In this document: piece after piece, positions 1-64,000 of the stretch
Numbering within the stretch: the first letter of the stretch is position 1
How the letters are laid out: each line of letters opens with the position of its first letter
Origin: a virus
Taxonomy: Duplodnaviria; Caudoviricetes
IMG/VR virus record: IMGVR_UViG_3300037313_001869
Span: 32,001 to 96,000 of that record
Length of the DNA stretch: 64,000 bases
Direction: 5' to 3' (one strand)
Notes under the pieces: model-generated
The model's input: only the letters and a program-made list of their open reading frames with translations
Database searches by the model: none
Told to the model about the DNA's origin: nothing
Translations under genes and position numbers: made by a program

Positions 1-450
1 GACGACCTCACGATCGAGCAGTACCGCGAGCTGGGGCGTGAGGTCGAAAAGAAGCTCACGAAGGACGGGCTCATCGGCGTCCCGAGGTCGACCAAGAAGA
101 GCAAGACCGCCGAGGCCAAGAACGCTTCGAGGCGCCTCTCCTGGATGATCATGCAGGATGACTGGAAGAACCCTGTCTCCCGCCTGGTCAGCAAGGACCT
201 GATTCCGTTCCAGGTCGGCCTCCACACGCACTTCCAGCTCCTCGCCGGACGGGGTGGGAAGCTGCCCGAGGGCTTCTTCGACATGGCTTCGGAGTTCGCC
301 TTCATCCACTTCAAGCTCATGATGGTCCGGCACATGTGGCGCGTCTCGACCAGCGCCGGGCCCCAGTTCGGAGACTGGAAATCGCACATCGACTTCCACG
401 CGAGCATGGCCAAGATCGCGAGGGAGTGCCGCAAGAAGGACCGCGAGTGA
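1..450 (+). CDS. hypothetical protein (5' partial)
   Basis: Open frame from base 1 to TGA at 450; GC3-rich codons; GTGA overlap with next gene. Confidence 0.75.
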   Translation, partial: DDLTIEQYRELGREVEKKLTKDGLIGVPRSTKKSKTAEAKNASRRLSWMIMQDDWKNPVSRLVSKDLIPFQVGLHTHFQLLAGRGGKLPEGFFDMASEFAFIHFKLMMVRHMWRVSTSAGPQFGDWKSHIDFHASMAKIARECRKKDRE

Positions 451-671
451 CCACCACCTGGGTCACGCCGGGCGCCCTCGCTCACCGGTGTGACGAGCCC
501 GAGGTCGCCTCGTGGATCGTCACCGAGGTGTACGAACGGCAGGTCGAGATCAAGCACCTGCGCACCGGCGAGACCCTCTGCCTGAACACCCGGCATTTCT
601 GCGAGAGATTTACCCAAGTCTCTCGCGGCGACCGGTTCGAGCGCATCGCCAACAATATGGAGATCCTCTGA
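447..671 (+). CDS. small beta-barrel-like protein with RFER tag
   Basis: GTG start overlaps upstream TGA; ends DRFERIANNMEIL. Confidence 0.75.
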   Translation: MTTTWVTPGALAHRCDEPEVASWIVTEVYERQVEIKHLRTGETLCLNTRHFCERFTQVSRGDRFERIANNMEIL

Positions 672-673
672 CC

Positions 674-1015
674 ATGCCAACCGACGAAGAAGTCTGGGCT
701 GCCCTCGACCTCATCATGAACCCAACCTTGCCCCCGTGGGCGGTGACAGGGGCAACCGCCTACCACCGCGGGCTCAATGCGTTTTTGCGCATCACCGAGA
801 TCGACGCTGACCGCGTGGTCTTGCAGCCGGTCAACCTCGGCCAGCGTTACTCTCGGGGGGTCGTGCTCTCGAAAAGCGACTTTCTGAGCCTGTGTTCCGA
901 GCGCATGGAGTGCCCCCGGGGCGGGGAGCTTCTCAAGTACGAGCCCGACCTGACCGTCACCTTCCCCAAGCCCGAGCCCCTGCCGAACCGCTTCGAGCGC
1001 GAAGACCCGCTATGA
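674..1015 (+). CDS. hypothetical protein, PPW-module family, C-terminal RFER tag
   Basis: LPPWAVTG module; ends PNRFEREDPL. Confidence 0.8.
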   Translation: MPTDEEVWAALDLIMNPTLPPWAVTGATAYHRGLNAFLRITEIDADRVVLQPVNLGQRYSRGVVLSKSDFLSLCSERMECPRGGELLKYEPDLTVTFPKPEPLPNRFEREDPL

Positions 1016-1530
1016 GCCTTGTCCGTCTTCTCACCGTCCAGGACGCCGCCCATTGGCGGCGTGCTCGGCAAACCAGGGTCCTCACCGGCGGGAGCGGCTC
1101 TCACGTCGACATCGATTGGCTTCCGGCCTACGACTGGATGCGGGGCCAGATGCGCCGCCGGCTCCCGAGCTTCTCGGGAGACTACCCCGTCTGGGCCTGG
1201 CCCGACACGACCCCCGAAGAGGTCCGCTCGCGCGGCGGGTGGGGCAACGGGGGCGAGGAGATGGTCCTTCTCACCTTGGAGGTGCCCGCCTCGCGTGTGC
1301 TCCTCTCGGACTTCCTCGCCTGGCATTCGGTTCTCAACCACACGGCCATCGGCATCGACGATGACCGGGCGACGCCAGCCGAACGCGAGGCGAGCTGGGA
1401 GCGCATCTTCTACCCGGCCAAGGTCGACTGGACCGACCGGGACGTGATCCAGGCGTGCATCGACCGGGTCTACCTGCCCGAGATCGTTTCGGAGACCTAC
1501 TTCGTCGTCGAGCCGGACGAGTCGGTGTAG
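1012..1530 (+). CDS. DUF3841-like protein
   Basis: AYDWMRGQM..YPVWAW and VLLSDFLAWHSVLN motifs; ATGA overlap. Confidence 0.75.
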   Translation: MSLVRLLTVQDAAHWRRARQTRVLTGGSGSHVDIDWLPAYDWMRGQMRRRLPSFSGDYPVWAWPDTTPEEVRSRGGWGNGGEEMVLLTLEVPASRVLLSDFLAWHSVLNHTAIGIDDDRATPAEREASWERIFYPAKVDWTDRDVIQACIDRVYLPEIVSETYFVVEPDESV

Positions 1531-1541
1531 TAGCCGGGGCG

Positions 1542-1748
1542 ATGACCTGCCCCCACTGCGATCAGCCCCTCACCGAAGGCGTGACCCTCTACCACGAAGG
1601 CATTGCCATCGGTCGTGTGCCGTTCTGCGGGGCCTGCGTCGAGAACGCCGGGCCCGAGGCCAAAGGCGAGGTGTGGACGGTCGCCCCCGCCGTCGGCTAC
1701 AGCACGCCGCTTGCAACGGCGTTCGTGTACGCGACGATGAGGAACTAG
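1542..1748 (+). CDS. small CxxC...CxxC zinc-binding protein
   Basis: CPHC/CGAC; CGGTGTA motif 12 nt upstream. Confidence 0.65.
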   Translation: MTCPHCDQPLTEGVTLYHEGIAIGRVPFCGACVENAGPEAKGEVWTVAPAVGYSTPLATAFVYATMRN

Positions 1749-1751
1749 CCT

Positions 1752-2102
1752 ATGGCCTCGCCCATTTTCAACAAGAAGCAGGAGCAACGGGGTCTCGCCA
1801 CCAAGGAGGCGCGGAGGATCAGCCGCACTTCCGACGGGCGGTCGTATGTCCCGGTTTCGGTCGCCACGGCCGAGAACCTGTGGAAGTACGCGACCCTGTG
1901 TGTGGAGAAGAAGGAGCCCTTCTCTCTCCTGAGCAACCTCGGCCCCTGGAACAAGGAAACCGGGACTCCGGCCATCCGGCTCATCCCTCCCGACCAGGTT
2001 CCCGAAGAGGCCGTGCGGCTCGTTCGTGAGGCGTTCGAGGCGATCGGCGCGGAGGTCCTCGAAGGACCTCCGGACCGGTTCGACCGCGAGGACGTGCTCT
2101 AA
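1752..2102 (+). CDS. hypothetical protein with RFDR tag
   Basis: Ends PDRFDREDVL-TAA. Confidence 0.8.
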   Translation: MASPIFNKKQEQRGLATKEARRISRTSDGRSYVPVSVATAENLWKYATLCVEKKEPFSLLSNLGPWNKETGTPAIRLIPPDQVPEEAVRLVREAFEAIGAEVLEGPPDRFDREDVL

Positions 2103-2642
2103 GAGCGCCATCCACTCGATCTTGGCGAACGAGAGGCCGAGCGCGAGGGCCTCGGCCGCCGTGATGACGAGCCCGTCCTTGCCCTCGGCCTTGACCCGGG
2201 AGGGCATGATGGGCTCGCCCGGGTGGAAGGTGAAGACCACCTCCTTGCCGTCGTCCTCGCCGAGGATGGCCACGGTGAAGGGAGCGACCTTGGCTTCGGC
2301 AGGGCGAAGGGCGACGCACGCCTCGACGAAGCCCGTCTTCTTCGGGTCGCGCAGGACCACGGGCGTCTCGGGGGGCAGGTCGGCGAGAGCCGAGAGCCCC
2401 TCGAAGCCCGGAAGCTCGGCCCGGAAAGCCGTGCAACCCTTCATCACGGCCGGGTGCTCGTAGGGGGCCCACGAGGCCGAGAAGAGCGCCGTCTCGATGG
2501 CCGACGGTTCGAGGTCGTAGCCGCTGCCGGCCGCTGCCGGAGAGAGCCGGGAGCGCATGGCAAGGCAGCTCGCGAAGTAGGCCGAGAGGGCCGAGCGGGT
2601 GGTGGAGAAAGCGACGAGAACGCGGGCGGTCGAGTTGGTCAT
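2100..2642 (-). CDS. hypothetical protein (ends at TTA)
   Basis: GAGGGGG RBS and ATG at 2642; in-frame TTA at 2102-2100 coincides with the convergent gene's TAA; code-11 extension would run about 600 nt antisense. Confidence 0.7.
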
Positions 2643-2686
2643 GCCCCCTCGATGCGCGACCCCTCCGGTATCTGACACGGTGTAGA

Positions 2687-3685
2687 ATGCTTCTCGTGAC
2701 CGACCTCCGAAACAAGATCCTGCTCGGTTCGTGCGAAGACCTCATCTGGCAGGTCCCCGACGGGTTTCTGCCGGCGCTCGTCACGGACCCGCCGTATGGA
2801 CTCGGTAACCGAGAGCCCTCGGCCCGCGAGATCGACGCCTACCTCGAAGGAGGGCGGCTGAACCTCGGCGGCGACTTCATGAACAAGAAGTGGGACATTC
2901 CCTCGGTCGCGTTCTGGAGAGAGTGCTACCGGGCCCTCGAAGACGGCGCCTACCTCGTCTCGTTCGGAGGGACCCGAACCTACGATCTCATCGGCGCCGG
3001 GCTTCTCGCGGCGGGCTTTCGGTGGGTCGCGAAGCGATACTGGGTTCAGTCTCAGGGGATGCCGAAGGGCGGGACCATCGGCAAGAAGATCGACCAGAAG
3101 GCCGGCGCTACGCGAAAGGTCGTCGGCCTGAAGAAGCTGAACGAGCGAGACACGAAGACCTACTACCCGAAGGCCGAGGGCGGCTACGGCGGCATGGACC
3201 CGGCGAACCGTCCGGCAAGCATGTTGATCACCGAGCCGGCCACCGAAGAGGCCGAGCTGTGGGAAGGCTGGGGCTCGACGCTCAAGCCCGCGTGGGAGCC
3301 CATCTACGTCGTCTCGAAGGGCGAGCCTCGCCGGCCCCTCGACCTCGATACGTTCCTCTACTGCGCCAAGGCCACGAAGAGCGAGACCACGCTCCGGGGC
3401 GAGATCGAGAACGATCACCCGACCAAAAAGCCGGTCGAGCTGATGCGCTGGCTTGTGCGTGCTGTCGCTCGACCCGGGGACCTCGTGCTCGACCCCTACG
3501 TGGGCTCAGGGTCAACGGCCGAGGCGCTCGTTCACGAGGGCATGGCCTACCTCGGCTTCGAGCGAGACCCGGCCTTTCACAAGATCGCCGACACCCGCGC
3601 AAGCATCGTGCTCGCAGAGCGCCAGGAGTTCGATGGGCATCGAAATGCTTTCGACCTGGCCATGTCCCTCGGAGACGACGAATGA
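2687..3685 (+). CDS. DNA N4-C/N6-A methyltransferase (beta class)
   Basis: TDPPY, HPTKKP, VLDPYVGSGST motifs; true start may be GTG 2696. Confidence 0.9.
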   Translation: MLLVTDLRNKILLGSCEDLIWQVPDGFLPALVTDPPYGLGNREPSAREIDAYLEGGRLNLGGDFMNKKWDIPSVAFWRECYRALEDGAYLVSFGGTRTYDLIGAGLLAAGFRWVAKRYWVQSQGMPKGGTIGKKIDQKAGATRKVVGLKKLNERDTKTYYPKAEGGYGGMDPANRPASMLITEPATEEAELWEGWGSTLKPAWEPIYVVSKGEPRRPLDLDTFLYCAKATKSETTLRGEIENDHPTKKPVELMRWLVRAVARPGDLVLDPYVGSGSTAEALVHEGMAYLGFERDPAFHKIADTRASIVLAERQEFDGHRNAFDLAMSLGDDE

Positions 3686-4452
3686 ACGCAGCCGCTCTCA
3701 TCCTCTCTGACGCCTTCGAGACCCGAGACGAGTGGGAGGTCCTCCTCTCTTCGGTTCTACCGGGGGCACACGTTGTTCTCGTCGAGGAGGGGCTCTTTCT
3801 CCGCTCCCTTCAGGCGAGGCGAGCGGGCTTTCACCTTCGCGACACGATCGCGTGCCTCTACCCGGGCGACCGGTCGAAGCTAGCCTACCTCTTCCGGGCG
3901 CCGATGAGCGAGAAGTCGCTGACGGACAACATCCTGAGGCACGGTACCGGGGGCCTGCACATCGACGCTTGCCGGGTCCAGACGAGCGACAAGCTCGGCG
4001 GAGGGGCCGAGAAGCGCTGCACCTTCGAGGACTCGGAAGGGTGGTCCCGCCCCTGGATGAAGGACCCCGAAGCCCAGGCGGCCTACGCGGCTCGGGCCCA
4101 GGCGGCCGTAGCACGGGCCGAGCAGCTCGGGAGGTGGCCCGCAAACCTGCTCCTCGTCCACGACCCTTCCTGTGGCCCCTCGTGCGCCCCTCTCTGCCCC
4201 GCGGCCCGTATCGGGGTTCAGAGCGGGCGACGGCCGGCCACCCTTACGGGGAGGGCCGACGGACCCCAGGAGAACCCCGCCACGGCCCGCCCCGACGCCT
4301 TCTTCGGCAACCTGAAGGGCGGTATTGGCGTGGTCTACGCCGACGACGGGGATGCGTCGCGGTACTTCCCCCAGTTCCGCAACGAAGAGGAGCTGTTCTC
4401 CTGGCTCGAACGGCTGGTGACGCCCGAGGGCAAAGCGTGCCTTCGCTTGTAA
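3682..4452 (+). CDS. methyltransferase-related protein lacking catalytic motifs
   Basis: GTGGLHIDACRV, GRWPANLL, ASRYF motifs resembling the variable insert of phage N4/N6 methylases. Confidence 0.65.
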   Translation: MNAAALILSDAFETRDEWEVLLSSVLPGAHVVLVEEGLFLRSLQARRAGFHLRDTIACLYPGDRSKLAYLFRAPMSEKSLTDNILRHGTGGLHIDACRVQTSDKLGGGAEKRCTFEDSEGWSRPWMKDPEAQAAYAARAQAAVARAEQLGRWPANLLLVHDPSCGPSCAPLCPAARIGVQSGRRPATLTGRADGPQENPATARPDAFFGNLKGGIGVVYADDGDASRYFPQFRNEEELFSWLERLVTPEGKACLRL

Positions 4453-4457
4453 AACCT

Positions 4458-4464
4458 CGGTGTA
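4458..4464 (+). promoter_or_regulatory. CGGTGTA start-proximal motif (representative of about 31 copies)
   Basis: 9 nt upstream of ATG 4474; full list in findings. Confidence 0.7.
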
Positions 4465-4473
4465 AAGAGGGGC

Positions 4474-4884
4474 ATGACGCTCCCCATTTTGATACAGGCT
4501 TCGGACGGCCAGGTCGACTACCGCGACCGCGACATCAAGGCCCGCCTTCTGCTTCTCATGAGCGTGCCTGTTGGCCGCTACGACGCGAGCGAGGGCGGGA
4601 AGTACAAGAGCCGTTCCCTGGAGAACTACTGGCTTCAGATCGCGGCCTGGTACGTCTTCGGGCTCGGGGTGCTCGACGTGAGCTTCTCGCTCACAGGTAG
4701 CGACTCCCCGCCCGAGGAGCTGAAAAAGGCGATGCCTCGTGTGCTTTTGCCGATCGCCGACTGCTCGGCGGCGACACAGCAGGCGGTCGAGATCATCCGG
4801 GAGCAGTCGGCCCGGTGGTTCGCGGAGGCCGAACCGGTTCTCTCGAAGCTGTCGTTCTTCACGCTGGCGAGCAAGACGCCATGA
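4474..4884 (+). CDS. hypothetical protein
   Basis: CGGTGTA 9 nt upstream; ATGA overlap downstream. Confidence 0.75.
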   Translation: MTLPILIQASDGQVDYRDRDIKARLLLLMSVPVGRYDASEGGKYKSRSLENYWLQIAAWYVFGLGVLDVSFSLTGSDSPPEELKKAMPRVLLPIADCSAATQQAVEIIREQSARWFAEAEPVLSKLSFFTLASKTP

Positions 4885-5570
4885 AGCCGATCATCTTCTG
4901 GCACTCGCCCGAGACCATCCCCGCCGAACTCTACGCGGAGTTCGGCGGCTCGTGCGGCTGTGACGGGGCCCTCGACGACGGCTGCCCGCTCTGCACCAAA
5001 GAGAAGAAGGCCGAGTGGCTCGCCCAGCGGGAGGCAAAGGCCCGGTGGGGGGAGCACGGCCACGCCCGGGACCGGGGAGATCGGGCCTCGCTGCTCAACC
5101 CCCGCTTCATTGTGGGGGAGCTGGACCCGGGCATCAACAACATGCTCGTCCTTGGCGAGTCGAACGTGTCGTGGGAGGGGGCGTTCTTGGATGCAGCCTT
5201 CCGGCAGATGCGTTCGGGAAAGGACGTGCTGCCCCTTCCGATCCGGGCAGGGACCATGAGCCCTGAGGTCGACCTCTGGGTACCCAACGCCTTCACCGAC
5301 GACTGGGAAGAGCTGCGGCCCGCGACACGCATCATCCAGGTCGGTACCCGCGAGGCATTCATAGTCGGTTCGGTCAACGACTACGAAAGCGTCGCCAAGG
5401 TCGCGAGGGTCTCGGCCATCAACCTTTTGCCCCGGCCGGTTCACGCGGACAAGGTGCCCTACGAGCCCTTCCGCTTTCGTGAGCACGCCATGCACGAATG
5501 GCGTTACCTCTGCGCCTACGCCGGGTCCGGGTTTCGGCCGGCCCGCTTCGACAGGGAGCCCCCGCTATGA
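4881..5570 (+). CDS. hypothetical protein with RFDR tag
   Basis: Ends PARFDREPPL. Confidence 0.75.
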   Translation: MKPIIFWHSPETIPAELYAEFGGSCGCDGALDDGCPLCTKEKKAEWLAQREAKARWGEHGHARDRGDRASLLNPRFIVGELDPGINNMLVLGESNVSWEGAFLDAAFRQMRSGKDVLPLPIRAGTMSPEVDLWVPNAFTDDWEELRPATRIIQVGTREAFIVGSVNDYESVAKVARVSAINLLPRPVHADKVPYEPFRFREHAMHEWRYLCAYAGSGFRPARFDREPPL

Positions 5571-5791
5571 CCTCGTTTCAGGACGCTATCCGCCGGGGCC
5601 ATGTCCGCCCAGGCGACGTGGTCACTGTCTCGCACGCCCTGCCTTACACGGCCCGCCGGGTCGTTCTCTCGGGAGTGCAGTTCAAGGAAGCCAACGACGC
5701 CGGGGCGTGGGTCTCGTCCTCCTGGGGCTCCGAGTGGGTGAGTTTTCGTCTCCGGTGGGAGCTTCACGACGAAGCCGCTGCTCTGATCTGA
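5567..5791 (+). CDS. small KOW/SH3-like protein
   Basis: ATGA overlap; VRPGDVVTV. Confidence 0.6.
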   Translation: MTSFQDAIRRGHVRPGDVVTVSHALPYTARRVVLSGVQFKEANDAGAWVSSSWGSEWVSFRLRWELHDEAAALI

Positions 5792-5809
5792 ACTTCCCTT
5801 CCGAAATGC

Positions 5810-5850
5810 ACGAAGGCCCGGGAGAGCGAACTCTCTCGGGCCTTCGTTTT
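5810..5850 (+). terminator. intrinsic terminator hairpin
   Basis: ACGAAGGCCCGGGAGAG-CGAA-CTCTCTCGGGCCTTCGT then TTT, between convergent genes. Confidence 0.75.
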
Positions 5851-5866
5851 GGGGCTTCCCTCGGGC

Positions 5867-7006
5867 CTAGTTCAGGTGTGAGGTCTCGGCGGGCTTCTCG
5901 GTGGTCGAGGTGGGGACCTGCCAGAGAGCCACCGGGATGTTCTTGCCGTCGTAGAGGCGGGAAGTGGTGCCGACCTTGACGAGCAGGTGCCTCTCCCGGG
6001 CGGCCCGCAGGAGCCCGACGAGGGAGAACGCCGACCGCTGGAGGGTCTCGCCGAGATCCTGGGCCGAGAACGACCGCAGCCCGAAGTGCTGACGCACCGA
6101 ATCCATCATGGTCTCGACCGTGATGGATTTCAGCTCGGGCTTCTCGGGCTTCTGCTTCTTCTTGGCAGCCTTGGTCTCGGGCTTCTTCTTGGCGGTCTTG
6201 GTCTCGGGCTTCTTCGCCGCCGGTTCGGTCTTGCCGGGCTGCTTCAGGTAGAAGTACCCGGTTTTGGTCCCCTCCTTGCGGACGTACTGGACGTTCGGCT
6301 GACGCAAGAGGTAGCGCCGGAGCTGATCCCGCTTGGCCTGCGCCTCGGGCAGGATCTTCCAGCCACGCCGGGCCATCGACTTCTCGATCTCGGTGAGGGT
6401 CACCTCCCGCCCTCCGAAGAGGTGGTGGAGGAACTTCTCCGGGTCGAGCGGCTGACCGACCGGGTTCGCGAGCCAGGTCCGCTCGGCGGCGTGGGGATCT
6501 TCGGCCTTCGGCTCGGCTTTCTTGCCCTTGCCCTTCTTCGGAGCCTCCTCCTCGGGGCTGCTCAGGCTCCCCACGAAGTAGCGCCCTCCGTCCATGGGAT
6601 GGAAGATGCCAGGGTGGTTGCGGAGTGCCCGGCGGAGCGAGCCTTCCGGGTCCCGGAGGCGTGCCGGAAGGAGGCTCTCGGTCACCATGGTGTCGTACAT
6701 GTCCTTGAACGACAGAGAGAGGCCGGCGAAACGGTCGTAGGCGATCTCGTGCAAGAACCGGAACTTGGCCTCGGGCTCTGTGGCCGGTGGGGGCGTAGGG
6801 GCCGGCTTGGCCGCCGGGGGTACCGGGGCTGCCGCCTTTGGCCCGGCCTTCACCTCGGGCTGACCGAGCGAGGCGGCCTGGGTGATGACCTCGGCGAGCG
6901 AGACCAGCTCGGTATCGTCGAGGCTCGGGTAAAAGCCCCGTAGGCGGAAGCGCGCCTTGGTGAAGTCCAGGGCGGCGTCGATCACTTCCTTGTTCGGTCC
7001 GGGCAT
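5867..7006 (-). CDS. hypothetical multi-domain protein with Lys/Pro/Ala-rich linkers (possible DNA binding)
   Basis: 379-aa ORF, GGAG RBS, KKPETK repeats. Confidence 0.8.
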   Translation of the reverse strand: MPGPNKEVIDAALDFTKARFRLRGFYPSLDDTELVSLAEVITQAASLGQPEVKAGPKAAAPVPPAAKPAPTPPPATEPEAKFRFLHEIAYDRFAGLSLSFKDMYDTMVTESLLPARLRDPEGSLRRALRNHPGIFHPMDGGRYFVGSLSSPEEEAPKKGKGKKAEPKAEDPHAAERTWLANPVGQPLDPEKFLHHLFGGREVTLTEIEKSMARRGWKILPEAQAKRDQLRRYLLRQPNVQYVRKEGTKTGYFYLKQPGKTEPAAKKPETKTAKKKPETKAAKKKQKPEKPELKSITVETMMDSVRQHFGLRSFSAQDLGETLQRSAFSLVGLLRAARERHLLVKVGTTSRLYDGKNIPVALWQVPTSTTEKPAETSHLN

Positions 7007-7009
7007 GGG

Positions 7010-7558
7010 TCAGTCTCCGTTCTCGGCGCGGGGAACGCGCCGCAGCGGGGGGATGGCGATCTTGTGCTTGCCCAGCTCCTTCTTGAGCGTGGCAACGTTC
7101 AGGCGAAGAACTTCGACCTCTTCGCGCAGCTCCTTGACGGTTGGGCCCTGCTTCTTTTTCTCGGATTTCGGGATCAGATCGCTGACGTGCTTGGCGATGA
7201 GCTGGTAGGTCGGGGGCATGTTCGAGAGCGCGATCCACGACCTCGTCTGCTTGATGATCTGCTGCCGAAACTGGGCCGGGACGCGGGCGATGAGGGCCGA
7301 GGCGTAGACGCCGAAGCGCTCGATGTCCTGGTCGGAGAGCAGGGTCGTGGCCTTCTCGAACGCCCGGTAGTGCGCCGGTGTGCAGAGGGACTCTTGCCGC
7401 AGCATGTCGTCCCAGTTCTGGTAGGGGCCCTTCTGCCAGACGCGCGTGAGGGGGCGCATCTCGACGAGGAGCTTCATCATCTTCAGGCGGTAGCTCTCGC
7501 CCCGCGTGGCGTAGCTCTTGACGTTGCGGATAAACGACTCGTACTCGTTGTTCGACAT
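7010..7558 (-). CDS. hypothetical protein with C-terminal coiled coil
   Basis: TGGTGTA motif 12 nt upstream of ATG 7558. Confidence 0.75.
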   Translation of the reverse strand: MSNNEYESFIRNVKSYATRGESYRLKMMKLLVEMRPLTRVWQKGPYQNWDDMLRQESLCTPAHYRAFEKATTLLSDQDIERFGVYASALIARVPAQFRQQIIKQTRSWIALSNMPPTYQLIAKHVSDLIPKSEKKKQGPTVKELREEVEVLRLNVATLKKELGKHKIAIPPLRRVPRAENGD

Positions 7559-7570
7559 GGCCCAGCTCTC

Positions 7571-7616
7571 TACACCAGCCTCGCCGGTTGCCCTGACGAT
7601 TTGCTCGCTCGGTGTA
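7571..7616. promoter_or_regulatory. divergent pair of GGTGTA motifs
   Basis: Minus copy 7571-7577 serves ATG 7558; plus copy 7610-7616 serves ATG 7626. Confidence 0.7.
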
Positions 7617-7625
7617 AAGGAAGCC

Positions 7626-8138
7626 ATGGCGACAAGCTACATCAAAGATCCGTACGTCTACCTCGCGGCCCAGCTTTTCGGCGTGAAAGACGAAGAGGTG
7701 ACGTTCGACATGCGCGAGGCCATGAGGCGCGCGGTCAGCTACGCGGCCGAATCCGGCGCCCCTGCCAAGGTCCGGTTCTCGCTGCTTCGGCAGCACCTCA
7801 ACGGCCTGGGAAACCACCTCGACGGCATCAAGCTCCCGTTCACGCTGACCTGTGACCAGGGGAACATCGAGGCGCTTCTCGACTACTTCGCGACGCCGAA
7901 GACCGGTCCGTCCGAAGTCTCGCCGGGCCTCTACGAGCACTTCAAGGGCACGCGCTACCGGGTCCTTCTTGTCTCCCGCGACTCCGAGAGCCGGGAGAAG
8001 CGCGCCATCTACACCCCCCTGACGCCCGAGGAAGGGTGGGACGGGGTGCCGTGGGACCGTCCGGTCGGCATGTGGGGCGACCTTGTGAGGTGGCCCGACG
8101 GCAAGTACCGTACGCGCTTCGCCCGCGTGAGCGACTAA
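7626..8138 (+). CDS. DUF1653-domain protein
   Basis: PGLYEHFKGTRYRV...WDRPVGMW...RF; motif upstream. Confidence 0.75.
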   Translation: MATSYIKDPYVYLAAQLFGVKDEEVTFDMREAMRRAVSYAAESGAPAKVRFSLLRQHLNGLGNHLDGIKLPFTLTCDQGNIEALLDYFATPKTGPSEVSPGLYEHFKGTRYRVLLVSRDSESREKRAIYTPLTPEEGWDGVPWDRPVGMWGDLVRWPDGKYRTRFARVSD

Positions 8139-8585
8139 GGCATCGACCAAGAGGTACCGCAGATTCATGCGCGTATCCTGATCGCGGATCTTCCGGAACC
8201 CCGGGCCCAGCTCGTCGGCGAGCGGCTCGGGGAACTGGATCACGGTCGAGAGCTGATCCTGCTGCCGGCAGTAGCAGACGAGGCCAAGCAAGCTCGTCGT
8301 CGGGTCGTCGCAGCGGTAGAGGCGGTGGGCCAGGTGCTCGCAGAAGAGCGAGAAGAACACTTCGGCGTTCGCCGCTTGGTAGTAGACCGGTTCGAGCCTC
8401 CGGCCCCAGGGGTACCAGAGCAGCCGCCGCATTCTCTCCCGGCCCCGCAGCGATTTGCTGGCCAGGAAAGCGAACTCGGCGTGAGCCGGATCGTCGTGGT
8501 GGGTGACATGCCAGCCGCAGGCGGCCAGCTCGCCGGCCTCGTCGATGGCCGCTTGCAGGGTGGGGTAAGGGCCGTACGTCTTCAC
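8136..8585 (-). CDS. hypothetical protein (ends at TTA)
   Basis: In-frame TTA at 8138-8136; code-11 ORF would run on to 5682 across other genes; start codon uncertain. Confidence 0.6.
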
Positions 8586-8634
8586 CTCTTCTGTCAGACC
8601 ACAAGTGCTTTTTCGTCCGGTGTACCTGAAACCC

Positions 8635-9045
8635 ATGGACTTCGACTCACTCATTGGACGGGAAGTGGACTTTTACGGGGTCGACAACAATCGCTTTCGG
8701 TTGGGTGTGACCGCCAGTGAGAGCGTGACGTTCGAGGCCATCGAAGACCCGAACGACGGCTACCGATCCATGATGGAAGAGATCCGCGTCGTGACCGACG
8801 GCTCCGGCATCTTCTTTCGCTACCCCATCGCTCGCGTCCGGATCGAGCGAGTCCAGGATTCGTTCGCGGGCTACCTCTTGCGGGACGTGGCGCGTGACCA
8901 TGTTTGGCTCAAGGTCGGGACCAGCAACACGGGCGACTACTATCCCTACTTCACGTTCGATTACACGGTCTGTGAGAACTTCGTCCATGACGACAACCCC
9001 GAGCCGACGGGCTCGCCGCGGTACGATCGCGAGGACGTGCTGTGA
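8635..9045 (+). CDS. hypothetical phage protein with RYDR tag
   Basis: Motif 10 nt upstream; ends SPRYDREDVL. Confidence 0.8.
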   Translation: MDFDSLIGREVDFYGVDNNRFRLGVTASESVTFEAIEDPNDGYRSMMEEIRVVTDGSGIFFRYPIARVRIERVQDSFAGYLLRDVARDHVWLKVGTSNTGDYYPYFTFDYTVCENFVHDDNPEPTGSPRYDREDVL

Positions 9046-9314
9046 GCTACTGCCGCATGAACGGCCGCGACTCGGACGTGTACGCCTACCACGATGCACG
9101 GGGAAAGCTCGTGTGCTGTGGCTGCTCGATCAGCCCCCACGATCCCGACACGGTAGGGTACGAAGAAACCTCGTACGCCGCGTTCGTAGCGCACCTCCGG
9201 GCGCACCAAGAACGCGGCGACAGGGTTCCTGAACGAGCCTTCCAGCGCCTCGAAGCCGAAGCGCTGGAAGAGGGCGATCTCGTTCAGCCGTTCAGTACAT
9301 CGACGGATCGATGA
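9042..9314 (+). CDS. small Cys/His protein
   Basis: GTGA overlap; SDVY..CCGC..HLRAH. Confidence 0.7.
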   Translation: MSYCRMNGRDSDVYAYHDARGKLVCCGCSISPHDPDTVGYEETSYAAFVAHLRAHQERGDRVPERAFQRLEAEALEEGDLVQPFSTSTDR

Positions 9315-10281
9315 GGACCCAGCCCGCGGGCTTCTCCGGGTCGAGCAGGATCGCCCGGTTGCCGTTCGGGTCGTCCTTCCGATCGTTCAGGCTGTGCTGG
9401 ACGTTCAGCCAGAAGCGGATCTTCATCTTCGGTTTGTAGTGCAGCACCCAGAGCTTGCGCGTCCAGCCGTCCTCGCACACCTCCTGCCGCATCACCTGGT
9501 TGCCGGCGATGTGAAAGAGGATGTCCTCGGGCAGGTGGTAGATGTGCCGGTGCTCGCGCCCGTCAGCCTTCACCTTGAAGGCCACGGTGCCCTTCTTGCC
9601 CTTGTGCGGCCCCGAGCGGAAGGTGCCTTCCATCGTGAGCACCACGAGGAACTTCGCACCATCGTGCTCGACGACCTCGGCGAAGGGGTGCGCCCTCGTC
9701 GCCACGGCCTTCTTCATCAGCTCGGCGATCGGCCCGTCCTCACGAAGGAACGGGTGGACCTCGAAGCCCGTGGGGGGCTGAAGGAGGAAGTCATCGGGCA
9801 GAAGCTCTTCGGACGCGGAGGGCTTCGGGTTTTCGTGTGCCTGCGTCAGGAAGTCTTCGGGCGTGCCCAAGGCCGGCGGGGGCGGAGCGTCGGGCGGCGA
9901 CCGGTCGATCATCACGCCGTCGTCTTCGGGCAGCTCCCGCAGGAGACTCCGCACGAGGATCTGCGGCTCGCCGATGGCCGCGAGAGCCTCGTTGATCGTC
10001 TGGAGGGCCCGGAGCATCTGGCCGTCGAGGTTCTCTCGGCCCTTCTCGCCCACGGCGGGGGACTGTCCGGCCGTCGTGCAGCGCTGCCGGTACTGGGCGA
10101 GGAACTTGCGGAACGACTCGCGAGCCTTGTCTTTGTCGAGTCCCACCATGTCCTGGTAGAACGAGGAGACGAGGCACTGGAGCAAGAGCCGCACGCTCTG
10201 AGACTGGGTGCCGGCCGATCGCGAGGGTCGGGAAGCGCCGGAAGGGGCGTCTTCCCTGCTGGAAACAGGGGAGGTCTGCAT
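9292..10281 (-). CDS. hypothetical protein
   Basis: 329-aa ORF with phage-like codon bias. Confidence 0.75.
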   Translation of the reverse strand: MQTSPVSSREDAPSGASRPSRSAGTQSQSVRLLLQCLVSSFYQDMVGLDKDKARESFRKFLAQYRQRCTTAGQSPAVGEKGRENLDGQMLRALQTINEALAAIGEPQILVRSLLRELPEDDGVMIDRSPPDAPPPPALGTPEDFLTQAHENPKPSASEELLPDDFLLQPPTGFEVHPFLREDGPIAELMKKAVATRAHPFAEVVEHDGAKFLVVLTMEGTFRSGPHKGKKGTVAFKVKADGREHRHIYHLPEDILFHIAGNQVMRQEVCEDGWTRKLWVLHYKPKMKIRFWLNVQHSLNDRKDDPNGNRAILLDPEKPAGWVLIDPSMY

Positions 10282-10421
10282 GGTACGCGAGCTATCCTTG
10301 TGGTTCGCGGTGCAAGCGAGGGGCGGCGTGGAACCACGGTCACGCGCCCTGACCCCTACCTTGACACCGGTTGGGCCCAGGGCGCAAGGAGGATCGCTCG
10401 GGCGCGGTGTCTATCGTTCCA

Positions 10422-10988
10422 ATGCCAGACTTCTACCCAGGGGGAATCGTCTTCGAGCGCGGCACGGGTGCGCGGGGGTTCGTCCTCGACTCGATCGACA
10501 GGGACACGAGCAACCCCGAGGCCGAAATGCGGGTTTGCTACACCTCCGGGGACCGGCCGATCTACCGGCACGTTCGGGTCTCGAACTGGGAGATGGCCCC
10601 TCGGTCCCGCTACGACCGGCTCCTCGAACCCGATGGCCCCGATGGGTGCTGGCACGGGGTGCGGCCGAAGTGGTTTCTCTGGCAGGGGCCCCAGGGCTTC
10701 TACCCGATCAACGTCACGTCCGACCTCCCTTTGCAGAAGGTGGCTGGTAAGGGGGACTTCTGGGCCTTCCGGGCCCCGCGTGGCTTCTTTCGGGTGAAGA
10801 CCCTGTGCAAGAAGTCGGTCTACCGGATAGGCTACGTCCGTCTTATCGAGCCCAACTACTACGCCGTCTGGCCCGTGGGGCCTCAGGCTACCCCTGGGGC
10901 AAAATGGAAGAGCTGGGTAACCCGGGCGCTCTCGCGCGTCGGTGTAAAGACGGTACCCTATGCCTACCACCTGGAATCTGCACTTTGA
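10422..10988 (+). CDS. hypothetical protein with internal RYDR motif
   Basis: CGGTGTC 10 nt upstream; PRSRYDRLL after the first module. Confidence 0.7.
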   Translation: MPDFYPGGIVFERGTGARGFVLDSIDRDTSNPEAEMRVCYTSGDRPIYRHVRVSNWEMAPRSRYDRLLEPDGPDGCWHGVRPKWFLWQGPQGFYPINVTSDLPLQKVAGKGDFWAFRAPRGFFRVKTLCKKSVYRIGYVRLIEPNYYAVWPVGPQATPGAKWKSWVTRALSRVGVKTVPYAYHLESAL

Positions 10989-11859
10989 CGGCGAGACGCT
11001 CAACGAGCGGATCGAGTGTCGAGGCGAGGTCGAGCACCTTCGAGGCCACCCCGACGTAGAAGGCGTCGAGGTCGAGGCCCGTGAGGCGTGCTTCCACCTG
11101 ACCGTGACCTTTCGAGAAGGGGTCGAGCCGAAGCCCCGACTTCGACAGCGTTACGACCGCAGGTTCTCGACCGAATGCACTCGGTACGTTCCGCGACCGT
11201 GGCGGTCTCCTACGGATCGACAACGAGACGGCATCATCCGTCGAGCGCTTGCTACTCCCGAGGGTAGACAGCGACTCGCCGCGTCCATGGTCAATCCGAT
11301 CCGAACGCGGATCGACTACCAGAGCGTTGCCCGGCGAGCTTTCCTGGTCGAGCCGCTCCAGACCGGGGCTCTGCCCACGTACGATCGGGACCAGGAGCTA
11401 AACAGCTACGACCTCGGGACGGCACCCAGGCGCGTCCAGGTCCCGAATTTCGAGCTGGCCGCGAACCCGACGGTCCAACTGGCTGACATCCGGGAGCGCC
11501 GCTTCAACCTCATCGACCGGGCCACGTCCCGGACCGTCCAGCAGATCCAGGCGACCGAGGATCAGGAAGTCTTCTCGGCCCTCGACACGGCGACGCAAGA
11601 CCTGGTGGTCGAGCCGTTCCAGCAGCTCACGCGCGAGGCCCTCGAAGAGGTGCAGGCCCTCATCAACGCGCAGAGCATCCCCTCTTCGTCGCTCTTCATG
11701 GCAGGCGTTGACCACGGCGATCTGATCAGGTCCCTTCGGCTCCCGAACGAATACCTGCCTCCGGAGAACCCTTGCGCCGAGCAGGCTCTCGAAGCTTCCG
11801 GCCCGGAGCTTCCCCCGGTCCCGAGCCGGTTCGATCGGGTGCTGGAAATGGCGGCCTGA
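10960..11859 (+). CDS. major capsid protein-like (truncated paralog) with RFDR tag
   Basis: ALATPEGRQRLAASMVNPIRTRIDYQSVARRAFLVEPL...VPNFELAANP...RRFNLIDRA recalls large-phage HK97-fold capsid proteins; ends PSRFDRVLEMAA. Confidence 0.55.
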   Translation: MPTTWNLHFDGETLNERIECRGEVEHLRGHPDVEGVEVEAREACFHLTVTFREGVEPKPRLRQRYDRRFSTECTRYVPRPWRSPTDRQRDGIIRRALATPEGRQRLAASMVNPIRTRIDYQSVARRAFLVEPLQTGALPTYDRDQELNSYDLGTAPRRVQVPNFELAANPTVQLADIRERRFNLIDRATSRTVQQIQATEDQEVFSALDTATQDLVVEPFQQLTREALEEVQALINAQSIPSSSLFMAGVDHGDLIRSLRLPNEYLPPENPCAEQALEASGPELPPVPSRFDRVLEMAA

Positions 11860-11865
11860 AACGCC

Positions 11866-11890
11866 GAAGGGGCCCATCGGGCCCCTTCTT
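11866..11890. terminator. terminator hairpin
   Basis: GAAGGGGCCC-ATC-GGGCCCCTTC between convergent genes. Confidence 0.65.
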
Positions 11891-11891
11891 C

Positions 11892-13187
11892 TCAGCTTGC
11901 AAGCTGCGGCGTTTCTTGGAGCTGGACCTCGCCGCTCGGGGCCGCGACCACCTTCGGTTTGCGGGTGCGCTTGGGCTTCGGGGTCTCGGTCTTGGTGGGG
12001 TCCACGGCCCCTTCCTTGGCGAGGGTGTCCTTGACGGCAGGCTTGGTGCCCGTGGCTTCGCCCTTGATCTCGTGCATCTCGTCGATGGCTGCGAGCACCT
12101 CGGCGAACGAGTCGTAGTTGAGCTGCTCGGCCGCCTCACGCAGGTAGTCCTGCGACATGCCCTCGGTCTTCTCGACCAGGAGGTTCAGCTCCTTATCCGA
12201 GAGCTTGCCCTCGGGGAGGTAGCCGGAGAGCACGACCCTGCGCTCGGCCGGCGTCGGAAGCTTGAAGCGCCGCACGAGAAGCCGGCCCGGCCGGACGAAG
12301 CCAGGGTCCATGCCCTTGGCCGAGTTGGCCGTGAGGATGATGGTCGTCTCGGGGTGCGTCGCCTTGACCCGTTCGAGGATCTCCAGGATGGTCGGCATGA
12401 CCTTGGCAAGATCGGCCTTGTCCACGTCGTCGAGGATCATCACGTCCGGGGCGAGCTGGGTCAGAAGGTCGCCGAACTCCTTCGCCCGGACATGCAGGAG
12501 CGAGGTCGCGTCCATCTTGCAGGTCCGGTAGCCAAGAGCCTCGGCGAACCGGAGCGCGAAGGTCGTCTTGCCCGTGCCCGGAGCGCCGAGAAAGAGGTAC
12601 GTCTTGGCGACGTTGTCCTTCAGGTACCGGAGGTGGCGGATCTGAAACGCCTTCAGGTCGCCCTGGGCCTTGCCGTAGAGCGGGTTGGCGCTCCGAGGGA
12701 ACGTCTCGTACTCGGTCTTCGTCCGCCACCCGTAGGACGAGACCGAGACATGAACCCGACCCTCGTGCTCGCCCCAGAAGCGCGCCATCACGGGTCCGAA
12801 CTGGAGGCCGGACGAGTAGTAGTAGTTCTCGTCGACCTCGCCGTTGCACGCGCTGAAGTAGAGGGTGCCCGAGCCGTCGAGCGCCGTCGCCTCGATCACC
12901 GTCTCGTACGGGGTGAGTGCGTAGCGCCGGGTCGAGAAGGAAGCGCCGAGCGGGGTCTTGAAGAAGAGGGTGACGAACTGCTCGCTCCGCCGGGGCTCGA
13001 AGCCCCGGTCGCGGGCCATTTCAGCGAGGCTTGTGTAGGAACCCATGCCGATCGAATGCACCGACTCGGCGATGGCTACAGCCTTGACGACCACCGCCAG
13101 CGGTCCGTCGTCCTTGGTCGGGAGCTTCTGGACGACATCGCTGGCGATCCTCAGAACTTTGCGGAGCTTGAGCGGGAGAATGAGCAT
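11892..13187 (-). CDS. AAA+ ATPase
   Basis: GAPGTGKT, ILDDVD, TAN, DPGFVRPGR. Confidence 0.9.
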   Translation of the reverse strand: MLILPLKLRKVLRIASDVVQKLPTKDDGPLAVVVKAVAIAESVHSIGMGSYTSLAEMARDRGFEPRRSEQFVTLFFKTPLGASFSTRRYALTPYETVIEATALDGSGTLYFSACNGEVDENYYYSSGLQFGPVMARFWGEHEGRVHVSVSSYGWRTKTEYETFPRSANPLYGKAQGDLKAFQIRHLRYLKDNVAKTYLFLGAPGTGKTTFALRFAEALGYRTCKMDATSLLHVRAKEFGDLLTQLAPDVMILDDVDKADLAKVMPTILEILERVKATHPETTIILTANSAKGMDPGFVRPGRLLVRRFKLPTPAERRVVLSGYLPEGKLSDKELNLLVEKTEGMSQDYLREAAEQLNYDSFAEVLAAIDEMHEIKGEATGTKPAVKDTLAKEGAVDPTKTETPKPKRTRKPKVVAAPSGEVQLQETPQLAS

Positions 13188-13217
13188 GGCCCGGTACTAC
13201 ACCGGGCCGAAGGGTCG

Positions 13218-14036
13218 CTACTTGCGCTTCCCTCCCTTTCTCAGGGCAGGGGGAAGGGTGAGCTGACGTGCGGCGTTCCGCTCGGCATCTTCCTTCTTCC
13301 ATTGCTCCCGCTGGGCCTTCGACTCGACCTCCCGCTGGCGCTCCTTCTCCCACTGCTTCTCGATGTACGCCTTGGTTTCGGCCTGCCGCCGGATGCGCTT
13401 GGTCTCCTCGGCGAACCGGTCCTTGAAGGCTTCGAGTGTGAAGCTCGGGTCGTGGGCGCGGACTTCCTCGGCGAGCTTGGCGAGCTTCTCCTCGTCCCCG
13501 AAACGGGCCGCGTCCCAGAGCGACAGCTCCCGCGAGAGCAGGGTCTCGACCTTGCTGATCTCTTCGCGAGTGTGGACGACCCCGCCTGTGTTGAAGTCGA
13601 GGTACCATTGGAGCACCTCGGCCCGGGTCTTCAGGTCGTTGACGTGCCACCGGATGCTGTGGTCGAAGGTGTGGAGCTTGTCCGTGAAGTCACCATAGAA
13701 GCTCCCGCCGAAGACCGAGACCTCGTTACGAAGGAAGGCACGGATCGCCGTGAGCCGCTGCTTGCCGTCCACGAGCACGTAGTCCGACCTGCCACCTGAG
13801 TTCCAGTCGGGGCAGTTGGTCTGGATGGCCCGGCCGGTCAGCCCGCCGCGGAGGCAGAACTCGATGTAGGCCGACTGTTGATCGCCGGTCCAGACGTGAG
13901 CACGCTGGAAATCGGGGTCGAGGTTGAGGCCGTTCTCGACTTGATGGTTCAGGTGCTCTTCGAGGTACGACCAGGGGATGTCGACGCCGTAGTTCGCCTG
14001 GCGCGTGAACTTCGGGATATCTTGGAAGCGGGGCAT
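13218..14036 (-). CDS. DUF262 (GmrS/ParB-like) domain protein
   Basis: PDFQRAHVW and VDGKQRLTAI motifs. Confidence 0.85.
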   Translation of the reverse strand: MPRFQDIPKFTRQANYGVDIPWSYLEEHLNHQVENGLNLDPDFQRAHVWTGDQQSAYIEFCLRGGLTGRAIQTNCPDWNSGGRSDYVLVDGKQRLTAIRAFLRNEVSVFGGSFYGDFTDKLHTFDHSIRWHVNDLKTRAEVLQWYLDFNTGGVVHTREEISKVETLLSRELSLWDAARFGDEEKLAKLAEEVRAHDPSFTLEAFKDRFAEETKRIRRQAETKAYIEKQWEKERQREVESKAQREQWKKEDAERNAARQLTLPPALRKGGKRK

Positions 14037-14038
14037 GG

Positions 14039-14389
14039 TTAGTTGCTCGGCCAGCGGGGCAGGTTGTGGGGCCGTGGTTCGTGCGTGATTGCAGCCTTTA
14101 TGTAGTCGTCGCCCTCTTTCCCGAGGAGCCCAGCGCCCCCGAAGGCGCAGGGCGTGGCCTCGTGGTTGAGGACCTCGGTGAGCCAGGCGATCGGGCTCAA
14201 GTTTTCGAGCCAGGGGTCGGGCAAGTAAGGGTTGACCTCGGGCCAGAGCATGTTTGCGATCTCGGCCGCCGTCGCCCGCCCCTCCCGGATCTCTCCGAAG
14301 ATCAACGTGTGACGAGGCGCCTCGCTGACGAGCCACCGAAGCTCTTTCGGCCCGGGCTTGTAGTTACCCGGTTCGCGCCGGGGGCTCAT
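14039..14389 (-). CDS. hypothetical protein
   Basis: Packed ORF with ATGA overlap. Confidence 0.7.
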   Translation of the reverse strand: MSPRREPGNYKPGPKELRWLVSEAPRHTLIFGEIREGRATAAEIANMLWPEVNPYLPDPWLENLSPIAWLTEVLNHEATPCAFGGAGLLGKEGDDYIKAAITHEPRPHNLPRWPSN

Positions 14390-15102
14390 GGGAGCCTCGG
14401 TAGCCGGACGTTCCAGCGCTTGCGGTCGCTCTCGGAGATCCGCTCGAAGAGCGTCCTGGCCTCGTCGATGGCCAGGCCCGCCTTCACACGGATCGTGGCG
14501 ATTTCGGTCTCCCTCGTGGTGATGGCCTCGGCGGTCAGCTCGCCCCGCAGGTTGTCGAGCGCCGTTTGCTTCGGGCCGATCATCGCGATGAGCTTGTTGG
14601 CCGCGTCGATCTTCGCGTTGCCTTCCCTCACGTTGGCCATGACCGCGGCCCGGGCCACCTGCATTTCCTTGAGGGACTTCTCCCAGGTCTCTTGCTCGGC
14701 CGAGACGAGCGGACGCTCGAAGGTCGGGTCACCGAACCAGAAGTGATCTTCGCCCTCGTTCTTGGCGACGTACTCGGCCATGGCCGAGAGAGTGTCGAAC
14801 GTGACGTACTCGGTCCGCCGGTCGCCACGGCAGCAGCCCCTCATGCAGCCCTCTTCGCCCGTCTTTGTTTCCAGCTTGTACTGGGCGCTCGTGTTGTAGG
14901 GGTCGAGAACGGCGTTCAGGTGCGTGACGATCTGCTCGGCTTCCTGTTCGGAGTCGGGCCAGACGACGGCCTTGGTCTCTTCCGAGAAGACCGTGGCGAC
15001 CATCACGGTGCAACGGCCTTCCTCGTTCTTCTCGTAGAAGAAGACGGCGCGGTTCTCGCTGTCGGCTTCCTGGCGGGCATCGGCGGGGGTCCTGCTTGGC
15101 AT
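14386..15102 (-). CDS. hypothetical coiled-coil protein
   Basis: GAGGAG RBS; packed in operon. Confidence 0.75.
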   Translation of the reverse strand: MPSRTPADARQEADSENRAVFFYEKNEEGRCTVMVATVFSEETKAVVWPDSEQEAEQIVTHLNAVLDPYNTSAQYKLETKTGEEGCMRGCCRGDRRTEYVTFDTLSAMAEYVAKNEGEDHFWFGDPTFERPLVSAEQETWEKSLKEMQVARAAVMANVREGNAKIDAANKLIAMIGPKQTALDNLRGELTAEAITTRETEIATIRVKAGLAIDEARTLFERISESDRKRWNVRLPRLP

Positions 15103-15320
15103 CACGTCTCCTCGGGGGTCTCGGGGCTGATGAAGATACAGAGGCAGTTGTCCGGGTTTCCTAGCTCGGCCCGCGTCTTCGCGGAAACGACGAGAAAGCC
15201 GCCCCGAAGGGCCACCCACCGACCCTGAAACCAGTGGCCGTAGTGGGCAGCCCAGCGTGTATTGGCGTGGAAGTCCCCCCGCCCCGACAAGGGGCGGAGG
15301 GACACGTTCGGTTTGCTCAT
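15102..15320 (-). CDS. DUF5678-like small protein
   Basis: FQGRWVALRGGFLVVSA motif. Confidence 0.55.
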   Translation of the reverse strand: MSKPNVSLRPLSGRGDFHANTRWAAHYGHWFQGRWVALRGGFLVVSAKTRAELGNPDNCLCIFISPETPEET

Positions 15321-15322
15321 GC

Positions 15323-17458
15323 TCACTCCGGGCCGTTGCCGACCTGCCGGTGGTACTTGCGGCAGATGAGAGCGGCCAGCTCCCACTGCTTCTCGGTCCA
15401 CCCGTACACCGAGTCGGCCGCGAGCCGGTGACCGCGGATCGTGTCGCCGCCGTCGAAACCCATGTCGTTCTTGGTGCCGGCGTGGTCGGGGTCGAGGTGG
15501 GCGAGGAGGCGGAGCGACTCGACCATCCACATCTCGCGGGGGTTCTGCGGAGCACGGCGGACAGGCACGTCCGCCGACGGGGCCGACGACACCTCGGGGG
15601 TGAGGAACTCGCCCCGGGCCCGCTTCGCCTCGAAGAAGCGGCGGCGCTCTTCGGCCTCGGCCCTCGCCTTGTCGGCTGCCGCTGCCTGCTCCTCGGCCGC
15701 CCGGGCGAGCGCCTCGAAGTCGATCTCGGGCACCGACGCCGTGGGCATCACATTGGTGGCGCTGTCGACCGAGGCCGCGATGAGCGCCTGCTTCTGGGTG
15801 AGAAGCTCCGAGACCCTCTCATCGATCGGGTGATCAGCGACCAGGTTGTAGACCACGACGCCGTTGGTCTGGCCGATGCGGCAGCAGCGGTCTTCCGCCT
15901 GGCTGTTGAGGGCCGGAGTCCACTCGCGGTCGACGAAGATTTCGATGTGAGCCCTCGTGAGGGTGATCGCGACGCCCATCGCCTTGATGGTGCCGGCGAC
16001 GCCCCGGAGCCTGCCGTTCTGGAAGGCTTCCTCGATCGCCGTCCGCTCTTCGGGCTTGGTGTCGCCCGTGATGACGGCCCAGCCCTCACGGCCCTTGAAC
16101 ATGTCGACCGGCTCCCGGTGCGCCGAGAAGACCACGATGGGCTCGTCCTGCTCCTCGTAGCCCTCGACCATTTCGAGCAGGGCGCCCATCTTGCACTTGG
16201 CGAGGGCCGCCCGCATGGCGGACATTTGCTCGAAGGCCGCCATGGTCTTCGGCAGGCCCTTCGAGAGGTCGATGCCCATCTCGGCGAGAGCCTTCGCGGT
16301 CTTCTCGCAGAGCTTCCGGGTCTTGGAGTCGATCTCGACCGTGATCGTGCTCCAGCTCTTCGTCGGCAGCTCGGGCAGGACCTCCGAACGGAGCCTGCGG
16401 AGAATGACCCGGCGGAGCCTGTCGGCCACCTCGGGCTTGGGCGTGCCCCAGACCATGCCGCCCCACGAGTCCTGGTGGCCGTTGAACAGCTCGACGAACT
16501 GCCGGTAGGAGCCGAACGCCTCGCGGGCGAGGTCCCCGGCCTGGAGGATGTTCCACAGCTCTTGCGGCTTGTTCAGCATGGGCGTGGCCGTGAGCATCCA
16601 CACCCGGCCGCCGGCCTCCCTCGCTGCCTCCGACAGGGCCCGGAAGCGGATCGTGCGCTGGGTCTTCGAGCCCTTGATGACGTGGGACTCGTCCGAGAGC
16701 AGGCAGAGGCCCGCGGGGGCCGGGCCCACCTCGGTCGGGAGGATGTCGTAGTTGATGATGACCAGCTCGCCCGGCTCGGGGTGGCGGTAGCTACCGCGGC
16801 CTGAGAGGACCGTGACGCGGAAGTCGGGGCGCCACTTCTGGGCCTCGCGGGCCCAGACGCCCTTCGCGACAGCCGGAGCCACGACCACGACCGGTACGCC
16901 CTCGGGCAAGCTGGTGAGGGCCTGGATCGTCTTACCGAGACCCATCTCGTCGCTCAGCATCGCGCCCGAACGGCCGGCGAGCCAGGCGATGCCCTTCTTC
17001 TGGAAGGGGAAGAGGGCGAGGTTACGGGCCCGGAGCCTCGCGTCGACCTCGGCCGCCCTCTCGTAGGCGCTCTCGACCGACTCGCGCATCGATTCGACCG
17101 TGGCCGAGAGGGTCGCGGCGAGTGACGGGGGCATGTCCACCACGAAGCCGGCCTCGTGCAGCTTGGCCACGATCGCCGGGGTCTTGGCGAGGGGCGCGAC
17201 CTGGCACTTGCGAATGCCGTCGTATTTAGCCCCCTCGCACGCCGCCCGGTAGGCGTCGAACTGGTCGTTCAGGTAGCCCGTCGGCTTGATGACGACGTTC
17301 GCCCCCTCCTGGGTGAGCTGGATCTTGACGGCCGGGGCTTCGCCCGAGCACTTCTGGCACGTCACCTTCCAGGCGCCGTTCTCCTTGGCGAGCGAGCCCT
17401 CGCCAGCGGCGACGTTGTTTCCACAGACCTTGCAGGGGGCAGGCATACGGTTCTTCAT
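15323..17458 (-). CDS. SNF2-family helicase/ATPase
   Basis: LSDEMGLGKT, SDESH, LTATP, QAEDRCCRIGQ; own RBS (AGAGGA) and ATG at 17458. Confidence 0.9.
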   Translation of the reverse strand: MKNRMPAPCKVCGNNVAAGEGSLAKENGAWKVTCQKCSGEAPAVKIQLTQEGANVVIKPTGYLNDQFDAYRAACEGAKYDGIRKCQVAPLAKTPAIVAKLHEAGFVVDMPPSLAATLSATVESMRESVESAYERAAEVDARLRARNLALFPFQKKGIAWLAGRSGAMLSDEMGLGKTIQALTSLPEGVPVVVVAPAVAKGVWAREAQKWRPDFRVTVLSGRGSYRHPEPGELVIINYDILPTEVGPAPAGLCLLSDESHVIKGSKTQRTIRFRALSEAAREAGGRVWMLTATPMLNKPQELWNILQAGDLAREAFGSYRQFVELFNGHQDSWGGMVWGTPKPEVADRLRRVILRRLRSEVLPELPTKSWSTITVEIDSKTRKLCEKTAKALAEMGIDLSKGLPKTMAAFEQMSAMRAALAKCKMGALLEMVEGYEEQDEPIVVFSAHREPVDMFKGREGWAVITGDTKPEERTAIEEAFQNGRLRGVAGTIKAMGVAITLTRAHIEIFVDREWTPALNSQAEDRCCRIGQTNGVVVYNLVADHPIDERVSELLTQKQALIAASVDSATNVMPTASVPEIDFEALARAAEEQAAAADKARAEAEERRRFFEAKRARGEFLTPEVSSAPSADVPVRRAPQNPREMWMVESLRLLAHLDPDHAGTKNDMGFDGGDTIRGHRLAADSVYGWTEKQWELAALICRKYHRQVGNGPE

Positions 17459-17524
17459 GGTTTCCTCTGGACGATCGAGCGGACCGTCTTTTTCCAAGAA
17501 TGCGAAGCCGTCTCCGTTCTGACG

Positions 17525-17809
17525 TAACTTCGGGTCGTCCTGGTCGATCAGGTCTTCGAGGATCGCGATGACCATGCGTTCGTATCGGCCGACCTCCTCC
17601 CGATGCAGCAGCTCGATCACCGGGAGCTTGCGCTTGCGCTCCTCGATCGTGTCGCGGGCCGTGAACGAGAGGAGGGGGTTTGGGCTGTAGTCGGCCGTCG
17701 GGGTCGTGACGGCCAGGATCTCAGCCTCGCCCGACTCGACGAACATGCCGAGGGAAGAGCAGGCGTCCTTCAGGTGCCAGAACAGCTCGGATGCCTCGGC
17801 CTTGGTCAC
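17525..17809 (-). CDS. hypothetical protein (ends at TTA)
   Basis: In-frame TTA at 17527-17525, followed by a spacer and the helicase RBS/ATG. Confidence 0.65.
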
Positions 17810-18012
17810 TTGGTGACCTCGGAAGAGGGGGCGGCCCCCTTCTCCTTCTCAAGCACCTCTTTCAGGTGCCAACGGTACTCCTGCCGGACCATGGCTTGGG
17901 TCGAGCACGACTCTTCCCAGCCGCACTCACAACGGCCGGTCGACGACCGCTCCGAGAGCTTGCGCTCTGTCCCGGGGGTCAGGTCGAGTTTGTGGCCTTT
18001 CAGGCGCATCAC
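17806..18012 (-). CDS. small CxC/H protein
   Basis: Overlapping starts/stops; CECGW...WHL. Confidence 0.65.
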   Translation of the reverse strand: MMRLKGHKLDLTPGTERKLSERSSTGRCECGWEESCSTQAMVRQEYRWHLKEVLEKEKGAAPSSEVTK

Positions 18013-18200
18013 TTCATCCCCCAGCGCTTGCGCACCTCGGCCGGCGTGGCCCGGCCCGCGTGCAGGTCTTCGATGTCCTGGGGAGGGCCGCTGGCGACGA
18101 CCACGCTTCCCACCATCTCCCCGTCCCAGATCACCTCGACGATCAGCCGGGCCTTGTGCTCGCTCAGGCGGTCGACTTTCGTGTTTGTCGTGACGTTCAT
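18009..18200 (-). CDS. hypothetical protein
   Basis: Packed in operon. Confidence 0.65.
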   Translation of the reverse strand: MNVTTNTKVDRLSEHKARLIVEVIWDGEMVGSVVVASGPPQDIEDLHAGRATPAEVRKRWGMK

Positions 18201-18211
18201 GACGTAGCCTT

Positions 18212-18697
18212 TCAGTTGGTGAAGACGAAGCCGAGATCGGCCAGGTCGTCGAAATCGACGGGTTCGCTCGCCTTCAGGAGAGCGAGGTCTTCCTGGGCCT
18301 CTTTCACCGTGGCGTAGAACTTCGAGTAGCTCACGTCGTCGTTGCCGCAGAGGTAGAGGCAGACAGGCGTAGCCGAGGTGACAGCGTGGATGCCCGTGGG
18401 GGCCGAATGCCGGGCCTTGCGCTTCTTGCCGGGGGTATCCCGGTAGATGCTGCGCCGGGCCCGATCGGCGCTCTTGCGGTAGTAGTCGTCGTTCCGCCGG
18501 GGCAGGTCGGTACCCGTGTAGTCCGTCAGCTTGAAGAAGGCGTAGTCCCCCGGGAAGGGCCCGCCCCAGCTCGCAGCGCCCTCGCCGAAGCGGAGCATTC
18601 CGGTCTCGATGACGCCCTTTCCGTAGGTGAGACCGAGCCTCGTCAGGTAGTCCCGGTACTCATCGCCGTGGGCTTGGAGGTATTCGAGGATCGTCAT
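18212..18697 (-). CDS. hypothetical protein
   Basis: Packed in operon, codon bias. Confidence 0.75.
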   Translation of the reverse strand: MTILEYLQAHGDEYRDYLTRLGLTYGKGVIETGMLRFGEGAASWGGPFPGDYAFFKLTDYTGTDLPRRNDDYYRKSADRARRSIYRDTPGKKRKARHSAPTGIHAVTSATPVCLYLCGNDDVSYSKFYATVKEAQEDLALLKASEPVDFDDLADLGFVFTN

Positions 18698-18700
18698 GGG

Positions 18701-19012
18701 TCAGCCCATCCCGAAGCAAAGGACGCCCTTGGCCCACTCGGGGGCCTCATCGAGCGCCGTGATCGTGTAGTTTCCGTCCGGGTCTTCCTCGGCCTTGAAC
18801 CACCACGCCTCGGCCTCGGGCAGGATGCCGGCCATGATGCCGGGCGGCACCTTCTCGATGACCGCGTGGGTGTAGGTGTTCGACTCGAAGAAGAGGTCGG
18901 CGCCCTCGCCGCTGATGGCCGCAACGGCCTCTTCTTTCGTGGGGTACCAGCCCCAGCAGCGCGTATCGGCAGCCGTGTTGAGGGCCGTGACCGTGTAGAT
19001 GGCTGAGATCAT
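18701..19012 (-). CDS. hypothetical phage protein
   Basis: ATGA overlap; TRCWGWY..E.A motif. Confidence 0.75.
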   Translation of the reverse strand: MISAIYTVTALNTAADTRCWGWYPTKEEAVAAISGEGADLFFESNTYTHAVIEKVPPGIMAGILPEAEAWWFKAEEDPDGNYTITALDEAPEWAKGVLCFGMG

Positions 19013-19314
19013 GGTTTCTGTTGTTCCCGCTCTTCTTCGAGGATGGCTTCGTGCTCGGCAGCCCGGCGTTCCACGTCCGCAACCTCTTCGGGCGACTTGG
19101 GCCAGGCGATCATGGGGTGTCCGGCCGCCTCGTTGGCGGCCCAGTACCGGCGGATCTCGTAGGCGTCGACCAGCGCCCGGCTGTACGTGTAGGCGTTCCA
19201 GGGGCAGTAGCGGCACGAGAGACCGTCGAGACCCCTCGCTCGCAGGTGATGACGTACGCCCTTCTTCTTGCAATCGGGGCATACGTCGTAGGGCCGGTGA
19301 TGGTAGGCGGTCAC
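19009..19314 (-). CDS. zinc-ribbon protein
   Basis: CPDC...CRYC; GTGA overlap. Confidence 0.7.
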   Translation of the reverse strand: MTAYHHRPYDVCPDCKKKGVRHHLRARGLDGLSCRYCPWNAYTYSRALVDAYEIRRYWAANEAAGHPMIAWPKSPEEVADVERRAAEHEAILEEEREQQKP

Positions 19315-19526
19315 GCCCGCTCCTTGCGCCACTTGCGGAAGTCCTTCAGCCGGTCGAGGTTCAGGATCGTCTCTTTGCGGGCTAGGAAGAAGTCCCGGCC
19401 CCGGGCGAAGAGGTAGGGCAGAGCCGCCTCGGTTTGCGCGATCATCGCGTCCAGCTCCTCGTCGGTGAGCCCGTCGCCCCTTCCGAACTTCTCCCATGCT
19501 TCGTTCATCTGCGTTTCGGTCAGCAT
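19311..19526 (-). CDS. hypothetical protein
   Basis: GAGGAG RBS. Confidence 0.7.
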   Translation of the reverse strand: MLTETQMNEAWEKFGRGDGLTDEELDAMIAQTEAALPYLFARGRDFFLARKETILNLDRLKDFRKWRKERA

Positions 19527-19555
19527 TTCGTTTCTCCTCTCGCAGCCTAGACGTT

Positions 19556-19903
19556 TCAGGTCTTCTCTTTTTTCCCGCGACGGTGCCGAGGAACGTACGG
19601 GCCCCCAGGCAAGAGCTTGGCGAGCACCTCCGGGGCAAGCTCAACGCTGCCCGGGCGCCGTTCGAGGTTGAGCTTTCCCTCGGCCGCCGTGCAGCGCAGG
19701 CAGTCGACCGGATCGGCCAGCCCTTCGGCCGAAACGAGCGACTTGACGCCGCAGAGGGTCCGGGTCTCGCCCAGCACGAGCGAGCGGTTGCGGGTCGGGA
19801 CGACGGCCAGGTGGATGACCTCACCCCCGACCGTCGAGACCTTGGCGAGGTAGCCCTTGGCTTCGGTGTTTTCGCGATCGAGGGGTTTAGGAGAGGGGGT
19901 CAT
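19556..19903 (-). CDS. hypothetical protein (H..C..CxxC)
   Basis: CGGTGTC motif 12 nt upstream. Confidence 0.7.
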   Translation of the reverse strand: MTPSPKPLDRENTEAKGYLAKVSTVGGEVIHLAVVPTRNRSLVLGETRTLCGVKSLVSAEGLADPVDCLRCTAAEGKLNLERRPGSVELAPEVLAKLLPGGPYVPRHRRGKKEKT

Positions 19904-19926
19904 GGCCCCCTCTCAGACACCGCGCC

Positions 19927-20775
19927 TCACCAGTGCAGGTGGATGTTGCCGTTCGAGAAGGTGTCGCCGATCCCGAGGAGCTTGACGACATCGGCAAGAT
20001 TCTGCGCCTTGAAGACTTCGAGCGTGCCGTAGTAGTTCGGCGAGTTGCGGATCTTCTTGGAGAGCTTGTAGGCCGCCTCACGCTGGGCCGGCGTGAGCTT
20101 GCCGCCCTCGACCTGCGCGGCCAGCTTCTTCAGGTCCTCGGCGAAGCCCTCGGCCATGGCCTTGTACTTGGCTTCCCTGGCGTCCTTCTTGGCCTGCTTG
20201 GCGTCCCGCTTGGCCTTCGCCTCGGCCGCCTTCGCGTCCCTCTTCGCCTGAGCCTCGGCCTTGGTCTGGGCGATGACCTCTTCGGTCACCTCGCGCAGAG
20301 GGCGAAGCTCCCACTTGGCCACGAGACCGTCGAGGCGCTCGACCTCGCGCCGCTGGCTCTTGGCGCTCCACTCGACCTGACGAATGGCCGATTCGAGTTC
20401 CCTGGCGTACTCCCAGTTCTCGTTGCCGGCCGCGTCGAACCGAGGCAGCTCGACATCGATCATCTCGGGGTCGCGAGCCCACACCTTCTCGCCCGGGGCC
20501 CGGCGCTTGACCGTGAGCGTCGCAGGACGGGCCTGGAGCTTGGCGAGCACCTCTTCCGTGTGCTTGAGAACCTGGACCATCATGGCCCGGTACTCATTCG
20601 TCGCCGTGAGCGACCGCTCGTAGGGTTCGTAGCCCACGGCGTAGCAGTCGCCCTCGATGGAGCCGTGGCCCGGGCGACGGTAGCCGTGGTGGACGAGCCG
20701 GCCGTCCTGGATCTTGTGATCCTGCTCGCACACGCCGCACATCCCGAGGGTCCCGATCCGAAGTTTGGTTGCCAT
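19927..20775 (-). CDS. hypothetical phage protein with N-terminal CxxC/HHGY and coiled coil
   Basis: CGVC...LVHHGY...GDC. Confidence 0.8.
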   Translation of the reverse strand: MATKLRIGTLGMCGVCEQDHKIQDGRLVHHGYRRPGHGSIEGDCYAVGYEPYERSLTATNEYRAMMVQVLKHTEEVLAKLQARPATLTVKRRAPGEKVWARDPEMIDVELPRFDAAGNENWEYARELESAIRQVEWSAKSQRREVERLDGLVAKWELRPLREVTEEVIAQTKAEAQAKRDAKAAEAKAKRDAKQAKKDAREAKYKAMAEGFAEDLKKLAAQVEGGKLTPAQREAAYKLSKKIRNSPNYYGTLEVFKAQNLADVVKLLGIGDTFSNGNIHLHW

Positions 20776-20817
20776 GGGCGCTAGACGATCGAGAGCGGGC
20801 GGATTTTCCGAAAAAGC

Positions 20818-21063
20818 TCAGAGGGCTTCGGGGCGGTCGAACCGGGCCGGCACGGGCTCGAACTGGTAGACCTCGTGAAAGCCGAACCTCAACCACTTCT
20901 CCCGGCCGGGCTCCCGCACATGGAACGTCTCGGCCTCGGGGTCGACCCGGGCGACGAAGAGCCGCCGATCCGGCGAGTCCCTCCAACGCAGCTCGTTGTC
21001 GAGGACAAGCCAGGTCGGCGGCTTCCAGTCAGGGAAGGCTTCGCGTAGGGGCCTACGCGACAT
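20818..21063 (-). CDS. small protein with RFDR tag
   Basis: Ends PVPARFDRPEAL. Confidence 0.75.
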   Translation of the reverse strand: MSRRPLREAFPDWKPPTWLVLDNELRWRDSPDRRLFVARVDPEAETFHVREPGREKWLRFGFHEVYQFEPVPARFDRPEAL

Positions 21064-21065
21064 CG

Positions 21066-21284
21066 CTAGTTCATCCGGCGCCGGGCGGCGGCGGCGGTCT
21101 CTTTGATATGTGCCTCGAACTGATCGAGCAGCTCGGTCGAGGGCTTCTGGCCATCGAGCCGGAGCACGATTCCGTTCGGGACCAAGAAGACCTCGACCCG
21201 GTAGGGGGCGACGCCCCAGACCTTGGCGGCTTGCTTGCGACAGGCTTCTTGCTTCGCGATCAGGATTTCCTGGGTGTTCGACAT
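21066..21284 (-). CDS. hypothetical protein
   Basis: GGAGGT RBS before ATG 21284. Confidence 0.7.
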   Translation of the reverse strand: MSNTQEILIAKQEACRKQAAKVWGVAPYRVEVFLVPNGIVLRLDGQKPSTELLDQFEAHIKETAAAARRRMN

Positions 21285-21333
21285 GGTTACCTCCAAGGAC
21301 GGTTGAGAGGCCGTCGATTTTCCGGCAAGATAA

Positions 21334-21867
21334 TCACTCCTGCTCGATGTACGTACCCCAGCGGGTGATGCGGGAGAAGACCACGTTGTGGAGGTACCGG
21401 GCGGCGACCTCGGGCTTTTTCTCGGCAAAAGCCCGCCGGATGGCGCTGCTCGACACGTCGCCGATACGGTTGACGAAGTGTGGGGTGGCGACCTCGCACA
21501 GCTCCTTCCACCCCTCCCACCGTGGGGCGGAGTCCCGGAGGTCGGAGCCGAGAAGGAAGAGAAACTCCGCTCCTGCGTAGCTCGGCTGAGCCCTCAGGTG
21601 CCGGACCACCCGGTGCGAAAGATGGGCCCCCGGTACCTCTGATTCGACACTCGAAACGGTTGTGAGCGGGAGGCTGTCGAAGGCCAACTTACACATGACC
21701 ATCCGATCGAAGAACGGCGAGAGCGTCTTCTTTTCGGCGTGCTCGAAGCAGGGCACGACAAGAACTTCGGTTACTGAAGGCTCGTTCAGTAGAAGCTGGG
21801 TGACCACGGCCGTGTGACCGAGGTGGGGGGGATCGAAGCTGCCTCCGTAGATCGCGATCTTGCGCAT
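21334..21867 (-). CDS. nadD: nicotinate/nicotinamide-nucleotide adenylyltransferase
   Basis: IYGGSFDPPHLGH, LLGSD, VSSSAIR. Confidence 0.9.
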   Translation of the reverse strand: MRKIAIYGGSFDPPHLGHTAVVTQLLLNEPSVTEVLVVPCFEHAEKKTLSPFFDRMVMCKLAFDSLPLTTVSSVESEVPGAHLSHRVVRHLRAQPSYAGAEFLFLLGSDLRDSAPRWEGWKELCEVATPHFVNRIGDVSSSAIRRAFAEKKPEVAARYLHNVVFSRITRWGTYIEQE

Positions 21868-21977
21868 GGCCTTGGAGTACACCTCTCGTGAAGAGCTTGC
21901 AGAAAGGTTCGTGAGTAGGTATGGTCCGAACCGACGCTCGACTGGCCCAGACTGGCCGTCTCCGTCCTGAAAAAACC

Positions 21978-22397
21978 ATGCGGATTTACTACCCCGTCGA
22001 GGGGCCGGGGTGCCGCGTTGTCGTGAGCCAAGGCTTCATCGAGGGCTTTTGCGACGACCACCCCGGCTCCAGGCTCCAAGGTCTCGAAGGTATGCAGGTC
22101 TTCTTTGACGGCGATCTGCACATCACGAAGCTCCAGTTCCGTAACGGCACCCTTCGCCAGTGGGAGGGCCCGGACCTGGTCAGCCTCGTCAAGATGGCCC
22201 GGGAGATGGCGAGCGAACAGCCGAAGAAGGCGTCGGGCGAGCGGCCCGCGATCCGGCTCGAACCGGAGGCGCCTGCGGCCCCTCCCGAGGCTTCGTTGCC
22301 CCCGCTGCCCCCTCCGGTTGCGACGGCCCCCAAGACCGAGAGTGTCGGCCGCTACGTGGTCATCCGGAGGCGGGCAGGGTCATCGACTCGCGCGTGA
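21978..22397 (+). CDS. hypothetical protein with Pro-rich tail
   Basis: ORF fills the gap between reverse genes. Confidence 0.6.
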   Translation: MRIYYPVEGPGCRVVVSQGFIEGFCDDHPGSRLQGLEGMQVFFDGDLHITKLQFRNGTLRQWEGPDLVSLVKMAREMASEQPKKASGERPAIRLEPEAPAAPPEASLPPLPPPVATAPKTESVGRYVVIRRRAGSSTRA

Positions 22398-22890
22398 CCT
22401 CGGTAGCTTCGGGGGTCAGGAGCTTTTGCAATGCCAGGAGCACGTCCTTGTCCCTTGCGCCCCGTACGTGCCAGAGCCGTGAAGAGAGGCTCTTGCCGCG
22501 CCAGGTTGCGGTCTTGACGGGGTCGGACCACGTAAGGCGCGCTTCGTAGCTGTGACCGAAGCGAAGGACTTCGAGGCGGGCTCCCTGGGCGAGGTACCGT
22601 TCGAGGTCTCCGCCCTCCCCGCCAATCCGGCTTGGCTCCCCATCGGAGAGGGCCGAGAGCCCGTTTGCGATCGTGCTCGCGGTGGCCGTCCGCATGGGCA
22701 GCTTCTCGGCGCTTGTGAGCGTCAGGAGAAGCTGCCCCTCGTGCTGGACGACCTCGACCCTACCCGCCTGGTCAAGAGCCTCGTAGAGCCCTTCTAGCTC
22801 GCGCCGGTAGAGGCGCTCGAACCGGTCTGGGCTCGTGGACGGCCCTGGCAAGTCGATGTCGAGATCGTGGTCGTAGCGGTTCTCGGGCAC
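22360..22890 (-). CDS. hypothetical protein with N-terminal RYD/RFER motifs
   Basis: CGGTGTC 10 nt upstream of GTG; begins MPENRYDHDL...SPDRFERL. Confidence 0.7.
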   Translation of the reverse strand: MPENRYDHDLDIDLPGPSTSPDRFERLYRRELEGLYEALDQAGRVEVVQHEGQLLLTLTSAEKLPMRTATASTIANGLSALSDGEPSRIGGEGGDLERYLAQGARLEVLRFGHSYEARLTWSDPVKTATWRGKSLSSRLWHVRGARDKDVLLALQKLLTPEATEVTRESMTLPASG

Positions 22891-22897
22891 GCCGATC

Positions 22898-23362
22898 TAA
22901 GACACCGCCTTCGTCGTCGTCCTCTTCACCCTCGGCGCTGGCTTCGCCCTCTTCGCCCTCACTTCCGCTGTTCTCGCCGGCCATGTTGAGATCGTCGAGG
23001 TCTTGCAGAAGTTCGAGAACGTGTCCGACGCCCTGCTCGTCTCGCCACATGCCCACCCACCCGACGAGGGGCACGTCGCCGCAGTCGCACTCACACATGA
23101 CGTTCTCGTCGAGGGCGAACTCGGTCTCGGCCCGGACGAAGAGAAAGGTACGGACGAGGTTGCCGTGCTTGCCGTCCTGGCAAGGCAGCATGGCCCAGAG
23201 AACGATTTTGCCCGGCTTCGACTTGTCGTCGATGTTGAAGATTTGAGCCCCGAAGGGCAGCTCCATGATCACGCGCTGGGTATCGAGGCCGACTTCGATC
23301 CCCTTGATGATGTAGCGGGGAGGGGCGAACGGGAGGTGCTCGATCGAGTGGTTGTCGCTCAC
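22898..23362 (-). CDS. hypothetical phage protein with acidic tail (ends at TTA)
   Basis: Acidic tail, then in-frame TTA at 22900-22898, 7 nt before next start. Confidence 0.7.
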
Positions 23363-23476
23363 GGATGGGCGCTCCTTGGTCTACCGAGAGCCCGGGCAAA
23401 GGAGCATTCTCGATGGGCGAGGGTCGGGCTTGCTGGCAGGCGGACCCGCGAAGATCCGGTGTAGTACGCGATCACC

Positions 23477-24415
23477 ATGCCCCGTCCGACCAACATGCCC
23501 TGCTGGGCTGTCGAAGGCGCTACCATCGAGCCGGCCTCGAACCAGGCTCAACTTCGGAACGACCACGGCCGGATCGTCTCGGCCAAACTCTATGCCGCCG
23601 AGCATCCTGGGATGGCCCTCGTGATCGACGCGGTTACCGACGAAAACCTCATCGTCCGCGTGGGCTCAAAGACCTTCACGGTGGCTTACGACACCGCCTT
23701 CTCGACGAGCTGGCGGCTCGTGGGGACCGTGCCCGAGCGGGTCCAGCCCCCGAGCTGGCTTCGCACCGGGATGGCCATTCGCTACCAGGGGGCGGCCGAG
23801 GGGCCCGCTGTCTTGCACAACGTGGGCGAGATTCGCTTGCGGGGCACGTTCCGTAACCGCTTCGGGGTCGAGCGGATCACCCGGCAGTACGTCGAGGTGA
23901 TCAACGCCGACATCGCTGGCAGTCTGCGGGCCCCTCTGACGGCCGATTTCGCGGTCAACTGGGGCCCCTGCGTCGGAGACGGTACCGCCCCGGCCCCTGC
24001 CTGGCTCCAGGAGGGCTCGTACGTGCGGCCGAAGGACAACGACGGCCAGCCGCTCAACACCTACTCGTTCCTGGTCACCGAGGTGGCGACCACGTTCTTC
24101 CGGGCGCAGCCGGTCTACAACCACGGCGTACTCGGTCCGGCCATTCAGTTCCCCATGGGGACGGCCGAGGATGCTTGGGTGCTCGCTCCCGACGACCCGA
24201 AGACGCGCCGCGACTACAAGCCTGGCATGGTCCTGCGTAGCCGGCGGACCGGGGAACTCGTCGAGATCAAGACCATCGACCCCGGCACGGGCGCCTTTAC
24301 CGTGGGCAGTCTCCGCCAGCAAATCCGTACACTTACTCCTGGGGAAGGGGAGTTCGTCCTTCAGGAGGACCAACCGGTGGAGAACGTGCCCGACCGCTTC
24401 GGGAGGATCGAGTAG
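23477..24415 (+). CDS. multi-module KOW/SH3-like protein with RFGR tag
   Basis: Repeated P-x-W-L-x-x-G modules; ends PDRFGRIE. Confidence 0.8.
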   Translation: MPRPTNMPCWAVEGATIEPASNQAQLRNDHGRIVSAKLYAAEHPGMALVIDAVTDENLIVRVGSKTFTVAYDTAFSTSWRLVGTVPERVQPPSWLRTGMAIRYQGAAEGPAVLHNVGEIRLRGTFRNRFGVERITRQYVEVINADIAGSLRAPLTADFAVNWGPCVGDGTAPAPAWLQEGSYVRPKDNDGQPLNTYSFLVTEVATTFFRAQPVYNHGVLGPAIQFPMGTAEDAWVLAPDDPKTRRDYKPGMVLRSRRTGELVEIKTIDPGTGAFTVGSLRQQIRTLTPGEGEFVLQEDQPVENVPDRFGRIE

Positions 24416-25572
24416 TGCCCCCGCTTGGGTCCTGGGTTTATGAAGGGGTGTATGCCATCTCCCCCGAGGGCGCCGTTCGGTGCATCGTCAACGTCCGAGA
24501 CGACCGGTTCACCTCGGCGCCTCCGCTGACGTTCAGCTACGACCGTCGAACGCACCCGATGCTGGAGGCGGCCCGCTGGACGCCGCTCACCGCTTTCGAG
24601 GCCGAGGTCATTCGGGGCCTGTCATTTGGGCGGCATGTTCACTACAGCAACATGCCCCAAGGGGTGGGAGCCACCTTCGATCCGGTCGCTCGGATCGAGG
24701 GGGAGCTTCCGCCCTGGTACGTCGTCGGTGGCCGGTGCAGGGTGCGCGGCGACAGCCTGATGACCTACACCCTCTTCGATGCCGGTCGATCCCAGATGGC
24801 CTTTCGAGAGAACGCTGGGCCCGGGCGACTCTTTCAGTGCTCGGCGCCGGGGGCCATCCGGCTGTTCGAGGCGGTACCTGGCCCCTGGGAACGTCCCGCT
24901 ACCGAGCCCCTCTACGCGATCTCTTGGCAGAGGACTCCGCCCCCGCCCGACCCTCCGCCTGCAAACGAGCTTCTCCGGGTTGCCGACGAGGTCACCCATG
25001 TGACGAGGAAGATCCGCGTGGCGTTTGGGGTCGGGGACGACGAGAAAGAGGGGGTCACGTTGGAAGCCGAAACCGTAGCCCCGCATCCGAACTCGCCCTT
25101 TTTCAAGGGGGCGATTGTGCTAAACGACAAGGGCTACGCCTACAAGGTCGAAAACGTCGAGGTCGAGAATGGCACGCCTTCGGCCATTCTCATGTGGGAC
25201 CTCGACCGGTCTTCACTGCCCCATGCCCGGCCCTACTCGCGTCGCTACCCAATCCCTGTCCCGCTCACCTGGGCTGCGGACATGCCCGTTCCCGCGGGGC
25301 TGACCGAGGAAGACTGCTCGCTCTTCGACGAGTTGAAGACGGGGCAGGTTCTCGTGGACCTCGACTCGCGGCGTATTCTCGTGGTCGTCGGATTCCTGGT
25401 GACGGGTGACGAGAACCGGAAGACGCATTTTCTGATCGAGGAGGCAACGAAGGGCCCCGGAGAATCCAATCCCTTTCAGGTGGCCTCTGAGCCGGTTCGT
25501 TCCCGGTGGGTCGCACTTGGGCCCCATCGCAAGCCCCCGTCTCGGTTCGACCGCCTTGGGGAAGACCTCTGA
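24415..25572 (+). CDS. multi-module KOW/SH3-like protein with RFDR tag
   Basis: LPPWYVVGG, FFKGAIV, LKTGQVL modules; ends PSRFDRLGEDL. Confidence 0.8.
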   Translation: MPPLGSWVYEGVYAISPEGAVRCIVNVRDDRFTSAPPLTFSYDRRTHPMLEAARWTPLTAFEAEVIRGLSFGRHVHYSNMPQGVGATFDPVARIEGELPPWYVVGGRCRVRGDSLMTYTLFDAGRSQMAFRENAGPGRLFQCSAPGAIRLFEAVPGPWERPATEPLYAISWQRTPPPPDPPPANELLRVADEVTHVTRKIRVAFGVGDDEKEGVTLEAETVAPHPNSPFFKGAIVLNDKGYAYKVENVEVENGTPSAILMWDLDRSSLPHARPYSRRYPIPVPLTWAADMPVPAGLTEEDCSLFDELKTGQVLVDLDSRRILVVVGFLVTGDENRKTHFLIEEATKGPGESNPFQVASEPVRSRWVALGPHRKPPSRFDRLGEDL

Positions 25573-25955
25573 TGGAGACCCCGCTCCGTATCGGTTCGCT
25601 TCTCAAGCACAAGCAGTCCGGCGATGCCTACCTTGTGAAGGCCATCTCTGGCGTGGGTAGCTACCAGGTCGAGCGGCAAGACCCGATGCGGACGCGCTAC
25701 TGGTACCAAGTATCCCAGATCCCCGAATACTTCGAGATCATCCCCGACCCGCCTCCGTGGCTCAAGACCGGGGCGAAGATCATCGACCAGAGCAACAACC
25801 TCTTCGTGGTGAACGCGGTTCTCGGGCGACGGGTCGTTCTGCGAAGGTCTGCCGGGCGAGACGGACTTGGGGAGCTTGTCGAGACTACGCTCGACGATGT
25901 GGTGAAGGACTGCCGGCCCGTCGACTTCCGCCCTACCCGTTTCGATCGCATCTAG
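25572..25955 (+). CDS. two-module KOW/SH3-like protein with RFDR tag
   Basis: LRIGSLL, PPWLKTGAKI; ends PTRFDRI. Confidence 0.8.
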   Translation: METPLRIGSLLKHKQSGDAYLVKAISGVGSYQVERQDPMRTRYWYQVSQIPEYFEIIPDPPPWLKTGAKIIDQSNNLFVVNAVLGRRVVLRRSAGRDGLGELVETTLDDVVKDCRPVDFRPTRFDRI

Positions 25956-25981
25956 CCGCTTTTGGTGTAGAGAGCTGGGCT

Positions 25982-27166
25982 ATGACACAACCGGCTACCA
26001 AGCAAAAAGCTCTCACCCCTGCTCCTCCCTGGTGGAATCACTCGCTTCTGCCGAGGCAGAACGTGATGAAGACCGGTCCCCTCGCCATGCTCCTTGGCTT
26101 CGCCGTCGCCCGCGGCGAGACGGTCTACACGGGCTCGTGCCGCGGGGTGCTCGAAGACAGTGATGAGGAGGGGCAGAAGGCGTTTCAGGACGACCTCTGC
26201 AAGATCGCAAAGGACTCCTCGGTCGTGCTCGTGGGCGGCCCGCTCTTCGGCCGTGGGGCCTACGAGACGTGGATCACCTGGGAGCGGGGCGCCATCACCC
26301 TCGAACTCGGGATGGACGGCAAGGTCAACCTGAACCTCGCGACGCTCGACGAGGACATCTACATGAAGCTCGCCGAGACCATCGGAGAGCACATGCTCCC
26401 CGAGGCGACGCGGCAGCCGGTCTACACGCTCGCGCAGGTCAACGGCGAGATGACCGTGGCCGAGCTGGGGCTCGCGGGGGCTCCGCTCGAAGCGGGTAAC
26501 TACGCCCCCGAAATCGTCGAAGACTTCAATTTCATCGTGCAGGACCTCGGCGAGAGCGTGCCGACCGGGCGCCTCGTGATCCTCGACGGCCCGCCGGGGA
26601 CGGGCAAGACCTACCTCATCCGGGGCCTCATCAACGAGGTGCTCGACGCGGTCTTCGTCGTCGTCCCGCCGCACTTCCTCCACCAGCTCACCGACCCCTC
26701 GTTCGTGCCGATGCTCCTCAAAGCCCGGGCGAACGCCGGCTCGGACAAGCCCATCGTGCTCATCCTCGAAGACGCCGATGACGCCATCCGGCTTCGCAAG
26801 GACCGCGGCAAGAACAACCAGATCGCGGCGCTCCTGAACCTCTCCGACGGCCTCATCGGCCAGGCGCTCGATCTCCGCATCGTGGCCTCGACCAACCGCA
26901 GCGTCGCCGAGATCGACCCTGCCCTTCGCCGCCCGGGGCGGCTTCTGCGGCACATGATCGTGGGCCCTCTCTCGCCCGAGCAGGCGAGCGAGGTCTACGA
27001 GCGGATCTCCGAGGGCGAAGAGGTCGAGTTCGAGGGCCCGACCACCCTCGCTCAGGTCTACGCCCACTTCAAGGGCCTCCAGCTTCTCGACGACCAGGAG
27101 GACGAAGACGAGGAGGACCTCGACGAAGATGAGGACGACGAAGATGAGGACGACGAGGACGACTTA
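25982..27166 (+). CDS. AAA+ ATPase with acidic tail (ends at TTA)
   Basis: GPPGTGKT, ILEDAD, LLNLSDG, STN, IDPALRRPGR; poly-D/E tail then TTA at 27164. Confidence 0.85.
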
Positions 27167-27169
27167 GCC

Positions 27170-27562
27170 ATGGCGTCGTACACGGTCGCGCAGGTCTACA
27201 CGCACGAGGTAGCCGCCTGGGTCACCCTCCTTACGGCCCAGGCCGTCCCGGGGCTGCTCGAAGGGCTTCTCAAGAAGGACTACGAAGTTGCCTCCCTCTC
27301 CGAGACCCTGACCCTTCGGAGTGAGGTGAGCGCGGTCGTGGGCTTGTGGATCAAGCGTAAGGAGTCGACTGCCACGCTCGACCCCTACAAGGTCCGGGAC
27401 GATATCCAGCAAGTCTTGAATGAGGCCCGCTCGACCTTCTTCTCGATCGTCGTGGCGCACATTGGAGGGGCCGGCTGGACCGGGTCGAACCTCATCCTGC
27501 TCAAAGAGGCCCCACCCCCTCCTCCGGACGAAGACGAAGAGCCCCCGCCCCAGCTTCACTGA
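27170..27562 (+). CDS. hypothetical protein
   Basis: ATG 3 nt after TTA, preceded by GAGGA. Confidence 0.7.
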   Translation: MASYTVAQVYTHEVAAWVTLLTAQAVPGLLEGLLKKDYEVASLSETLTLRSEVSAVVGLWIKRKESTATLDPYKVRDDIQQVLNEARSTFFSIVVAHIGGAGWTGSNLILLKEAPPPPPDEDEEPPPQLH

Positions 27563-27840
27563 TGCGCCCCCTTAGTCCCTTTGCGATCGGACGGCGCTGG
27601 TACTCCGAACGGCCGCCCGAGGAGCGGAAACCCAACTTCGAGTTTGTGATCGTCGGTCCGGGATCGAAGCTTTACACGAAGCTCTGCCGGATCGAGATCA
27701 GCGACGAGGAGATGGCCCGCTTCCCCGAGTATTACACAGGGCAAAACGGCAACGGCACGGTCCAGGAGTATTCCCACAAGCACCTGCGGAAGTACGCAAG
27801 GCTCGTCCGGGACCGGTTCGAGAGGGTCGACGACGAATAG
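27562..27840 (+). CDS. hypothetical protein with RFER tag
   Basis: TGATG overlap; ends RDRFERVDDE. Confidence 0.75.
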   Translation: MRPLSPFAIGRRWYSERPPEERKPNFEFVIVGPGSKLYTKLCRIEISDEEMARFPEYYTGQNGNGTVQEYSHKHLRKYARLVRDRFERVDDE

Positions 27841-27876
27841 AAAAGGCCCCGAGCGTTCTAGCGCCCGGGGCCTTTT
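27841..27876. terminator. bidirectional intrinsic terminator
   Basis: AAAAGGCCCCG...CGGGGCCTTTT between convergent genes. Confidence 0.8.
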
Positions 27877-27896
27877 CGCGTCTCTCGGAGAGAGGC

Positions 27897-28970
27897 TCAG
27901 TCGTTGACCAGGAAGGTCACCTTCTTGACGGCCATCCACTTGGTGCCCGGCCGGCCCGTCTCGGGGTTGCCCTTGCACACGAGCGAGGTCATGTCCCCCT
28001 CGACTTCCCGGCCCATGTTCTGATCGAGCTGCCGGCGCATGTTGAAGTCGTTCTTCACGGCGAAGGTGAGCTGCACCACGGTACCCGCCTTGGTGCGGAC
28101 CGGCAGGTCCATCTCCCCGGCCACGGTCTTGCCCATGCCGCCCCGCGCACGTTCGACGGCCGCCTTGATCTTGCCCACGATCTGGGTCATCGACAGGTCC
28201 ACGCCCTTGTCCATCGACGACTCGAACGAGACGAGCGCGTTGAGGATCTCCTTCGGCCCCACCTTCTTGGCCGGGGCGCCGCTCTTCACCGTGGCCGACC
28301 GGATCGCGTCCTGGAGGCTGATGCAGCCGTTCATCAGGTTGGTCACGAACGGGCGCAGGGGCCAGGAGTCGGGGTGCTTGCCCATGATGAGCTTGTGCGT
28401 CTTCACCGCCACGGCGAGCGCGTCCCTGTCATCCGACGACTGGGCGAGCTGCCTCAGGGTGATGAGGGTCTGGTCGAGACCGCGCTGCATCGACTTCACG
28501 AGGTCCGCCGGGAAGTCCTTGCGGAACTCTTCGAGGTCGTCGATGGCTTCGTCGAGGTCGCTGCTGTCGACGAGGAAGATCCGGCCCGGGGTCGTCCGGG
28601 TCTCCTGGAACACCTTGTCTCGCAGACCCATGAGGTACTGAAGCTCGACCGAGACCGTCTCGATGTCGTCGAACGTGAACATCTCCGACGACTCGATCCG
28701 AGACCCCAGCTCCGCCGCTTGCGATTGCAGAAGAAGAGCCTTCGGAGGCACTTCGTTGCCCCTGTCCTGGTGGTCTTCGACCTCGTCGGTGAGGGTGCTC
28801 AGGAAGCGCTTGTAGCTCTTTTCGAGGTTGTCCAGATGGGTGAAGAGCTTCGCGACGCTCTCGCACTGCTTCTGGATGTTCATGAGCGAGAGCATCACCT
28901 GTCGGGCTTCGCCCCCTTCTTGGAAGGACCGAACCGAGCGAGAAGACGTGCGATCGTAGCTGTAGGCCAT
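27897..28970 (-). CDS. hypothetical helical protein
   Basis: 357-aa ORF, AGGA RBS. Confidence 0.8.
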   Translation of the reverse strand: MAYSYDRTSSRSVRSFQEGGEARQVMLSLMNIQKQCESVAKLFTHLDNLEKSYKRFLSTLTDEVEDHQDRGNEVPPKALLLQSQAAELGSRIESSEMFTFDDIETVSVELQYLMGLRDKVFQETRTTPGRIFLVDSSDLDEAIDDLEEFRKDFPADLVKSMQRGLDQTLITLRQLAQSSDDRDALAVAVKTHKLIMGKHPDSWPLRPFVTNLMNGCISLQDAIRSATVKSGAPAKKVGPKEILNALVSFESSMDKGVDLSMTQIVGKIKAAVERARGGMGKTVAGEMDLPVRTKAGTVVQLTFAVKNDFNMRRQLDQNMGREVEGDMTSLVCKGNPETGRPGTKWMAVKKVTFLVND

Positions 28971-29029
28971 CGGGTTCCTGAGCGCAGGGGGGAAGGTCTA
29001 GGTACCCAGGCCCGGTGTATAAGAAGCCT

Positions 29030-29413
29030 ATGGCAAACGCCCAAACCTCCCATCAAGAGTGCATCGCCCTCCTCAACCTTCTTCGGGACGCAATCCACGA
29101 CAACGCCCGAGCCAAGGGCTTTCAGGACCCGCCCCAGGACCTTCAGACGATGGGCATGAACACCATCGGCGAGATCCTGGAGCAGTGGGAGTCGTACCGG
29201 GCCGGCACGCTCGACCAACCGTGCGACAAGACCGAGAAGATGATGGCCCTCTTCGGCGAGACCCTGACCAACCAGGAAGAAGAGGCGGCCGATCAGCTCA
29301 TCCGAGTGCTCGACATGTGCGGCCGGTTCGGCATCGACATCAGCCGAGCCGTTCGGGTGAAGATGGCCTACAACAGCACCCGACCTCAGCGCCACGGGGG
29401 CAAGCGAGCCTGA
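29030..29413 (+). CDS. MazG-like NTP pyrophosphohydrolase
   Basis: EEEAADQLIRVLD...KMAYNSTRPQRHGGK. Confidence 0.8.
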   Translation: MANAQTSHQECIALLNLLRDAIHDNARAKGFQDPPQDLQTMGMNTIGEILEQWESYRAGTLDQPCDKTEKMMALFGETLTNQEEEAADQLIRVLDMCGRFGIDISRAVRVKMAYNSTRPQRHGGKRA

Positions 29414-29426
29414 CTCCGGTGTAGAA

Positions 29427-29545
29427 GAGCGGGACGGCCCGCGAGTAAGCCCTCCGGGTTAGGGACCACTGTGCTCACCTCTGTGGATGGTCCCCTGGGG
29501 GTCGGCCGGCTGGCCCGGAGGGCTTTTTCGCGGGCCGTCTTGTTT
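29427..29545 (+). ncRNA. putative structured non-coding RNA
   Basis: Follows CGGTGTA (29417-29423); long stem with G-U pairs plus inner GGGACCA/TGGTCCC hairpin; no credible ORF. Confidence 0.55.
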
Positions 29546-29852
29546 AGAACGGCACGTCGGCAAGATCGTAGGAACCGTCGGACCGAGCCTCCGCGGGGCC
29601 CTCGTTCATGATGGCCTCGCGCTCGTCCCGGTCCACCCGCCAGTCGGGACCGTACATGTAATCCCAGAACTTCTCGATGCTCCCACACCGTCCCGATCCG
29701 CGACGGTGTGGGAAGTGGTACCGGGAGCAGAAGCACGGTTTGCGGTCTTCCCGGACTTTCCGCATCCACCGGCAGAGAGGCCGCGCCGGCCGGCAGCCTG
29801 AGACGTGCTTCGTGGGTCGGCAGAGTATCCGGGAGATCGGGCGGCGAGCCAT
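29544..29852 (-). CDS. small Cys/His/Arg-rich protein
   Basis: CFC..YHFPHRRGSGRC motif. Confidence 0.65.
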   Translation of the reverse strand: MARRPISRILCRPTKHVSGCRPARPLCRWMRKVREDRKPCFCSRYHFPHRRGSGRCGSIEKFWDYMYGPDWRVDRDEREAIMNEGPAEARSDGSYDLADVPF

Positions 29853-29892
29853 GCTTACTAGACCCCGAAAAGAACTCTCGCGAGGAGAAAAC

Positions 29893-30240
29893 ATGTTCGA
29901 CGAAGAACCCGAAGTGCGGACGTTCCTTCCGAGCGCCGAGGTCAAGGCCGAGGTCCTGCGCCAGCTCGCCGAGTTCGAGGCGCTCTACCGGACCCCGAAT
30001 CCTTGGATGAAAGAGGGCCAGCCGGTCCGGCACAAGCTCTATGAGCGTTACGGCGTCATCGCGGCCGTGGGCAACCTCGGATGCCGGATCGACAAGCTCG
30101 TCTACCGGGGAGAGAGGGGGCTTTTCGATCCGCCCTTTGCTCTCTCCGTCTCGCTCGCCGAGGTAGCTATCTGCTGGGAGCCCTACGACCCTTCGGAGCT
30201 GGGCTCGCGGTTCGACAAAGCCTGCCGCGACGGCCTCTTA
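29893..30240 (+). CDS. PW-module protein with RFDK tag (ends at TTA)
   Basis: GAGGAG RBS; PNPWMKEGQ; ends GSRFDKACRDGL then TTA, coinciding with convergent TAA. Confidence 0.7.
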
Positions 30241-30486
30241 GTCCTTGCGGCCGGCCAGGTACTCGAACGCTTCGCGCGAGAAGTCGATCATCTTGGCGAT
30301 GGCCTCGACCCGGGCCTCGTCCGAAGGTGGCTGGGTCTGCCAAGAGGCAAAGAGCCCAGCGAGGGCAAGAGCCCGGCCAGCGAGGTAATCCCCTCGGGCT
30401 GAGTGACGATCGCTCAGCCGATGGGCCAGCTCCTCGGCGCTCGTCCGAAAGAGATCGAACGAACGAGATGGTCGGTTCGAGTCCAC
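30238..30486 (-). CDS. hypothetical protein
   Basis: Helical ORF ending in TAA; start uncertain. Confidence 0.55.
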   Translation of the reverse strand: MDSNRPSRSFDLFRTSAEELAHRLSDRHSARGDYLAGRALALAGLFASWQTQPPSDEARVEAIAKMIDFSREAFEYLAGRKD

Positions 30487-30529
30487 GTTCACCTGAACTG
30501 CATGAGTGCTTTCGGTGTAAGCACCTCTC

Positions 30530-30823
30530 GTGCCCCCCACCGATCGATCCAAGCTCTCCGCCCTTCTCGACTCGCAAAAGCTGACGCCCGACGAGGAGCG
30601 GGCGTTTCGCGACATGATGGACCAGCTTGAAGCTGGCGGCGTGGCGCGGCTCTCGACCAAACAGCGGGAGTGGGTCGACCGCGTCTACCACAAGCTCCAG
30701 CTCGACGCCGAGGAGGGGTCAGCGAACCTCTTCTCCTCGGGCAAGGTCAAGAAGACCGGCAAGGAGACGGTCTACCCCTGGGAAACGGGGCCCAAGCCGC
30801 TCAAGCCGCCGGGCCGGTCTTGA
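30530..30823 (+). CDS. hypothetical protein
   Basis: CGGTGTA 10 nt upstream of GTG; LSTKQREWV. Confidence 0.75.
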   Translation: MPPTDRSKLSALLDSQKLTPDEERAFRDMMDQLEAGGVARLSTKQREWVDRVYHKLQLDAEEGSANLFSSGKVKKTGKETVYPWETGPKPLKPPGRS

Positions 30824-31031
30824 TCGCCTGCATCATGCGCTGGGACATGCTCTCGATCCGCTTGGTCAGGGCAGCCATGACCCCGTCGAGATCCCCTTCC
30901 GCCTCGGCGAGCACCACCCCCGCGACCTGAACCGACCCCGTGTAGAGCCCGCCCTCCTTGCCATGGAGCCGAAGTTCTGCTTGCGGGGTGATGGCTCGGA
31001 TGGCTTCGCACAGGCGTGAGAGAGAGTACAT
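30801..31031 (-). CDS. hypothetical protein
   Basis: AAGGAG RBS before ATG 31031. Confidence 0.65.
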   Translation of the reverse strand: MYSLSRLCEAIRAITPQAELRLHGKEGGLYTGSVQVAGVVLAEAEGDLDGVMAALTKRIESMSQRMMQAIKTGPAA

Positions 31032-31101
31032 GCTTGCTCCTTTTCCCGGGGGTCTGCTGATAAGTGCCTTCCCCGCCGGGAAAACCCTACCATCTTGACA
31101 A

Positions 31102-31542
31102 ATGGAAGTCATGCCTGACTCGAACTCTCCCCCAGCGCCCCCGACGGTACCCCTGGACGAGCCCATCGAAGCATCGTGGGCCACGGCCAAGCAGAGCAAG
31201 GTTCCGCACCTCGACCGTGAGGCGCTGAAGAAGTTCGTGCTCGACTTTCTCGACGGGCGCATCTTCGTGAGCGCGGAAGTCCGGGAGATGTCGCTCTTGC
31301 CGAACATCTTCATGCCCATTGCCTTCGGTGCCCTCGCGGGCTTTACCGAGGAGGACACGAAGGAGGTGGGACTGATCTGGGAGTACCTCGACCGGGCCGG
31401 ACCCCGGGCCATCAACGGCTACCCGATCTTCTCGTCGTGCCGCATCATGCACCGGGACGACTGGGAGAAAGCACACGCAGCCATCAGCAAGGAGATCGAC
31501 CGGCGCAAGGCCGCCGAGGCATCGATCCTGGAGGACCTTTTA
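31102..31542 (+). CDS. hypothetical protein (ends at TTA)
   Basis: AGPRAINGYPIF; in-frame TTA at 31540 overlaps next ATG (TTATG). Confidence 0.75.
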
Positions 31543-32309
31543 TGCTCGTACAAGCCATGACTCCGCGGCTCGTCTGGAACATGCAGGCGTTCCCGCGCAA
31601 CGTCGTCATCCTCACCGAATCCATGCCCGGCGTCTCACGGGGCCGGGTAATGGTCGGCTATACGACCGACTTTCAAGCGGGCCTCGCCGAGACGGCGGCC
31701 ATCGAGCCTCTGCGAGACATTTCGATCCGGGGCTCGGATGCGGTCGTCCACGAGTACGTGGTGCCCTTTCACCTGATCACCGACCTCCGAGGTCGCCTCG
31801 GTTCGACCGACGGCTTCCGGGTCACGGTCGAGTCGGCGCACCGGGGCGAACGAGCTACGTCGGGCTGGCTCGAACGGCGGGTCTCGTTCCTCCACCGCTT
31901 CCCCATCGAGGGTGGGGGCATCGTGCGAATGCGGATCGGGGACATGGAGATGGACTTCGCCAACCCCCACTTCGACCCCAAGGCGGAGCCGCCCGAAATC
32001 GGTCCCGAGGACGAGGTCGCCAGGGTCGAGGGCCAGCGCATGAGCACCCGCAACCTTTCCATCGCCATCGACCGGGTCCACGGGGGCCGGAGCCCGGCAA
32101 CCGTGGCGGCGGCGCAAGCTCGAAGGGAAGCCCGGATCGCCTCGTTTCAACAGAGCTTCCGGGAGGTACCCAGGGACCTCCCGGCCGACGCGGCGAGCAG
32201 GGCCGCCAACTACGAGGCCCAGGAAGCCGCGCTCGCCAACATCCAGACCCCGTCCTTGCCCCCGATCCGGCAGAACCGTTTTGACCGGATCGGGTGGGAC
32301 GACGAGTTA
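31542..32309 (+). CDS. hypothetical protein with RFDR tag (ends at TTA)
   Basis: GGAGG RBS; ends QNRFDRIGWDDE then TTA at 32307, coinciding with convergent TAA. Confidence 0.7.
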
Positions 32310-32870
32310 GCCCGTCCGAAGCGCCGTCTGGACCGCCGCTCGGACGCTCCTCCGGGTCGGCGCCTCCAGCGTGAAGGGGAAGGTGGCCGAGAGCCGGTCG
32401 TCGCCTCGGTCGCCGCCCCAGAGGGTCATCTCGCTCACGGCCCACTGGATCGGGTCGAGGGTCATCTCGTCCACGTCGTCCTCGCATTCTTGGCAGTAGG
32501 CGAGCGTGACATGGGGCTTGTACTCGGGATACTTCGTGTCGTAGGGGGCGCCCACCTCGTCGAAGGCCCGGGTGAGCTTTGCTCGTAGCTGGTGGAGCTG
32601 GGGCGAGTCGATATGGGCGATGAGCGGCATCCCGTCGGGGTTCTTCGGGAAGTTGCCGATCCGGCTCGTGCTCACGAGGAAGGGGTGGCAGGTTCTTGCC
32701 ACCTCGTACGCCGCCTCGATCGCGAGCAGCACCGACTCGATCGGCACGTCCTTGCCGAGGTAGAGAATCGTGATGTGCTTTTCGTCCGACGGAGTCTTCT
32801 CGCCCGGCACGTCGAGCCCGGTCAGAAGACGGGCGGTTTCGTGGGGCACGCGGATTCCGAGAAAGGCCAT
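32307..32870 (-). CDS. 2H phosphoesterase (2'-5' RNA ligase/Acb1-like)
   Basis: Two HxT motifs: KHITILYLG and YKPHVTLAY. Confidence 0.85.
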   Translation of the reverse strand: MAFLGIRVPHETARLLTGLDVPGEKTPSDEKHITILYLGKDVPIESVLLAIEAAYEVARTCHPFLVSTSRIGNFPKNPDGMPLIAHIDSPQLHQLRAKLTRAFDEVGAPYDTKYPEYKPHVTLAYCQECEDDVDEMTLDPIQWAVSEMTLWGGDRGDDRLSATFPFTLEAPTRRSVRAAVQTALRTG

Positions 32871-32904
32871 GGAGCTACTTGTCCTTGAGTTACAAGCGAA
32901 AAGG

Positions 32905-33453
32905 TCAGACGCGCTCGAAACGGGTGGGTGCGTCTGACGTGGTGGGCTCGCTTGGGGCCCCGCTGCGGAGGGTCTCCGGAGGGAGAACCTCGAAGAAGTC
33001 AAAGACCGATGGGTCGAGCGCGAGAACGCGGCTCTCCGAGAGGACCGGGTAGACCGGGGGCACGACGCTCTCGACCGTAAAGAGGCGAGCCTCTCGGTTG
33101 ATATGAACGACGCGCATCCGGCAGCCGGTGTGGTCCTGCAACACGTCCCCCACGTACACCGGCACGTCTCCGGGGACGTGGGCAGGGTAGGGGTCCGGTT
33201 CGGTAGGTCCCCACATTGCAAGGAACACCTCCCAAGGGTACTCGACCGTCTCGGGCATTCCGTCCTCGTCCATCACCACCAGCTCGATCCGGGTGATCGG
33301 CGTAGCCCCGAGATGGGCTACTTCGTGGATCTGGACGATGCGCGCGTACCGTTCTTCGCCAGGGACCCGGGACCTCACGAGCACGTTGGGGTTCGCCCAA
33401 AGGCTCGGGTCCGGGTCGGTCGAAGGTTCCGGAGGGTCGGAGGGATCGGGCAT
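32905..33453 (-). CDS. two-module SH3-like protein with RFER tag
   Basis: Ends APTRFERV. Confidence 0.75.
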   Translation of the reverse strand: MPDPSDPPEPSTDPDPSLWANPNVLVRSRVPGEERYARIVQIHEVAHLGATPITRIELVVMDEDGMPETVEYPWEVFLAMWGPTEPDPYPAHVPGDVPVYVGDVLQDHTGCRMRVVHINREARLFTVESVVPPVYPVLSESRVLALDPSVFDFFEVLPPETLRSGAPSEPTTSDAPTRFERV

Positions 33454-33512
33454 CGCGCACCCAGATCCCCGGCTTTGGAAGTTTAGCGACGCCCGGGCGG
33501 TGTTATAGCGGG

Positions 33513-33878
33513 GTGATGCTCGGACTTTACATCGGTCTCGGGATCACGTCGGCGCTGTTGATCCTCGTGATCTTCAAGCTCATCGACCTTGAAAGCAAGC
33601 TGTTCGGAGTAAGCGAGCGGCAGAGGATCGATTACGAGTACGCAAAAACCCTGTTCTCCGATCACGCCGATCGCCTCCATCGGGCCGAGTCCCGGATCGG
33701 AAGGCACGACCAGCAGTTCGAGACCGTCGACCGGTCCCTCGACAACGACGCAGTGCGTCTTGCCGACCTCGAACAGGCCACGAAAAAACGCCGGAAGGGG
33801 CCCCCTCATCTCACACTTGTCTCGACAAATGACGACGAGTCCGACAAGCCCGGCACCACACGGTTTGACAAGTTTTGA
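33513..33878 (+). CDS. membrane-anchored coiled-coil protein with RFDK tag
   Basis: N-terminal hydrophobic helix; ends TTRFDKF. Confidence 0.75.
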   Translation: MMLGLYIGLGITSALLILVIFKLIDLESKLFGVSERQRIDYEYAKTLFSDHADRLHRAESRIGRHDQQFETVDRSLDNDAVRLADLEQATKKRRKGPPHLTLVSTNDDESDKPGTTRFDKF

Positions 33879-33976
33879 GCGCTTAGGTAGGCTTTGCGGT
33901 TAGGTCGGCGGCCTAGGCACCTGGGGGCACCTCGCTCTCTCGCCCGGCAGCTTGTGCCTAGGAAGGTCTCTAGCCC

Positions 33977-34204
33977 ATGCCCGTCGCGCACAAGTATGCT
34001 GCCCCGTCCGCCGCCTACGTTGCCCTGAAGAGCGTCGACCCGGATGAGATGCTCATGTGGATCTTCGAGGTGAGCAAGGGGCAGAGCTTCCCGCTCCCCG
34101 TCGAGATCGGGGGGGAGGTCCACGTCTTCGACTCGCTGGCCTCGATGGTCGGCTTCGCGCGTGGTCTTCGATGTGCCCAGGAGACGCACGGCGTCTCTCC
34201 CTGA
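33977..34204 (+). CDS. hypothetical protein
   Basis: GGAAGG RBS. Confidence 0.6.
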   Translation: MPVAHKYAAPSAAYVALKSVDPDEMLMWIFEVSKGQSFPLPVEIGGEVHVFDSLASMVGFARGLRCAQETHGVSP

Positions 34205-34223
34205 GCCGGTGTAGGGGCTTCGC

Positions 34224-34592
34224 ATGAGCGAGCCTAACTACCGCGACCTTCTCGTCAATATGAGCCCGCAGGGGGCCGATACTCTGAGGGGTATCGCAGA
34301 GCTTCACGTCAAAGCGGCGCGCATCGCGGGCTACGTGGCCTTCACGACGGAAGAGGCACGTACTCTCCGCGGGCGACTCCGGGATCTCCGTGGGGACGAT
34401 CTCCACTACGTCCTGATGCGCCTCCCCTCGCACCTCAACCAGGGGCTCCGGGAGTTCTTCGAGGCCGAGGAGCAGTTCCGCAAGGGCGAGATCCTCGATT
34501 GGGTGCCTCGGGGGCTCAGGCCGTCGCACGAGCCGGACTTGCTCTTCATCCGGCTCGCCACGGTCCCTTCCCCTGCATCGTCGGATTCCTGA
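34224..34592 (+). CDS. hypothetical protein
   Basis: CGGTGTA 10 nt upstream. Confidence 0.7.
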   Translation: MSEPNYRDLLVNMSPQGADTLRGIAELHVKAARIAGYVAFTTEEARTLRGRLRDLRGDDLHYVLMRLPSHLNQGLREFFEAEEQFRKGEILDWVPRGLRPSHEPDLLFIRLATVPSPASSDS

Positions 34593-34598
34593 CTTCGC

Positions 34599-35072
34599 TA
34601 AGGATTCGTCGACAGTGCAGAGCTTTCGCCCGGTAGCCCTGAGGCCCTTTTGCTGGGGCATGTTTGCCTCATGGGGCGCTTTGGCACTGGACAGGTTACC
34701 AGCCCTCTCGGAGTCCTTCTCCGGCATGACCTGGGCAAGCACCGGCACCGGTCCCGATTCGGCGGGTCGACCGATGAGGGGCATCGTCTCCTCGCCCATC
34801 TTCGCTCGCGTCGCCTTCTCGGCGAGCATCATCGCCAGGTTGCCGATGATCACCGTCTTGGTGAAGAACTCGTGCGGCTTCGTCACCGGGTCGGTCTCCT
34901 TCAGGCTTGCAACCTTGGCTTCGAGCTGCTTCACGAGCTTCTCGGTGGGGAGGTTCACCCAGTTGGCCGGATCGTCGTAGCCCTCCATTTGGAGCTTCGC
35001 CTCCATGACCACCGCGAAAGCGGCCACTTCGGGACACACGGCCATACCCAGCGTCTTCGATTTGTTCTGCAT
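34599..35072 (-). CDS. hypothetical phage protein (ends at TTA)
   Basis: FAVVMEAKL...IGNLAMML; in-frame TTA 6 nt from the convergent gene's stop. Confidence 0.7.
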
Positions 35073-35250
35073 ATTCCCTCTTCGGTCAGGTGGGAAGGAG
35101 CGTGCCGCCCGACCGAACCGGCCGGGCGTTATGCACGTTTGGGGCCATTGGTAGCATTGCCCGTCCTGTTACGATCCGTATCGTATTTTTACGGCACAGA
35201 TCGCCCCTCCCCCAAGCTTTCGAGAAACTACTGAAGAGTGGTTCAGGGGT

Positions 35251-35637
35251 ATGACGAAGCGCCCTTGCAAGGTCTGCCGGAGCGAGATCGACGACAGCCC
35301 TTTCACTGATGAGATGATCACCCTGTTCGAGCAGGCCGAGGCGTGTGACGACCCCGAGCGCCGAACCGAGATGGTCTTCGAGCTGGCGCGGCTCTTTGTC
35401 GATGCGGCGTCGGAGTCCGATACGGTGGTCCCCGATGACCTCCACGAGACCATTCAGGCTGCCCTTCAAGCCCATATGAAGTGGCGTGCCAGCATGATGC
35501 GCGTGGGCCGTGTCGTTATTCGGTCCTTGCAGGATATGAAGGAGAATCCGGAGATGTGGGACCATCTGCGGGGCCACTCCAAAACGCCTACGCCTTCGGT
35601 AGGGCCGAGCAAAAAGGGCAAGGGTCCGACCAACTAG
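35251..35637 (+). CDS. hypothetical protein
   Basis: CKVC N-terminus; CTAG convergent overlap. Confidence 0.7.
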   Translation: MTKRPCKVCRSEIDDSPFTDEMITLFEQAEACDDPERRTEMVFELARLFVDAASESDTVVPDDLHETIQAALQAHMKWRASMMRVGRVVIRSLQDMKENPEMWDHLRGHSKTPTPSVGPSKKGKGPTN

Positions 35638-36194
35638 AGGGTATCCCTTTCGAGAACCCGGCTCATCCGGGTCCAGGTACCGTGGGCGTGCCGCAGTGCG
35701 GCAATCAGCCTAACACACTCCTCGGCCGTGAACGAGCCCAAACTCCACCGCGCCTGAGGAATGGCTTCCTGGGAACACCAGTCGAGAAACCACCGCCTCG
35801 ACTCGGATACGGCCTCGTCGTCGAATGGGTCGCGGTCCTCGGGTGGGGCAAACGCCACACGAGGAACAAGTAGCTTGTAGGCTTCTTTTCGGAGCGCTCG
35901 GGTCCTGGCGTCGACCGGAGTGCCTACCGGCGAGCCATCGTCAAGAGCGGCTACGCTGCCCCGGCACGAAGTCTCCTCCCACCGAGAACAACCGTAAAAA
36001 AGGCCGTGTTTTCCGGACTTGAGGGTCAACATAGACCCGCAGTCGGGGCACGGGAGGTCGGTTCGCCGACCCGGAAGCATGGAACTCAGGGACCGAACGA
36101 GCTGGAGGAGCCGGGGGAACTTGTGTGCCAGGTCCGGGTCCAGATCGAGTCCGATGTCCTCTGCCATGAGGGGTCTATACCCCGGGACCTTCAA
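35634..36194 (-). CDS. topoisomerase-type C4 zinc-ribbon protein
   Basis: CPDCGSML...GLFYGCSRW...CRG. Confidence 0.75.
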   Translation of the reverse strand: MKVPGYRPLMAEDIGLDLDPDLAHKFPRLLQLVRSLSSMLPGRRTDLPCPDCGSMLTLKSGKHGLFYGCSRWEETSCRGSVAALDDGSPVGTPVDARTRALRKEAYKLLVPRVAFAPPEDRDPFDDEAVSESRRWFLDWCSQEAIPQARWSLGSFTAEECVRLIAALRHAHGTWTRMSRVLERDTL

Positions 36195-36826
36195 TCATCG
36201 TTGAGGATTTTGCTCCACCGATCCGATTCCGAACGCAACGAACTTGAGGTTTCTTCTCCTTTCTTACGATGCCAGGTCAGGAAGGGGTCGCTTGAAGGGT
36301 GATAGCTCATCGAAAGCCCCGTATGAGCGTGGTTGTCGTAGTGAAGTTCGACCCACCCCCCATTCCGGATTGACCCCAGGTAGTTGAACACCTCTCCGGG
36401 CCCTGCGAGCGGAGCCATCCCCCGGTTGGCCACGATCTCTGCCCCCGGTTCGACCTGGATGCGAAGCTCCAGGTACCGGTCCCCTTCTCCGTACCAGCGA
36501 GGCGAGAGACGGACGAAGCGGTCAGAGCAGTAGAAGACTTCGCCTACGCCTCCGGCTAGGCAGACGGTGCGGACTTCCAGCTCACTGCCGACTCGACAGT
36601 GTCTCGCCGGCAAGCTCGTGTGGAGGGACGCCCTGCCTTCTCCGTCGGGCGTGAAGGGGAGCGCCTTACGGCCGCGTTTGCCGACTTGGTAGAGAACCCC
36701 GTCGGCCCCTCCCTCATTCTCCTGAAAGGACAGATGGCGCGTCCGGATCTTCAGGATGGGCTCGATATCGTCGAGCGTGGGTGCGATTGTGATGAGGCTC
36801 TCATCGAGAGCCAGGTGGATGCTCAT
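36191..36826 (-). CDS. hypothetical protein
   Basis: Packed ORF; ends SDRWSKILNDD. Confidence 0.65.
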   Translation of the reverse strand: MSIHLALDESLITIAPTLDDIEPILKIRTRHLSFQENEGGADGVLYQVGKRGRKALPFTPDGEGRASLHTSLPARHCRVGSELEVRTVCLAGGVGEVFYCSDRFVRLSPRWYGEGDRYLELRIQVEPGAEIVANRGMAPLAGPGEVFNYLGSIRNGGWVELHYDNHAHTGLSMSYHPSSDPFLTWHRKKGEETSSSLRSESDRWSKILNDD

Positions 36827-36890
36827 ACAGAAGTCGTCGTACAGACAGACCAAACATCCCGGCCTGGCACTCCGCACAAGCCACCCCAGA

Positions 36891-37778
36891 TCAAGCGTCC
36901 TGGAGGAGACGTACGAGTGGCGGACAGCGTCGCTTGATCCGTTTCTCCTCGGTCTTTGTCCGATGCCAGCCAACCACTAGCCCGATCGGGCTCCCGAGCG
37001 CGGCCCACTTCGAGGCGGCCGAGAGCAGTACGTAGAGGTCGTCCATGCCTCTGCGGGCCTCAATGTCTTCGAGCCCGTCGAGCACGACGACGAGCGACCC
37101 GATCAGCCGGTTGTGTCTCGCGAGGGCGAGCAGAAAGAGCAGGGCCTCGATCCGGTCTCCGTCGTCGAGGCGGTCGAGGGGGCCCGAGAGAATCGCGTCG
37201 TGCGCTTGCGCTTCCTCCCCTTGCAGCCACCGAACCAAGGTCTCGAAGGTGCTTCGCGCGGCTTGTTGCTCCCGCTCACCCATGGCCACGGCGTAACGAA
37301 GGTCCCCGAGCAAGGCCATGGCTTGTGCGTAGACCGAGTGTCGTCGATCCGCGAGGTCGAAGAGCTGCTCGGGTCGGGCAAGGTGGTTCACAACCCCGAG
37401 GCCCCAGAGGAGCTGCCAGCCCTCAATCCCAGGGGGCAGCCCTGCCACGTAGGACTCGGGCTCGCGGCACTCGATCGGAACCGGGCATCGCCGAAAGGCC
37501 GCTGTCAGAAAGTCAGCGCTGCGCCCTCTCCAAGAAGGGTCAGCCGAGAAGAAGGCCACAGTCCCAGGGCTGAAGATGGCTTCTTCCCGGGCGACCCTTT
37601 GGTAGAGTGCGTCTCGATCTCGCTGCTGACCGGTAACGAGCAGAAACGGCCGAGACCCTTCGCCGATCCTTCGCGACCACGCCACCGTCTCGTGCAAGAC
37701 GGCCGTTTCGATGATCGAAGGAAAGGGCCGAGCGCCCCGCAGGTCTTCCCAGTAGTCCTCCACGTCGAGCTTCGGCAT
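36891..37778 (-). CDS. hypothetical protein (possible degenerate P-loop fold)
   Basis: LVVVLDGLE is Walker-B-like; no clear Walker A. Confidence 0.65.
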   Translation of the reverse strand: MPKLDVEDYWEDLRGARPFPSIIETAVLHETVAWSRRIGEGSRPFLLVTGQQRDRDALYQRVAREEAIFSPGTVAFFSADPSWRGRSADFLTAAFRRCPVPIECREPESYVAGLPPGIEGWQLLWGLGVVNHLARPEQLFDLADRRHSVYAQAMALLGDLRYAVAMGEREQQAARSTFETLVRWLQGEEAQAHDAILSGPLDRLDDGDRIEALLFLLALARHNRLIGSLVVVLDGLEDIEARRGMDDLYVLLSAASKWAALGSPIGLVVGWHRTKTEEKRIKRRCPPLVRLLQDA

Positions 37779-38368
37779 AACGGGCCAAGCGTCTCATCGA
37801 GAAAGAAGCGCATCGGCTTTCGGAGTTGCGGCGAGTAGAAGTCGACCGCAATCCGGCCGTCTACCTCCCGGACCACTCGGTAGTTGTCGAGCTTACCATC
37901 GCGTCGATGGCTTTCGAGGGCGAGAAGCCCGTGGTAGCCCAGCATCACACCGGAGAGGTTTGCGAGCGACCGGTCGAGAAGGGTTCGGGGCAGGGCTCGC
38001 ACGAGCGCTTGGATCTCCGCCGGGGTCATCCCATCAGCGCTCGCCATGAGGCAGCCGAAGAGTCCGCGGGCCTCGGACGCTTGCGCCTTCTTCCACTGAA
38101 CAAAGAAGGTCGAGGCCCCGGCCGAGATCATGGCGGCGAGCATCTCGCTCGTCACAGGCTGCCCGTCGTATTGCTGGAACTTGGCCTTCAGCTCCTCGAC
38201 CGTGGCGTGGTGGGCCTTGTCGTAGAGAACGAAGTCGTCGTGCTCCGGGGGCAACACCGCCGAAGGTGGAGGAGCGGGCCGGTTTCGGAGGTCTTCCCAG
38301 AACTCCTCGGTGCCAAAGCCCGGGTCTTCCTTCGACGCCCGCTCGATCGCGTCGAGCGTGGGTTTCAC
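37778..38368 (-). CDS. hypothetical protein (ends at TTA)
   Basis: GTGA start overlap; in-frame TTA overlaps next ATG (TTATG). Confidence 0.7.
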
Positions 38369-38820
38369 GCGAGCCTCGGCCCCAGCCACGGGGGCAAAAA
38401 GAGGTCGGTCTTGTCGAAGCCGCTCGCGATCCAGAGTGAAGGCTCGTTCGGGACCTGCCAGGGCCGGGGAATACCCTTGAATCGATCGAAGCCCCCCTCG
38501 ATGAACCGGAACTGCGCGTCTCGCTTCTCGCCCTCCCACCCGAGGGCCTCGGCGCTCGCGAGCAGGGCTCGGGATCGTTCGAGCGTCCAGTCTCGCATGA
38601 GCGGGGCCACGAAAAAGAAGATGGGCCCCTGGTAGCGAAGCGCAAACGAGAGACCGAGCACGAGCGTGGCGTCGGTCTTGTCCTCGTCACGCGCCCGACA
38701 AGAGAAGCCTCGCTTCTCCCCTTCGGCCTCAAAGAGGACTCGTTCGGCCTCGGTTAGGGCCTTTGAGGAGAGAAGCTGGTGGGCGTAGTAAAGCGCCTTC
38801 TGGTGTGGGCTCGGGGTCAT
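38365..38820 (-). CDS. hypothetical protein
   Basis: CGGTGTA motif 15 nt upstream of ATG 38820. Confidence 0.7.
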   Translation of the reverse strand: MTPSPHQKALYYAHQLLSSKALTEAERVLFEAEGEKRGFSCRARDEDKTDATLVLGLSFALRYQGPIFFFVAPLMRDWTLERSRALLASAEALGWEGEKRDAQFRFIEGGFDRFKGIPRPWQVPNEPSLWIASGFDKTDLFLPPWLGPRLA

Positions 38821-38865
38821 GGCGGCAGGCTTCTCTACACCGAACCGGTGTAGGACCCCCACGGG

Positions 38866-39117
38866 TAACGACGGCCGGGGCCAGGGGCTCACGGTCATGT
38901 TGACCACGGGCAGGTGCCTCGTAGCGTCCCATTCGGCGTGGGCGGAGACGAGAGCTTGCTGGGCATAGGGGGTGGCGTCGAGCATCGCCAGAAACACCCT
39001 CCAGCCCTGGAGGTCGTCTCCCGTCGGGTAGCGATCGTAGGCCAGAACGTGCTGCGCCAGGTCCCCAACCATATCGCTTCGGTGGACCTGGACGCTGAGC
39101 CATCGGACGAAAGACAT
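38866..39117 (-). CDS. YozE-like (SAM-like) protein (ends at TTA)
   Basis: SFVRWL..Q..R.D.VGDLA...D..YP; GGAGG RBS; in-frame TTA at 38868-38866. Confidence 0.65.
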
Positions 39118-39181
39118 GTGCGGCACCTCCACCCCAAGCCGGCCGCATAGCTGCACTATAGAGGGCAGGGGGCGGGTACCG

Positions 39182-39277
39182 TCACCGGAGCCGGGAGGTG
39201 GCGAGCGCGAGCGCGATCACCCAAAGAAAGAGGCTCGCGCCGAGCAGAGCCTTGTTCAGCTCCTTCGCGCTGTTCAT
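39182..39277 (-). CDS. 31-aa single-TM peptide
   Basis: MNSAKELNKALLGASLFLWVIALALATSRLR; fills an operon gap. Confidence 0.45.
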   Translation of the reverse strand: MNSAKELNKALLGASLFLWVIALALATSRLR

Positions 39278-39279
39278 GG

Positions 39280-39975
39280 CTAGTTGGCGAGCCTCTTCGG
39301 CTGCCCGCTCTCGAAGACCCGGAGCCGCTCGCTCGTCAGCCGGATCGGAGACTTCTGCGGAGGGGCTTCCTCAGGGGCGCGGGGCTGTTCGATCCACGCC
39401 TTCCACTCCTCGGCCGTCATCTTCTCTTTGCGGAAGTTCTTGGCGCACCAGGCGGCCAGCTCCTCCGAGGTAGCGAAGACGGGAGAGAGCGGGCACCCCT
39501 CGGAAGGGTCGTCCCAGAGCTGCCAGCCAGGGCCCTCGGGGGGCTCCATCGGCGCCCACTCGTCGTAGAGGTTCACGCTCGCGTAGAGCTTCGCCACCGC
39601 CGGGTTCGGGTTCGGCACGAAGCCCTCCCCCTCGCACTCCGGACAGAAGCCGAAGAAGCCCTTGCGCTTCGCCCGAACTTCGACCAGCGAATACTTGAGG
39701 ATGGGCGAGAGGTCGGGCATTCCTCGCTCGCGGAGCTGCTCGACCTCTTCCTCGGTGTGCCCGATTTCGAGGAGCTGTGTGACCTCGTCCTTCGTCGGCT
39801 TGGAGCCCCAGGACCGGAAGCGGTCGAAGAGCTGCTTGGTCGCCGGGTTGAACCCCGTGGCGGCGCAGGTCTGACACGGTACCGGCCCCGGCCAGGGGTT
39901 GTTGTACCCGTGCCAGACCACCCCAAGGGGCCAAGAAAAACCGAGCGCGATGCGTTTGACAGTACGTTGGGTCAT
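39280..39975 (-). CDS. hypothetical phage protein with CxxC pairs
   Basis: FSWPL..VW.GY.NP, CPECEGEG, EPPEGPGWQLW..PLSPVF. Confidence 0.8.
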   Translation of the reverse strand: MTQRTVKRIALGFSWPLGVVWHGYNNPWPGPVPCQTCAATGFNPATKQLFDRFRSWGSKPTKDEVTQLLEIGHTEEEVEQLRERGMPDLSPILKYSLVEVRAKRKGFFGFCPECEGEGFVPNPNPAVAKLYASVNLYDEWAPMEPPEGPGWQLWDDPSEGCPLSPVFATSEELAAWCAKNFRKEKMTAEEWKAWIEQPRAPEEAPPQKSPIRLTSERLRVFESGQPKRLAN

Positions 39976-40002
39976 AGCCGGGCTCCCTTGGGGTGTTGTC
40001 TC

Positions 40003-40770
40003 TCATCCTTCGACGGTCTGCACGGCCCAGAAGTCGGCCGCGAGATCCGAGTCGGTCAGGTACGCATACGGCATCGTGAAGTATCCGGCCTGCGCCCAGC
40101 CCGAGCCCCACGAGTTGCGGACGAGCCAGCGGCCCGTGGCGTCGTCGTACCCTACCACGAGCACGGCATGGCCCCCAAGAAGCTGCTCGCCGGGGGCGGG
40201 CATGTTGAGCACGCCCGTCCTCGCGACCTCATCCGACTCGAACGACTCGTAGACCGAGAAGCCGATGACGACCGGGATGCCCGAGGCGAGGCACGCTTTC
40301 AGGTCGGCGACGGTCTGTGAGACGCGCCGGTAGGTGACGGCCTGGTGCAGGAGAGCCGACTTGTAGGCTGTCTTCGGCGGCTTGTTCGCGAACTTTCGGA
40401 TGTCGTACGGCCAGTAGCTCTCGGGGCACACGCCGTACTGGGCGATCGACTTGATGCCGTCGCGGATCTCGGCGCCCGCATCCGACTGGATGGTGTTCTC
40501 CATCAGCCGCTCGTTGTAGTAAATGAAGAGGCGCGAGGGCAGGAAGTCCTTCTTGCCCTGCTTCTTCACGTCGAACTCGTAGGCCGCCGCGATGGCGTTG
40601 CCCGTACAGCTTCCGAGCTGGCCCTGGTCGTACACCGGGGGGCAGCCAGGGCGAAGATCGACCCTCGACGGAAGCGGCACACCATGAAGGCGGGACGGGG
40701 CCGAGAACTTGTAGTCTCGAACGTCGGGGGTGTCGGGGCGCCAACCGTAACGAGCAACTTTGCGGGTCAT
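40003..40770 (-). CDS. papain-like cysteine protease (C1A)
   Basis: DQGQLGSC, GGHAV, VRNSWG catalytic motifs. Confidence 0.92.
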   Translation of the reverse strand: MTRKVARYGWRPDTPDVRDYKFSAPSRLHGVPLPSRVDLRPGCPPVYDQGQLGSCTGNAIAAAYEFDVKKQGKKDFLPSRLFIYYNERLMENTIQSDAGAEIRDGIKSIAQYGVCPESYWPYDIRKFANKPPKTAYKSALLHQAVTYRRVSQTVADLKACLASGIPVVIGFSVYESFESDEVARTGVLNMPAPGEQLLGGHAVLVVGYDDATGRWLVRNSWGSGWAQAGYFTMPYAYLTDSDLAADFWAVQTVEG

Positions 40771-40801
40771 GCCCCTCTGCGAGGCACAAGTGATTTACGC
40801 C

Positions 40802-41164
40802 TAAGCGAGGCGTCTTCGGTTGGGCCCGCTCGACAACCGACACCATCCCCTCGGCGTACCCGCCCGGACCGAGCCGCACCTCGTAGGCCCCCTCTTCGAG
40901 CGCCTTGACGATCCTGCGGGTCATCTCCGCGTAGTCGCCTGCGCCCTCGACCGAATAGACCGCCTCCACGTACGTCCATCCCCTCGGGCCACGCTCGACT
41001 TGCACGCCCTCTTCGCCGACCTCGAAGCCTTTCTTCCGCAGAAAGGCCGCGACGTGCTGCGGCGTGGTCGGTGCGAGCTGGGTACCCTGCCGGTAGATTG
41101 ACGCGATCTTCTCGGCTTGGGCGCGCTCACGGTACCTGGAGGCGATTCGGTATGCCTGCGACAT
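40802..41164 (-). CDS. hypothetical protein (ends at TTA)
   Basis: In-frame TTA 31 nt before the protease start; otherwise would overlap it by about 540 nt. Confidence 0.7.
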
Positions 41165-41430
41165 CCTGCCTAAGATTCTCGAATAAGTACGTCCTCACGG
41201 GGACCTTGAGGAAGGACATACACCGCCACCTCAGCTTTTTTTCAGCTTGACGGGCCCAGGCTTTGACATAACTATCCCCGCCTTCACAAAGGATTCTAAC
41301 GCACGGCATCGACAAAAACCACCGGAAAAACAGGGCCTTACGTGCCCACGCAGCACCACCCCACGGGCGCCCGTGGGCGGATTTCACGCCCCTGGCGCCA
41401 TCCAACAACAACCCCAACAGGAGTTTTCCT

Positions 41431-42141
41431 TTGGAAACCATCATCAACTGGCTTGTGAGCATCATGATCGCCGTCGCCCCTCTGGGCGCCCCCTCGTACA
41501 TCCCCGAGGCGAAAGAGACGGCAGAAGAACGGCAAGCCCGGTACGAATCGTTCGCACGAGACCTCGTCGAGGTTGCGTTCGACGAGGACGAACAGCCCCT
41601 CTACGGGGGTAAGAACGCACGAGCGTTCACGGCCCTGACCCAGCTCGCGGTTGCGACGTTCGAGTCTCGTCTCCGTCGCGACGTGGACTTCGGCAAGGGC
41701 AAGTATGCCAAGGGGGACGGCGGCAAGTCGTGGTGCCCTGTGCAGATTCAGCTCGGCAAGGCGAGGCCGTCGAACGGCAAGACGCCGCTTCGGATCGTGC
41801 TGACGAGCGACGGAGGCTTCGAGTTCACGAACGACCCGGACAAGGGCTTCGGTGGCGAGGACCTCGTGGGCGAGGGCAACCGCAAGAACTGCCTCCGAGC
41901 GGGGCTCCACATCATGCGCCGATCGTTCGGTGCGTGCCGGTCTCTGCCCGTCCAGGACAGGCTCCGGGCGTACGCAAGCGGGTCGTGCAGCAAGGGCTCG
42001 AAAGAGAGCCAGGCCCGCATGAACCTTGCGATCCGATGGATGACCCAGAAGGCCCCTCCGATGGCCGATGCCGAGATCATCGACCTGCTTCGGCCGAAGA
42101 CGGACGAAGATAGTCCGGTCGCATCGGCTCTCATGCCCTGA
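41431..42141 (+). CDS. lytic transglycosylase/lysozyme-like protein with N-terminal signal anchor
   Basis: AGGAG + TTG start; hydrophobic N-terminus; ATFESR putative catalytic Glu. Confidence 0.55.
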   Translation: METIINWLVSIMIAVAPLGAPSYIPEAKETAEERQARYESFARDLVEVAFDEDEQPLYGGKNARAFTALTQLAVATFESRLRRDVDFGKGKYAKGDGGKSWCPVQIQLGKARPSNGKTPLRIVLTSDGGFEFTNDPDKGFGGEDLVGEGNRKNCLRAGLHIMRRSFGACRSLPVQDRLRAYASGSCSKGSKESQARMNLAIRWMTQKAPPMADAEIIDLLRPKTDEDSPVASALMP

Positions 42142-42159
42142 GCGGTGTACCCTCTGGGC

Positions 42160-42375
42160 ATGTCCGACAAAAGCTCTTCCTCTGCATCTGGCGGCATCAC
42201 CTTCACGACCCTACTCGGCCTGCTCTTCATCGGCTTGAAACTCGGGAAGGTGATCGACTGGTCGTGGCTCTGGGTGCTCGCGCCCTTCTGGCTCGGCTAC
42301 GCGGTCGTCCTCGGGGTCGTCCTGCTCATCGGGGGCGTTGCTCTCGCGCTCGCCTTTTTCGACAGCCGCAGGTGA
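42160..42375 (+). CDS. small two-TM phage membrane protein (holin candidate)
   Basis: LFIGLKL..VIDWSWLWVLAPFW; motif 10 nt upstream. Confidence 0.7.
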   Translation: MSDKSSSSASGGITFTTLLGLLFIGLKLGKVIDWSWLWVLAPFWLGYAVVLGVVLLIGGVALALAFFDSRR

Positions 42376-42414
42376 CCTGTTTTCGGCGGTTCTTCTTATG
42401 AAACCGCCGTCAAC

Positions 42415-42783
42415 ATGAAGCTCTCCGACCAGGAACTCAAGGATCTCAAGAGCCAGTGCGTCAAGGCGACAGGCACCGGCGCTCACATCGGCCACGCCGC
42501 CCACCTTCTCCTCGACCTCATCGCCGAGGTTCAGGAGTGCCGGGCCATGCACAAGGAGGCCGCGATGGCGGCCGAACCTGCGATGGCTCCCACGAAGGCC
42601 GAGGCCCCCATGATGGCTCCCGCGAAGGCCGAAGAGAAGGCCGAGGAGCCTGCGAAGGCCGAGGAGCCCGAAGCCGAGAAGAAGGCCGAGGGCGAGGTGG
42701 TCAAGGACGAGAAGGACGAAGAGCCCGAGGCCGAGGAGCCCAAGGCGAAGGCCGGCAAGAAGAGCAAGAAGAGCGAAGGCTGA
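42415..42783 (+). CDS. Ala/Glu/Lys-rich low-complexity protein
   Basis: Strong GC3 bias; AKAEE repeats. Confidence 0.75.
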   Translation: MKLSDQELKDLKSQCVKATGTGAHIGHAAHLLLDLIAEVQECRAMHKEAAMAAEPAMAPTKAEAPMMAPAKAEEKAEEPAKAEEPEAEKKAEGEVVKDEKDEEPEAEEPKAKAGKKSKKSEG

Positions 42784-42811
42784 TCTCTTCTCGTGACCGC
42801 CGCCGGGCAAA

Positions 42812-42847
42812 GAAGGCCGGAAGCTCCATCGGGGCTCCCGGCCTTTG
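42812..42847. terminator. terminator hairpin
   Basis: AAGGCCGGAAGCTCC-ATC-GGGGCTCCCGGCCTTT between convergent genes. Confidence 0.6.
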
Positions 42848-42850
42848 GCG

Positions 42851-43096
42851 TTAGTTGGGCTGGTAGATCGCCTGCGGGTTGGCGCCTTCGAGGTTCGCCT
42901 GCTTGGTCAGCCGAAGCAGAAATTTTGGGCGGGCGGGATCGTCGGGGCTCGTGAACGCCGTGTAGCCTGCCCACCCCTGGCAGCACGAGCAGACGCTCAC
43001 CAGGACCACGTACCCCGCTCGTTGGAGGCTACGGGCGCGGTCCTGGATGGCGATGACGGTGTCGAAAAACTCTTCGGTGTATTTTTCCCGGGCCAT
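42851..43096 (-). CDS. small hypothetical protein (CSCC)
   Basis: CGGTGTA 8 nt upstream. Confidence 0.65.
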   Translation of the reverse strand: MAREKYTEEFFDTVIAIQDRARSLQRAGYVVLVSVCSCCQGWAGYTAFTSPDDPARPKFLLRLTKQANLEGANPQAIYQPN

Positions 43097-43120
43097 ACAG
43101 GCCCTACACCGAAGCTCGGC

Positions 43121-44239
43121 TCAGGCCGCCCGCTTCAGCGCCGCATCGAGAAATGCCTGGCGGGTCCTCAGGCCCACGATACCGTCGGGCACAAGACCGC
43201 AGCGCCGCTGGAACTGGACGATGGCCGCCTTGGTCTTCGCGCCCATCTTGCCGTCGGCGCCCGACGGGCCGATGTCGTAGCCCTCGGCGATGAGCGCTCG
43301 CTGGTACTCCTCCACCTCGTCGAAGTCGAGGAGCGTGAGCCCCTTCGGTACCTCGGGCAGCCCATCCTGCCAGGTCTGAAGCTCAGCGGCGAAGTCGGGC
43401 AGGTCGACGCCGAAGAGCGATTCGAGCGCAGGACGGATCTTGTTGTAGCGGCCCGGGTAGATCGCGATCTCAGGGCCGAACGTGAGCTGCCGCAGAACGT
43501 CGATGCACCAGGTCTTCGACCACGGCTGCGCCTTCGACCCGGAAGCGCCGATGAGAAGGTGCTTCGAGGCAACGGCCGGGAGGTTGGCCGCGAACGAGAT
43601 GTACCCGGCCCGAAGAGCCCCGGCGAGCCCCTCGTTGTCCGGGGGGCTACCGGGCCCGAAGAGCAGGGCCCGAGCTTCCTTCATCAGAAAGCCCATCATC
43701 CGGGGGGCCGTGAAGTCGACTTGGGCTCGCTGCGCCGTCGGCGACTCCCACACGTTCGCCAGGCACGCAGCCCAGAGTCTCGCGTGGGCCTTCGAGGCAT
43801 CGTCCCACATCATCCCGTCGGACTGGTCGAGAAAGAGCTGCTGCTGCTCGGGAATGCGGTCGACCTCGCCGCGGGCGTCCTGGAAGTGGAAGCGCCACTT
43901 ACCGCGGGCCGTCTTGCGGAACTCGGCCCCTGAGGCGGCCATGGCGGGCCCAAGCACGTTGGCGATCCAACTGAGGTCCCGCTCGGCCACCACCCCGAGC
44001 ATGTCGGAGACGCCGTACATCCCTGCCTCACCCCACTGGATGGCCCCGACCGTGGCGATCATCCGGTCGTACATGTTCACAGCGTCGAGGGCGCCTCCCT
44101 CGGTCCGCGAGACGACCCAGAGGAGCTTGTCCTCCCACCGGGGCGTGGCGGGGAGGACGTACGGGATCGACCCGTGCCAGTACGGGCCGGAATACTGAAG
44201 GTAGCTACCCCAACGGACCTGCTCGGGCGTGATCGGCAT
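43121..44239 (-). CDS. peptidoglycan-binding domain protein, probable muralytic enzyme
   Basis: C-terminal ADGKMGAKTKAAIVQFQ...PDGIVGLRT; N-terminal TEGG..DAVN.YD. Confidence 0.8.
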   Translation of the reverse strand: MPITPEQVRWGSYLQYSGPYWHGSIPYVLPATPRWEDKLLWVVSRTEGGALDAVNMYDRMIATVGAIQWGEAGMYGVSDMLGVVAERDLSWIANVLGPAMAASGAEFRKTARGKWRFHFQDARGEVDRIPEQQQLFLDQSDGMMWDDASKAHARLWAACLANVWESPTAQRAQVDFTAPRMMGFLMKEARALLFGPGSPPDNEGLAGALRAGYISFAANLPAVASKHLLIGASGSKAQPWSKTWCIDVLRQLTFGPEIAIYPGRYNKIRPALESLFGVDLPDFAAELQTWQDGLPEVPKGLTLLDFDEVEEYQRALIAEGYDIGPSGADGKMGAKTKAAIVQFQRRCGLVPDGIVGLRTRQAFLDAALKRAA

Positions 44240-44275
44240 GGTGCTTCTCCTGCCGATCACCCGGACTACAGGAGA

Positions 44276-44509
44276 TTAGTAAGGCCGGCGGGGGGCCGGC
44301 TGGGCCACCTCCTCGGCTTTGAGGACCTTTGGCCGGTAGGGATGCTCGTTCGCGGGCATGGGTACCCGACGGGGTTCGCCCGGCCCGTGCTTCGGGTTCG
44401 GCTTCGTGAAGCTCGTTTCGAGCACCGAAGCTCCCCAGGAAGCGGCATCCTCGGCCGTGGTGTCGTCGGGCATTTCGATCTCCAAAATGACGTGGTAGCG
44501 GCGGGACAT
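44276..44509 (-). CDS. hypothetical protein
   Basis: GGTGTA motif 10 nt upstream. Confidence 0.6.
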   Translation of the reverse strand: MSRRYHVILEIEMPDDTTAEDAASWGASVLETSFTKPNPKHGPGEPRRVPMPANEHPYRPKVLKAEEVAQPAPRRPY

Positions 44510-44627
44510 ACCCACCCCCTACACCACCCCAGACAATGTCAGGGCGGACAATCAAAATCCCTAGGCCGCTCAGAGATCGCGGTGTAGATCAGCGCCGGAC
44601 GCAACAAGACCCCGCAAGGAGCCTCCC

Positions 44628-46997
44628 ATGGCAACGCGCAAGTCACCCGCAGATCCCACCACGACCAACTACCCCGTCGCCAGCGACCTCTTTCTCGTGA
44701 GCCAGCAGGTCAGCAAGACCGAGGAGGCCAAGCCCGCGGCCCCTCCCCCGACCAACCACATCGTCTGCATCGACTGCTCGGGCAGCATGTATAGCGACCT
44801 TCCCCGCCTGCGGGATGGGCTCAAGAACCGGCTGCCGTCGCTCATCGGCGAGAAGGACACGCTCTCGATCATCTGGTTCTCGGGCAGGGGCGAGCACGGC
44901 GTGCTCATCGAGGCCGAGCCGGTCGCGACGCTGACCGACCTCTCGAACGTCAACAAGGCCATCGACCGCTGGATCAACTGCGTGGGCCTCACGGGCTTCA
45001 AGGAGCCCATCGAGGACGTGGCCCAGGTGGCCGAGCGGGTGGCGAAGAAGCGCCCGGGCACCGTCTGCTCGCTCATCTTCATGAGCGACGGCGGCGACAA
45101 CCAGTGGTCGCGCCCCGACATCCTGAAGGCCATGGAGAAGGCCGCGAAGGGCCTCGCCAGCACCACGATCGTCGAGTACGGCTACTACGCCGACCGCACG
45201 CTGCTCGCCCAGATGGCCGAGAAGGCCGGCGGGGCGCTCATCTTCGCCCGGGACTTCGGCTCCTACGTGCCGGCGTTCGAGGGGGCCCTCCAGAAGAAGC
45301 CCGCGGGGGCGAAGCGGGTCGAGGTCGCGATCGGCGGGGACCCCGTCGGGGGCTTCGTCTACGCCCTCGTGGACAACGACCTCATCACCTACGCCGTCGA
45401 AGGCGGCAAGGTCACGGTACCCGAGGGCCTCTCCCGGCTCTACTACCTCTCGCCGTCGATGGTGGGCGGGACCCGGGGAGGCGAGATCACGACCATCGCC
45501 AAGGGCCCGGCGAGCGACGAGCACGGGGCGATCAACGCCGCCTACGCCGCCGTCTCGCTCTTCTCGGTCCGCATGAAGCCGGACGTGGTCTACCCGCTGC
45601 TCAAGTCGCTCGGCGACGTGGCGTTCATCGAGCGCTTCTCGACCTGCTTCGGCAAGCCCAAGTACAGCGAGTTCATGGACCTCGCGAAGCAGGCGGCCTT
45701 CGGCAAGGGCCGCTTCACGAAGGGCTACGACCCCTCGCGCGTGCCGCGCGAGGACGCCTTCACCGTGCTCGATCTGCTGGAGATCCTGACCGAGACGGAC
45801 GAGAACCGCGTCCTGCTCGACGACCCGGCGTTCAAGTACAACCCCATCGGCCGCGGAAGGGTCGACGCCTCCGAGACGTTCTCGGCAGCCGAGACGGCCG
45901 AGATGGAAGCCATCCAGAAGGCGATGGCCGGCGAGAAAGACGCGAAGAAGGTGAAGGAGCTGTCGGCCCGGCTCGCTGCCCTCACGGCCAGCAAGGGCGA
46001 GGCACTCAAGTTCGTCGCCACCCCCGCACCCGACGGCTACTCGGTCTCGTCGCTCAACTTCCACGAGGAGCGGCCGAACATCAGCTTCCTCGTGCGCAAG
46101 ACAGGCACGGTCGACATCAGCTCACGCCTCACCCCCGAGCTGAAGGGCAAGCTGCCCGAGGTTTTCCCGACCTTCATCTACCGCAACTACGCGGTTGTGA
46201 AGGACGGCATGGGCAACATCGACCGTCTGCCGGTCAAGCTCTCGGCCGACTCGATGGCCAAGATCGACGCGGCCGTCAAGGACGGGCGGGCTCCGGCGGA
46301 CATCTGGGCGGCACCGAACGTCATCAACGTGGGCATCCTCCCGGTCGTCAACCGCAAGATGACCAAGGCCGTCAGCGCCAAGACCCTCTTCGAGGCCGAG
46401 TACGAGCTGGCGAAGGCCCGCGGCGCCCAGAAGGTCTACAACACGATCAAGAAGGAGAAGTTCCCGCGCAAGAGCGAGGGCTTCGAGACCCAGTACGGCG
46501 CCGACGCCGCCAAGTGGCTGAAGGAGCAGGGCTTCACCGACTACTCGGGCTTCGGCCCGAAGGTCGTGCAGGCCGAGGCCAAGGACGTTTACATGGCCAA
46601 GGAGCTGTCGGTCAGCCTGAAGGGCCTGTCGACCATCCCCTCGCTGAAGGAGGCGAAGGAGAAGATCGCCAAGGGCAAGGTCACCGCCTCCGTCCAGCTC
46701 ATGAAGCCGGCGATCGACAACGTCGAGACCTTCCTCGCCTCCGAGGGCTACAAGAAGGCGTCCGATGCCGAGAAGGACAAGCTCTTCGAGGCGTGGATCG
46801 ACGCCAACGCCAAGGCCACGACGACGTGGGTGCGGGCGCTCCTGCACAACATCGCCCGGCTGAAGTTCGGCGTGGTCGTCGGCCAGGTCTGGTTCTCGGA
46901 GTTCTCCTCGATCGAAGAGAACACCATGACCCTCGCGCTCGACGGAGGCACGGTCGAGGCCAAGGTCGAGATGAAAGAGGTCGAACAGAAAATCTAG
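44628..46997 (+). CDS. von Willebrand factor A domain protein
   Basis: MIDAS DCSGS...T...MSDG; AAGGAG RBS; very strong codon bias. Confidence 0.88.
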   Translation: MATRKSPADPTTTNYPVASDLFLVSQQVSKTEEAKPAAPPPTNHIVCIDCSGSMYSDLPRLRDGLKNRLPSLIGEKDTLSIIWFSGRGEHGVLIEAEPVATLTDLSNVNKAIDRWINCVGLTGFKEPIEDVAQVAERVAKKRPGTVCSLIFMSDGGDNQWSRPDILKAMEKAAKGLASTTIVEYGYYADRTLLAQMAEKAGGALIFARDFGSYVPAFEGALQKKPAGAKRVEVAIGGDPVGGFVYALVDNDLITYAVEGGKVTVPEGLSRLYYLSPSMVGGTRGGEITTIAKGPASDEHGAINAAYAAVSLFSVRMKPDVVYPLLKSLGDVAFIERFSTCFGKPKYSEFMDLAKQAAFGKGRFTKGYDPSRVPREDAFTVLDLLEILTETDENRVLLDDPAFKYNPIGRGRVDASETFSAAETAEMEAIQKAMAGEKDAKKVKELSARLAALTASKGEALKFVATPAPDGYSVSSLNFHEERPNISFLVRKTGTVDISSRLTPELKGKLPEVFPTFIYRNYAVVKDGMGNIDRLPVKLSADSMAKIDAAVKDGRAPADIWAAPNVINVGILPVVNRKMTKAVSAKTLFEAEYELAKARGAQKVYNTIKKEKFPRKSEGFETQYGADAAKWLKEQGFTDYSGFGPKVVQAEAKDVYMAKELSVSLKGLSTIPSLKEAKEKIAKGKVTASVQLMKPAIDNVETFLASEGYKKASDAEKDKLFEAWIDANAKATTTWVRALLHNIARLKFGVVVGQVWFSEFSSIEENTMTLALDGGTVEAKVEMKEVEQKI

Positions 46998-47034
46998 ATC
47001 GGACCCGCATCGGATCGAACCTAGATCGGAAAAA

Positions 47035-47076
47035 GAAGGCCCCCGGGAGCGTACCTCTCGGGGGCCTTCGCTTTTT
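47035..47076 (+). terminator. intrinsic terminator
   Basis: GAAGGCCCCCGGGAG-loop-CTCTCGGGGGCCTTC, T-run downstream, A-run upstream. Confidence 0.8.
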
Positions 47077-47098
47077 GGCCGGTGTAGACCCCGATCAC

Positions 47099-47458
47099 AT
47101 GTCCACGCTCAAATGGCTCGGCCGGCTCTACGCCATCAGCACCTACGCCCGCGACATCTGGCGGGCCAAGCAGGACCCGGGGCCCGGCGAGGGCGACGGG
47201 TACATCTACGTCGTCCAGGATATCTTCGATCAGTACATCTCGAAGGACTCCCCCGCCGAGCGAGGCAAGGGCATGTGGATGACCAATGCGCTCAAAGGCG
47301 CCCGGCGCTTCTACGACGGCCAGGCGGCGTGGGGATGGGCCACGCGGTCCATCTACCCCGCCCTGCCCATCCGGCTCGGCCCTGACCCGGACTTCAAGCC
47401 CAAAGAAGAGACGGTACCCGATGAAGAAGATAAAGCCGGAACGCCTGAAGGCTCGTGA
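47099..47458 (+). CDS. hypothetical protein
   Basis: CGGTGTA 12 nt upstream. Confidence 0.7.
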   Translation: MSTLKWLGRLYAISTYARDIWRAKQDPGPGEGDGYIYVVQDIFDQYISKDSPAERGKGMWMTNALKGARRFYDGQAAWGWATRSIYPALPIRLGPDPDFKPKEETVPDEEDKAGTPEGS

Positions 47459-47654
47459 GCCCTCGGCCGTCGCAGCCGTGAAGCTGTCCCCCGCCTTCGG
47501 CTGGTACTTCACCGACCAGCATATTACGTGGGAGACCTCCTCGAAGCGCTACCGGACGCAAGACGAGGCCGTCTCAGGCGCCCTCGCGGCCGGCTTCGCG
47601 GCCGTGAAGGTCGACGGCAAGATCGTCGCCAAGCGCCCCAAGAACGAATCGTAA
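47421..47654 (+). CDS. hypothetical protein
   Basis: Packed ORF. Confidence 0.6.
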   Translation: MKKIKPERLKAREPSAVAAVKLSPAFGWYFTDQHITWETSSKRYRTQDEAVSGALAAGFAAVKVDGKIVAKRPKNES

Positions 47655-47670
47655 ATCCAAAGGAGCTATC

Positions 47671-48225
47671 ATGAGCAAGCCCATCGTCCGCCCAGGAAAT
47701 CCCATGTTCACGGCCACTACCCCGGGCACTGTGAGCCTGATGAGCCTTCTTGGCCCCGGGCTACGGTCCGGCAACATCGTCCTCTCCCTCGACCAGACCC
47801 GGAACCTCAACCGGATCTACGGCTTCGACGAGGAGAAGCCGAACCAGAGGCCCCCGCGCCCTAAGCCTCCGGAGCCCCTCCCTCCGAACGCTTCGTGGGA
47901 GGCAAAGCGCGACTACAACCGCGCCCTCGAAGACCACAAGAGCGCCGTCGAGAGCTGGGAGAAGTGGACCGACCCACGCTCCTTTCTGCAAGCGGGCGCC
48001 GACCGGAACATGATCCGCTACGCCGAGGCCGACGGGATGCGCCTTGTCGCCTGGATCGCCAAGTACGTCGAGGCCGGAGAAGACCCTCTGAAGACCCTCA
48101 TCCAGATGGCCTCCGACGCGGGTTTCGACGTGGACCCCTCGGACATCGAGTGGGCGAACGGCGAAGAGGGCGAAGAAGACGACGAGGAGGCTCCCGAGGG
48201 GACGCCGGCCGAGGCGACGGTGTAG
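47671..48225 (+). CDS. hypothetical protein
   Basis: AAGGAG RBS; acidic tail. Confidence 0.8.
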   Translation: MSKPIVRPGNPMFTATTPGTVSLMSLLGPGLRSGNIVLSLDQTRNLNRIYGFDEEKPNQRPPRPKPPEPLPPNASWEAKRDYNRALEDHKSAVESWEKWTDPRSFLQAGADRNMIRYAEADGMRLVAWIAKYVEAGEDPLKTLIQMASDAGFDVDPSDIEWANGEEGEEDDEEAPEGTPAEATV

Positions 48226-48233
48226 AGCCAATC

Positions 48234-48767
48234 ATGAAAAGCCCCCAGGAACTTCAGGACCTCCTGCACCAAGCTCTCACCGACATGCCCGCGATGCTCG
48301 ACGACACGGGCGGGTGGGAGAGCCTCGACATCACCTACGAGCCACCCCGGGTCGAGAGGCTCTTCCGCCCCTTCGCGGGCGACTGCCGGCTCTACCTCCA
48401 CCGGCTTCATCCCATCCCGAAGGGGCAGGTTCCGCTCTACCACCCTCACCCGTGGTCGAGCATCGTGCTCATCGTCTCGGGGGGCTACGACATGGGCGTG
48501 GGCTACGGCAAGGGCCAGGAAGAGCCCATCGTGGCGAGCCGCCTCTACCTCCCGCCTGGGACCATCTACTCGATGACCAGCGCCGACGGATGGCACTACG
48601 TGGCCCCGAAGGTGCCCACCCTCAGCATCATGATCACCGGGCCGAGGTGGGACCGCTGGTCACCCGGGCCGCCCCCGGGGACCCGGCTCGGGCCCCTCTC
48701 GAACGAAGACCGGGCGAATCTCTTCGAGGACTTCCGCGCCTATTTTCCAAAGCCCAAGAGTGCCTGA
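48234..48767 (+). CDS. cupin-fold protein
   Basis: LYHPHPW...SGGY...WHYV; motif 9 nt upstream. Confidence 0.7.
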   Translation: MKSPQELQDLLHQALTDMPAMLDDTGGWESLDITYEPPRVERLFRPFAGDCRLYLHRLHPIPKGQVPLYHPHPWSSIVLIVSGGYDMGVGYGKGQEEPIVASRLYLPPGTIYSMTSADGWHYVAPKVPTLSIMITGPRWDRWSPGPPPGTRLGPLSNEDRANLFEDFRAYFPKPKSA

Positions 48768-48941
48768 AGAAGGGCTGGGCTCGCTTGCGTAAAATGCCCC
48801 GCTTGCGCCGCGGGTCAAGTCGGGGACTTTACGCAAGTCAGGCGCGTTGTAGGTACAGGGTATGTGCGCCTCCTTGCGCTGGGAGCTGATGGCCCTCGAC
48901 CGGGCCCGTAGCGGTAAGCTGTCTATCGCCTTCCCTGAGAT

Positions 48942-49721
48942 ATGCAGGTACTCAGGGAAGGCGACACGGGCGACCTCGTCACGCAGTGGCAGAACTTCCT
49001 GGTAGGGCTCGGTCTGGAGCTGTGCTCCACCGGCGAGTTCGACGCCGTGACGACCGACTCGACCAAGATGTTCCAGAAGAACAACGGCCTCGTGGCGGAC
49101 GGGGTCGTGGGGCGCGGTACCTGGGCAAAAGCCGTCTTTCTCGGCTTCGGCGAGATGACCGATGCACAGCCGGACCAGGCGTCCCCCGCCTTCCCCCCGA
49201 AGCCGGACTTCCCTGCTCTCTCGGCGCAGGGGCGGGCCGAGGTGTTCGGCGCCTTCTCGTTCAAGCCGGCTCCGACCGACAGCAACCCCGAGGGCATCCA
49301 GCTTCTCGACGACTGGGCGAAGAAGAATCTCGTCTCGGTCGTGGTGCCCCAGCTCGTCGGCGTCCCTGGGGCCCCCTCGGACGGCAAGGTTCTCTTTCAC
49401 CGGCTCGCGGCGGGTCAGCTCGTCAGCCTCTTTCAGGCGTGGGACGACGCCGGGCTCATGGGCCGCGTTCTCTCGTGGGCAGGCTCGTACGCCCCTCGGT
49501 TCATCCGGGGCAGCCGTACGGTGCTCAGCAACCACGCCTACGCTTCGGCCTTCGACATCAACGCCACCTGGAACGGCCTCGGCAAAGAGCCGGCGCTCGT
49601 CGGTCAGCGTGGGTCGGTTCGCCTGCTCGTGCCCCTGGCCAACGAGCACGGCTTCTTCTGGGGCGGGCACTTCCCGAACAGGCCGGACGGGATGCACTTC
49701 GAGGTCGCGAAGGTGCTCTGA
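48942..49721 (+). CDS. endolysin: PG-binding domain + M15 peptidase
   Basis: ADGVVGRGTW; SNHAYASAFD and DGMHFE zinc motifs. Confidence 0.9.
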   Translation: MQVLREGDTGDLVTQWQNFLVGLGLELCSTGEFDAVTTDSTKMFQKNNGLVADGVVGRGTWAKAVFLGFGEMTDAQPDQASPAFPPKPDFPALSAQGRAEVFGAFSFKPAPTDSNPEGIQLLDDWAKKNLVSVVVPQLVGVPGAPSDGKVLFHRLAAGQLVSLFQAWDDAGLMGRVLSWAGSYAPRFIRGSRTVLSNHAYASAFDINATWNGLGKEPALVGQRGSVRLLVPLANEHGFFWGGHFPNRPDGMHFEVAKVL

Positions 49722-50125
49722 TGCCGACCCTCGGTCCTTTGCCCGACCTCGACTTCGATAGCGCCTTGCCGTCAAGTCCGCCCGAGTACGGCGGCCTGAC
49801 GGCCTGGTTGACCCCAGACGGGCGCGTCTCGGCCGTCCCTGTCTCTGGCCTGACCCACATCGGCCGGCTCGCTCCTATGCCCTCCTCCGCCACGCTGCTG
49901 CCCGTTCGGATCACCCCGCCCATGCCGACGACCGAAGAGACCTGGGACGCGCTCGTGCGATCCATCGAAGAGGTCAAGGCCGGCCGGCCACCTCGAACCG
50001 AACTCGAACATGCCTTGGCCGAGGCTATGCGTCGCAACCGGGAACGAGCCGAACAAGAGGCACAGGCAGAGATTTCACGGCCCACGCGACATGACCGGCT
50101 CGCCTCGGGCGACGATATCCTGTAA
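49721..50125 (+). CDS. hypothetical protein with RHDR tag
   Basis: TGATG overlap; ends PTRHDRLASGDDIL. Confidence 0.7.
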   Translation: MPTLGPLPDLDFDSALPSSPPEYGGLTAWLTPDGRVSAVPVSGLTHIGRLAPMPSSATLLPVRITPPMPTTEETWDALVRSIEEVKAGRPPRTELEHALAEAMRRNRERAEQEAQAEISRPTRHDRLASGDDIL

Positions 50126-50136
50126 GATCGGCGTCC

Positions 50137-50364
50137 GTGACCCTCGCGGACGAGATCGAGCACGACTGGCGCTTCACCCTCCTTCGGCCGTTCCCGAAGC
50201 CGCACAGGGAGGAGCGTGACCCGAACGCCCCTCCGAAGTCGATGATGGAGCAGGTTTTCGAGGACCTGTCGAGGAAGATCGCGGCGGAGCTAGACGAGGA
50301 GATCCTGGGGTCGATTCCGGAGCTTCCCGTCTACCCCTCCCGCTTCGAGCGCCTCGCCGCCTAA
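50137..50364 (+). CDS. small protein with RFER tag
   Basis: Ends YPSRFERLAA-TAA. Confidence 0.7.
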   Translation: MTLADEIEHDWRFTLLRPFPKPHREERDPNAPPKSMMEQVFEDLSRKIAAELDEEILGSIPELPVYPSRFERLAA

Positions 50365-51288
50365 GAGCCCGTCCATCACCATGCTGAGCAGGGCCATGCG
50401 GACGTAGAGCCCGTTCTGGACCTGGGTGAAGTACCGGGCCCGGGGGTCCTGGTCGATGGCCTTGTCGATCTCGCTCACCCGGGGCAGCGGGTGCAAGATC
50501 ATGGCGTCGGGCTTCATGGACTGGACCATGGGCAGGGTGAGGTTGCACGAGTCCTTGACGGCCGCGTAGGACTCTTCGTTGGCGAAGCGCTCCTTCTGCA
50601 CCCTCGTGATGTAGAACACGTCGGCGTATTCGAGCGCGTCGCTGAAGCGGCTCGTCAGAACGACGGGGATGTCCTTCGGCAGAAGATCGCGGTACTCGTC
50701 CGGCAGCCGGAGAGACAGGGGGGCGACGAGGTAGAGGGACCGGAGCTTGTACCGGCTGAGGAGCTTCAGAAGCGAGTGGACCGTGCGCCCATTCTTCAGG
50801 TCCCCGACGAACGCCACACTCAGGCCGTCGAGCGACTCCCTCTCGGCCGCGATCGTGTAGAGGTCGAGAAGGGCCTGGGTCGGGTGCTCGCCGATGCCGT
50901 CACCTGCGTTGATGACCGGCACCGGCGAGACCTCGGCCGCCCGGGCCGCCGCGCCCATCTCGGGGTGCCGGAGCACGATGGCATCGGCGTACTGGCCGAG
51001 CGTCATGATCGTGTCTTCGAGCGTCTCGCCCTTGGTCACGCTCGAAAACTGCACGCCCTGGGTGATCGGGATGACCGAGCCCCCGAGCCTCGTCATGGCT
51101 GCGATGAACGACGACGAGGTCCGGGTCGAGGGCTCGTAGAACAGGCACGCCAGCACCCGGCGCCGCAGCCGATCGGAGCTGTGGTAGCGCGTGACCATCT
51201 GGGCCATCTCGCGCGTGCGGGTGAAGACCTCTTTGATGTGGTCGTTCGTGAACTGGTCGACGCTGAGGATGTGCTTGAGCTTCTCCAT
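50362..51288 (-). CDS. pyrB: aspartate carbamoyltransferase catalytic subunit (ends at TTA)
   Basis: FYEPSTRT, KGETLED, HPTQALLD, HPLPR, QVQNGLYVRMALL; 308 aa if TTA is a stop. Confidence 0.95.
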
Positions 51289-51815
51289 CATTCCTCCGGC
51301 AGGCGGCTGATCTTCCAGAACTTCGAGAACGAGTCTTGAGGCTTCTTCTCCCACCCGGGCCGCTGACCGGTACAGGTGACGAGCCACTTCGAGGGATGAA
51401 GCTTCTGGGGCCGCTTGAACCGGGCCTCGTCATCGGAGAGCTTCGAGATGGCCTCGGCGTCGGGCATATAATACTGGACGACCCACTCCTCGGGCCCGCG
51501 CTTCTCCACGATCTTCCACATGTTCTGGTTGATGCAGAGGTGCTCGCCCTTCTTGCCTCCGAAACCGTGGCCGTCCTCGAAGACCGTGATCGGCTCTCCC
51601 TCCCCCGTCTCGACCAGATCGTACCAAGGGTAGCTGTGCGAGACCGGCGGCGGGTCGGGGTAGACCGTCTTGCCTTCGAGGATGCGCTGAAAGAGCGGCG
51701 AGTGCGCCAGGTCCACAGCGAATCGGTGCGCCCTGTCGGGGTACATGCCGTAGCGCTGGCGGTATTCGAGCCAGCGGGTCACGGCCTTGATGACCTTGTC
51801 GGTGGAGTCGTCCAT
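51288..51815 (-). CDS. hypothetical protein
   Basis: CGGTGTC 10 nt upstream; TGATG overlap with pyrB. Confidence 0.75.
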   Translation of the reverse strand: MDDSTDKVIKAVTRWLEYRQRYGMYPDRAHRFAVDLAHSPLFQRILEGKTVYPDPPPVSHSYPWYDLVETGEGEPITVFEDGHGFGGKKGEHLCINQNMWKIVEKRGPEEWVVQYYMPDAEAISKLSDDEARFKRPQKLHPSKWLVTCTGQRPGWEKKPQDSFSKFWKISRLPEE

Positions 51816-51822
51816 GGCGTCC

Positions 51823-52575
51823 TAAGACACCGAGAGCGAGCGCGTCGATTCGGCCATAGAGCGGGTCGAGGCCGTTCATCTCGTTTCGCACGAGGTGGCC
51901 GAAGTCCTCGTCCGGGATGCCCGTCGACTCGGCTTCCGAGGCGTGGCTTCTCCAGCTCTCGTCGTTCTTCTTCGGAGGAGGGGCGAGCACGCGCCAGGTC
52001 TGTCCGCCCTCGTCCTCGATGGCCCCCATCTCGTTCCGGAAGCGCATGTCGGGGATCACGATACCCTTGGGGGTCTCGTACCCGCCTCGATCGTACGGCC
52101 ACTGAAGGAGTCCCTGGGTGTGGTGGTAGCCGTACTTCCCCCCAGGCGAGAGAACCTTGCGGGCGATGTTGAAGGCGTAGTTGACCCAGGTATCCTCGAA
52201 GCAGGTTCGGCCAAATTCCGTTCCCAACTTTTGCAAAGCTTCGCGCGGCGTGAGGTAGGTCATGCGAAGATGGCACTTGGGGCACGCCAGGCCCTCGTAC
52301 TCCAGATGTTCGAGCACCATGTGCTCCGGGGCCCTCTTCACCCCCGCCTGGGCGCACCAGGGGCACACCTTCCACTTCGGGTAGCGCAGGTCGGGCACGC
52401 TCCGAAGCTCCGACGGCCCCCAGAGCTGCTCTTCGCTGAAGTCGTAGACCTCGCGGCAGTAGCGCTTCAGGGGGTCAGCGAAGGCGATCTTGGCGAAGCC
52501 GTGGTGGTTGACGAGCCGGTCGGCAATCGTGTCCTTGCCCGACCCGGCGGGCCCCGAGATTCCTACGATCCTCAT
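51823..52575 (-). CDS. deoxynucleoside monophosphate kinase with Zn-finger insert (ends at TTA)
   Basis: GPAGSGKDT, FADPLK, TPREALQKLGTE, PDMRFRNE, HASE. Confidence 0.88.
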
Positions 52576-52581
52576 CTGGTC

Positions 52582-53901
52582 CTATTTGGTCCCTTCTGGA
52601 CCGACCACCTCCACGCTCCCAGCCAGCGTCGTCTTCAGGTGAAAGCGAGTGCCGAGCTTGTAGCGCCCGAACTCATCGACCGTACTCGGCCGGTGGGTGT
52701 AGCTGTGGTCCTTGTCCGAGAAGGTGACCTGATAGAAAGCTTCGCGGCTCTCCCGCTCACGCTCCTCACCGACACACCCCTCGTTCAGGCGGACCTCTTC
52801 GGCCGTCGGCCAGCGGGTCTCGGTCGTGGCCCCTGAGACGGGCACGCTCCTCTGCCGCCCCCACCCCCACACGTCCCACCCGAAGAAGTCGTAGTAGACC
52901 GGGTCGTCGCGGTAACGGGGCACCTGCCTCGTCCTCGGCTCATCGCAGTACCGGGGGGTGCAGCTCCTCGGCCTTCCTCCGGAGCACTGCCTCCCCCCGC
53001 CGCTGCACTGCTGGCCCCCGCCCGAGCAAACCCGGTCGCCTCCCGTACAAGAGGCGTAGCCGTTCTTGTTGCTTGTGCAGTTCCTCGGGGTCGTCGTGCA
53101 AGTCGGGGGTACCGTCACGCACGTCCTCGGTACGTCCACGCACGTAGGGGCGATCTCGGGGGTGCAGTCTTCGCCGCACCTCACCCGCTCGGAGTAGTGC
53201 TCGGTATCGTAATGGTCGAGAACGTGGTCGCTGTGGTGGTAGCGCTTGCCGAGGTTCTGGACGTTGAAGGACCCCGCCTCGGGCGTGAAGCCCTCGCGGT
53301 GGAAGACCTTCCAGCGGTCGACATGGATCGTGTGGCGCCAGGTGACCGCAGAGACCACGCCCACCACATCCCGCTGCCGGATGAAGATGCCGTAGCCCCC
53401 AACGCACATGGAGAGGAAGCCGAGCAGGAGAAGAAACGGGCCCCAGTTCCGCCTCTCGGGTGGGGTTGGAACCTGAAACCGTGGCCTCTCTTCTTCTTTC
53501 GGGGCGGACTTCGGTACCGGCGTCACCCGGCCAGGCTTGCCGTAGCCTCCGGTGGGCGGAAATGGGTCCCCGGCGAGCTGGGCCTTGACCTCGGCCCCCG
53601 TGCCCGAGATGCTCTTGCCCTTCGTGCTCATGTCCTGGTCGGCCCCGCATTGCTCGCAGGTACCATCGAGCTTCCGGCGCATCGAGCCACAGAACTTGCA
53701 CTTCCAGTCGGCTCCAGCCTTGGCGTGGCGGAGCTGCTCTTGGTCGGTCACGGCCGCCGCAGGCGAATCATCGTCAGGCATGAAGAAGCCGTCTTCTTCG
53801 GTCTTCGGCCGGCCACACTTCTGGCACTCCTTGTGGCGGCCTTTGTTGACGTGGCCCTCGGCTGGACAGCGCCAGAGCATCTCGATCTGGTATTCAGGCA
53901 T
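52582..53901 (-). CDS. membrane protein with N-terminal zinc ribbons and Cys-rich extracellular domain
   Basis: WxC...CxxC repeats, one TM helix, CxxxxxxC and CSGG repeats. Confidence 0.8.
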   Translation of the reverse strand: MPEYQIEMLWRCPAEGHVNKGRHKECQKCGRPKTEEDGFFMPDDDSPAAAVTDQEQLRHAKAGADWKCKFCGSMRRKLDGTCEQCGADQDMSTKGKSISGTGAEVKAQLAGDPFPPTGGYGKPGRVTPVPKSAPKEEERPRFQVPTPPERRNWGPFLLLLGFLSMCVGGYGIFIRQRDVVGVVSAVTWRHTIHVDRWKVFHREGFTPEAGSFNVQNLGKRYHHSDHVLDHYDTEHYSERVRCGEDCTPEIAPTCVDVPRTCVTVPPTCTTTPRNCTSNKNGYASCTGGDRVCSGGGQQCSGGGRQCSGGRPRSCTPRYCDEPRTRQVPRYRDDPVYYDFFGWDVWGWGRQRSVPVSGATTETRWPTAEEVRLNEGCVGEERERESREAFYQVTFSDKDHSYTHRPSTVDEFGRYKLGTRFHLKTTLAGSVEVVGPEGTK

Positions 53902-53977
53902 GGGGTTGCCTCCTAGACACCGTCAGGGCAACGAAAGGCCAACCGTCCCTCCCGATGCCTTTCGGAGACCCCCGCCC

Positions 53978-54523
53978 ATGTCCTCTGTCACCGTGCTGAT
54001 GCGCCGCGACTACCAGCTCGTCGAGCAAGCGCTCCCCCGAGACACCCTGGTCATTCAGGTCCCGACCGAGTACGGCTGGGGCTCACCCGACGGCAACCTT
54101 TACGGCGTCGAGATCGAAGAGGTGCTCCCTCCCTCCCGAGGGCTCCGAAGCTACCGCCGCGAAGCCCGAGCCCAGACCGAGAAGCGCTACCGCCTCCGGT
54201 TCTCCGAAAGCTCCGCCCGGTACGTCCGAGCGATTCGCGGGCCGCTAGAGAAGTTCGTGATGGAGCGACGGAAGAAGGCCGATGTTCGAGAGTACGTCGA
54301 GATCGAGGTGAAAGCCTGCCGGCTCGGCGACCTCCCCGAAGGTGCCCACGCCCTTCTCGAACACCGCGACGAGGACGACGATTTCTCGTGGGAAGCCCTC
54401 CGCGTCCACCGAGTGCCCCCGACCCGCAAGCAGGTGGAGAAGGCCGAAGGCAAGATCCGCTACAAGCAGCGGGCCTACCTCCGGCTCCCGACTCGGTACG
54501 ATCGCCTCAGCGCCGAGGACTTA
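53978..54523 (+). CDS. hypothetical protein with RYDR tag (ends at TTA)
   Basis: Ends PTRYDRLSAED then TTA at 54521, coinciding with convergent TAA. Confidence 0.7.
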
Positions 54524-56209
54524 GTCGAGCCCCGGGGGCAGCGCCACGGGCGTTTCGTCCCCGCCCTCGATGGCGGCCATGTCCTCGGGCACCCGCCCTT
54601 CCTTCACGAGCCGGGCGACCATCTTCGCGAGCTGAGCCCGCCGGGTATCGTCGAGCGATCCGCCCTTGGTCGGGTTCGGAAGGCGCGTGGTCAGGTAGAG
54701 GGCCTCGACGAGCGTGATCTGGGAAGGGGCTTCGGAAAGGAGCTTCTTCGCCGCGGGCCCGATCCCGTAGATGTTCGGCCCGAACTCGACCACGTTCAGG
54801 TACGTTTCGAGGATCTGCTCTTTCGTCAGGCACGATTCGAGCGCGAAGGTGAGAAACGCCTCCTGAGCTTTGCGCCCGAGCGTCCGCTCCCTCCGAAGCC
54901 AGAGATTCTTCGCGAGCTGCATCGTGAGGGTCGATCCCCCACGCACTACCTTGCCCGCCTTCACGTTCTCGATGAGCGAGTTCTCGTAGGCTTGCCGGAT
55001 AAAACCCCGATGGACGAAGAAGCCCGGGTCTTCCGTATTCGTGAGCGCCATGGCCATCGTCGGGCTCACGTCCCCCAAGGGTACCCACTCGGCCGTTGCG
55101 GGCCCGGTCGTACGCTCGAAGGGCTGCCCTCCCTTGTCGTAGGCCACGTAGGTGAAGCGCTTGCGGAGCGTCTGGGCGAAGCCCAAGGGGGCACAGGCGG
55201 CCTTGCACGTCATGTCGAGCGAGAGCTTGGGCTTTTCCCCGGCGTCGACCTTCGCCCGGATGTCGCCCGAGAGCTGGAGGCTCGCAAAGGGGGCCGGGGC
55301 CTTCAGCTCGTCCGGGAGAAGCCCGAGCCAGTCCTGGCACGACCCGGCGGCCTCCACCGTCTTCGCCTTGGCGTCAACCGCAAGCCGGACCGAAGCCCGC
55401 TCGACCCAGAGCTTGCCTGCCGGATCGAAGGTCACCCGCAGATCGTGGGACGTGAGAGATTCGGAAGAAAGCGCCGGACTCTCTACTGTGGCCCTCTTCG
55501 CCACGGCAACGAGCTGGCCCCCCTCCTCAGTAACCGTTGCCTCCTCGGCCAAGGCAGCGAAGGGGTAGGGCACCTTCGGGCTCGGGGGGCGGTTCTCGAT
55601 CGAGAGTTGCCCCACGGTGGCCTTCCGCTCCTTCGGCAGAACCCGTACGTCCGCGGAGGAGACCATCGGTACCCCAGGCCCGATGGCCAGCGCCGTCGTG
55701 AGCACGACCTCGGTGCCGTCCGTCCGGGCCCAGCCTTCGCCGAAGAGAACCGTCTGGTAGCCGTGCTCGGTGAGCGGCGGATAGAGGACCTTGGCCCCCT
55801 CGAACGAGACCCGGCCCTCTTCGTAGGCGACGCCCTGAAAGCGCACCTCGGCGCCGTCCTTGCGGACCGTGACGGTCATTGCCCGCGCTGTCACCTGGTA
55901 GCCGCTGGCCGTGGTGCCTGAGCCCGCCTTCCTTGCCCCAGGGTCGACCACGAACGAGCCCCCCTCGGCCACAACGTGCTTGTCCCAGGAGCAGAAGACG
56001 CTCTCGGCCCGGCCCTGGACCCAGGGCTTTGTCACCGACACGCCGCGGAGGGTAAGCCCCTTCTGCCCGACCGAGAGCGCCTCGACCTGGAAGTCAGGCC
56101 CCAGATTTTTTCGCACGTAGGCGAGGGATATCGCGGGGGCGGCGACATAGAAGACGACAAGCGACCCGACGAGCAGGCCGACGACATAAAACAGGCGTTT
56201 TGCGTTCAT
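54521..56209 (-). CDS. peptidoglycan glycosyltransferase (GT51, monofunctional type)
   Basis: TEDPGFFVHRG, RGGSTLTMQLAKNL, RKAQE, YLNVVEFG; N-terminal TM; no transpeptidase domain. Confidence 0.9.
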   Translation of the reverse strand: MNAKRLFYVVGLLVGSLVVFYVAAPAISLAYVRKNLGPDFQVEALSVGQKGLTLRGVSVTKPWVQGRAESVFCSWDKHVVAEGGSFVVDPGARKAGSGTTASGYQVTARAMTVTVRKDGAEVRFQGVAYEEGRVSFEGAKVLYPPLTEHGYQTVLFGEGWARTDGTEVVLTTALAIGPGVPMVSSADVRVLPKERKATVGQLSIENRPPSPKVPYPFAALAEEATVTEEGGQLVAVAKRATVESPALSSESLTSHDLRVTFDPAGKLWVERASVRLAVDAKAKTVEAAGSCQDWLGLLPDELKAPAPFASLQLSGDIRAKVDAGEKPKLSLDMTCKAACAPLGFAQTLRKRFTYVAYDKGGQPFERTTGPATAEWVPLGDVSPTMAMALTNTEDPGFFVHRGFIRQAYENSLIENVKAGKVVRGGSTLTMQLAKNLWLRRERTLGRKAQEAFLTFALESCLTKEQILETYLNVVEFGPNIYGIGPAAKKLLSEAPSQITLVEALYLTTRLPNPTKGGSLDDTRRAQLAKMVARLVKEGRVPEDMAAIEGGDETPVALPPGLD

Positions 56210-56221
56210 CGCCCCCCTGGT

Positions 56222-56276
56222 TACACCGCCCCGCGCCCGGCCCGTACTTTTCCTGTGCATCGTGAGAGCCGGTGTA
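56222..56276. promoter_or_regulatory. divergent pair of CGGTGTA motifs
   Basis: Minus copy 56222-56228 serves GT51; plus copy 56270-56276 serves rSAM. Confidence 0.7.
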
Positions 56277-56289
56277 AGAGACTGGCACG

Positions 56290-57492
56290 ATGCGCTCCAT
56301 GGAACTCCGCCTCAACGACCAGCTTCTCTACCATTCGACCTTCGACCCAGCGACGGGCAACCTCGTCCGCGCGGTCGAGATCGGCGAGAGGTACGATTCG
56401 CCGTGGGATGTGCATGGCAAGTCCGACGAGGACAAGGCGTGGAAGGCACGCTACGGCTACCGCCACGGGCCGTTCTCGCCCTCGCCGGAGCTGGTGGACA
56501 TCGCCATCACCGACAAATGCTACATGGGCTGCACCTACTGCTACCAGGACAGCCGCCCGAAGCGCGACCACGCCCCGAAGGAGCTGGTCGAGAAGATGAT
56601 CCAAGGCTTCGATTACGCCCCTTACCAGGTCGCGATCGGCGGCGGCGAGCCGACGCTTCACCCTGATCTGCCCTACATCCTGCGGCGGGCACGGGAGCTG
56701 GGCTCGGTACCCAACTACACGACCGCGGGCGATCAGATCCGCGAGGACGTGATCGAGGCGACCAACGAGGTCTGCGGCGGCGTCGCCATGACCTACCACA
56801 GCTTCAAGGGCATCGACTGGTTCGTCTCGCACTACCAGGCCCTTCGCGACCGGCTGAAGGTCCAGCTCAACGTCCACCTCATCGCTGACAAGGACGTGGC
56901 CACGAACCTGCTCGCGCTCTGTTCCCGGTACAAGGAACTCGGGCGGCTCCGGCTCGTCCTGCTCGCCTACTACCCTGACGTGGGCCGGGCGTCGATGGAC
57001 CGGCTCCTCGCCAAGCGTACGTACATGAAGGACCTGCCCGAGGCGATCAAGTTCGCCCGCGTCTCGGGCTTCGACATTGCCTTCAGCGAGGGGCTCCTTC
57101 CCTTCTTCCTCTCGCGCCCCGGTCTCGGGGTCGAGACGAAGTTCGCGATGGCCGTCGAGGGCAAGTTCTCGTGCTACTTCGACACGCGCGGCCGGATCGC
57201 GGTATCGAGCTTCGACCACCGGGGCCTCAACTGGGAGCGCGACGACGAGGTTCGCCCTACGGTCTTCACCCACAGCTCGCAGAGCATGTGGGACAAACTC
57301 TGGGGGAGCCACACCAGCCCTCGGGGCGACGCCTGCTACGACTGCGCCCAGCGGCCGAGGTGCGCGACGCCCCACGACTTCCACTACTTCGTCTGCGCCT
57401 TCGCCCAGCACAACCAGACGCCGCTCCGCGAGCCCGACGTGACCCCCGAAACCGCCCACGACCGCGTCCTCAAGGACGACGAGGTGATCTGA
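56290..57492 (+). CDS. radical SAM protein
   Basis: CYMGCTYC, GGGEP; C-terminal Cys cluster. Confidence 0.92.
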   Translation: MRSMELRLNDQLLYHSTFDPATGNLVRAVEIGERYDSPWDVHGKSDEDKAWKARYGYRHGPFSPSPELVDIAITDKCYMGCTYCYQDSRPKRDHAPKELVEKMIQGFDYAPYQVAIGGGEPTLHPDLPYILRRARELGSVPNYTTAGDQIREDVIEATNEVCGGVAMTYHSFKGIDWFVSHYQALRDRLKVQLNVHLIADKDVATNLLALCSRYKELGRLRLVLLAYYPDVGRASMDRLLAKRTYMKDLPEAIKFARVSGFDIAFSEGLLPFFLSRPGLGVETKFAMAVEGKFSCYFDTRGRIAVSSFDHRGLNWERDDEVRPTVFTHSSQSMWDKLWGSHTSPRGDACYDCAQRPRCATPHDFHYFVCAFAQHNQTPLREPDVTPETAHDRVLKDDEVI

Positions 57493-57881
57493 TGCCTCTC
57501 CTTCTCTCCATCAACACGAGCTTCATCACCAACAGCAGCTCGGCCGTTCACCACTTCCCGCGCGAGCTTCTGAACGACCCGTCCATCCGGGCCTTCATCG
57601 CGGCGTTCGAGCTGGATGGCGGCGTCATCGGCTCGGACATGTGGTCGCGTGACCTCTGCACGACCGTGGCCATGACCCCCGAGCAAAAACAGGAGGTCCT
57701 CTCCAAGCTCGTCACGGGTTCGGAGTATTGCAGCCCTCCGTCCATCCAGACCGACGACGACACGATCCTCATCATCTACGGTGACGAGCACACGAGCGTG
57801 GCCTCGTCGCTCGCGCGGCTGATGGAGTCAGTGGCCGAGAAGCTGGGCATCAAGCTCCAGGGCAGCCAGGAGTACAACTTA
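57492..57881 (+). CDS. NSSS-motif protein (ends at TTA)
   Basis: TGATG overlap with rSAM; SFITNSSS; TTA at 57879 coincides with convergent TAA. Confidence 0.7.
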
Positions 57882-58199
57882 CTCTTCGGGGTCTTCGTCG
57901 TAGAAGCCCCCGCCCCGGTCTTCCCCTTCGAGCACGAGGTAGCCTGGATGCAGGCCCTCGTGGACCTCACGGTGGCATCGGCAGCAAAGGAGCACCGTGC
58001 GGTCCAGCTCGACCTTGACCACGTCCCACTTCTGCCGGGCTGAGATATTGAAGTCCTTCTGCCGAGGGTCGGGGTGGTGAAAGTCAAATCCGGACAGGGA
58101 CTTGTCGTAGCCGCAAATCTGACAGCGACCGCCCTTGTATGCGACGGCTCGTGCCCGAAGCTCCCGCCGCTTTCTCGCTCGGTCCCATCGGTCGGCCAT
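57879..58199 (-). CDS. HNH endonuclease
   Basis: GGRCQICGY...FHH.DP..K...LLCCRCHREVH. Confidence 0.88.
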   Translation of the reverse strand: MADRWDRARKRRELRARAVAYKGGRCQICGYDKSLSGFDFHHPDPRQKDFNISARQKWDVVKVELDRTVLLCCRCHREVHEGLHPGYLVLEGEDRGGGFYDEDPEE

Positions 58200-58245
58200 T
58201 GCCCAAGAGCCCGTCAAAAGCAGGACTATCAGCGACTACCCTACC

Positions 58246-58731
58246 ATGAACCGGGTCCATCTCCCCCTGATCCCGCGCCAGCCGGACGGCCTTTCTGGGC
58301 TGCGGTCGCTCGATAGCCCGTGCGAGCTGTTTCTCCCTGGCGAGCCCATGCCCGAAGGCGAGTGTTTGGGGGACGGACACTACCTCTGCAAGGAGTGCGA
58401 CAACCTCACCATTGCCATGGAAGACAAGCCCTGGTCTCGGTTCACCCGGCTTCTGCTCTACGACCTCGACGGCTACTTGCGCCTGCCCCCGCCTCCGGGA
58501 CCCCGGGCCGAGCCCACGACCATGTGGACCGTGGCCTATGCGTCCGACGTGTGTGGGGGTATGAAGCTTCAGACCTACCGGACGAGGGACGAGGCCCAAG
58601 TCTTCGCCGAGGTCCTTTTCCGCGGGGGAGTGCAGGACGTGATCGTTCGGCAGCTTCCCTCGGACACCTTCGACGCCAAGAACAACGAGCTGCCCGTCTA
58701 CGGGCGGTTCAAGCCCAGGGACATCCTATGA
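58246..58731 (+). CDS. hypothetical protein
   Basis: C..DGHYLCKEC; ends YGRFKPRDIL. Confidence 0.7.
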   Translation: MNRVHLPLIPRQPDGLSGLRSLDSPCELFLPGEPMPEGECLGDGHYLCKECDNLTIAMEDKPWSRFTRLLLYDLDGYLRLPPPPGPRAEPTTMWTVAYASDVCGGMKLQTYRTRDEAQVFAEVLFRGGVQDVIVRQLPSDTFDAKNNELPVYGRFKPRDIL

Positions 58732-59108
58732 TCTGGCTAGTGTTTCTCGGTTTTCTAGTGACCAGCCTCGTCGCCTACCTCGGGTGGAGGCTCTACCGGG
58801 TCGAGGACGCCCTCGCCGAAGCCACCTCGCGGCTCTCGGCCCTCGAAGGCGAACCGGACAAGGCAGGCTCGTACCGAGACGCAGCCCCCAGGTCGTCGGC
58901 CCCCGCTCCGGCGCCTACGCCCGCTCCTACCCCCGGGCGGCAACCCCTATCGGGTAGGCCGTCCCACTGCCCGGCGTGTGGCGCCATGATCGCTTCTTTC
59001 GACACCTCCCTCTGCAAGGGATGCAGCGAGTACCGGGGTAAACCGCACCTGCACTTCCGGTGCTCCTGCGGCTATTTTGACCTGTACCGGACGGTCCAGG
59101 CGATCTGA
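58728..59108 (+). CDS. membrane-anchored zinc-finger protein
   Basis: N-terminal TM; CPACG...HLHFRCSCG. Confidence 0.7.
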   Translation: MIWLVFLGFLVTSLVAYLGWRLYRVEDALAEATSRLSALEGEPDKAGSYRDAAPRSSAPAPAPTPAPTPGRQPLSGRPSHCPACGAMIASFDTSLCKGCSEYRGKPHLHFRCSCGYFDLYRTVQAI

Positions 59109-59181
59109 GCCACGAAAGACTAGACGGGGAAGTTGGCCCCGACTACCCTGGTGGGTTCTGCTAGCGCCTAGGAGGTAGCTC

Positions 59182-59448
59182 GTGCGGAAAAAGCTGGTCT
59201 TGCAGGATACCTTTCGGGTTCTTGAAGCGGGCCCGTGGGACGCCGATAGTTTCGGTCCGGTGCGCGTTGCGCTCTACCAGACCCGGGGCGATGCTTTTTT
59301 TCCCTCCCGTATGGTCGTGTCAGTGACACAGCCGAAAGGCGGGGAGCTGTTTCGTTTCGACGCATCGACCTACCAGTTCGAGGGGGGTACGTTGCGGGTC
59401 TTCTGTGACAAGGCCGTCTCGCGCTGGGTCTTTCGTACGGTCCAGTAG
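59182..59448 (+). CDS. hypothetical protein
   Basis: AGGAGGT RBS before GTG. Confidence 0.65.
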   Translation: MRKKLVLQDTFRVLEAGPWDADSFGPVRVALYQTRGDAFFPSRMVVSVTQPKGGELFRFDASTYQFEGGTLRVFCDKAVSRWVFRTVQ

Positions 59449-59489
59449 CCTCTCCGGGTAGCCCCGGATCGCTCGGTAATCCTTCGATC

Positions 59490-59525
59490 GAACCCCTGAG
59501 GGAAACACCCTTCCCTCAGGGGTTC
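59490..59525. repeat. perfect 15-bp inverted repeat upstream of dam
   Basis: GAACCCCTGAGGGAA-ACACCC-TTCCCTCAGGGGTTC. Confidence 0.75.
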
Positions 59526-59554
59526 ACCCTGCGATCCGGTGTCTTGGAGAGAAG

Positions 59555-60415
59555 ATGAGCAGAGCACAACCTTTCCTGAAGTGGGCTGGCGGCAAGAGGC
59601 AACTTCTCCCCGCCCTTCTCCAGCGGCTTCCGTCGGAGATGAAGACGTACTACGAGCCCTTCCTCGGTGGTGGTGCGCTCTTCTGGGCCCTTGACGCCGA
59701 GGACGCCTTCGACCGAGCCGTGGTCGGGGACATGAACCCCGAGCTGGCCAACGCCTACCGGCTCTTCGCCGGCCCGGCCCATGGGGTCGAACGGGTGGTC
59801 GAGCTGCTGAAGGGCTACCCCCACACGCGCGAGTTCTTCGAGGACATGCGCCGGAAACTGCCGCACGAGCTGGGCGAAGCCGAGCGCGCAGCCTGGCTCA
59901 TCTACCTGAACCGAACGTGCTTCAACGGCCTCTACCGGGTCAACAAGATGGGGGTCTTCAACGTGCCCTTCGGCGACTACGAAAACCCGACCATCTGCGA
60001 CGAGGACAACCTGCGCGAGGTGGCCGAAGCCTTGCGCAACCCTCGGCTGACGTTCATGCAGGCAGACTTCGAGCAAATCGTCCAGACGGCCGAGGCTGGG
60101 GACGTGGTCTACTTCGATCCGCCGTACTTGCCCCGAAGCGATACGGCCCGATTTGCCGAGTACGTCGTCGATGGGTTCGACATGGCGAAGCACGAACGAC
60201 TCGCCAGGGTCTTCGCCGACTTGGCCAACCGAGGGGTTGGCGTGCTCCTGTCGAACTCGGACACGCCCGCAACCCGGGAGCTGTACCGGGACTTCCAGAT
60301 CGACACGGTCTACGCCAAGCGAGCCATCAACGCCAAGGGCGACAAGCGGGGGCCCATCCCCGAGATCCTGGTCTCGGCGAACCTGACCCCCGCGCCCGCT
60401 GCCGAAGTCGGCTTA
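59555..60415 (+). CDS. dam: Dam-family DNA adenine methyltransferase (ends at TTA)
   Basis: PFLKWAGGK, EPFLGGG, YFDPPY, LLSNS, EILVSAN; 286 aa if TTA is a stop. Confidence 0.92.
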
Positions 60416-60595
60416 GTCCCTCGGCATCGTCCCGCGCGTCAAGATGAGGACCCCGTCCGGGCTGTAGACCCGGGCGGGGCCTTCGACCTTCAGGAGTCCC
60501 TCGATCGCTTCCTTGAACGTCTGGGCGACGATATCGGGCTTGTTGGGGCGACGAACGACGTAGGCCCCAAGGACAGGCGACTCGGGCATGGTCAC
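60413..60595 (-). CDS. hypothetical protein
   Basis: GTGA overlap; ends in TAA. Confidence 0.55.
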   Translation of the reverse strand: MTMPESPVLGAYVVRRPNKPDIVAQTFKEAIEGLLKVEGPARVYSPDGVLILTRGTMPRD

Positions 60596-61692
60596 GGCTT
60601 CGCGTAGACGTACAGCTCGACGAGATTCCGGATGAACGTGTACGGGTTCTCGTCGTCGACCGACACGTTCAGGTTGGTGCCTGCGGCTTTCGTGTGCCCC
60701 CCGCCCCCGAGGCCCGTCGCCTTCGCAAAGGCGCTGGCGTCGAAGTTATCGTTCGACCGGAACGAGAGCTGAAGGGCCGGGCCCTTGTCGGAGACGACGC
60801 TGTAGCGGAAGCCGATCAAGAGGTCGACCTCGTCTTTGACCATCTCCATCGCGTCGCTCGTCTCGGAGATCCCCTGGAAGACGAGCACGTTGATGCCGCT
60901 CACCGAGAATCGGTAGCCGGCCTCGATGGCCTTTTTCGCCCGGTCGAGCCTCTGCTCGTTGACGAGGCGGCCCACCATGCGTCTCTCCTGCCACCAGGCT
61001 TCGTCTTCGGGGAAGACGTTGTCGGTGAGCCACATGTGCTTGGGAAAGAAGGCGAGCATCGAGTGCTGCACGAGGGCCTCGTCCCAAAGCGGGTCGTTCT
61101 TCTGCCAGGTGTCTCGGACGCCCGCGAGGCGAGCGAAGTGGTAGACTCGCTGGCCCTTCGGGGACTCCAGAAGGGCCATGGGGAAGGCGTACGAGGGGCG
61201 ACCCGGCTCCTCGACCATCGGCGGGCTGTCCTTCGACGTATCGATACCCGCCTTGCGGTAGCTCTCCCGCACTCGGCGCACGCCCTTGATGATGTTCAGG
61301 CTCATTGCCGGCCCGCCGTTCATCGGCAGCCAGACTTCGAGAAAGGCGAGCATTGCGCCCGACACGCCCGGGTCTCGGGTCTCGTCGCCGAAGACCCCCC
61401 GCTCGCCGAACATTTCGACGATGTGGCGCTGGGTCTTGTGGTGGTCGAGCACAAGAGCCCCGGCGTCCACGAACTCCTGCGCCCGGGCCTCGGGAGGGGC
61501 AATGTCGCAGAAGAGCATTCCGGACTCGGCCTTCAGATTGAGGTAGGCCGGCGTTCCGTAGGAGACGAACACGATCTCCACATGGTGCGGCATTGCGTCC
61601 TTGACGAGCATGGCCGAAGCCAGGCCGTCGGAGCAGTTGTCGTGGGTCACGAGCGTCGTGACCTCCCGCAGAGCGTCGAGAGGGAGCGGCAC
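60592..61692 (-). CDS. DHH/DHHA1 phosphoesterase
   Basis: THDNCSDG, FCDI, LDHH, SFRS, GGGH. Confidence 0.88.
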   Translation of the reverse strand: MPLPLDALREVTTLVTHDNCSDGLASAMLVKDAMPHHVEIVFVSYGTPAYLNLKAESGMLFCDIAPPEARAQEFVDAGALVLDHHKTQRHIVEMFGERGVFGDETRDPGVSGAMLAFLEVWLPMNGGPAMSLNIIKGVRRVRESYRKAGIDTSKDSPPMVEEPGRPSYAFPMALLESPKGQRVYHFARLAGVRDTWQKNDPLWDEALVQHSMLAFFPKHMWLTDNVFPEDEAWWQERRMVGRLVNEQRLDRAKKAIEAGYRFSVSGINVLVFQGISETSDAMEMVKDEVDLLIGFRYSVVSDKGPALQLSFRSNDNFDASAFAKATGLGGGGHTKAAGTNLNVSVDDENPYTFIRNLVELYVYAKP

Positions 61693-61694
61693 GG

Positions 61695-62204
61695 TCAGCC
61701 CCCCTTCAGAGCGTTGCGCTTGGTTCGGATGGCATCGAGCAGGGCATTGCGAAGCGGCGGACTCACCACCTCATCGATGCGCTTTCGGTTCGCCTCGTAC
61801 CAGGTGGCGAGGTTCTCGTAGGTGCCGATGGTCTCCAGCTCCATCATGAGCTGCTTCTGCGTGTCGTACTCGCCGAACTGCTTCGGAGGATCGACGAACT
61901 GACTTGCCGCACCCCCCGCCTGCGCCGCCTCGGGGACCTCTCGCAGCCGCTCGACCACGTCCGTCACCTTCTGCGCCACGTCGAGCGACGAGAGCAGGGC
62001 GGCGTACGACTGGGTCTTCTGGTCGGCAGGGGCCGAGGAGAAGATGTGCCCGAGGTGCAACCGGAGGGCGTCGAAGGCGGCCATGAAGGCGTTGAGCTGG
62101 GCCTGGGTCTGGAGGCCGGGAACTTGCGCCTTGAGCGCCTCCATCATCATCTTCTCGGCCTCGGGCGGAAGCGGGCCGGGGGGCATACCGGGAATCATGT
62201 TCAT
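61695..62204 (-). CDS. hypothetical protein
   Basis: GAGGA RBS; ATGA overlap. Confidence 0.75.
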   Translation of the reverse strand: MNMIPGMPPGPLPPEAEKMMMEALKAQVPGLQTQAQLNAFMAAFDALRLHLGHIFSSAPADQKTQSYAALLSSLDVAQKVTDVVERLREVPEAAQAGGAASQFVDPPKQFGEYDTQKQLMMELETIGTYENLATWYEANRKRIDEVVSPPLRNALLDAIRTKRNALKGG

Positions 62205-62509
62205 GTCCTCTTTGTGAGATTCTTCGATCTGGCCTGCGCGAGCAGGCGTTGCTTGAACTTCTCGGCCACAGCCCCGGCATTCGGCACGCCGATTGAACGG
62301 AGCTGTACCTCGACCACACCCTTCATCAGGTTCGCGGCCCGCTCGGGGTCTTCGAGCATCCGGAAACAAGGGCGACAGTAGACGTACTCTTCGGGCGGGT
62401 CGACCTCGCCCATGGCCCGCAGCGTCTCGCGCTCTTCGGCCGTCGTGGCAAACACACGGCACGTCGCCTTGTCACGCTCTCGGCGGCACATCGAGCAGCT
62501 CACACGCAT
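62201..62509 (-). CDS. CxxC...CxxC protein
   Basis: CSMC / CRPC. Confidence 0.7.
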   Translation of the reverse strand: MRVSCSMCRRERDKATCRVFATTAEERETLRAMGEVDPPEEYVYCRPCFRMLEDPERAANLMKGVVEVQLRSIGVPNAGAVAEKFKQRLLAQARSKNLTKRT

Positions 62510-62515
62510 TCGATT

Positions 62516-63154
62516 CTATCCCTTTTCTAGGTAGTCCTGCACAAGGACAGAATCGATCTCGTCGAGTTGAAGCTTACCCATCTCGACCTGCTCGGCGAGC
62601 AGGAGGGCCTGGCTGATGGGCATGGCCGGAAAGCGAACCCCGTGCTCTTTCAGAAGAACGGCCTGCTTCGCGTGGTAGTCGTCCACGGCTTCCTCCCGCG
62701 GCACGAGCCGGGTACCTGGGCCGAGCCGGTGGGGGTGGCAGTTGTACGGGTCGCTCGTCGCGAAGTAGGTTCGGCAGACGAAAGGCCGGGCGTCGTAGGC
62801 GACGCAGAGGTTCTTCTCGTCGAGCAAGGGGCAGGGCGTGAGCGAAAGAAGCCACACCTGGAAGGTCACGCCGCTCTGGGCTTCCTGGGCCTCGGCGAGC
62901 TTCTTTCGGAGCCGCGAGGTCCATACCCCTTGCTTGAAGAGCCAGCGGTAGATGCCGATGGCTTCGAGGATCGAGACCAGCACCGGGTGGTAGCAGCACG
63001 AAGCGCAGCCCGGCGTGCAGGTGATGGTCTCTCGGGCCTTCGAGACCCGTTCTCGCGCGGCCATCTCGAACCGCATCCCAGCGTCGGTTCGGAGGACCTC
63101 GGAGGCGGCGATCGATCGTTCAACGAGCACAGGCAAACGGCGCTTCGGGGGCAT
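62516..63154 (-). CDS. YkgJ-like CxxCxxCC Fe-S/Zn cluster protein
   Basis: CTPGCASCC, CPLL, CVAYDARPFVCR. Confidence 0.85.
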   Translation of the reverse strand: MPPKRRLPVLVERSIAASEVLRTDAGMRFEMAARERVSKARETITCTPGCASCCYHPVLVSILEAIGIYRWLFKQGVWTSRLRKKLAEAQEAQSGVTFQVWLLSLTPCPLLDEKNLCVAYDARPFVCRTYFATSDPYNCHPHRLGPGTRLVPREEAVDDYHAKQAVLLKEHGVRFPAMPISQALLLAEQVEMGKLQLDEIDSVLVQDYLEKG

Positions 63155-63691
63155 TCAGTCGTCTCCGACGATGTCATCGGCTTCGCGCGTGAAGCGAGAG
63201 ACCGGTTGGGGCAGGGGCTTGGCTTCGGGTCCGGGGGCCTGGGCCCGGGCCACGCGCTCGGCGACGGTACCGAAGCCGTTGGGGATGGTGATCCGCCCGA
63301 GTGAGCCGTTGCGGAACGTGCCGATCAGGACCTCGCCCGGACGAAGACCGAGCGCCGGGTTGAAGAAGAGGGGGCCCCCCGCCCGCAGAGGGTCGGCCTG
63401 CATCCAGTCCTCCCACGGCCGAAGCTCCCGCCCCCGGCTCGCCAGCCCCGCCGGGACCGCGACCTTGATCAGCGGCCCGGTGGTCAGCTTCTTCGAGGGG
63501 CAGGCGACCATCGGCCAGTCCGGGGGGTGCGCAAAGAGCTTGCACGTCTCAGGCTCGTCCTGGTCGAGGGTGTCGGGCACCTCACGCATCCCCCCGTCCC
63601 GGCCCAGCAAGATGGCCAGGCGCGTCCCTGAGTCGAGCCGGAGCACGTAGTACCGGGCCCCCTCGTAGTCGATGAGGTCTCCCGGCCTCAT
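63155..63691 (-). CDS. KOW-like protein with RFTR tag
   Basis: MRPGDLIDYEG; ends PVSRFTREADDIVGDD. Confidence 0.75.
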   Translation of the reverse strand: MRPGDLIDYEGARYYVLRLDSGTRLAILLGRDGGMREVPDTLDQDEPETCKLFAHPPDWPMVACPSKKLTTGPLIKVAVPAGLASRGRELRPWEDWMQADPLRAGGPLFFNPALGLRPGEVLIGTFRNGSLGRITIPNGFGTVAERVARAQAPGPEAKPLPQPVSRFTREADDIVGDD

Positions 63692-63975
63692 GACTTCTGC
63701 TCCTCCATGAACTCCTCGAACGAGAAGTCGCGCTGGTAGGTGGCGAGGAGCCGGTTGACCGCGGCGACCTCGGCCTCGGAGAAGATTGACCGGGCCTCGG
63801 TGGCTGCGGTCAAGATCGCCTGGCCCACGATCGGCCGGAGTTGGGCCTTGTCATGCTTGCTCCACTCGTGGAGCACCTCGGCCCACTCCTTCTCCGCCGG
63901 CCGAGCGAAACGCTCCTCGACGAGCAGCATGGCCTCCCACCGAGGGCCGGAAGCTTCGTAGATATACGAGCGCAT
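63688..63975 (-). CDS. hypothetical protein
   Basis: AGGA RBS; ATGA overlap. Confidence 0.7.
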   Translation of the reverse strand: MRSYIYEASGPRWEAMLLVEERFARPAEKEWAEVLHEWSKHDKAQLRPIVGQAILTAATEARSIFSEAEVAAVNRLLATYQRDFSFEEFMEEQKS

Positions 63976-64000
63976 CCTGGACTTGAGCGTCCGGACGGCC

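Follow-up and report, generated by a model that had tools for sequence, protein, structure and literature searches.

The window analysed here is a stretch of 64,000 nucleotides from the genome of an uncultured phage (circular, 435,218 bp, 65% GC), and 17 of its 96 called genes scored for a short peptide tag located mostly at protein C-termini. Three further tags in the window, those ending at 25572, 50125 and 30240, were missed or scored low by the gene caller. All 19 peptides quoted in a first-pass annotation translated at their coordinates and on their strands. On the plus strand, the tag closes a 74-aa orphan (447..671, tag at 630-671), a 113-aa orphan (674..1015, tag of the 8-residue class at 983-1015), a 116-aa protein whose G002 orthologue is tagged too (1752..2102, tag at 2070-2102) and a 229-aa orphan (4881..5570, tag at 5538-5570). 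A 136-aa protein of a widespread family (8635..9045) carries the tag at 9013-9045, and all 59 of its homologues were without the linker-plus-tag tail. An internal copy lies at about 10605-10627 in a 188-aa protein (10422..10988, plus strand). The next plus-strand carrier, of 190 aa (11287..11859, tag at 11821-11859), is a partial paralogue of the major capsid protein of the phage, with 45% identity to it over 110 aa.

The middle of the window contains a minus-strand 81-aa orphan (20818..21063, tag at 20850-20818) and a plus-strand 312-aa orphan (23477..24415) with the variant R-F-G-R at 24389-24415. The tag at 25537..25572 (plus strand) closes a long ORF, starting at about 24241 and with a GC3 of 0.73, that the gene caller missed; it is followed on the same strand by a 127-aa protein (25572..25955, tag of the 5-residue class at 25932-25955), whose family has tagged members in G001-G003, and by a 92-aa protein (27562..27840, tag at 27808-27840), whose G003 orthologue is untagged. 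Two plus-strand genes with TTA ends encode a 115-aa protein (29893..30240) with the weak variant R-F-D-K and a 250-aa protein (31557..32309, tag at 32271-32309) with a variant tag in its orthologues. A 182-aa orphan on the minus strand (32905..33453) has its tag at 32928-32905, and a 103-aa orphan on the plus strand (33567..33878) ends in R-F-D-K. In the right-hand part, all on the plus strand, a His variant (50081..50125) ends a doubtful ORF (GC3 0.56), and tags are present on a 75-aa orphan (50137..50364, tag at 50335-50364), on a 181-aa orphan with a TTA end (53978..54523, tag at 54488-54523) and, in a weak form, on a radical SAM protein (56299..57492) whose G012 orthologue has a clear terminal tag. 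The last carrier, g152 (63155..63691, minus strand), is a core gene of the phage family and the probable source of the tag. A by-eye reading of 50137-50364 as a capsid fragment found no support on comparison, and a match at 7626-8138 was left out as probably the native end of DUF1653. A search of the window against Rfam found neither an RNA family nor a tRNA.

The tag is a property of the whole genome. Counting R-[FY]-[DE]-R within the last 16 residues, with the expectation taken from the internal rate of the same pattern, we found 79 of 613 called proteins tagged, compared with 0.98 expected (p about 6e-119), and a profile search raised the number of carriers to 97, about one in six called proteins. 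The earlier claim of a motif on about 20 unrelated proteins was thus borne out on a larger scale, and the comparison of terminal with internal frequency that it had proposed came out strongly on the side of the C-termini. A count in six frames, made independently of gene calls, gave 90 tags, compared with 1 in a scrambled control. A literature search, in which subscription journals were thinly covered, found no description of such a tag.

The strict core in this genome is [ST/P]-R-[FY]-[DE]-R. The distance from core to end was 8 residues in 47 of the 79 tags and 5 residues in 11; the residues past the core were 32% Asp/Glu and 1% Lys/Arg, and just 5 of the 79 tags ended in AA, AL or AV. The consensus first proposed, P-x-R-[FYH]-[DE]-R, held for its core R-[FY]-[DE]-R but was too broad in admitting His, which is rare, and too narrow in requiring Pro at -2, which occurs in only 35 of 79 tags; the peptides at 24415, 30240, 33878 and 63155 are variants that fall outside that pattern. 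Among the weaker matches it had listed, the one at 57492 gained support from its tagged orthologue, those at 35634 and 36191 fitted loosely, and the one at 58731 did not fit. The linker before the tag was Pro-rich as described (19% Pro, compared with 6% genome-wide). A strictly C-terminal location did not hold: five N-terminal and several internal copies were detected beside the 79 C-terminal ones, and the tag is position-independent. In a structure model the tag was predicted as a short helix inside a low-confidence tail.

Three of the 19 quoted peptides, those at 30240, 32309 and 54523, are terminal only if TTA is a stop, and TTA indeed follows each of them; the other 16 are followed by TAA, TAG or TGA. 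The first-pass annotation took the tag and the TTA stop to support each other. This support is weak, because the tag excess is independent of TTA (71 of 539 proteins, compared with 0.91 expected, under the standard code alone), because the tag is present as well in relatives that read TTA as Leu, and because it tolerates internal positions. The case for TTA as a stop rests on evidence separate from the tag and stands; a search of the phage for a release factor found none.

Comparison of orthologues showed a tag core that was 95-99% identical in proteins whose bodies were 39-76% identical. Codons of identical residues had changed synonymously in 51% of cases in the tag and in 40% elsewhere, third codon positions of the tag held little information, and the peptide was constant across genomes of 49% to 65% GC. 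Judged by these alignments, selection acts on the peptide, in agreement with the proposal of conservation at the protein level. Across the family the tag follows the pattern [ST]-x-[FYW]-[DE]-x-[LIM]-[LM], with acidic residues after it, and the realization of this pattern differs between genomes. An RFxR dialect was counted 56 times in G001, 18 in G002, 45 in G003 and 8 in G009; an SRFDL dialect was present in G008 (n = 11), and a TxWxR dialect in G012 (22) and G013 (16 pattern matches, compared with 0 in the control). No tag was found in LR745208, and the cultured relatives Tunturi_5 and phage G showed no excess of the dialect of the source genome. A different terminal pattern, V-x-[ED]-S-stop, was not enriched in the family. 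As far as these counts reach, each genome uses one dialect, and the dialect switches between close relatives whose capsid proteins are 90-95% identical.

The protein g152 is composed of a Tudor/KOW-like domain, a second beta domain, a helix, a linker and the tag helix. The tag motif was present in 122 of 150 tails of g152 homologues, compared with 9 in shuffles, and at the level of sequence the tag of the accessory proteins is the same motif as this conserved tail. The dialect of the g152 tail was not always an exact match to the main dialect of its genome. Probably g152 was the source of the accessory tags; from their distribution we infer copying from g152 and not parallel origin. The predicted Tudor fold had CarD and the UvrD C-terminal domain among its best matches, with middling Z scores of 7.1 and 6.5. 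Foldseek with g152 gave nothing at E 0.001, and the ESM Atlas gave no usable match to g152 or to an array protein.

Most carriers are small, mutually unrelated products of non-core genes outside the structural module. The bodies of the 97 carriers fell into 90 clusters with almost no Pfam matches; they are folded proteins of 50-400 aa, scattered over the genome. Core genes made up 2 of the 97 carriers and 162 of the 516 untagged genes. No virion structural gene was tagged, head and scaffold proteins included, and an upstream motif characteristic of structural genes preceded 19 of 102 of these and 1 of 97 tagged genes. A transmembrane helix was found in 12 of 276 carriers. One carrier had a modest likeness to RecA (E 1e-5, 22% identity) and another, outside the window, a weak likeness to terminase (E 0.022).

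The absence of the tag from structural genes, together with its N-terminal, internal and membrane-protein copies, favours a docking tether that works in the cytoplasm. The tag behaves as an address label would if all carriers shared one partner, and to the reading of it as a short, flexibly tethered docking helix, a copied tail by which all carriers dock on one surface, we give a probability of about 0.55. The annotation had offered a genome-wide short linear motif with several possible roles; selection on the protein and the Pro-rich linker agree with such a motif, and docking to a hub fits best among those roles. Newly gained or degenerate genes would have received copies of the tail of the core protein, and in the early or middle phase of infection all tagged proteins would dock, in the cytoplasm of the host cell, on the single surface that binds this tail. 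Each carrier would then be an adaptor whose variable domain (an orphan beta fold, an SH3/Tudor-like domain or a membrane anchor) grips a target while the constant tail brings that target to the hub. Truncated capsid-, RecA- and terminase-like pieces could serve as baits; capsid-protein fragments lacking the tag are also present, so a role as bait need not go with the tag.

A phage AAA+ ATPase (ClpX or a Ycf46-like protein) is a tentative candidate for the hub, and a host protein is an equally tentative one; something else is possible at slightly longer odds, and the DNA or transcription machinery of the phage is a rather unlikely partner. ClpX and the Ycf46-like ATPase were present in all near-complete tagged genomes and were not found in the untagged LR745208, but this co-occurrence is unspecific because 82 genes share the presence pattern and just one untagged genome was available for comparison. 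ClpP was found only in the source genome among the genomes compared. A divergence screen of 119 core genes in genomes of other dialects revealed no candidate hub that was unusually diverged, and a complex prediction in which one tag peptide was pooled with the ClpX zinc-binding dimer, the AAA N-domain and the putative clamp, run outside the calibration of the tool, scored 0.02 and speaks neither for nor against any of them. On the host side, a GroEL search of GTDB gave no match, and capsid matches in MAGs were to unrelated MAGs, probably mis-binned. SspB is a Clp adaptor with a ClpX-binding tail. The phage carriers resemble such adaptors, including the phage precedent, SPO1 Gp53 for ClpC (PMC6873191), in that a flexible linker joins a binding domain to a short docking peptide, and the phage encodes ClpX; they differ in that the tag has another sequence, is a predicted helix and occurs in about 100 copies instead of one, and its binding to ClpX is putative. 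In a bolder version, which we consider improbable, about 100 fast-evolving binders, each fitted with a docking helix from a core protein and some of them baits made from the phage's own capsid, recombinase and terminase genes, would deliver proteins of host defences or rival phages to a phage AAA+ unfoldase or protease, as a counterpart of F-box adaptors with genome-private dialects.

The small, non-core carriers outside the structural module, the fixed end spacing (8 or 5 residues) of most copies, and a ClpX with a zinc-binding domain that is conserved in tagged genomes and expected in the host too would also suit a degron, which would make tagged early proteins themselves the substrates that phage ClpX clears later, together with a ClpP from the host or the phage. 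Ends of the ssrA type require a free C-terminus and small non-polar final residues. A degron was one of the roles first suggested; its free-end form is disfavoured by the N-terminal and internal copies and the acidic tail, and the core protein retains its tail across at least 150 clusters; we regard the degron as unlikely. Slightly less likely still is binding to a phage sliding clamp or the transcription machinery, which would tether accessory proteins to phage DNA. Clamp-binding peptides are known on T4/RB69 gp43, gp33 and gp55 (C-terminal) and as PIP boxes, and the tag bears a resemblance to them, but no more, in its terminal short helix on unrelated proteins and in its aromatic-x-x-hydrophobic-hydrophobic spacing with three hydrophobic residues. 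The Tudor fold of g152 and a conserved, putative clamp-like gene of 410 aa point the same way. However, a profile scan of seven proteomes found the motif absent from replication enzymes, polymerases and clamp loaders included, the carriers being accessory orphans; the 410-aa candidate has no Pfam clamp match and a homologue in untagged LR745208, and the tag is also on membrane proteins.

The T4 capsid targeting sequence is N-terminal, is cleaved and serves packaging. The T-even internal proteins IPI, IPII and IPIII are diverse, fast-evolving anti-defence proteins that have only this short peptide in common, which a single partner reads (PMC3012670), and the tag could be a similar capsid-loading signal for injected proteins; the invariant R-F-D-L-I at residues 110-114 of the major capsid protein resembles the G008 dialect. 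That stretch, however, is unchanged across dialects and occurs in untagged LR745208, and the tag is mostly C-terminal, position-tolerant and carried by about 100 proteins, membrane proteins among them. The packaging role named in the annotation is disfavoured because structural genes are untagged, some carriers are transmembrane proteins and the structural upstream motif is missing, and we hold it to be very unlikely. A general solubility, anti-degradation or membrane-surface feature could explain an acidic, Pro-rich, portable tail for which no partner was found, but the Arg, aromatic and acidic positions hardly vary and each genome has its dialect, which indicates a specific pocket and leaves this explanation with little credit. 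Conservation might instead act on DNA or RNA, either to give the following gene a ribosome-binding site or to keep a recombination site for gene capture. In favour of this, 24 of the 47 genes in the 8-residue class show coupling to the gene that follows, purine-rich codons are frequent about 10 nt ahead of the start of that gene, and there is some synonymous excess inside the G003 arrays. The low information content of third positions, the constancy of the peptide over the range of GC and synonymous change at least as high as elsewhere largely refute such conservation as the chief cause; at most, the acidic residues that follow the core could owe their form to ribosome binding.

Among other known systems, the vWA-MoxR ternary systems include peptide-processing modules of RxD and acidic types (Kaur et al. 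2020, PMC7159879). Likeness to them lies in small, fast-diverging proteins with a conserved C-terminal peptide and in the occurrence of R-x-D and acidic residues, and the phage has vWA genes; unlike them, the phage carriers are folded and scattered, with no single precursor beside a zincin peptidase. MoxR was not detected in the source genome, where the AAA_5 matches were ClpX, the clamp-loader gene and a lone AAA gene, and no carrier had a zincin-peptidase Pfam match. Poxvirus ankyrin/F-box (PRANC) adaptors join variable binding parts to a constant C-terminal module, through which one machine is recruited. By analogy only, they too form a viral repertoire of this design, but they serve the eukaryotic ubiquitin system with a larger module on one scaffold family. 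The ligand motif of GpsB/DivIVA, (S/T)-R-x-x-R, fits the dialect of the source genome but not SRFDL or TxWxR; a search for a phage DivIVA found none.

Jumbo phage genomes consist mostly of small orphan genes whose functions are unknown. In this phage, one selected peptide connects roughly a sixth of the proteome. The discovery of a single partner would place about 100 proteins in a shared step together, and in every relative the tag marks out the clients. The core protein g152, as the probable source, offers a single defined bait, and the dialect switch between close relatives offers natural matched and mismatched pairs for finding the partner. Should the hub prove to be a protease or an unfoldase, the tag would represent a new route of phage counter-defence and may provide a portable tag for targeted degradation in bacteria.

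All 19 terminal peptides quoted in the first-pass annotation were found at its positions, and the motif was indeed commoner at C-termini than internally. With TTA read as a stop, 79 of the 613 proteins carried R-[FY]-[DE]-R within their last 16 residues, against 0.98 expected; the test was then repeated under the standard code, where TTA is not a stop, and gave 71 of 539 C-termini against 0.91. A profile search detected 97 carriers of the tag, 16% of the proteins in the source genome, mostly encoded outside the structural and replication block at 120-260 kb. The core usually lay 8 residues from the C-terminus, with Val, Ile or Leu last, or 5 residues from it, and was preceded by Ser, Thr or Pro. 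The proline-rich linker described upstream was also present (Pro, 19% of the linker). Five copies of the tag were N-terminal and several internal. We conclude that the tag is a genuine feature of this genome. The region 35634-36976 (-) of the window contained open frames that were absent from the gene calls and have ends loosely resembling the family-wide motif; one of them includes a zinc-ribbon-like segment.

The source record, of which the window spans bases 32001-96000, is circular (435,218 bp, 65% GC, 44 tRNA calls), and its genes were called with a self-trained dicodon model. TTA was taken as a stop because non-coding signal followed most in-frame TTA codons and because the length of ClpX was then 446 aa, rather than 484 aa by read-through, for a homologue median of 424. 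About 71 genes end at a TTA stop; a search of the source genome found no phage release factor. Seven convergent gene pairs apparently end at a common 3-bp stop, which reads TAA on one strand and TTA on the opposite one (window 2100-2102, 8136-8138, 32307-32309, 50362-50364, 54521-54523, 57879-57881 and 60413-60415, both strands), and five of these pairs include a gene scored as tagged. The suggested mutual support of the tag and the TTA stop proved weak. TTA encodes Leu in the related phages G001, G003, G009 and G012 and in the untagged relative LR745208; it is rare in G002 and G008, yet present within coding regions. The source-genome dialect was counted 56 times in G001, 45 in G003, 18 in G002 and 8 in G009. 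Since the tag is abundant in relatives that read TTA as Leu, it is independent of the recoding.

Other relatives showed dialects of their own: S-R-F-D-[LM] in G008 (11 versus 0 in the control) and [ST]-x-W-[DE]-R-[LI] in G012 and G013 (22 and 16, each versus 0). A scan of LR745208 detected no tag. Metagenome matches to the source dialect, where clear, came from the same phage clade. The major capsid protein, of the HK97 type, shares 83% identity with that of LR745208, an uncultured phage, 47% with that of Tunturi_5 and 38% with that of Bacillus phage G, and hundreds of IMG/VR contigs encode close relatives of it. The capsid tree lacked the resolution needed to place the dialects in order. For phages with 49-58% identity in their other core proteins, the capsid protein keeps 90-95%. 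In this protein (gene at source-genome stretch L058:5952-6827), residues 107-116 form an invariant segment with R-F-D-L-I that resembles the G008 dialect, is constant whatever the dialect, and has a similar counterpart in phage G.

The claim that codons vary while the peptide is conserved was borne out, as third codon positions of the tags held little information. Distant tags shared codons near the level predicted by codon usage, and an identical peptide occurred across phages of 48-65% GC. When orthologues of G001 carriers were identified from their bodies alone, 52 of 58 kept the tag by a set pattern, and 4 of the 6 that failed it end in near variants. Identity between orthologues was 95-99% in the tag core and 39-76% in the bodies, and at identical residues synonymous codon differences reached 51% in the tag versus 40% elsewhere. 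In translationally coupled arrays the acidic tag codons may double as the ribosome-binding site of the next gene, a role that cannot explain the core. We therefore regard conservation as a nucleic-acid signal as extremely improbable.

The probable source of the tag is g152, a core gene of the phage family (window 63155-63691, (-)), present in every near-complete tagged genome; no homologue was found in LR745208. Its predicted structure (pLDDT 85) begins with a Tudor/KOW-like domain, followed by a second beta domain and a helix; a loose linker then leads to the tag, which forms a short low-confidence helix. The general motif ends 122 of 150 g152 homologues versus 9 in shuffles, and the tail consensus is T-[AV]-[YF]-D-[RH]-L-L-x-D. 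The tags of the accessory proteins represent dialects of the g152 tail, and that they were copied from it would be the simplest reading. The g152 gene is part of a conserved block (window 61695-63691 (-)) that also includes a CxxCxxCC-domain gene and one for a helical protein, and in most relatives it is separated from ClpX by 5-12 kb.

The 97 carrier bodies fell into 90 clusters; Pfam named one, and 88 carriers had no homologue in seven relatives. Only two core genes were among them, one counted through likeness to the capsid protein. The carriers include a partial capsid paralogue (window 11287-11859, 45% identity), RecA-derived proteins and a radical SAM enzyme; across seven genomes 12 of 276 were transmembrane proteins. 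The gene at window 8635-9045 belongs to a widespread family, and its linker and tag, absent from the 59 other members, are additions in the source phage. The upstream motif GGTGTA, typical of non-structural genes, preceded 21 of 97 tagged genes versus 4 of 102 structural ones, and a CTTAT-type motif 1 versus 19; these would be early and late promoters, respectively. Truncated capsid paralogues, tagged and untagged, occur several per genome (window 11287-11859, G000 330577-330939, G001 and G008) and are possible decoys or assembly inhibitors. Adjoining the paralogue in the window is a 431-aa, possibly BCS1-like AAA ATPase (11892-13187 (-)); G001 alone has a clear homologue of it. About 30 co-oriented genes form a tandem array (L067:4026-19337 and L068:251-1745; G000 385.6-402.9 kb), whose products, of 110-200 aa and barely alignable, are nearly all tagged.

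By analogy with known short linear motifs, these features would suit the ligand of one pocket: the short helix is capped, its aromatic, acidic and hydrophobic positions are fixed, the linker that carries it is flexible, and the tag tolerates different positions and is uniform per genome. That the tag is a non-specific tail seems very unlikely. We favour, with a probability of roughly 0.55, a common cytoplasmic docking partner. ClpX and a Ycf46-like AAA+ ATPase were present in all near-complete tagged genomes, and neither was found in LR745208. Because of this distribution, and because a phage-encoded adaptor of ClpC is known (PMC6873191), our working model is that tagged proteins would act as adaptors; the presence pattern is not specific, being common to 82 genes, a ClpP homologue was found only in the source genome (G000 274091-274564) among five genomes tested, and a divergence screen for hub candidates singled out no gene. 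A degron remains an unlikely reading. A tether to the clamp or the transcription machinery is somewhat less likely again, as the motif is on no replication enzyme. Capsid loading is improbable, and no structural gene was tagged. Like the tag, the capsid targeting sequence of T4, the tails of Clp adaptors and clamp-binding peptides are each a single peptide common to unrelated proteins, but in each case the tag fails a defining test among those run.

Several other genes were also recorded. The Ycf46-like ATPase lies with DUF1257-like and small partner genes (L053:3108-5472 (-)), and its N-terminal domain also occurs on its own within the tagged region (L050:14490-15191 (+)). Long insertions interrupt ClpX of G001, G002 and G010, intein-like by Pfam, and the AAA gene of G001. 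One 617-aa protein (L059:9785-11635 (-)) fuses a NusG/KOW domain to a 5'-3' exonuclease. A conserved vWA protein (L061:254-1843) ends in a basic tail whose last residue is Trp in each of the six genomes possessing the gene; the vWA-MoxR RxD module (PMC7159879) was rejected as an identity for the tag system because no MoxR was found.

We found no prior description of the tag in the open literature searched. What is new here is its probable source in a core protein, its dialects across the phage family, the test for selection on the peptide and its independence from TTA.

Follow-up and report, generated by a model that had tools for sequence, protein, structure and literature searches.

Is the short element that recurs just upstream of start codons in this phage DNA a promoter or a signal for the ribosome, and what reads it? 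The window, meaning the whole stretch of 64,000 nucleotides that was analysed, is part of a complete jumbo phage genome of 435 kb and 65% GC, with 634 genes, referred to as G000 where genomes are compared. The original prediction placed a (C)GGTGT(A/C) element 8-15 nt upstream of about 29 starts. All 31 of its sites are found, and 29 of them have a called gene at such a distance, with a mode of 10 nt. The exceptions that it named (no reading frame after 29417, a longer leader with its own Shine-Dalgarno sequence (SD) at 44580, and GTG 2696 as the start after 2678) and its CGGTGTT variant at 33498 are likewise borne out. Sites on the minus strand are numbered by the low end of the 7-mer:

1523-1529, plus strand: motif, 12 nt before ATG 1542; its TAG doubles as the upstream stop
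2678-2684, plus strand: motif, 11 nt before GTG 2696; divergent gene
4458-4464, plus strand: motif, 9 nt before ATG 4474
7571-7577, minus strand: motif, T variant, 12 nt before ATG 7558; divergent pair with 7610
7610-7616, plus strand: motif, 9 nt before ATG 7626; divergent pair with 7571
8618-8624, plus strand: motif, 10 nt before ATG 8635
10405-10411, plus strand: motif, C variant, 10 nt before ATG 10422
10940-10946, plus strand: motif, 13 nt before ATG 10960
13198-13204, minus strand: motif, 10 nt before the AAA ATPase gene 13187-11892; also at the G001 ortholog
19916-19922, minus strand: motif, C variant, 12 nt before ATG 19903
21878-21884, minus strand: motif with first base A (AGGTGTA), 10 nt before ATG 21867
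22901-22907, minus strand: motif, C variant, 10 nt before GTG 22890
23457-23463, plus strand: motif, 13 nt before ATG 23477
25963-25969, plus strand: motif, T variant, 12 nt before ATG 25982 (AAA ATPase)
29013-29019, plus strand: motif, 10 nt before ATG 29030; also at the G001 and G004 orthologs
29417-29423, plus strand: motif, no called gene downstream; a long hairpin follows
29432-29539, plus strand: rod-like hairpin, possible ncRNA, beginning 8 nt past motif 29417; can be lengthened to 29427, in part through G-U pairing
30513-30519, plus strand: motif, 10 nt before GTG 30530
33498-33504, plus strand: weak variant ending in T (CGGTGTT), 8 nt before GTG 33513
34207-34213, plus strand: motif, 10 nt before ATG 34224
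38836-38842, minus strand: motif, 15 nt before ATG 38820
42143-42149, plus strand: motif, 10 nt before ATG 42160
43105-43111, minus strand: motif, 8 nt before ATG 43096; shortest spacer class
44520-44526, minus strand: motif, T variant, 10 nt before ATG 44509; divergent from 44580
44580-44586, plus strand: motif, 41 nt before ATG 44628 of a vWA gene with its own SD; leadered case
47080-47086, plus strand: motif, 12 nt before ATG 47099; directly 3' of a terminator-like hairpin and T run
48218-48224, plus strand: motif, 9 nt before ATG 48234; its TAG doubles as the upstream stop
51826-51832, minus strand: motif, C variant, 10 nt before ATG 51815
53916-53922, minus strand: motif, C variant, 14 nt before ATG 53901, with SD
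56222-56228, minus strand: motif, 12 nt before ATG 56209; divergent pair with 56270
56270-56276, plus strand: motif, 13 nt before ATG 56290 of a radical SAM gene; divergent pair with 56222
59537-59543, plus strand: motif, C variant, 11 nt before ATG 59555 of a Dam-like methylase; also at the G001 ortholog

Within the window CGGTGTA occurs 26 times against 3.07 +/- 1.88 expected, a count that none of 100 dinucleotide shuffles reached. Genome-wide, YGGTGT(A/C) lies upstream of 122 of the 634 genes, 8-18 nt from the start and most often at 10 nt. The enrichment over background upstream of starts, which had been proposed as a check, is evident with a gene model blind to the motif: GGTGTA is the top hexamer within 30 nt 5' of starts throughout the genome (84 copies against 4.2 expected; log10 p about -76), whereas CGTGTA has no positional peak there. 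Without any gene model, YGGTGTA-N9/10-ATG is found 52 times and the reversed pattern 0 times. The spacer distribution has a sharp lower edge at 8-9 nt; since spacers reach 18 nt, a third of the motif genes would have a short leader instead of being leaderless. The base directly before the start is a pyrimidine in 84% of genes with spacers of 8-10 nt versus 61% of the others in this genome, and three relatives point in the same direction. There is no information 5' of the first Y, and no -35 conservation is apparent, all positions across the 39 nt upstream of Y being at or below 0.09 bit. Taken alone, the six bases hold little information, as shown by the many copies that fall within genes, and they do not by themselves account for further selectivity. 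Motif genes lie mainly outside the structural region (3 of 104 genes there versus 119 of 530 elsewhere); the structural operons are marked by a T-rich word and not by YGGTGT(A/C). The motif is not enriched before tRNAs, with 1 clear case among 44 in this genome, and terminator-like hairpins stand upstream of 5 of 26 long-gap motif genes versus 13 of 137 others.

The gene context indicates that YGGTGT(A/C) is very probably a promoter. In co-directional gaps 81 copies are in the sense orientation and 6 antisense, and the motif is found at 5 of 162 overlapping genes versus 39 of 106 divergent ones. The frequent lack of an SD is also confirmed: in this genome a strong SD precedes 5 of the 122 motif genes versus 106 of the 512 others (p=2e-6), and across four genomes an SD accompanies 8 of 216 near copies of the motif versus 13 of 33 far copies (p=4e-8). 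The promoter reading is favoured because of this sense orientation, the scarcity at overlaps, the abundance at divergent genes, the SD pattern and the poor anti-SD register discussed below. The phage-specific promoter with near-leaderless mRNAs that the original prediction preferred is thus upheld, with its start site inferred, also by conservation across a clade together with a sigma gene pair and by a -10 match to ECF and gp36 promoters. Its argument from the copy before a putative ncRNA fares less well. The hairpin 3' of motif 29417 is a real fold (z -7.5), but it matches no Rfam family and no counterpart was found in relatives, and neither ARAGORN nor Rfam identifies an RNA gene in the window. 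The helix of the hairpin can also reach back past the predicted +1, to 29427, which weakens the helix start as a marker of that position and leaves the argument weak by itself.

The motif together with an adjacent sigma gene pair is a clade-wide feature of this phage and ten relatives. The same motif is the top upstream hexamer in G001, G003 and G004, and there are 8-72 copies versus 0-4 for a control in G002 and G006-G011; the outgroups G005, G012 and G013 have a control-like 1-4. All ten relatives carry both the motif and the same ECF-like pair, although these are kin phages and not independent cases. Sharing of the motif at orthologous genes with G001 has an odds ratio of 14 (p=2e-8), and it persists at core genes encoding a helicase, AAA ATPases and a methylase in phages that share 32-56% protein identity. 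Neither sigma gene has an ortholog detected in G005 or LR745208, and none for the first, g377, was found in G012; LR745208 has a looser, GTGTAA-like upstream word and a sigma-like ORF of its own (74150-74719).

We consider that the motif probably acts as a one-box promoter, read by a phage ECF-like sigma on the host core and yielding near-leaderless mRNAs. It would be a -10-only promoter for non-structural, probably middle-phase genes, with g377 the most likely sigma. By analogy with gp36 and sigmaL, the register would be G-14 G-13 T-12 G-11 T-10 A/C-9, and G-11 would be the first base to be melted and flipped. Transcription would begin 8-10 nt past the motif; in genes with the modal spacer this is on the start codon or no more than about 2 nt away, and the register puts that codon at about +1 to +3. 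Such mRNAs would be translated in a leaderless or near-leaderless manner and need no ribosome-binding site, and genes further from the motif would retain a normal SD. The exact start site, leaderless translation and middle timing are what we infer from this scheme.

The search for a phage sigma factor or RNA polymerase, also proposed earlier, yielded candidates in its first part, the adjacent ECF-like pair. No multisubunit polymerase was detected in the complete genome: PF00562 and PF00623 are absent, although very divergent enzymes could escape, and no catalytic DxDGD lies within a plausible gene. The pair consists of g377 (genome 306081-307073, minus strand) and g374 (genome 303958-305187). 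With moderate scores, g377 appears to carry the sigma region 2 fold and motifs. Residues 11-205 of its model, a weak one (pLDDT 64, pTM 0.35), align with sigma-2 domains, namely SigB (Z 7.6, rmsd 2.7, 80 aa), AlgU (7.1) and T4 gp55 (6.8), where Z below 8 may reflect a common helical arrangement. TIGR02937 matches it weakly, and its atlas matches are sigma clusters at 0.95. A Pfam Sigma70_r2 search of the genome gave no match, and g377 was missed because an insert splits region 2; two short-insert orthologs pass the cut-off. Foldseek returned no significant match for either model, nor did a PDB search with the short-insert G003 ortholog as a single sequence. The insert, of about 120 aa, lies in the loop that sets -11 specificity and is HNH-like in several orthologs. 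The C-terminus is an HTH-like remnant with no Pfam r4 match; CARD-like matches there were dismissed as low-confidence helical bundles. Another candidate, the top sigma-r4 match (genome 237296-237862), has tandem region 4 HTHs with no region 2 match, and was therefore rejected as reader of a one-box promoter.

It is rather likely that g377 itself reads YGGTGT(A/C). It is the better candidate of the two, with a conserved -10-reading helix (region 2.3-2.4 identity of 0.61 among orthologs versus 0.24 for the C-terminal HTH), a sigma4 that seems to have decayed and a specificity loop that carries the insert. It seems unlikely that the promoter is read instead by g374, by an alternative sigma of the host, or by g377 acting with a further activator. 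Co-occurrence in the ten relatives does not separate g377 from g374, whose profile matches ECF sigma-2 more clearly (SigR, E 1.6e-7, also SigH and SigL); ECF sigmas of hosts, sigmaL for example, recognise a comparable -10, and LR745208 carries its related word with neither gene detected. However, the -10-reading helix of g374 is variable (0.27 identity in region 2.3-2.4) while the motif is invariant, and in this genome g374 is preceded by a late-like T-rich word. A separate two-box promoter class, with a -35 box, differs among the four phages compared, yet the one-box motif is fixed in them; the GC span of 51-65% suggests different hosts. The gene for g377 itself lies downstream of a member of the two-box class. 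One can tentatively imagine a three-class sigma programme on the host polymerase, doubtful as a whole, in which phage-specific early two-box promoters, possibly read by a virion-delivered and fast-evolving g374, would turn on g377, the g377 loop would have captured an HNH-derived DNA-binding insert that replaced region 4, and g377 would render a fifth of the phage mRNAs leaderless through a promoter of six bases, so that they might escape a shut-off of SD-led host translation.

A very unlikely alternative to the promoter is an RNA-level signal, either a translation-initiation element recognised by ribosomes or by a protein of the phage, or a site of processing at which longer transcripts are cut back to leaderless form. 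The near-fixed distance to the start and the mutual exclusion of SD and motif would suit it, and overlapping, coupled genes might equally dispense with such a signal. The anti-SD version that had been offered earlier is disfavoured by the proposed comparison with the 16S 3' end: with the standard tail, which may not be that of the host, the motif forms 4 bp at -5.6 kcal/mol versus -9.2 for AGGAGG, and when aligned in SD register it is 13-14 nt away from the start, versus mostly 5-7 for real SDs here. An A before the motif would extend the pairing, yet A is the rarest base there (3 of 122). Far copies have their own SD downstream, other copies precede the hairpin and a tRNA-like gene with no reading frame, and divergent pairs with gaps of 7-44 nt hold two motifs, leaving little space for other promoters; the two-box class, clearly promoter-like, also keeps the same distance to ATG. 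Scarcely credible, and largely refuted, is a by-product of gene ends (a Val codon plus stop) or a recombination or cassette junction like an integron core site: in 22 of the 122 motif genes the TA and next base form the stop of the upstream gene, a confound that the original prediction missed, 7 of these 22 copies are on genes with a shared C-terminal tag, and many motif genes are small and variable (median 142 aa), but this cannot account for the remaining 100, 39 copies stand before divergent genes, which lack an upstream stop, convergent gaps hold only 2 copies in 3.5 kb, relatives without the tag retain the motif, and core genes keep it across phages.

If the promoter reading is correct, as many as one fifth of the genes in a whole clade of huge, uncultured phages are expressed from a minimal promoter, as messages almost without a leader and with one gene per promoter. 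The g377-type sigma would then be a family not found described in the literature covered, a defined and inexpensive in vitro test system for how a sigma with a large specificity-loop insert works when there is no -35 box, and possibly part of an orthogonal sigma/promoter pair, and the motif would be a practical guide for setting start codons in these genomes. No description of the motif, or of leaderless promoters in jumbo or huge phages, was found in the mainly open-access literature that was searched.

Several known systems resemble this one in part. T4 late promoters have a single -10 box with no -35, read by the sigma-2-dominated phage factor gp55, with which g377 aligns as noted; they differ in sequence and serve late virion genes, whereas the motif here serves non-structural genes in a near-leaderless arrangement. 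Leaderless promoters of Actinobacteria and Deinococcus place TANNNT directly before the start codon, sharing the fixed short distance and the absence of SD. However, their final T is not conserved in G000 (16%), G001 (22%) or G004 (12%), only in G003 (80% of 20), and the invariant GGTG lies outside that housekeeping consensus. Phages phiKZ and AR9 use phage-encoded beta/beta-prime, subunits that were not detected here.

The middle and late promoters of phiEco32 carry AATGTA centred at -11.5 and are read by the host core with the phage sigma gp36 and with gp79; gp36 reads -14A -13A -12T -11G and requires -35 contacts at -37G and -34A (PMC12276001). The TGTA core is common to both, here in a putative register of -12 to -9, as are the proposed use of host core with a phage sigma, no phage RNA polymerase, and an earlier promoter class. 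In contrast, GG after a pyrimidine replaces AA at -14/-13, no -35 is conserved, the start codon would fall at about +1, and structural operons are not marked; hhalign gives gp36, as a single sequence, a homology probability of 0.2% with g377 and 6% with g374. The M. tuberculosis sigmaL consensus is T-12 G-11 N C/A-9 A G (PMC6372665). The motif agrees with it exactly at T-12 G-11 N-10 C/A-9, including the choice of A or C, and both share G at -13 and purine-rich bases after the box. They differ in that sigmaL promoters have C at -14 and a -35 box at 16-18 nt, whereas the motif has G at -14 and no -35, and g377, unlike sigmaL, has an apparently decayed region 4 and the large insert.

All 31 copies of the element listed in the original prediction are present in the window, where CGGTGTA occurs 26 times against 3.07 expected. 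Of these, 29 are found 8-15 nt before a called gene, one lies 41 nt before a gene bearing a Shine-Dalgarno (SD) sequence and one has no gene. Across the genome of the phage (G000), GGTGT(A/C) lies 8-18 nt upstream of the start in 122 genes, with spacers of 8 nt (n=5), 9 nt (n=24) and 10 nt (n=44), then a tail. The base preceding it is C in 89 of these genes, T in 20, G in 10 and A in 3, and nothing upstream of this first base is conserved. Gaps between co-directional genes contain 81 sense versus 6 antisense copies, convergent gaps contain 2, and the motif serves 37% of divergent versus 3% of overlapping genes. The structural region is motif-poor (3/104 genes versus 119/530 elsewhere); there the motif is replaced by a T-rich word, enriched in G000 and not clearly in relatives, and leaders are longer, often with an SD. 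A copy also lies 19 nt upstream of a tRNA-like gene with a CUA anticodon (genome 331929-332021, - strand), a possible amber suppressor. The orphan copy is followed by a very stable 108-nt rod hairpin (window 29432-29539, + strand; z -7.5), which has no Rfam family and is confined to G000 among the genomes compared.

The window spans bases 32001-96000 of its source record. That single record, of 435,218 bases with direct terminal repeats and 65% GC, carries phage genes including a family A DNA polymerase, baseplate, terminase, capsid protein and 44 tRNAs. Throughout G000, TTA acts like a stop codon: it is rare and concentrated at gene ends, towards which its 52 in-frame uses are skewed, and 71 genes end on it. 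With TTA read as a stop, the coding share of G000 rose from 87% to 90%; coverage fell in four relatives, and stop-like behavior was absent in G001, G003, G004 and G005. The gene set comprises 634 calls, with TTA as a stop, from a hexamer model blind to the motif. For motif genes, a start was permitted up to 120 nt from the model start, and model-free counts give the same peak.

The motif is real and clade-wide. Among relatives chosen by terminase (57-64%), G001, G003 and G004 share the top hexamer and 9-10 nt peak of G000, with 120/599, 30/219 and 33/497 motif genes, respectively, against 1/385 in the outgroup G005. Seven further records hold 8-72 copies versus 0-4 for the control, and two more outgroups are without enrichment.

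Two readings had been offered, a phage-specific promoter making near-leaderless mRNAs or a non-SD initiation signal. Over four genomes, an SD is found in 8 of 216 genes with the motif at most 11 nt from the start versus 13 of 33 with it 25-70 nt away, a switch with distance that is expected of a promoter and not of an initiation signal. A signal for translation initiation would not predict this return of the SD at far copies, and pairing of the motif to the anti-SD extends over only 4 bp and is out of register. Both observations favor the promoter, and we predict from sequence that the motif very probably acts as one. Transcription usually starts with a pyrimidine at -1 and a purine at +1; a pyrimidine immediately precedes the start codon in 84% of short-spacer genes versus 61%, which lends mild support.

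The phiEco32 protein gp36 recognises AATGTA, whose centre is at -11.5; base pairing ends with -12T, and -11G is the first base to be single-stranded (PMC12276001). SigmaL prefers T-12 G-11 N C/A-9 A G (PMC6372665). Placed likewise, the motif would have +1 nine bases past its last base, exactly the shortest spacer (8), whereas a sigma70-style reading would place +1 at the modal spacer (10). Predicted leaders would in either register be 0-2 nt in modal genes, and up to about 10 nt with spacers of 11-18 nt.

A second class in G000, GGAAA-N17-CGT(C/T), has 43 copies genome-wide at fixed spacing, clustered at genome 320-400 kb and coinciding with the one-box motif at only one gene. Most lie 7-11 nt before ATG, so near-leaderless geometry appears to be a general habit of this phage. 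Copies in the window are:

17470-17495, - strand, two-box ECF-type promoter
19550-19575, - strand, two-box ECF-type promoter
20784-20809, - strand, two-box ECF-type promoter
21298-21323, - strand, two-box ECF-type promoter

The two-box element is GTTAA-N17/18-CGTA in G004, CTTAA-N17/18-CGTA in G001 and AACGTT-N14-CGTA in G003. That the one-box motif is fixed while the two-box element varies between phages would point to a conserved phage factor. The more distant 485-kb phage LR745208.1 has a looser GTGTAA-like upstream word and 54 complete promoters of the sigma28/FliA type (TAAA-N15-RCCGATAG), located ahead of small genes (segments L031, L116-L124), a type found in none of the other five genomes compared.

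The search for a phage sigma factor or RNA polymerase, suggested with the original prediction, yielded the sigma-like genes g377 (genome 306081-307073) and g374 (genome 303958-305187). Neither beta or beta-prime subunits nor a plausible catalytic DxDGD were found in the phage genome, so the host polymerase should be used. The two genes are neighbours and both occur in ten of ten relatives; as related phages share genes, this co-occurrence does not amount to co-evolution. Searches of G005 and LR745208 found neither gene. In g377, region 2.2 and 2.4 motifs are split by an insert of ~120 aa, which is HNH-like in several orthologs and nearly absent in that of G003. Only G003 has a conserved T four bases past the motif (80% of 20), a possible co-variation with its insert-poor ortholog. 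The g377 model aligns modestly (Z 6.8-7.6) with sigma-2 of SigB, AlgU, SigC, RpoS and gp55, consistent with the Pfam and atlas hits. Among g377 orthologs the -10-reading helix is the best conserved of the stretches compared (0.61) and the HTH the worst (0.24), a pattern in keeping with an invariant -10 box and the lack of a -35; the g374 helix scores 0.27. A two-box promoter lies upstream of g377 in G000 (a variant copy) and in G004, so expression of g377 would be early and its action would come next. On these circumstantial grounds, we lean towards g377 as the reader of the motif.

g374 (L013:8958-10187, - strand) and its orthologs are ECF-like sigmas whose N-terminal extension is conserved and whose region 2.4 is variable, and a late-like T-rich word lies upstream of g374; the protein could travel in the virion and be the reader of the phage-specific two-box class. 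Another, conserved protein (genome 237296-237862, - strand; L010:2296-2862) contains two HTH domains of sigma region 4 but gave no hit for region 2; its gene belongs to the head-packaging cluster in every clade member searched, and it has a counterpart in LR745208 and is a candidate late regulator. G001 encodes an additional conventional-looking sigma (L064:9968-10531, + strand; TIGR02937, E 6e-28), FliA/WhiG-like by eye and absent from the other genomes searched.

Separately, 67 of the 634 G000 proteins carry RF[DE]R at the C-terminus, followed by 0-9 further residues, accounting for 67 of its 79 RF[DE]R occurrences. These proteins are mostly unrelated outside the tail (BLASTP), which looks like an address tag and is found in none of G001, G003 and LR745208 and four times in G004. 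Examples in the window are:

1752-2102, + strand, RF[DE]R-tailed gene
4881-5570, + strand, RF[DE]R-tailed gene
24415-25572, + strand, RF[DE]R-tailed gene
32905-33453, - strand, RF[DE]R-tailed gene
50137-50364, + strand, RF[DE]R-tailed gene

A literature search found no published description of the motif. New here are the SD switch with motif distance, the contrast between a fixed one-box and a variable two-box class, and the grounds for preferring g377 as candidate reader. As with phiEco32 middle and T4 late promoters, a -10 box is proposed to be read by a phage sigma on the host core. The motif is nevertheless not placed in either class, since its -14/-13 bases differ from those of phiEco32, it is set apart from the phiEco32 type by having no conserved -35, no homology between gp36 and either g377 or g374 was detected, and structural genes are largely free of it.

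Follow-up and report, generated by a model that had tools for sequence, protein, structure and literature searches.

The window analysed here is a 64,000-nt stretch of a complete soil megaphage genome of 435,218 bp with a GC content of 0.648. When genes were called with a codon log-odds model in which TTA was set as a stop, the window contained 86 genes, 17 of which ended in TTA. The original prediction had listed 17 in-frame TTA sites; all 17 are TTA triplets on the expected strands, and this independent call ends exactly 17 window genes at them. It had also placed each one at the natural end of a gene, which held for most sites, with those at 17525 and 38866 being weaker.

Where genes converge in the window, the pattern of GC content by codon position switches precisely at the TTA triplet. 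The minus-strand TTA at 2100–2102 ends gene 2103–2642 and is at the same time the TAA stop of the plus-strand gene 1752–2102. Likewise, the minus-strand TTA at 8136–8138 ends gene 8139–8585 and supplies the TAA stop of the plus-strand DUF1653 gene 7626–8138, whose domain finishes 4 aa ahead of that stop; no relative of the 8139–8654 protein was found in a set of 5.8 billion proteins. On the plus strand, TTA 32307–32309 ends gene 31557–32306 and is the TAA stop of the minus-strand gene 32307–32870 (run-on 92 codons), and TTA 54521–54523 ends gene 53993–54520 and is the TAA stop of the minus-strand transglycosylase gene 54521–56209; a search for relatives of the 53552–54520 protein found none. 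The implausibly long run-ons originally predicted for reading through such sites were borne out: read-through would add 817 codons at 8136, 465 at 54521 and 200 at 2100. An aspartate carbamoyltransferase (ATCase) gene (50365–51291, minus strand) ends at TTA 50362–50364, which is also the TAA stop of the plus-strand gene 50137–50364; the OTCace domain finishes 5 residues ahead of the TTA, and one homologue has its stop 1 residue earlier. The D12 adenine methyltransferase gene (59639–60412, plus strand) ends at TTA 60413–60415, the TAA stop of the minus-strand gene 60413–60595. Its Pfam domain is complete ahead of the TTA, and the orthologue in G001, a 452-kb relative that reads TTA as leucine, stops 1 residue later. 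A single TAA/TTA triplet stops both genes in 12 of 43 convergent pairs, a compact design for ending the two together.

Other TTA triplets lie at the junction with a neighbouring gene. The AAA-ATPase gene 26063–27163 (plus strand), which encodes a poly-acidic tail, ends at TTA 27164–27166 and leads into gene 27170–27562 through 'TTA GCC ATG', which fits a recurrent 'stop-NCC-ATG' junction found at canonical stops. The plus-strand TTA at 31540–31542 ends gene 31102–31539 in a TTATG context, with a TGA five codons on, and the minus-strand TTA at 37778–37780 ends gene 37781–38368 in a TTATG overlap that forms the start of ORF 36891–37778; 'TTATGC' in this phage is 'TGATGC' or 'TAATGC' in relatives. 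On the minus strand, TTA 22898–22900 ends gene 22901–23362, the next gene starting with GTG at 22890 (run-on 41 codons), and TTA 51823–51825 ends a DNMK-like kinase gene (51826–52575) and is followed by an AGGA motif and the ATG of the next gene at 51815; the run-on of 130 codons would overlap that entire gene. No counterpart of the DNMK-like protein was found in four relatives. Also on the minus strand, TTA 34599–34601 ends gene 34602–35072, 6 nt from the TGA of the convergent plus-strand gene 34224–34592, and TTA 40802–40804 ends gene 40805–41164 (run-on 190 codons). On the plus strand, TTA 30238–30240 ends gene 29893–30237, whose protein has the tail ...SRFDKACRDGL, and TTA 57879–57881 ends gene 57492–57878, with GC3 dropping from 0.91 to 0.72. 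The minus-strand TTA at 38866–38868, with the next gene (38365–38820) in the same frame, could be read otherwise, as the ORF that it closes (38869–39072) is a low-scoring one of 68 aa (coding score 10.6). The least certain site is the minus-strand TTA at 17525–17527, which ends a 94-aa gene (17528–17809) and is separated by a 66-nt spacer from an in-frame SNF2 helicase gene (15323–17458). Alternatively, the SNF2 protein could be 828 aa long, with this TTA as a leucine codon in its N-terminal region; the SNF2 domain begins 174 residues past the TTA, and relatives are too distant to resolve the N-terminus.

Calling the whole genome with TTA as a stop gave 536 genes as against 498, and about 65 of these (approximately 12%) end in TTA, with no TTA convincingly internal. 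The call lowered the number of double-covered bases from 2633 to 699 in the genome and from 1014 to 71 in the window, where coding coverage rose from 0.766 to 0.815. We then scored coding loss downstream of every in-frame TTA that follows 50 coding codons genome-wide (n = 57). The downstream flank was non-coding for 47 of the 57 (82%), a fraction that matches canonical stops (82.8%, p = 1.0) and not pooled sense codons (18.8%, Fisher p = 4e-25); among the 64 codons, only TAA, TTA, TGA and TAG show such a loss. Coding potential on both flanks was seen for only four TTAs, all at gene junctions or convergent ends, compared with 32 cases for CTA and 178 for TTG, in agreement with the prediction that these two codons occur internally and TTA does not. 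UUG is an ordinary sense codon in this phage, with coding sequence downstream in 53% of cases, and UCA also remains sense. ATA was considered as a second odd codon and rejected, several ATAs being clearly internal. TAG and TGA act as stops, every TAG with coding sequence downstream having a nearby start codon, and in-frame TAG or TGA inside conserved genes, as expected of codes 4 and 15, was not seen. A search for an extended sequence motif around the TTA ends found none, and a recurrent C-terminal RFDR motif, tried as a ruler for protein ends, was dropped as it occurs in only two TTA-ended genes.

Orthologues in related phage contigs have TGA, TAA or TAG where this phage (G000) has TTA. By comparison with G001–G004 and the contig L052, the canonical stop of the orthologue aligns at offset 0 with the phage TTA in at least 10 genes (gene ends at genome positions 119289, 173588, 180106, 199999, 208035, 213226, 216101, 272170, 355072 and 359065). 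Alignment of stop and TTA at matching positions also holds within the clade, where TTA swaps with canonical stops between members. In the coding-loss test TTA scores as a sense codon in four relatives, and relatives with a GC content of 0.52–0.55 use it at 2.7–5.7 per 1000 codons. An initial metagenome scan for relatives found none, and a 14-kb megablast query brought up no match among GenBank phages. In four sister contigs from other samples, at GC 0.56–0.59, there is no internal TTA: L054 has none in 6172 codons and L055 none in 3936, whilst all three TTAs of L053 and all seven of L056 are terminal, three of the latter aligning exactly with orthologue stops. As these contigs share the pattern, the trait marks a clade. 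In L056 a canonical stop lies 1–9 codons behind most TTAs, a pattern also compatible with tolerated short read-through.

The phage encodes a tmRNA (RF00023 match, 78.8 bits) whose tag frame reads ANDNFAASPALAA-TTA, in the base context TTAG; the G001 tag closes with a canonical stop. Of its 44 tRNAs, those for leucine have the anticodons CAA, GAG and CAG only, and tRNA-Leu(UAA) is absent; G001 adds the leucine anticodons UAA and UAG. The phage tRNA-Leu(CAA) adjoins the tmRNA and has 52% and 53% identity to the two tRNAs with which it was compared for an origin by mutation of a tRNA-Leu(UAA) anticodon. A genuine class-II tRNA(CUA) is also present; this, a tRNA-like RNA and an RNA-repair HAD_SAK_2 gene lie beside a PTH2-family gene (34.7 bits), and weak PTH2-like matches also occur in relatives reading TTA as leucine. 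The original prediction recognised no release factor in the window, and this extends to the whole phage genome, in which RF-1, PCRF, eRF1 and SmpB domains and GGQHVN-like or GGQ motifs were not found.

We consider it very probable that this phage and its nearest relatives do not read UUA as leucine but use it as a terminator, a fourth stop codon; termination itself is inferred here from sequence evolution. The sense-to-stop recoding originally proposed is supported by the loss of coding after TTA, the orthologue stops, the tmRNA tag, the tRNA set of the phage and the sister contigs. The lineage may first have stopped using UUA as a sense codon and lost tRNA-Leu(UAA) with it, most likely following adaptation to a host that did not decode UUA. 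Substitutions from stop to TTA would then have been neutral or useful, one putative use being the single triplet that ends both convergent genes. With no release factor in the phage, termination must fall to the host, and the mechanism that we favour would be a host factor of the RF2 type whose codon recognition is altered. The bacterial host of the clade might itself use a four-stop code, with a modified RF2 having taken over UUA once the codon no longer stood for leucine, a suggestion we put forward tentatively and hold to be somewhat short of an even chance. The rarity of TTA in GC-rich genomes, and the fact that present code-prediction tools infer no new stops, would explain why such a host code had escaped notice. 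The Atlas neighbours of the phage ATCase are taxonomically mixed, and a scan of GTDB genomes for the tmRNA tag NDNFA...AA-TTA returned nine matches, none of them within a tmRNA.

Several other explanations have to be weighed against a fourth stop codon. Were TTA an ordinary leucine codon, with real long C-terminal extensions and overlaps, the pattern would be a by-product of high GC content; TTA is indeed expected to be rare at 65% GC, and GC-rich genes usually have an open frame in exact antisense. We regard this as highly improbable, given that coding potential is lost at TTA, that orthologues stop there, that other rare codons show no such behaviour and that internal TTA is absent from the sister contigs at GC 0.56–0.59, unlike the relatives at 0.52–0.55 that use it; the tmRNA tag would, moreover, lose its ...ALAA end. 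Slighter still is the chance of an assembly or base-calling artefact, or of RNA editing from UUA to UAA that restores stops. Logan contigs from two soil metagenome runs of two studies were identical, with 0 differences over 19.9 kb across six sites, although these may be the source samples and are therefore not independent of the assembly; the same pattern recurs in the four further assemblies from other samples. Against editing, we know of no U-to-A case in bacteria or phages. In Streptomyces, the upstream ORF of adpA has been suggested to terminate when a ribosome at a hungry UUA shifts by +1 into a UAG or UAA that overlaps it (U-UAG/U-UAA; PMC10732093), and the TTAG of the tmRNA tag would suit such a shift here. 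Of 54 TTAs, 25 are followed by G, 3 by A, 15 by C and 11 by T, so that 28 offer an immediate +1 stop, but for the 48% that precede C or T no stop lies within 5 codons in either the +1 or the +2 frame. Further, TTA shows no excess of G or A at +4 (52%, against 64% for TAA and 58% for TGA), and much of the G bias comes from triplets that two convergent genes share, because the last codon of the partner gene ends in C. This shift is accordingly most unlikely to account for the TTA ends.

A possibility that we think doubtful, while giving it far more weight than the preceding ones, is that UUA is an unassigned 'hungry' codon for which no tRNA is available, tRNA-Leu(UAA) being absent from the host or else destroyed by the phage, with the stalled chain being freed by rescue. 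Release may then proceed through ArfA/ArfB-like factors, through peptidyl-tRNA drop-off and the phage PTH2 hydrolase, or through a slow near-cognate release factor. No phage tRNA reads UUA, the PTH2-family gene has the RNA-related neighbours described above, the phage encodes a tmRNA, and L054 and L055, without any TTA in the sampled regions, resemble an unassigned stage. However, 12% of genes, large core proteins included, would then rely on a slow and costly stall, and tmRNA rescue would mark these proteins for degradation; since the tag frame itself ends in UUA, rescue would stall again. The PTH2-like matches, if weak, are shared with relatives in which TTA is leucine, and most TTAs have no back-up stop, run-ons to the next canonical stop having a median of 73 codons.

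UUA stops that arose through changes in RF2 or RF1a are documented in organelles (PMC12574857, PMC6821328). A leucine-to-stop change of UUA has been linked to an RF2 Ser204 substitution in thraustochytrid mitochondria (mtRF2a) and peDinoflagellate plastids (pRF2) (PMC12574857). The reading of UUA as a fourth stop closely resembles the Thraustochytrium/labyrinthulean mitochondrial code (NCBI table 23), in which translation is of bacterial type, UUA alone passes from leucine to stop while UUG stays leucine, and tRNA-Leu(UAA) is missing, as it is from the phage's own set (PMC12574857). Unlike that organelle code, the present case concerns a bacterial phage whose candidate release factor is not phage-encoded and in which TTA is one of four stops. 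The peDinoflagellate plastids, with UUA and UCA stops, share a UUA sense-to-stop change outside mitochondria read from codon position and orthologue ends, but there UCA is also a stop and the UUA stops are accompanied by RNA editing (PMC12574857); the phage system is not known to edit its RNA. In the mitochondria of Marsupiomonadales and Pseudoscourfieldia (Pycnococcus), leucine-to-stop change likewise came after the codon had vanished (PMC6821328, PMC12574857); both UUA and UUG are stops there, with a modified mtRF1a, whereas the phage keeps UUG as sense and has tRNA-Leu(CAA). Stop-recoded phages (TAG to Gln, TGA to Trp; 10.1101/2021.08.26.457843) also depart from table 11 and carry large tRNA sets with tRNA(CUA), but in the opposite direction, and TAG is still a stop here. 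Streptomyces bldA and phage Hau3 offer a parallel in the scarcity of UUA at high GC and the purging of phage genomes of it, events being set off when charged tRNA-Leu(UAA) is missing; UUA there is a sense codon inside regulatory genes that triggers bypassing (PMC10732093). In our phage UUA occurs only at gene ends, and bldA-type internal UUA was looked for in its genes and not found. High-GC bacteria of the Micrococcus luteus type have codons without a cognate tRNA that are simply avoided, the intermediate stage of the codon-capture model; by contrast, the phage uses TTA positively at 65 gene ends and in its tmRNA.

To our knowledge, all phage code changes described so far make a stop codon a sense one, and the reverse change has been seen only in mitochondria and, since 2025, in one plastid group. 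The plastid case was termed the first outside mitochondria (PMC12574857), and a phage or bacterial case would therefore be new: this phage and its closest relatives would be the first sense-to-stop code change outside mitochondria and plastids, and a four-stop code in the host, if true, the first such reassignment in a free-living organism. If the clade ends about one-eighth of its genes with UUA, sense-to-stop recoding would reach viruses and probably bacterial hosts too, and it yields a concrete prediction on host RF2 and tRNA-Leu(UAA). Annotation of these genomes with table 11 fuses or over-extends dozens of proteins; the database entry for one phage protein is 411 aa long, where approximately 337 aa would be expected with TTA as a stop.

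The phage under study is represented by a complete record of 435,218 bp with direct terminal repeats and a GC content of 0.648; the window spans its bases 32001-96000. In-frame codons that followed 50 stop-free codons with a positive coding score were collected across this genome and the next 50 codons were scored for coding. Following TTA, the downstream stretch was non-coding in 47 of 57 cases (82%), compared with 82.8% after canonical stops and 18.8% after pooled sense codons (Fisher p = 1.0 for TTA versus canonical stops and p = 4e-25 for TTA versus sense codons). When all 64 codons were ranked by how often coding ends with no canonical stop within 30 codons, TAA (0.62), TTA (0.56), TGA (0.41) and TAG (0.39) headed the list. 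ATA was considered as a further odd codon as it ranked fifth at 0.36, yet this value comes from 14 cases only, several of them clearly internal to genes, and the candidate was rejected. Reading through TTA to the next canonical stop gives a median run-on of 73 codons, with 23 run-ons exceeding 100 codons. The expectation that TTA never falls inside genes was borne out, with coding on both flanks at only four TTAs, each of them at a gene junction or convergent end. Four contigs of related phages served as controls, and there the downstream-coding test scored TTA as an ordinary sense codon, at 2.7-5.7 per 1000 codons. The reading of TTA as a stop codon suggested by these data draws wholly on sequence evolution.

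Genes were called twice with a codon log-odds model trained on long open stretches, in which TTA and the stop codons scored zero. Under table 11, the standard bacterial code in which TTA is leucine, the whole genome yielded 498 genes with 2633 double-covered bases, and with TTA as a stop 536 genes with 699 double-covered bases; the corresponding figures for the window were 75 genes and 1014 bases under table 11 versus 86 genes and 71 bases. Genome-wide stop usage under the TTA-as-stop call was TGA 341, TAG 78, TTA 65 and TAA 52. The original prediction had picked out 17 in-frame TTA sites in the window by eye; each of these triplets does read TTA on its assigned strand, and the 17 TTA-ended window genes of the blind call end at exactly these sites, although those at 17525 and 38866, taken singly, are weak evidence for TTA stops. 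As a check for sequencing artefacts, window positions 40600-60500, a stretch with six TTA sites, were compared with Logan contigs of soil metagenomes (two runs, from two studies) and showed zero differences; the first run gave a single 118.7-kb contig at a depth of 31 and the second several contigs at depths of 9-11. Possibly the phage record itself derives from these samples, but the four sister contigs described below come from other projects. Genes in the window include those for aspartate carbamoyltransferase (ATCase), a DNMK-like kinase, a GT51 transglycosylase, a DUF1653 protein, an SNF2 helicase, a D12 adenine methyltransferase and an AAA ATPase (26063-27163, plus strand); the last of these has a C-terminal tail of > 40 residues, nearly pure Asp/Glu, directly before its TTA.

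Because TTA and TAA are reverse complements, a single triplet can serve as the stop of two convergent genes. Such two-way TAA/TTA stops, with an overlap of exactly one triplet, occur in 12 of the 43 convergent gene pairs genome-wide and are the commonest arrangement; six lie in the window (2100, 8136, 32307, 50362, 54521 and 60413) and six elsewhere in the genome. At convergent window sites the triplet marks the exact point at which GC by codon position switches: to its left is a plus-strand gene with high GC3 that ends in TAA, and to the right a minus-strand gene in exact antisense register, for which the same triplet is TTA. Much of the C-TTA-G context arises because the last codon of the partner gene usually ends in C. 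Many unrelated proteins genome-wide share a tail motif, R-[FY]-[DE]-[RK] plus about four residues and then the stop (...RFDREDVL, ...RFDRPDPV), as in those ending at window positions 2100 and 50362 on the plus strand.

Homologues were compared in four related IMG/VR phage records (G001, of 451,925 bp and GC 0.523, and G002, G003 and G004) and a related metagenome contig (L052), which together supplied orthologues for 30 of 54 TTA-ended ORFs. As anticipated, TTA aligned with an orthologue's TGA, TAA or TAG, at offset 0 in ten genes (genome end positions 119289, 173588, 180106, 199999, 208035, 213226, 216101, 272170, 355072 and 359065), and most other orthologue stops lay within five residues of the TTA position. 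Thus ...KSLKSVCHMA-TTA corresponds to ...KTLKSVCHMP-TGA in a relative, ...PGVRDGKW-TTA to ...PGVRTGNW-TAA, and in three relatives the counterpart of the stop/start overlap TTATGC is TGATGC or TAATGC. Among window genes, the methyltransferase has an orthologue whose stop lies one residue past the TTA position, and an ATCase homologue ends one residue ahead of it. The contexts of TTA are those of canonical stops, namely 'stop-NCC-ATG' or a stop overlapping the next ATG. Same-frame tandem genes throughout the genome very often have the 'stop-NCC-ATG' junction (TGA CCC ATG, TAG CCC ATG, TGA GCC ATG), a fixed 3-nt spacer without an obvious Shine-Dalgarno sequence.

The gene ending at TTA 199999 (genome 199999-201156, minus strand; L051:1002-2120 in local coordinates) encodes a volactin-family (PF25216) actin-like protein with 1701 database homologues. 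Conservation of this protein among huge phage contigs is extreme: identity is about 70% on contigs of up to 458 kb. The contigs of its four closest homologues (L053-L056; 74-80% identity), from four other sequencing projects (runs SRR26324626, SRR21686418, SRR27947029 and SRR26937385), were analysed as sister contigs. Called genes contain no in-frame TTA in L054 (6172 codons) or L055 (3936 codons); the three in L053 and seven in L056 all lie at or past natural gene ends. As the GC content of these contigs is only 0.56-0.59, high GC by itself does not explain why they lack sense TTA. Exact stop alignments in L056 include 'NSNY TTA TGC' with 'NQNF TGA', 'NNNY TAA' and 'NENF TGA'; 'LRARL TTA' with 'LRARL TGA'; and 'QRFK TTA' with 'AKIK TGA' and 'KKFK TGA'. 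Across the clade and outgroups the volactin stop position reads TTA, TTA, TGA, TGA, TAA and then further TGA/TAA, and database protein P0006 is 411 aa long only through a table-11 call that reads past '...QEHEE TTA GCG'. The sister contigs indicate that the TTA trait is that of a clade, beyond one genome.

The phage also encodes a tmRNA, missed by ARAGORN, outside the window on the minus strand at genome 269912-270439 (L014:213-740; RF00023, 78.8 bits, E = 1e-30). Its tag frame (GCG AAC GAC AAC TTC GCC GCC TCG CCG GCC CTC GCG GCC TTA) encodes ANDNFAASPALAA and then reaches TTA, at the position where tmRNAs all have a stop. The next canonical stop is seven codons further on and would bury the ...ALAA end; in G001 the tag is closed by a canonical stop. 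Among the 44 phage tRNAs, those for Leu have the anticodons CAA, GAG and CAG, and the search for tRNA-Leu(TAA) found the UAA anticodon absent, whereas G001, which reads TTA as leucine, has both tRNA-Leu(UAA) and tRNA-Leu(UAG). In the tRNA array (genome 266-300 kb) most A-ending codons still have a U34 tRNA (Ser, Pro, Thr, Ala, Gly, Arg, Gln, Lys and Glu); the U34 tRNAs for UUA, CUA and GUA are absent, but present in G001.

The original prediction had recognised no release factor in the window, and the same holds for RF-1, PCRF and eRF1 domains across the whole phage genome, in which neither an SmpB domain nor a GGQHVN-like motif was found. Termination must therefore be carried out by the host, whose SmpB must also partner the phage tmRNA. 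At most 52% of sites could be explained by ribosomes slipping +1 at UUA onto an overlapping UAG or UAA. TTA is followed by G or A at +4 no more often than TAA or TGA, and sites with neither base there have no nearby out-of-frame stop. No extended sequence motif was found around TTA ends. UUA could instead be an unassigned codon at which ribosomes stall and are resolved by a rescue route. We consider this the less likely reading, because 12% of genes and even the tmRNA tag rely on UUA, back-up stops are missing from most sites, and rescue by tmRNA would be circular given that the tag frame too ends in UUA. We therefore favour a true reassignment, in which a host RF2-type factor would recognise UUA; a Ser substitution is accordingly predicted for the SPF motif of the host's prfB. 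The same Leu-to-stop change has been tied to an RF2 Ser204 substitution in labyrinthulean mitochondria and peDinoflagellate plastids, while RF1a changes are implicated where UUA and UUG are both stops (PMC12574857, PMC6821328).

Full-text literature searches returned no report of a phage or bacterium that stops at UUA/TTA. Organellar UUA stops are the closest systems; the phage phenomena that come nearest go in the opposite direction, from stop to sense rather than sense to stop, and among bacteria the closest case is the rare, bldA-dependent UUA of Streptomyces, a codon that Streptomyces phages avoid as well (PMC10732093). On present sequence data this is probably a code change of a known type, in a biological context from which it had not been reported.

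A four-element cluster at genome 331400-333300 (L049:907-2208, minus strand) includes a PTH2-family peptidyl-tRNA hydrolase, a gene with a HAD_SAK_2 RNA-repair domain, a 77-nt tRNA-like RNA whose acceptor, D and T arms are normal but whose anticodon arm is replaced by an 8-bp stem with a 5-nt loop, and a class-II tRNA with anticodon CUA and discriminator A73. Weak PTH2-like matches also occur in relatives that read TTA as leucine, and we therefore give the cluster no role in UUA termination. Despite the amber-suppressor-like tRNA(CUA), TAG behaves as a stop genome-wide.

Follow-up and report, generated by a model that had tools for sequence, protein, structure and literature searches.

Very probable use of TTA as a fourth stop codon in a huge phage, with convergent genes sharing single TAA/TTA triplets

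The window analyzed here, a stretch of 64,000 nucleotides (positions 32,001 to 96,000 of IMG/VR record IMGVR_UViG_3300037313_001869), belongs to the complete genome of a huge phage of 435,218 bp and 64.8% GC. Genes were called with a home-made model in which TTA was set as a stop, and start codons are approximate. Genes end at TTA at 17 sites in the window (Table 1), eight of which are triplets shared with a TAA-ended gene on the opposite strand. The first-pass annotation had reported these eight, and each holds TAA or TTA exactly as claimed, falls in frame with ORFs on the two strands, and marks the point where the coding signal of both genes ends; the ordinary CTAG overlap cited beside them is likewise present, with a modest coding signal for its minus-strand ORF. 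Both partners were called at all eight shared triplets when TTA was a stop. Support is weak for three of the TAA-ended partners, which score 12-17 (30238-30492, 57879-58199, and 60413-60589), and four partners have family support (DUF1653, 2'-5' RNA ligase/Acb1-like, transglycosylase, and a weak HNH match).

Table 1. Shared triplets, other TTA-ended genes, and an ordinary convergent overlap in the window (final triplet given for genes at shared triplets).
Feature	Position	Plus-strand gene	Minus-strand gene	Context
Shared triplet 1	2100..2102	1752-2102, 116 aa, TAA	2100-2678, 192 aa, TTA	
Shared triplet 2	8136..8138	7626-8138, 170 aa, DUF1653, TAA	8136-8585, 149 aa, TTA	
Shared triplet 3	30238..30240	29893-30240, 115 aa, TTA	30238-30492, 84 aa, weak, TAA	
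Shared triplet 4	32307..32309	31542-32309, 255 aa, TTA	32307-32870, 187 aa, 2'-5' RNA ligase/LigT/Acb1-like, TAA	
Shared triplet 5	50362..50364	50137-50364, 75 aa, TAA	50362-51387, 341 aa, aspartate/ornithine carbamoyltransferase, TTA	
Shared triplet 6	54521..54523	53978-54523, 181 aa, TTA	54521-56209, 562 aa, transglycosylase, TAA	
Shared triplet 7	57879..57881	57492-57881, 129 aa, TTA	57879-58199, 106 aa, weak HNH endonuclease match, TAA	
Shared triplet 8	60413..60415	59555-60415, 286 aa, Dam-type N6-adenine methyltransferase, TTA	60413-60589, 58 aa, weak, TAA	
TTA-ended gene	17525..17809		94 aa	next gene 15323-17497 in same frame, 9 codons on
TTA-ended gene	22898..23362		154 aa	
TTA-ended gene	25982..27166	394 aa, AAA ATPase		next start 3 nt later
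TTA-ended gene	31102..31542	146 aa		TTATG: TTA overlaps next gene's ATG
TTA-ended gene	34599..35072		157 aa	
TTA-ended gene	37778..38368		196 aa	TTATG overlap onto next gene 36891-37778
TTA-ended gene	38866..39132		88 aa, weak call	
TTA-ended gene	40802..41164		120 aa	intergenic DNA beyond
TTA-ended gene	51823..52575		250 aa, deoxynucleotide monophosphate kinase	
CTAG overlap	35634..35637		ORF 35634-36194	ordinary TAG/TAG convergent 4-bp overlap

Codon-position GC of real genes in this phage is about 0.66/0.46/0.84 (GC1/2/3), and true coding by this measure was found 5' of all eight shared triplets on both strands, with only a mirror "shadow" pattern in the TTA-reading frame 3' of them. Read to the next standard stop, the TTA-ended genes would run on for 200, 817, 53, 92, 23, 465, 53, and 63 codons at sites 1-8, respectively. 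Under the standard code these run-ons would be real, TTA would be a rare leucine codon, and the pattern would be a shadow-ORF artefact of high GC, in which the codon-aligned antisense frame is interrupted only by TTA, CTA, and TCA; long antisense ORFs of high-GC genomes do end exactly at these rare codons, and in public databases the gene calls for this phage are of the run-on type (P0001, 183 aa; Dam, 350 aa). We regard this explanation as very unlikely, since coding signal in the TTA-reading gene ends at TTA and gives way to shadow or to another frame. The 817-codon run-on at site 2 is an antisense shadow of plus-strand genes with GC1/2/3 of 0.87/0.60/0.49, and the 465-codon run-on at site 6 gives no alignment other than as the transglycosylase gene's antisense shadow. 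Apparent alignments past TTA were out of frame, with stops in the subject, which together with the switch of coding signal contradicts the artefact.

Across the whole genome, an exact 3-bp overlap was found at 15 of 48 convergent junctions and is the commonest single class, with 8 of the 15 lying in the window. When frame offsets were tabulated for the 24 junctions that overlap, these 15 were in frame, vs. one third expected (binomial P = 0.003), bearing out the suggestion that the coincidences exceed chance. TAA stops both strands because TTA, its reverse complement, is a stop, which lets convergent genes meet at one common triplet; the shared triplet is thus a by-product of termination at TTA.

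Convergent junctions account for only part of the TTA ends. TTA terminates about 67 of 577 genes genome-wide (about 12%, or roughly one in nine), and roughly 50 of these ends lie away from convergent junctions, in co-directional or intergenic contexts, which speaks against a shadow artefact under the standard code. The TTA-ended set includes large conserved proteins of 822-1284 residues. In-frame TTA is confined to protein ends, no interior TTA having been found in genes of the whole genome, and the in-frame TTAs left in standard-code calls lie within run-ons or 5' of true starts. With TTA as a stop, a simple gene caller yielded 577 genes and 86.4% coverage, compared to 524 genes and 82% under the standard code. 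NCBI translation table 23 renders the sites in the window as stops.

These observations agree with a phase model applied to the whole genome, by which same-frame coding continues past an in-frame TTA with coding upstream in only 3 of 62 cases, compared to 9-12% for TAA, TAG, and TGA and 24-70% for sense codons, with rare ones among those tested (Fisher P = 9e-9 against rare A-ending codons). CTA (39%) and TCA (48%), which the standard-code explanation would place beside TTA, thus behave differently, and the same test does detect interior sense TTAs in the related phage G001. In the three TTA continuations, as in three weaker cases, the downstream coding is that of the next gene, whose ATG comes after the stop.

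Ortholog ends likewise place the C-termini at TTA. For 38 TTA-ended genes and 89 ortholog pairs, the standard stop of the ortholog fell on the same codon as TTA in 26/89, within 3 codons in 49/89, and within 10 codons in 77/89, with the run-on never covered, contrary to the standard-code expectation. At site 7, 10/10 database homologs (127-138 aa) end in ...[DESG]Y[NH] exactly at TTA, and the L025, L047, and L048 orthologs have TAA at the same codon. The 13 aligned database homologs of the site 1 minus-strand gene (of 21 found) mostly end 3 residues or fewer from TTA, and 0 of 13 cover its 200-codon run-on. The Pfam OTCace match at site 5 reaches profile position 156/157, 5 residues ahead of TTA, and the Pfam D12 domain at site 8 is complete (1-253/253), with ortholog stops 9 codons before and 3 and 16 codons after the TTA position. 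Site 6 has one weak homolog with a similar end point, and the homolog search for the site 2 minus-strand gene (8136-8585) found none. Away from the shared triplets, the ten orthologs of the deoxynucleotide monophosphate kinase stop 1-10 codons beyond the TTA position and 0/10 cover the 130-codon run-on; the G001 ortholog of 31102-31542 stops at the same codon as TTA and that of 38866-39132 stops 2 codons beyond, while the L025 and L028 orthologs of 37778-38368 stop 8 and 14 codons beyond. For the region 17525-17809, the G001 ortholog alignment spans the downstream 724-aa gene only.

Two further features support termination at TTA. Of the 67 TTA-ended genes, 5 carry the motif R[FY][DE][RKH] within their final 16 residues, against an interior rate of 0.2% (Poisson P = 3e-7), among them RFDK 9 residues ahead of TTA at site 3, RFDR 6 residues ahead at site 4, and RYDR 5 residues ahead at site 6. 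In addition, the gaps from TTA to the next start resemble those after TAA and TAG, TTATG overlaps included.

The phage also uses TTA in a frame outside its protein-coding genes that needs a stop. Its tmRNA (78.8 bits) has the tag frame ANDNFAASPALAA, which ends ...ALAA and is followed by TTA; the tags of three related phages are 13 residues of the form ANDN...AA followed by TGA or TAG. Reading TTA as leucine would cost the tag its ...ALAA end. Among the 44 tRNAs of the phage, Leu CAA, GAG, and CAG are present and no Leu(UAA) was found, while the relatives G001 and G002 each encode Leu(UAA), the TTAs of G001 being clearly interior and G002 being almost without TTA. The missing Leu(UAA) is only suggestive because tRNAs for other codons, Ser-GCU and Val-UAC/CAC, are lacking as well. 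The set further includes a suppressor-type tRNA with anticodon CUA and a long variable arm (58 bits; G000:331929-332021), encoded although TAG behaves as a stop in this phage. Sense use of TAG or TGA is not supported, as same-frame coding follows TAG in 10% and TGA in 9% of cases, and every TAG continuation comes from the next ATG past the stop. Searches of the phage genome for a release factor (RF-1 domain), eRF1-like domain, translational GTPase, peptidyl-tRNA hydrolase, or GGQ-HVN-like protein found none.

With neither tRNA-Leu(UAA) nor a release-factor gene in the phage, and with TTA nearly unused in related phages, UUA might instead be an unassigned "hungry" codon, at which ribosomes stall and the peptide is freed by rescue or drop-off (ArfB-like activity, peptidyl-tRNA drop-off, or a slow near-cognate release factor) in the absence of dedicated recognition. 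Near-cognate binding of eRF1 to UUA with no peptide release is described for human cells (bioRxiv 10.1101/2024.09.01.610654), which would fit such stalling. We nevertheless consider this improbable: about 12% of genes, large conserved ones included, end at TTA, and release must therefore be efficient. Stalls resolved by tmRNA would mark phage proteins for degradation, and since the tmRNA tag itself ends in UUA, rescue would stall unworkably on its own message. Nor is there an excess of near back-up stops, the distance from TTA to the next in-frame standard stop having a median of 72 codons.

Termination could also follow a +1 shift at a hungry TTA, with T-TAG being read from TTAG or T-TAA from TTAA, and a G or A next to TTA does provide an immediate +1 TAG or TAA in 31 of 67 cases. 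The remaining 36 are TTAC or TTAT, however, 28/67 sites lack any +1-frame stop over the first 30 codons, and G at +4 is as frequent after TAA as after TTA (42% both), its presence at convergent sites arising because the last codon of the partner has a GC-rich third position; we therefore give the shift very little credence. The chance of errors in the sequence or assembly, with TAA for example as the true DNA triplet, or of editing from UUA to UAA in the mRNA, is practically negligible. A true TAA in place of TTA would cost the partner its own TAA at each of the 15 shared triplets, it is not credible that about 67 errors should be systematic and frame-specific, and an independent Logan assembly from a separate sequencing run gave identical standard-code products spanning two TTA sites; we know of no U-to-A editing in bacteria and phages.

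Taken together, these sequence data indicate that TTA (UUA) is very probably no longer a leucine codon in this phage and ends translation beside TGA, TAG, and TAA. The first-pass annotation had drawn the same meaning from the convergent junctions, and its claim is supported on a wider basis, with the tmRNA tag, ortholog C-termini, and C-terminal motif in agreement.

By analogy with organelles, UUA would be read in the infected cell by an RF2-type class-I release factor with altered codon recognition, for instance at the RF2 SPF serine or in the RF1a region, and no tRNA-Leu(UAA) would compete for it. UUA stops arose several times in organelles, the cognate tRNA being lost each time and RF2 Ser204 or RF1a being altered (PMC12574857). 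The factor would most likely be that of the host because the phage has no recognizable release-factor gene, an unrecognized phage factor being less likely, and if it is the host's, the host would use the same code. The probable route is codon capture, in which TTA would have nearly vanished from the high-GC phage clade, the phage tRNA-Leu(UAA) would then have been lost, and TTA would finally have returned as a stop. A possible but doubtful scenario is that the phage makes a standard-code host use the four-stop code by removing or out-competing tRNA-Leu(UAA) and supplying a termination factor (protein or RNA) unlike known release factors, with TTA-containing genes of the host or of rivals being truncated. 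If so, the sense-to-stop switch would be a host-takeover weapon under which phage genes are still read correctly. In the less exotic alternative, UUA would be a stop in the host's own high-GC bacterial lineage, via an altered RF2.

No sense-to-stop change in a bacterial-type cytoplasmic system or virus was found in the literature searched, and to our knowledge no sense codon has become a stop there, descriptions of such changes coming only from mitochondria and, in 2025, from a plastid (PMC12574857); the bacterial and phage code changes known to us turn a stop into sense or exchange one amino acid for another. If termination at TTA holds, sense-to-stop capture is possible in a large, gene-rich genome, and a bacterial lineage whose RF2 is modified and which lacks tRNA-Leu(UAA), or else a new phage termination factor, is predicted. 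It would also account for a very compact junction where a single triplet is the stop for both strands, reveal a blind spot in code-inference tools limited to amino-acid meanings, imply that public annotations of this phage hold dozens of over-long or missing genes (577 vs. 524 calls), and serve as a natural model for engineering four-stop or compressed codes.

The closest known parallels are organellar. UUA is a stop in NCBI table 23 (Thraustochytrium/Labyrinthulea mitochondria), in peDinoflagellate plastids (UUA, UCA), and, with UUG, in the mitochondria of Marsupiomonadales and Pseudoscourfieldia (PMC12574857); the plastid case has been called the first sense-to-stop change outside mitochondria (PMC12574857, 2025). 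These genomes encode no tRNA with a UAA anticodon, and none was found among the 44 of the phage; as in the phage, they use UUA beside standard stops and yield false "fused" or over-long genes under standard-code annotation. However, they are tiny and rely on imported dedicated release factors with mutated codon-binding motifs (RF2 Ser204, RF1a), whereas the phage has 435 kb, depends on bacterial cytoplasmic translation, and has no release-factor gene found in it. Vertebrate mitochondria terminate at AGA and AGG through mtRF1 (PMC9810596), again at sense codons that lack a cognate tRNA and stand at ORF ends. There a specialized class-I release factor, a dedicated paralog, handles two ORFs only, compared to about 67 genes and no identified release factor in the phage.

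In phages, stop-codon recoding is known, with TAG read as Gln and TGA as Trp in Lak, crAss-like, and other lineages (bioRxiv 10.1101/2021.08.26.457843; PMC11210395). The present phage resembles these in being large, with many tRNAs and a suppressor-type CUA tRNA, and in having genes that table 11 misreads and standard gene callers mis-annotate. The direction is opposite, sense to stop with TAG and TGA kept as stops, and the code change is unaccompanied by a phage release factor. High-GC genomes, in which TTA nearly vanishes and its tRNA becomes dispensable, offer the expected precondition for codon capture, as seen in TTA/bldA regulation in Streptomyces and in the unassigned AGA and AUA of Micrococcus luteus; G001 and G002 show this state of near-absent TTA. 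In those bacteria, TTA still encodes leucine or stalls translation and is not a regular gene end, unlike TTA in this phage.

The first-pass annotation had argued, from eight triplets at which one gene's TAA is the opposing gene's TTA, that TTA terminates translation in this phage (G000). All eight proved to be TAA or TTA at the positions claimed, each in frame with an ORF on either strand, and termination at TTA is borne out by the coding signal, a genome-wide phase test, the tmRNA tag, the ends of orthologs and homologs, and a C-terminal motif; we thus show, at the level of sequence, that TTA marks protein ends in G000. In a window of 65% GC the first expectation was a shadow-ORF artefact, with genes running on past TTA under the standard code; where GC content is high, the antisense frame in codon register with a real gene meets no stop until that gene uses TTA, CTA or TCA. 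This reading is contradicted, in that coding signal, homologs and tmRNA tag all end at TTA. Real genes of G000 have a GC content of ~0.66/0.46/0.84 at codon positions 1/2/3, and this pattern was found on both strands 5' of the shared triplets, while 3' of TTA the same frame carried the mirrored shadow pattern (~0.85/0.5/0.67); therefore, two real convergent genes meet at one triplet. The TTA-reading genes at these triplets have 23-817 more codons without a standard stop, and the TAA-ended partners are weak at three window sites.

The annotation had also proposed that the in-frame coincidence should exceed chance once all convergent junctions were tabulated. The exact 3-bp TAA/TTA overlap was the largest single class among the 48 convergent junctions of the genome (15, including all eight window sites), and it accounted for 15 of the 24 overlapping junctions against one third expected (P = 0.003). 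Among TAA-ended genes at convergent junctions, 15 of 20 share the triplet with their partner. The partner at site 7 looks like a mobile insertion whose TAA is shared with its neighbour's TTA, because in two related contigs (L047 and L048) the gene directly after the 129-aa gene, and in the same direction, is nucleoside deoxyribosyltransferase-like. The LigT-family gene at site 4 is a possible counter-defence gene.

Coordinates of the shared triplets and other features (window positions unless G000:C1 is given; L numbers in this table denote loci from G000)
Feature	Location	Strand	Remarks
Shared triplet, site 1	2100-2102		
Shared triplet, site 2	8136-8138		
Shared triplet, site 3	30238-30240		
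Shared triplet, site 4	32307-32309		
Shared triplet, site 5	50362-50364		
Shared triplet, site 6	54521-54523		
Shared triplet, site 7	57879-57881		
Shared triplet, site 8	60413-60415		
Gene with R[FY][DE][RKH] end, site 3	29893-30240	+	
Gene with R[FY][DE][RKH] end, site 4	31542-32309	+	
Gene with R[FY][DE][RKH] end, site 6	53978-54523	+	
2'-5' RNA ligase/LigT family gene	32310-32870	-	Also matches anti-CBASS phosphodiesterase Acb1, E = 4e-9
Small gene	57879-58199	-	Weak HNH-endonuclease match; convergent to 129-aa gene
Volactin-family gene	G000:C1:199999-201012 (L045:502-1512)	-	Pfam PF25216, full-length match, E = 1e-70; TTA-ended; outside window
tmRNA	G000:C1:269912-270439 (L003:1501-2028)	-	Rfam 78.8 bits, E = 3e-30; outside window
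tRNA, anticodon CUA	G000:C1:331929-332021 (L095:532-621)	-	Amber-suppressor type; Rfam 58 bits; outside window

For the phase test, a six-phase codon model was self-trained on strongly periodic segments, and for each codon following 40 confident in-frame coding codons we asked whether the next 40 coded in the same frame. Coding continued in frame after only 3 of 62 TTAs (5%), compared with 12%, 10% and 9% for TAA, TAG and TGA, 24-48% for the rare A-ending sense codons CTA, TCA, ATA and AGA, and 50-70% for ordinary sense codons (TTA vs. pooled rare codons, P = 9e-9). At the three continuing TTAs, as at three weaker cases, the ATG of the next gene lies in the same frame 0-14 codons after TTA, an arrangement also seen at true stops. 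The remaining in-frame TTAs within standard-code calls lie either in run-ons past a first TTA or 5' of a conserved N-terminus, where the gene start has therefore been miscalled, so that a genome-wide examination of in-frame TTAs found none in the interior of a gene. A cruder GC3 test had pointed to TAG as a sense codon; this was an artefact of the antisense frame with common third positions, and the six-phase model was used instead.

With TTA treated as a stop, 577 genes were called rather than 524 and coverage was 86.4% rather than 82.0%, using a home-made gene model in which start codons are approximate. The resulting stop usage was TGA 369, TAG 82, TTA 67 and TAA 59. Only ~15 of the TTA ends fall at convergent junctions; ~50 lie ahead of intergenic DNA or of a gene in the same direction, with gaps distributed like those after TAA and TAG and including TTATG stop/start overlaps. 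The TTA-ended share of genes varies from 4% to 29% per 50-kb bin (chi-square P = 1.7e-4) and is highest at 50-100 kb (this window) and 200-250 kb, an uneven spread that could reflect expression modules. Gene starts had an unusual context, with C at ~50% in positions -2 and -1 (ACC/CCC/GCC before ATG), together with a weak purine-rich region 5' of starts and a Shine-Dalgarno-like core in 40% of strong genes.

Protein ends were compared in 89 pairs, formed by 38 TTA-ended genes and their orthologs in related phages. Some alignments extended 40-200 residues past TTA, but these turned out to be the conserved downstream gene translated in the wrong frame, the subject containing stops, and offsets were recomputed to allow for this. 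The ortholog's standard stop then coincided with the TTA codon in 26 of 89 pairs; 49 pairs agreed to within 3 codons and 77 to within 10. At site 7, the database homologs, ten proteins of 127-138 aa, all end in ...[DESG]Y[NH], the G000 protein reads ...EYN and then TTA, and three orthologs have TAA at the equivalent codon; the public standard-code product continues for 54 residues past TTA. Of the 13 aligned homologs at site 1, most stop no more than 3 residues from TTA, and the 200-residue run-on is not covered by any of them. The site 6 gene had a single weak homolog, and none was found for the site 2 gene. TTA-ended proteins contain whole carbamoyltransferase, Dam and Volactin domains, which end 5-28 residues before TTA. 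The Volactin-family (actin-like) product is a candidate phage cytoskeletal protein, and most large TTA-ended proteins received no function from PHROGs or Pfam.

As a further marker of true C-termini we used the motif R[FY][DE][RKH], which 78 of 577 proteins (13.5%) carry within their last 16 residues and which occurs in only 14 of 6,937 interior 16-residue windows (0.2%). It stands just before TTA in five TTA-ended proteins (P = 3e-7), three of them at window sites. After the motif there are often a few acidic residues, then V or PV, and it may act as a signal for targeting, packaging or processing. Public collections hold over-long standard-code products of G000, with the 129-aa protein entered as 183 aa (P0001) and Dam as 350 aa (Logan contig), and its small convergent genes are missing from public standard-code calls.

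The tmRNA of G000 has a tag frame that encodes ANDNFAASPALAA and then TTA, with the next standard stop 7 codons on. In three related phages the tmRNA tag has the same ANDN...AA form and a length of 13 residues, and TGA-TAG, TAG-TGA or TGA comes immediately after it. ARAGORN does not report the G000 tmRNA, perhaps owing to a tag without a standard stop at the expected place.

Three other explanations of the TTA ends were considered. Sequence error is not credible: it would need 67 frame-specific sites and would destroy the partner's stop at the shared triplets. A separate Logan assembly from another run gives identical standard-code products across two of the sites. Frameshifting by +1 at a hungry TTA, to reach TAG or TAA, explains at most the 31 of 67 sites where G or A comes next, and at 28 sites the +1 frame is open for at least 30 codons. 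That UUA is an unassigned codon causing a stall without true release is possible as a mechanism but a poor fit: 12% of genes depend on TTA, back-up stops are not near (median 72 codons), and the tmRNA tag itself ends in UUA.

As controls, 400 kb of the 407-kb related phage G001 and all 350 kb of the related phage G002 were put through the same self-trained phase test. G001 (57.8% GC) has 17 in-frame TTAs, several clearly interior, so the test detects sense TTA where it is present; those near gene ends have a standard stop 0-16 codons further on. G002 (59.7% GC) has 3. Both phages encode tRNA-Leu(UAA), whereas G000 (64.8% GC), with 62 in-frame TTAs, all at gene ends, encodes no UUA-reading tRNA and only leucine tRNAs with anticodons CAA, GAG and CAG. 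The clade is thus TTA-poor, and G000 is the only one of these three phages to have lost the cognate tRNA and to use TTA at gene ends. Because G001 and G002 nearly avoid TTA (17 and 3 in-frame occurrences per 350-400 kb vs. 112-286 for CTA) and yet each encodes tRNA-Leu(UAA), their hosts would appear to decode UUA poorly, plausibly a pre-adaptation for reassignment. Comparison of leucine tRNAs across the phages revealed no derivative of tRNA-Leu(UAA) in G000, and ARAGORN at a relaxed threshold returned only noise (~890 calls). The gene for the G000 tRNA with anticodon CUA stands by itself between genes, a long way from the tRNA array, and specifies a long variable arm and the CCA end; despite it, TAG behaves as a normal stop in 82 genes.

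G000 is a huge bacteriophage, and the window spans positions 32001-96000 of its single record. The record (435,218 bp; IMG/VR class virus with direct terminal repeats; CheckV completeness 100%) contains 44 tRNA genes, with an array at 266-300 kb, and phage-type genes for dNMP kinase, Dam methylase and transglycosylase; the host is taken to be a bacterium because tmRNA is bacterial. Its closest IMG/VR relatives are 350-510-kb phages with ~29-53% protein identity; a 562-aa protein used as query likewise retrieved relatives only at 29-53% identity, and these do not use TTA ends. A related-locus search for closer relatives with a 1284-aa TTA-ended protein gave no matches, and a genome-contig scan for host hints gave a single irrelevant one (a Parcubacteria MAG).

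Recognition of UUA would fall to a class-I release factor. Searches of G000 for RF-1, eRF1_2, GTP_EFTU and Pth domains returned no matches, a GGQ motif scan found nothing resembling a release factor, and the relatives have no release factor genes. Because G000 has no such factor, the most likely agent, at somewhat less than an even chance, is an altered RF2 encoded by the host, which would then use the same code; ranked next, and rather doubtful, is a phage factor that escaped recognition, combined with loss of the host's tRNA-Leu(UAA). The likely route would be codon capture, in a lineage rich in GC and poor in TTA.

A literature search found no report of a sense codon reassigned to stop in either phages or bacteria, and a 2025 study of plastids described its own sense-to-stop case as the first outside mitochondria (PMC12574857). 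UUA has turned into a stop on several occasions in organelles, in every case with loss of the cognate tRNA and either substitution of the serine in the SPF motif of RF2 or remodelling of RF1a (PMC12574857); mtRF1 has the same role for AGA/AGG (PMC9810596), and UUA is the sense codon that human eRF1 binds as near-cognate (bioRxiv 10.1101/2024.09.01.610654). Among variant genetic codes, these organellar UUA-stop codes are the closest match to G000.
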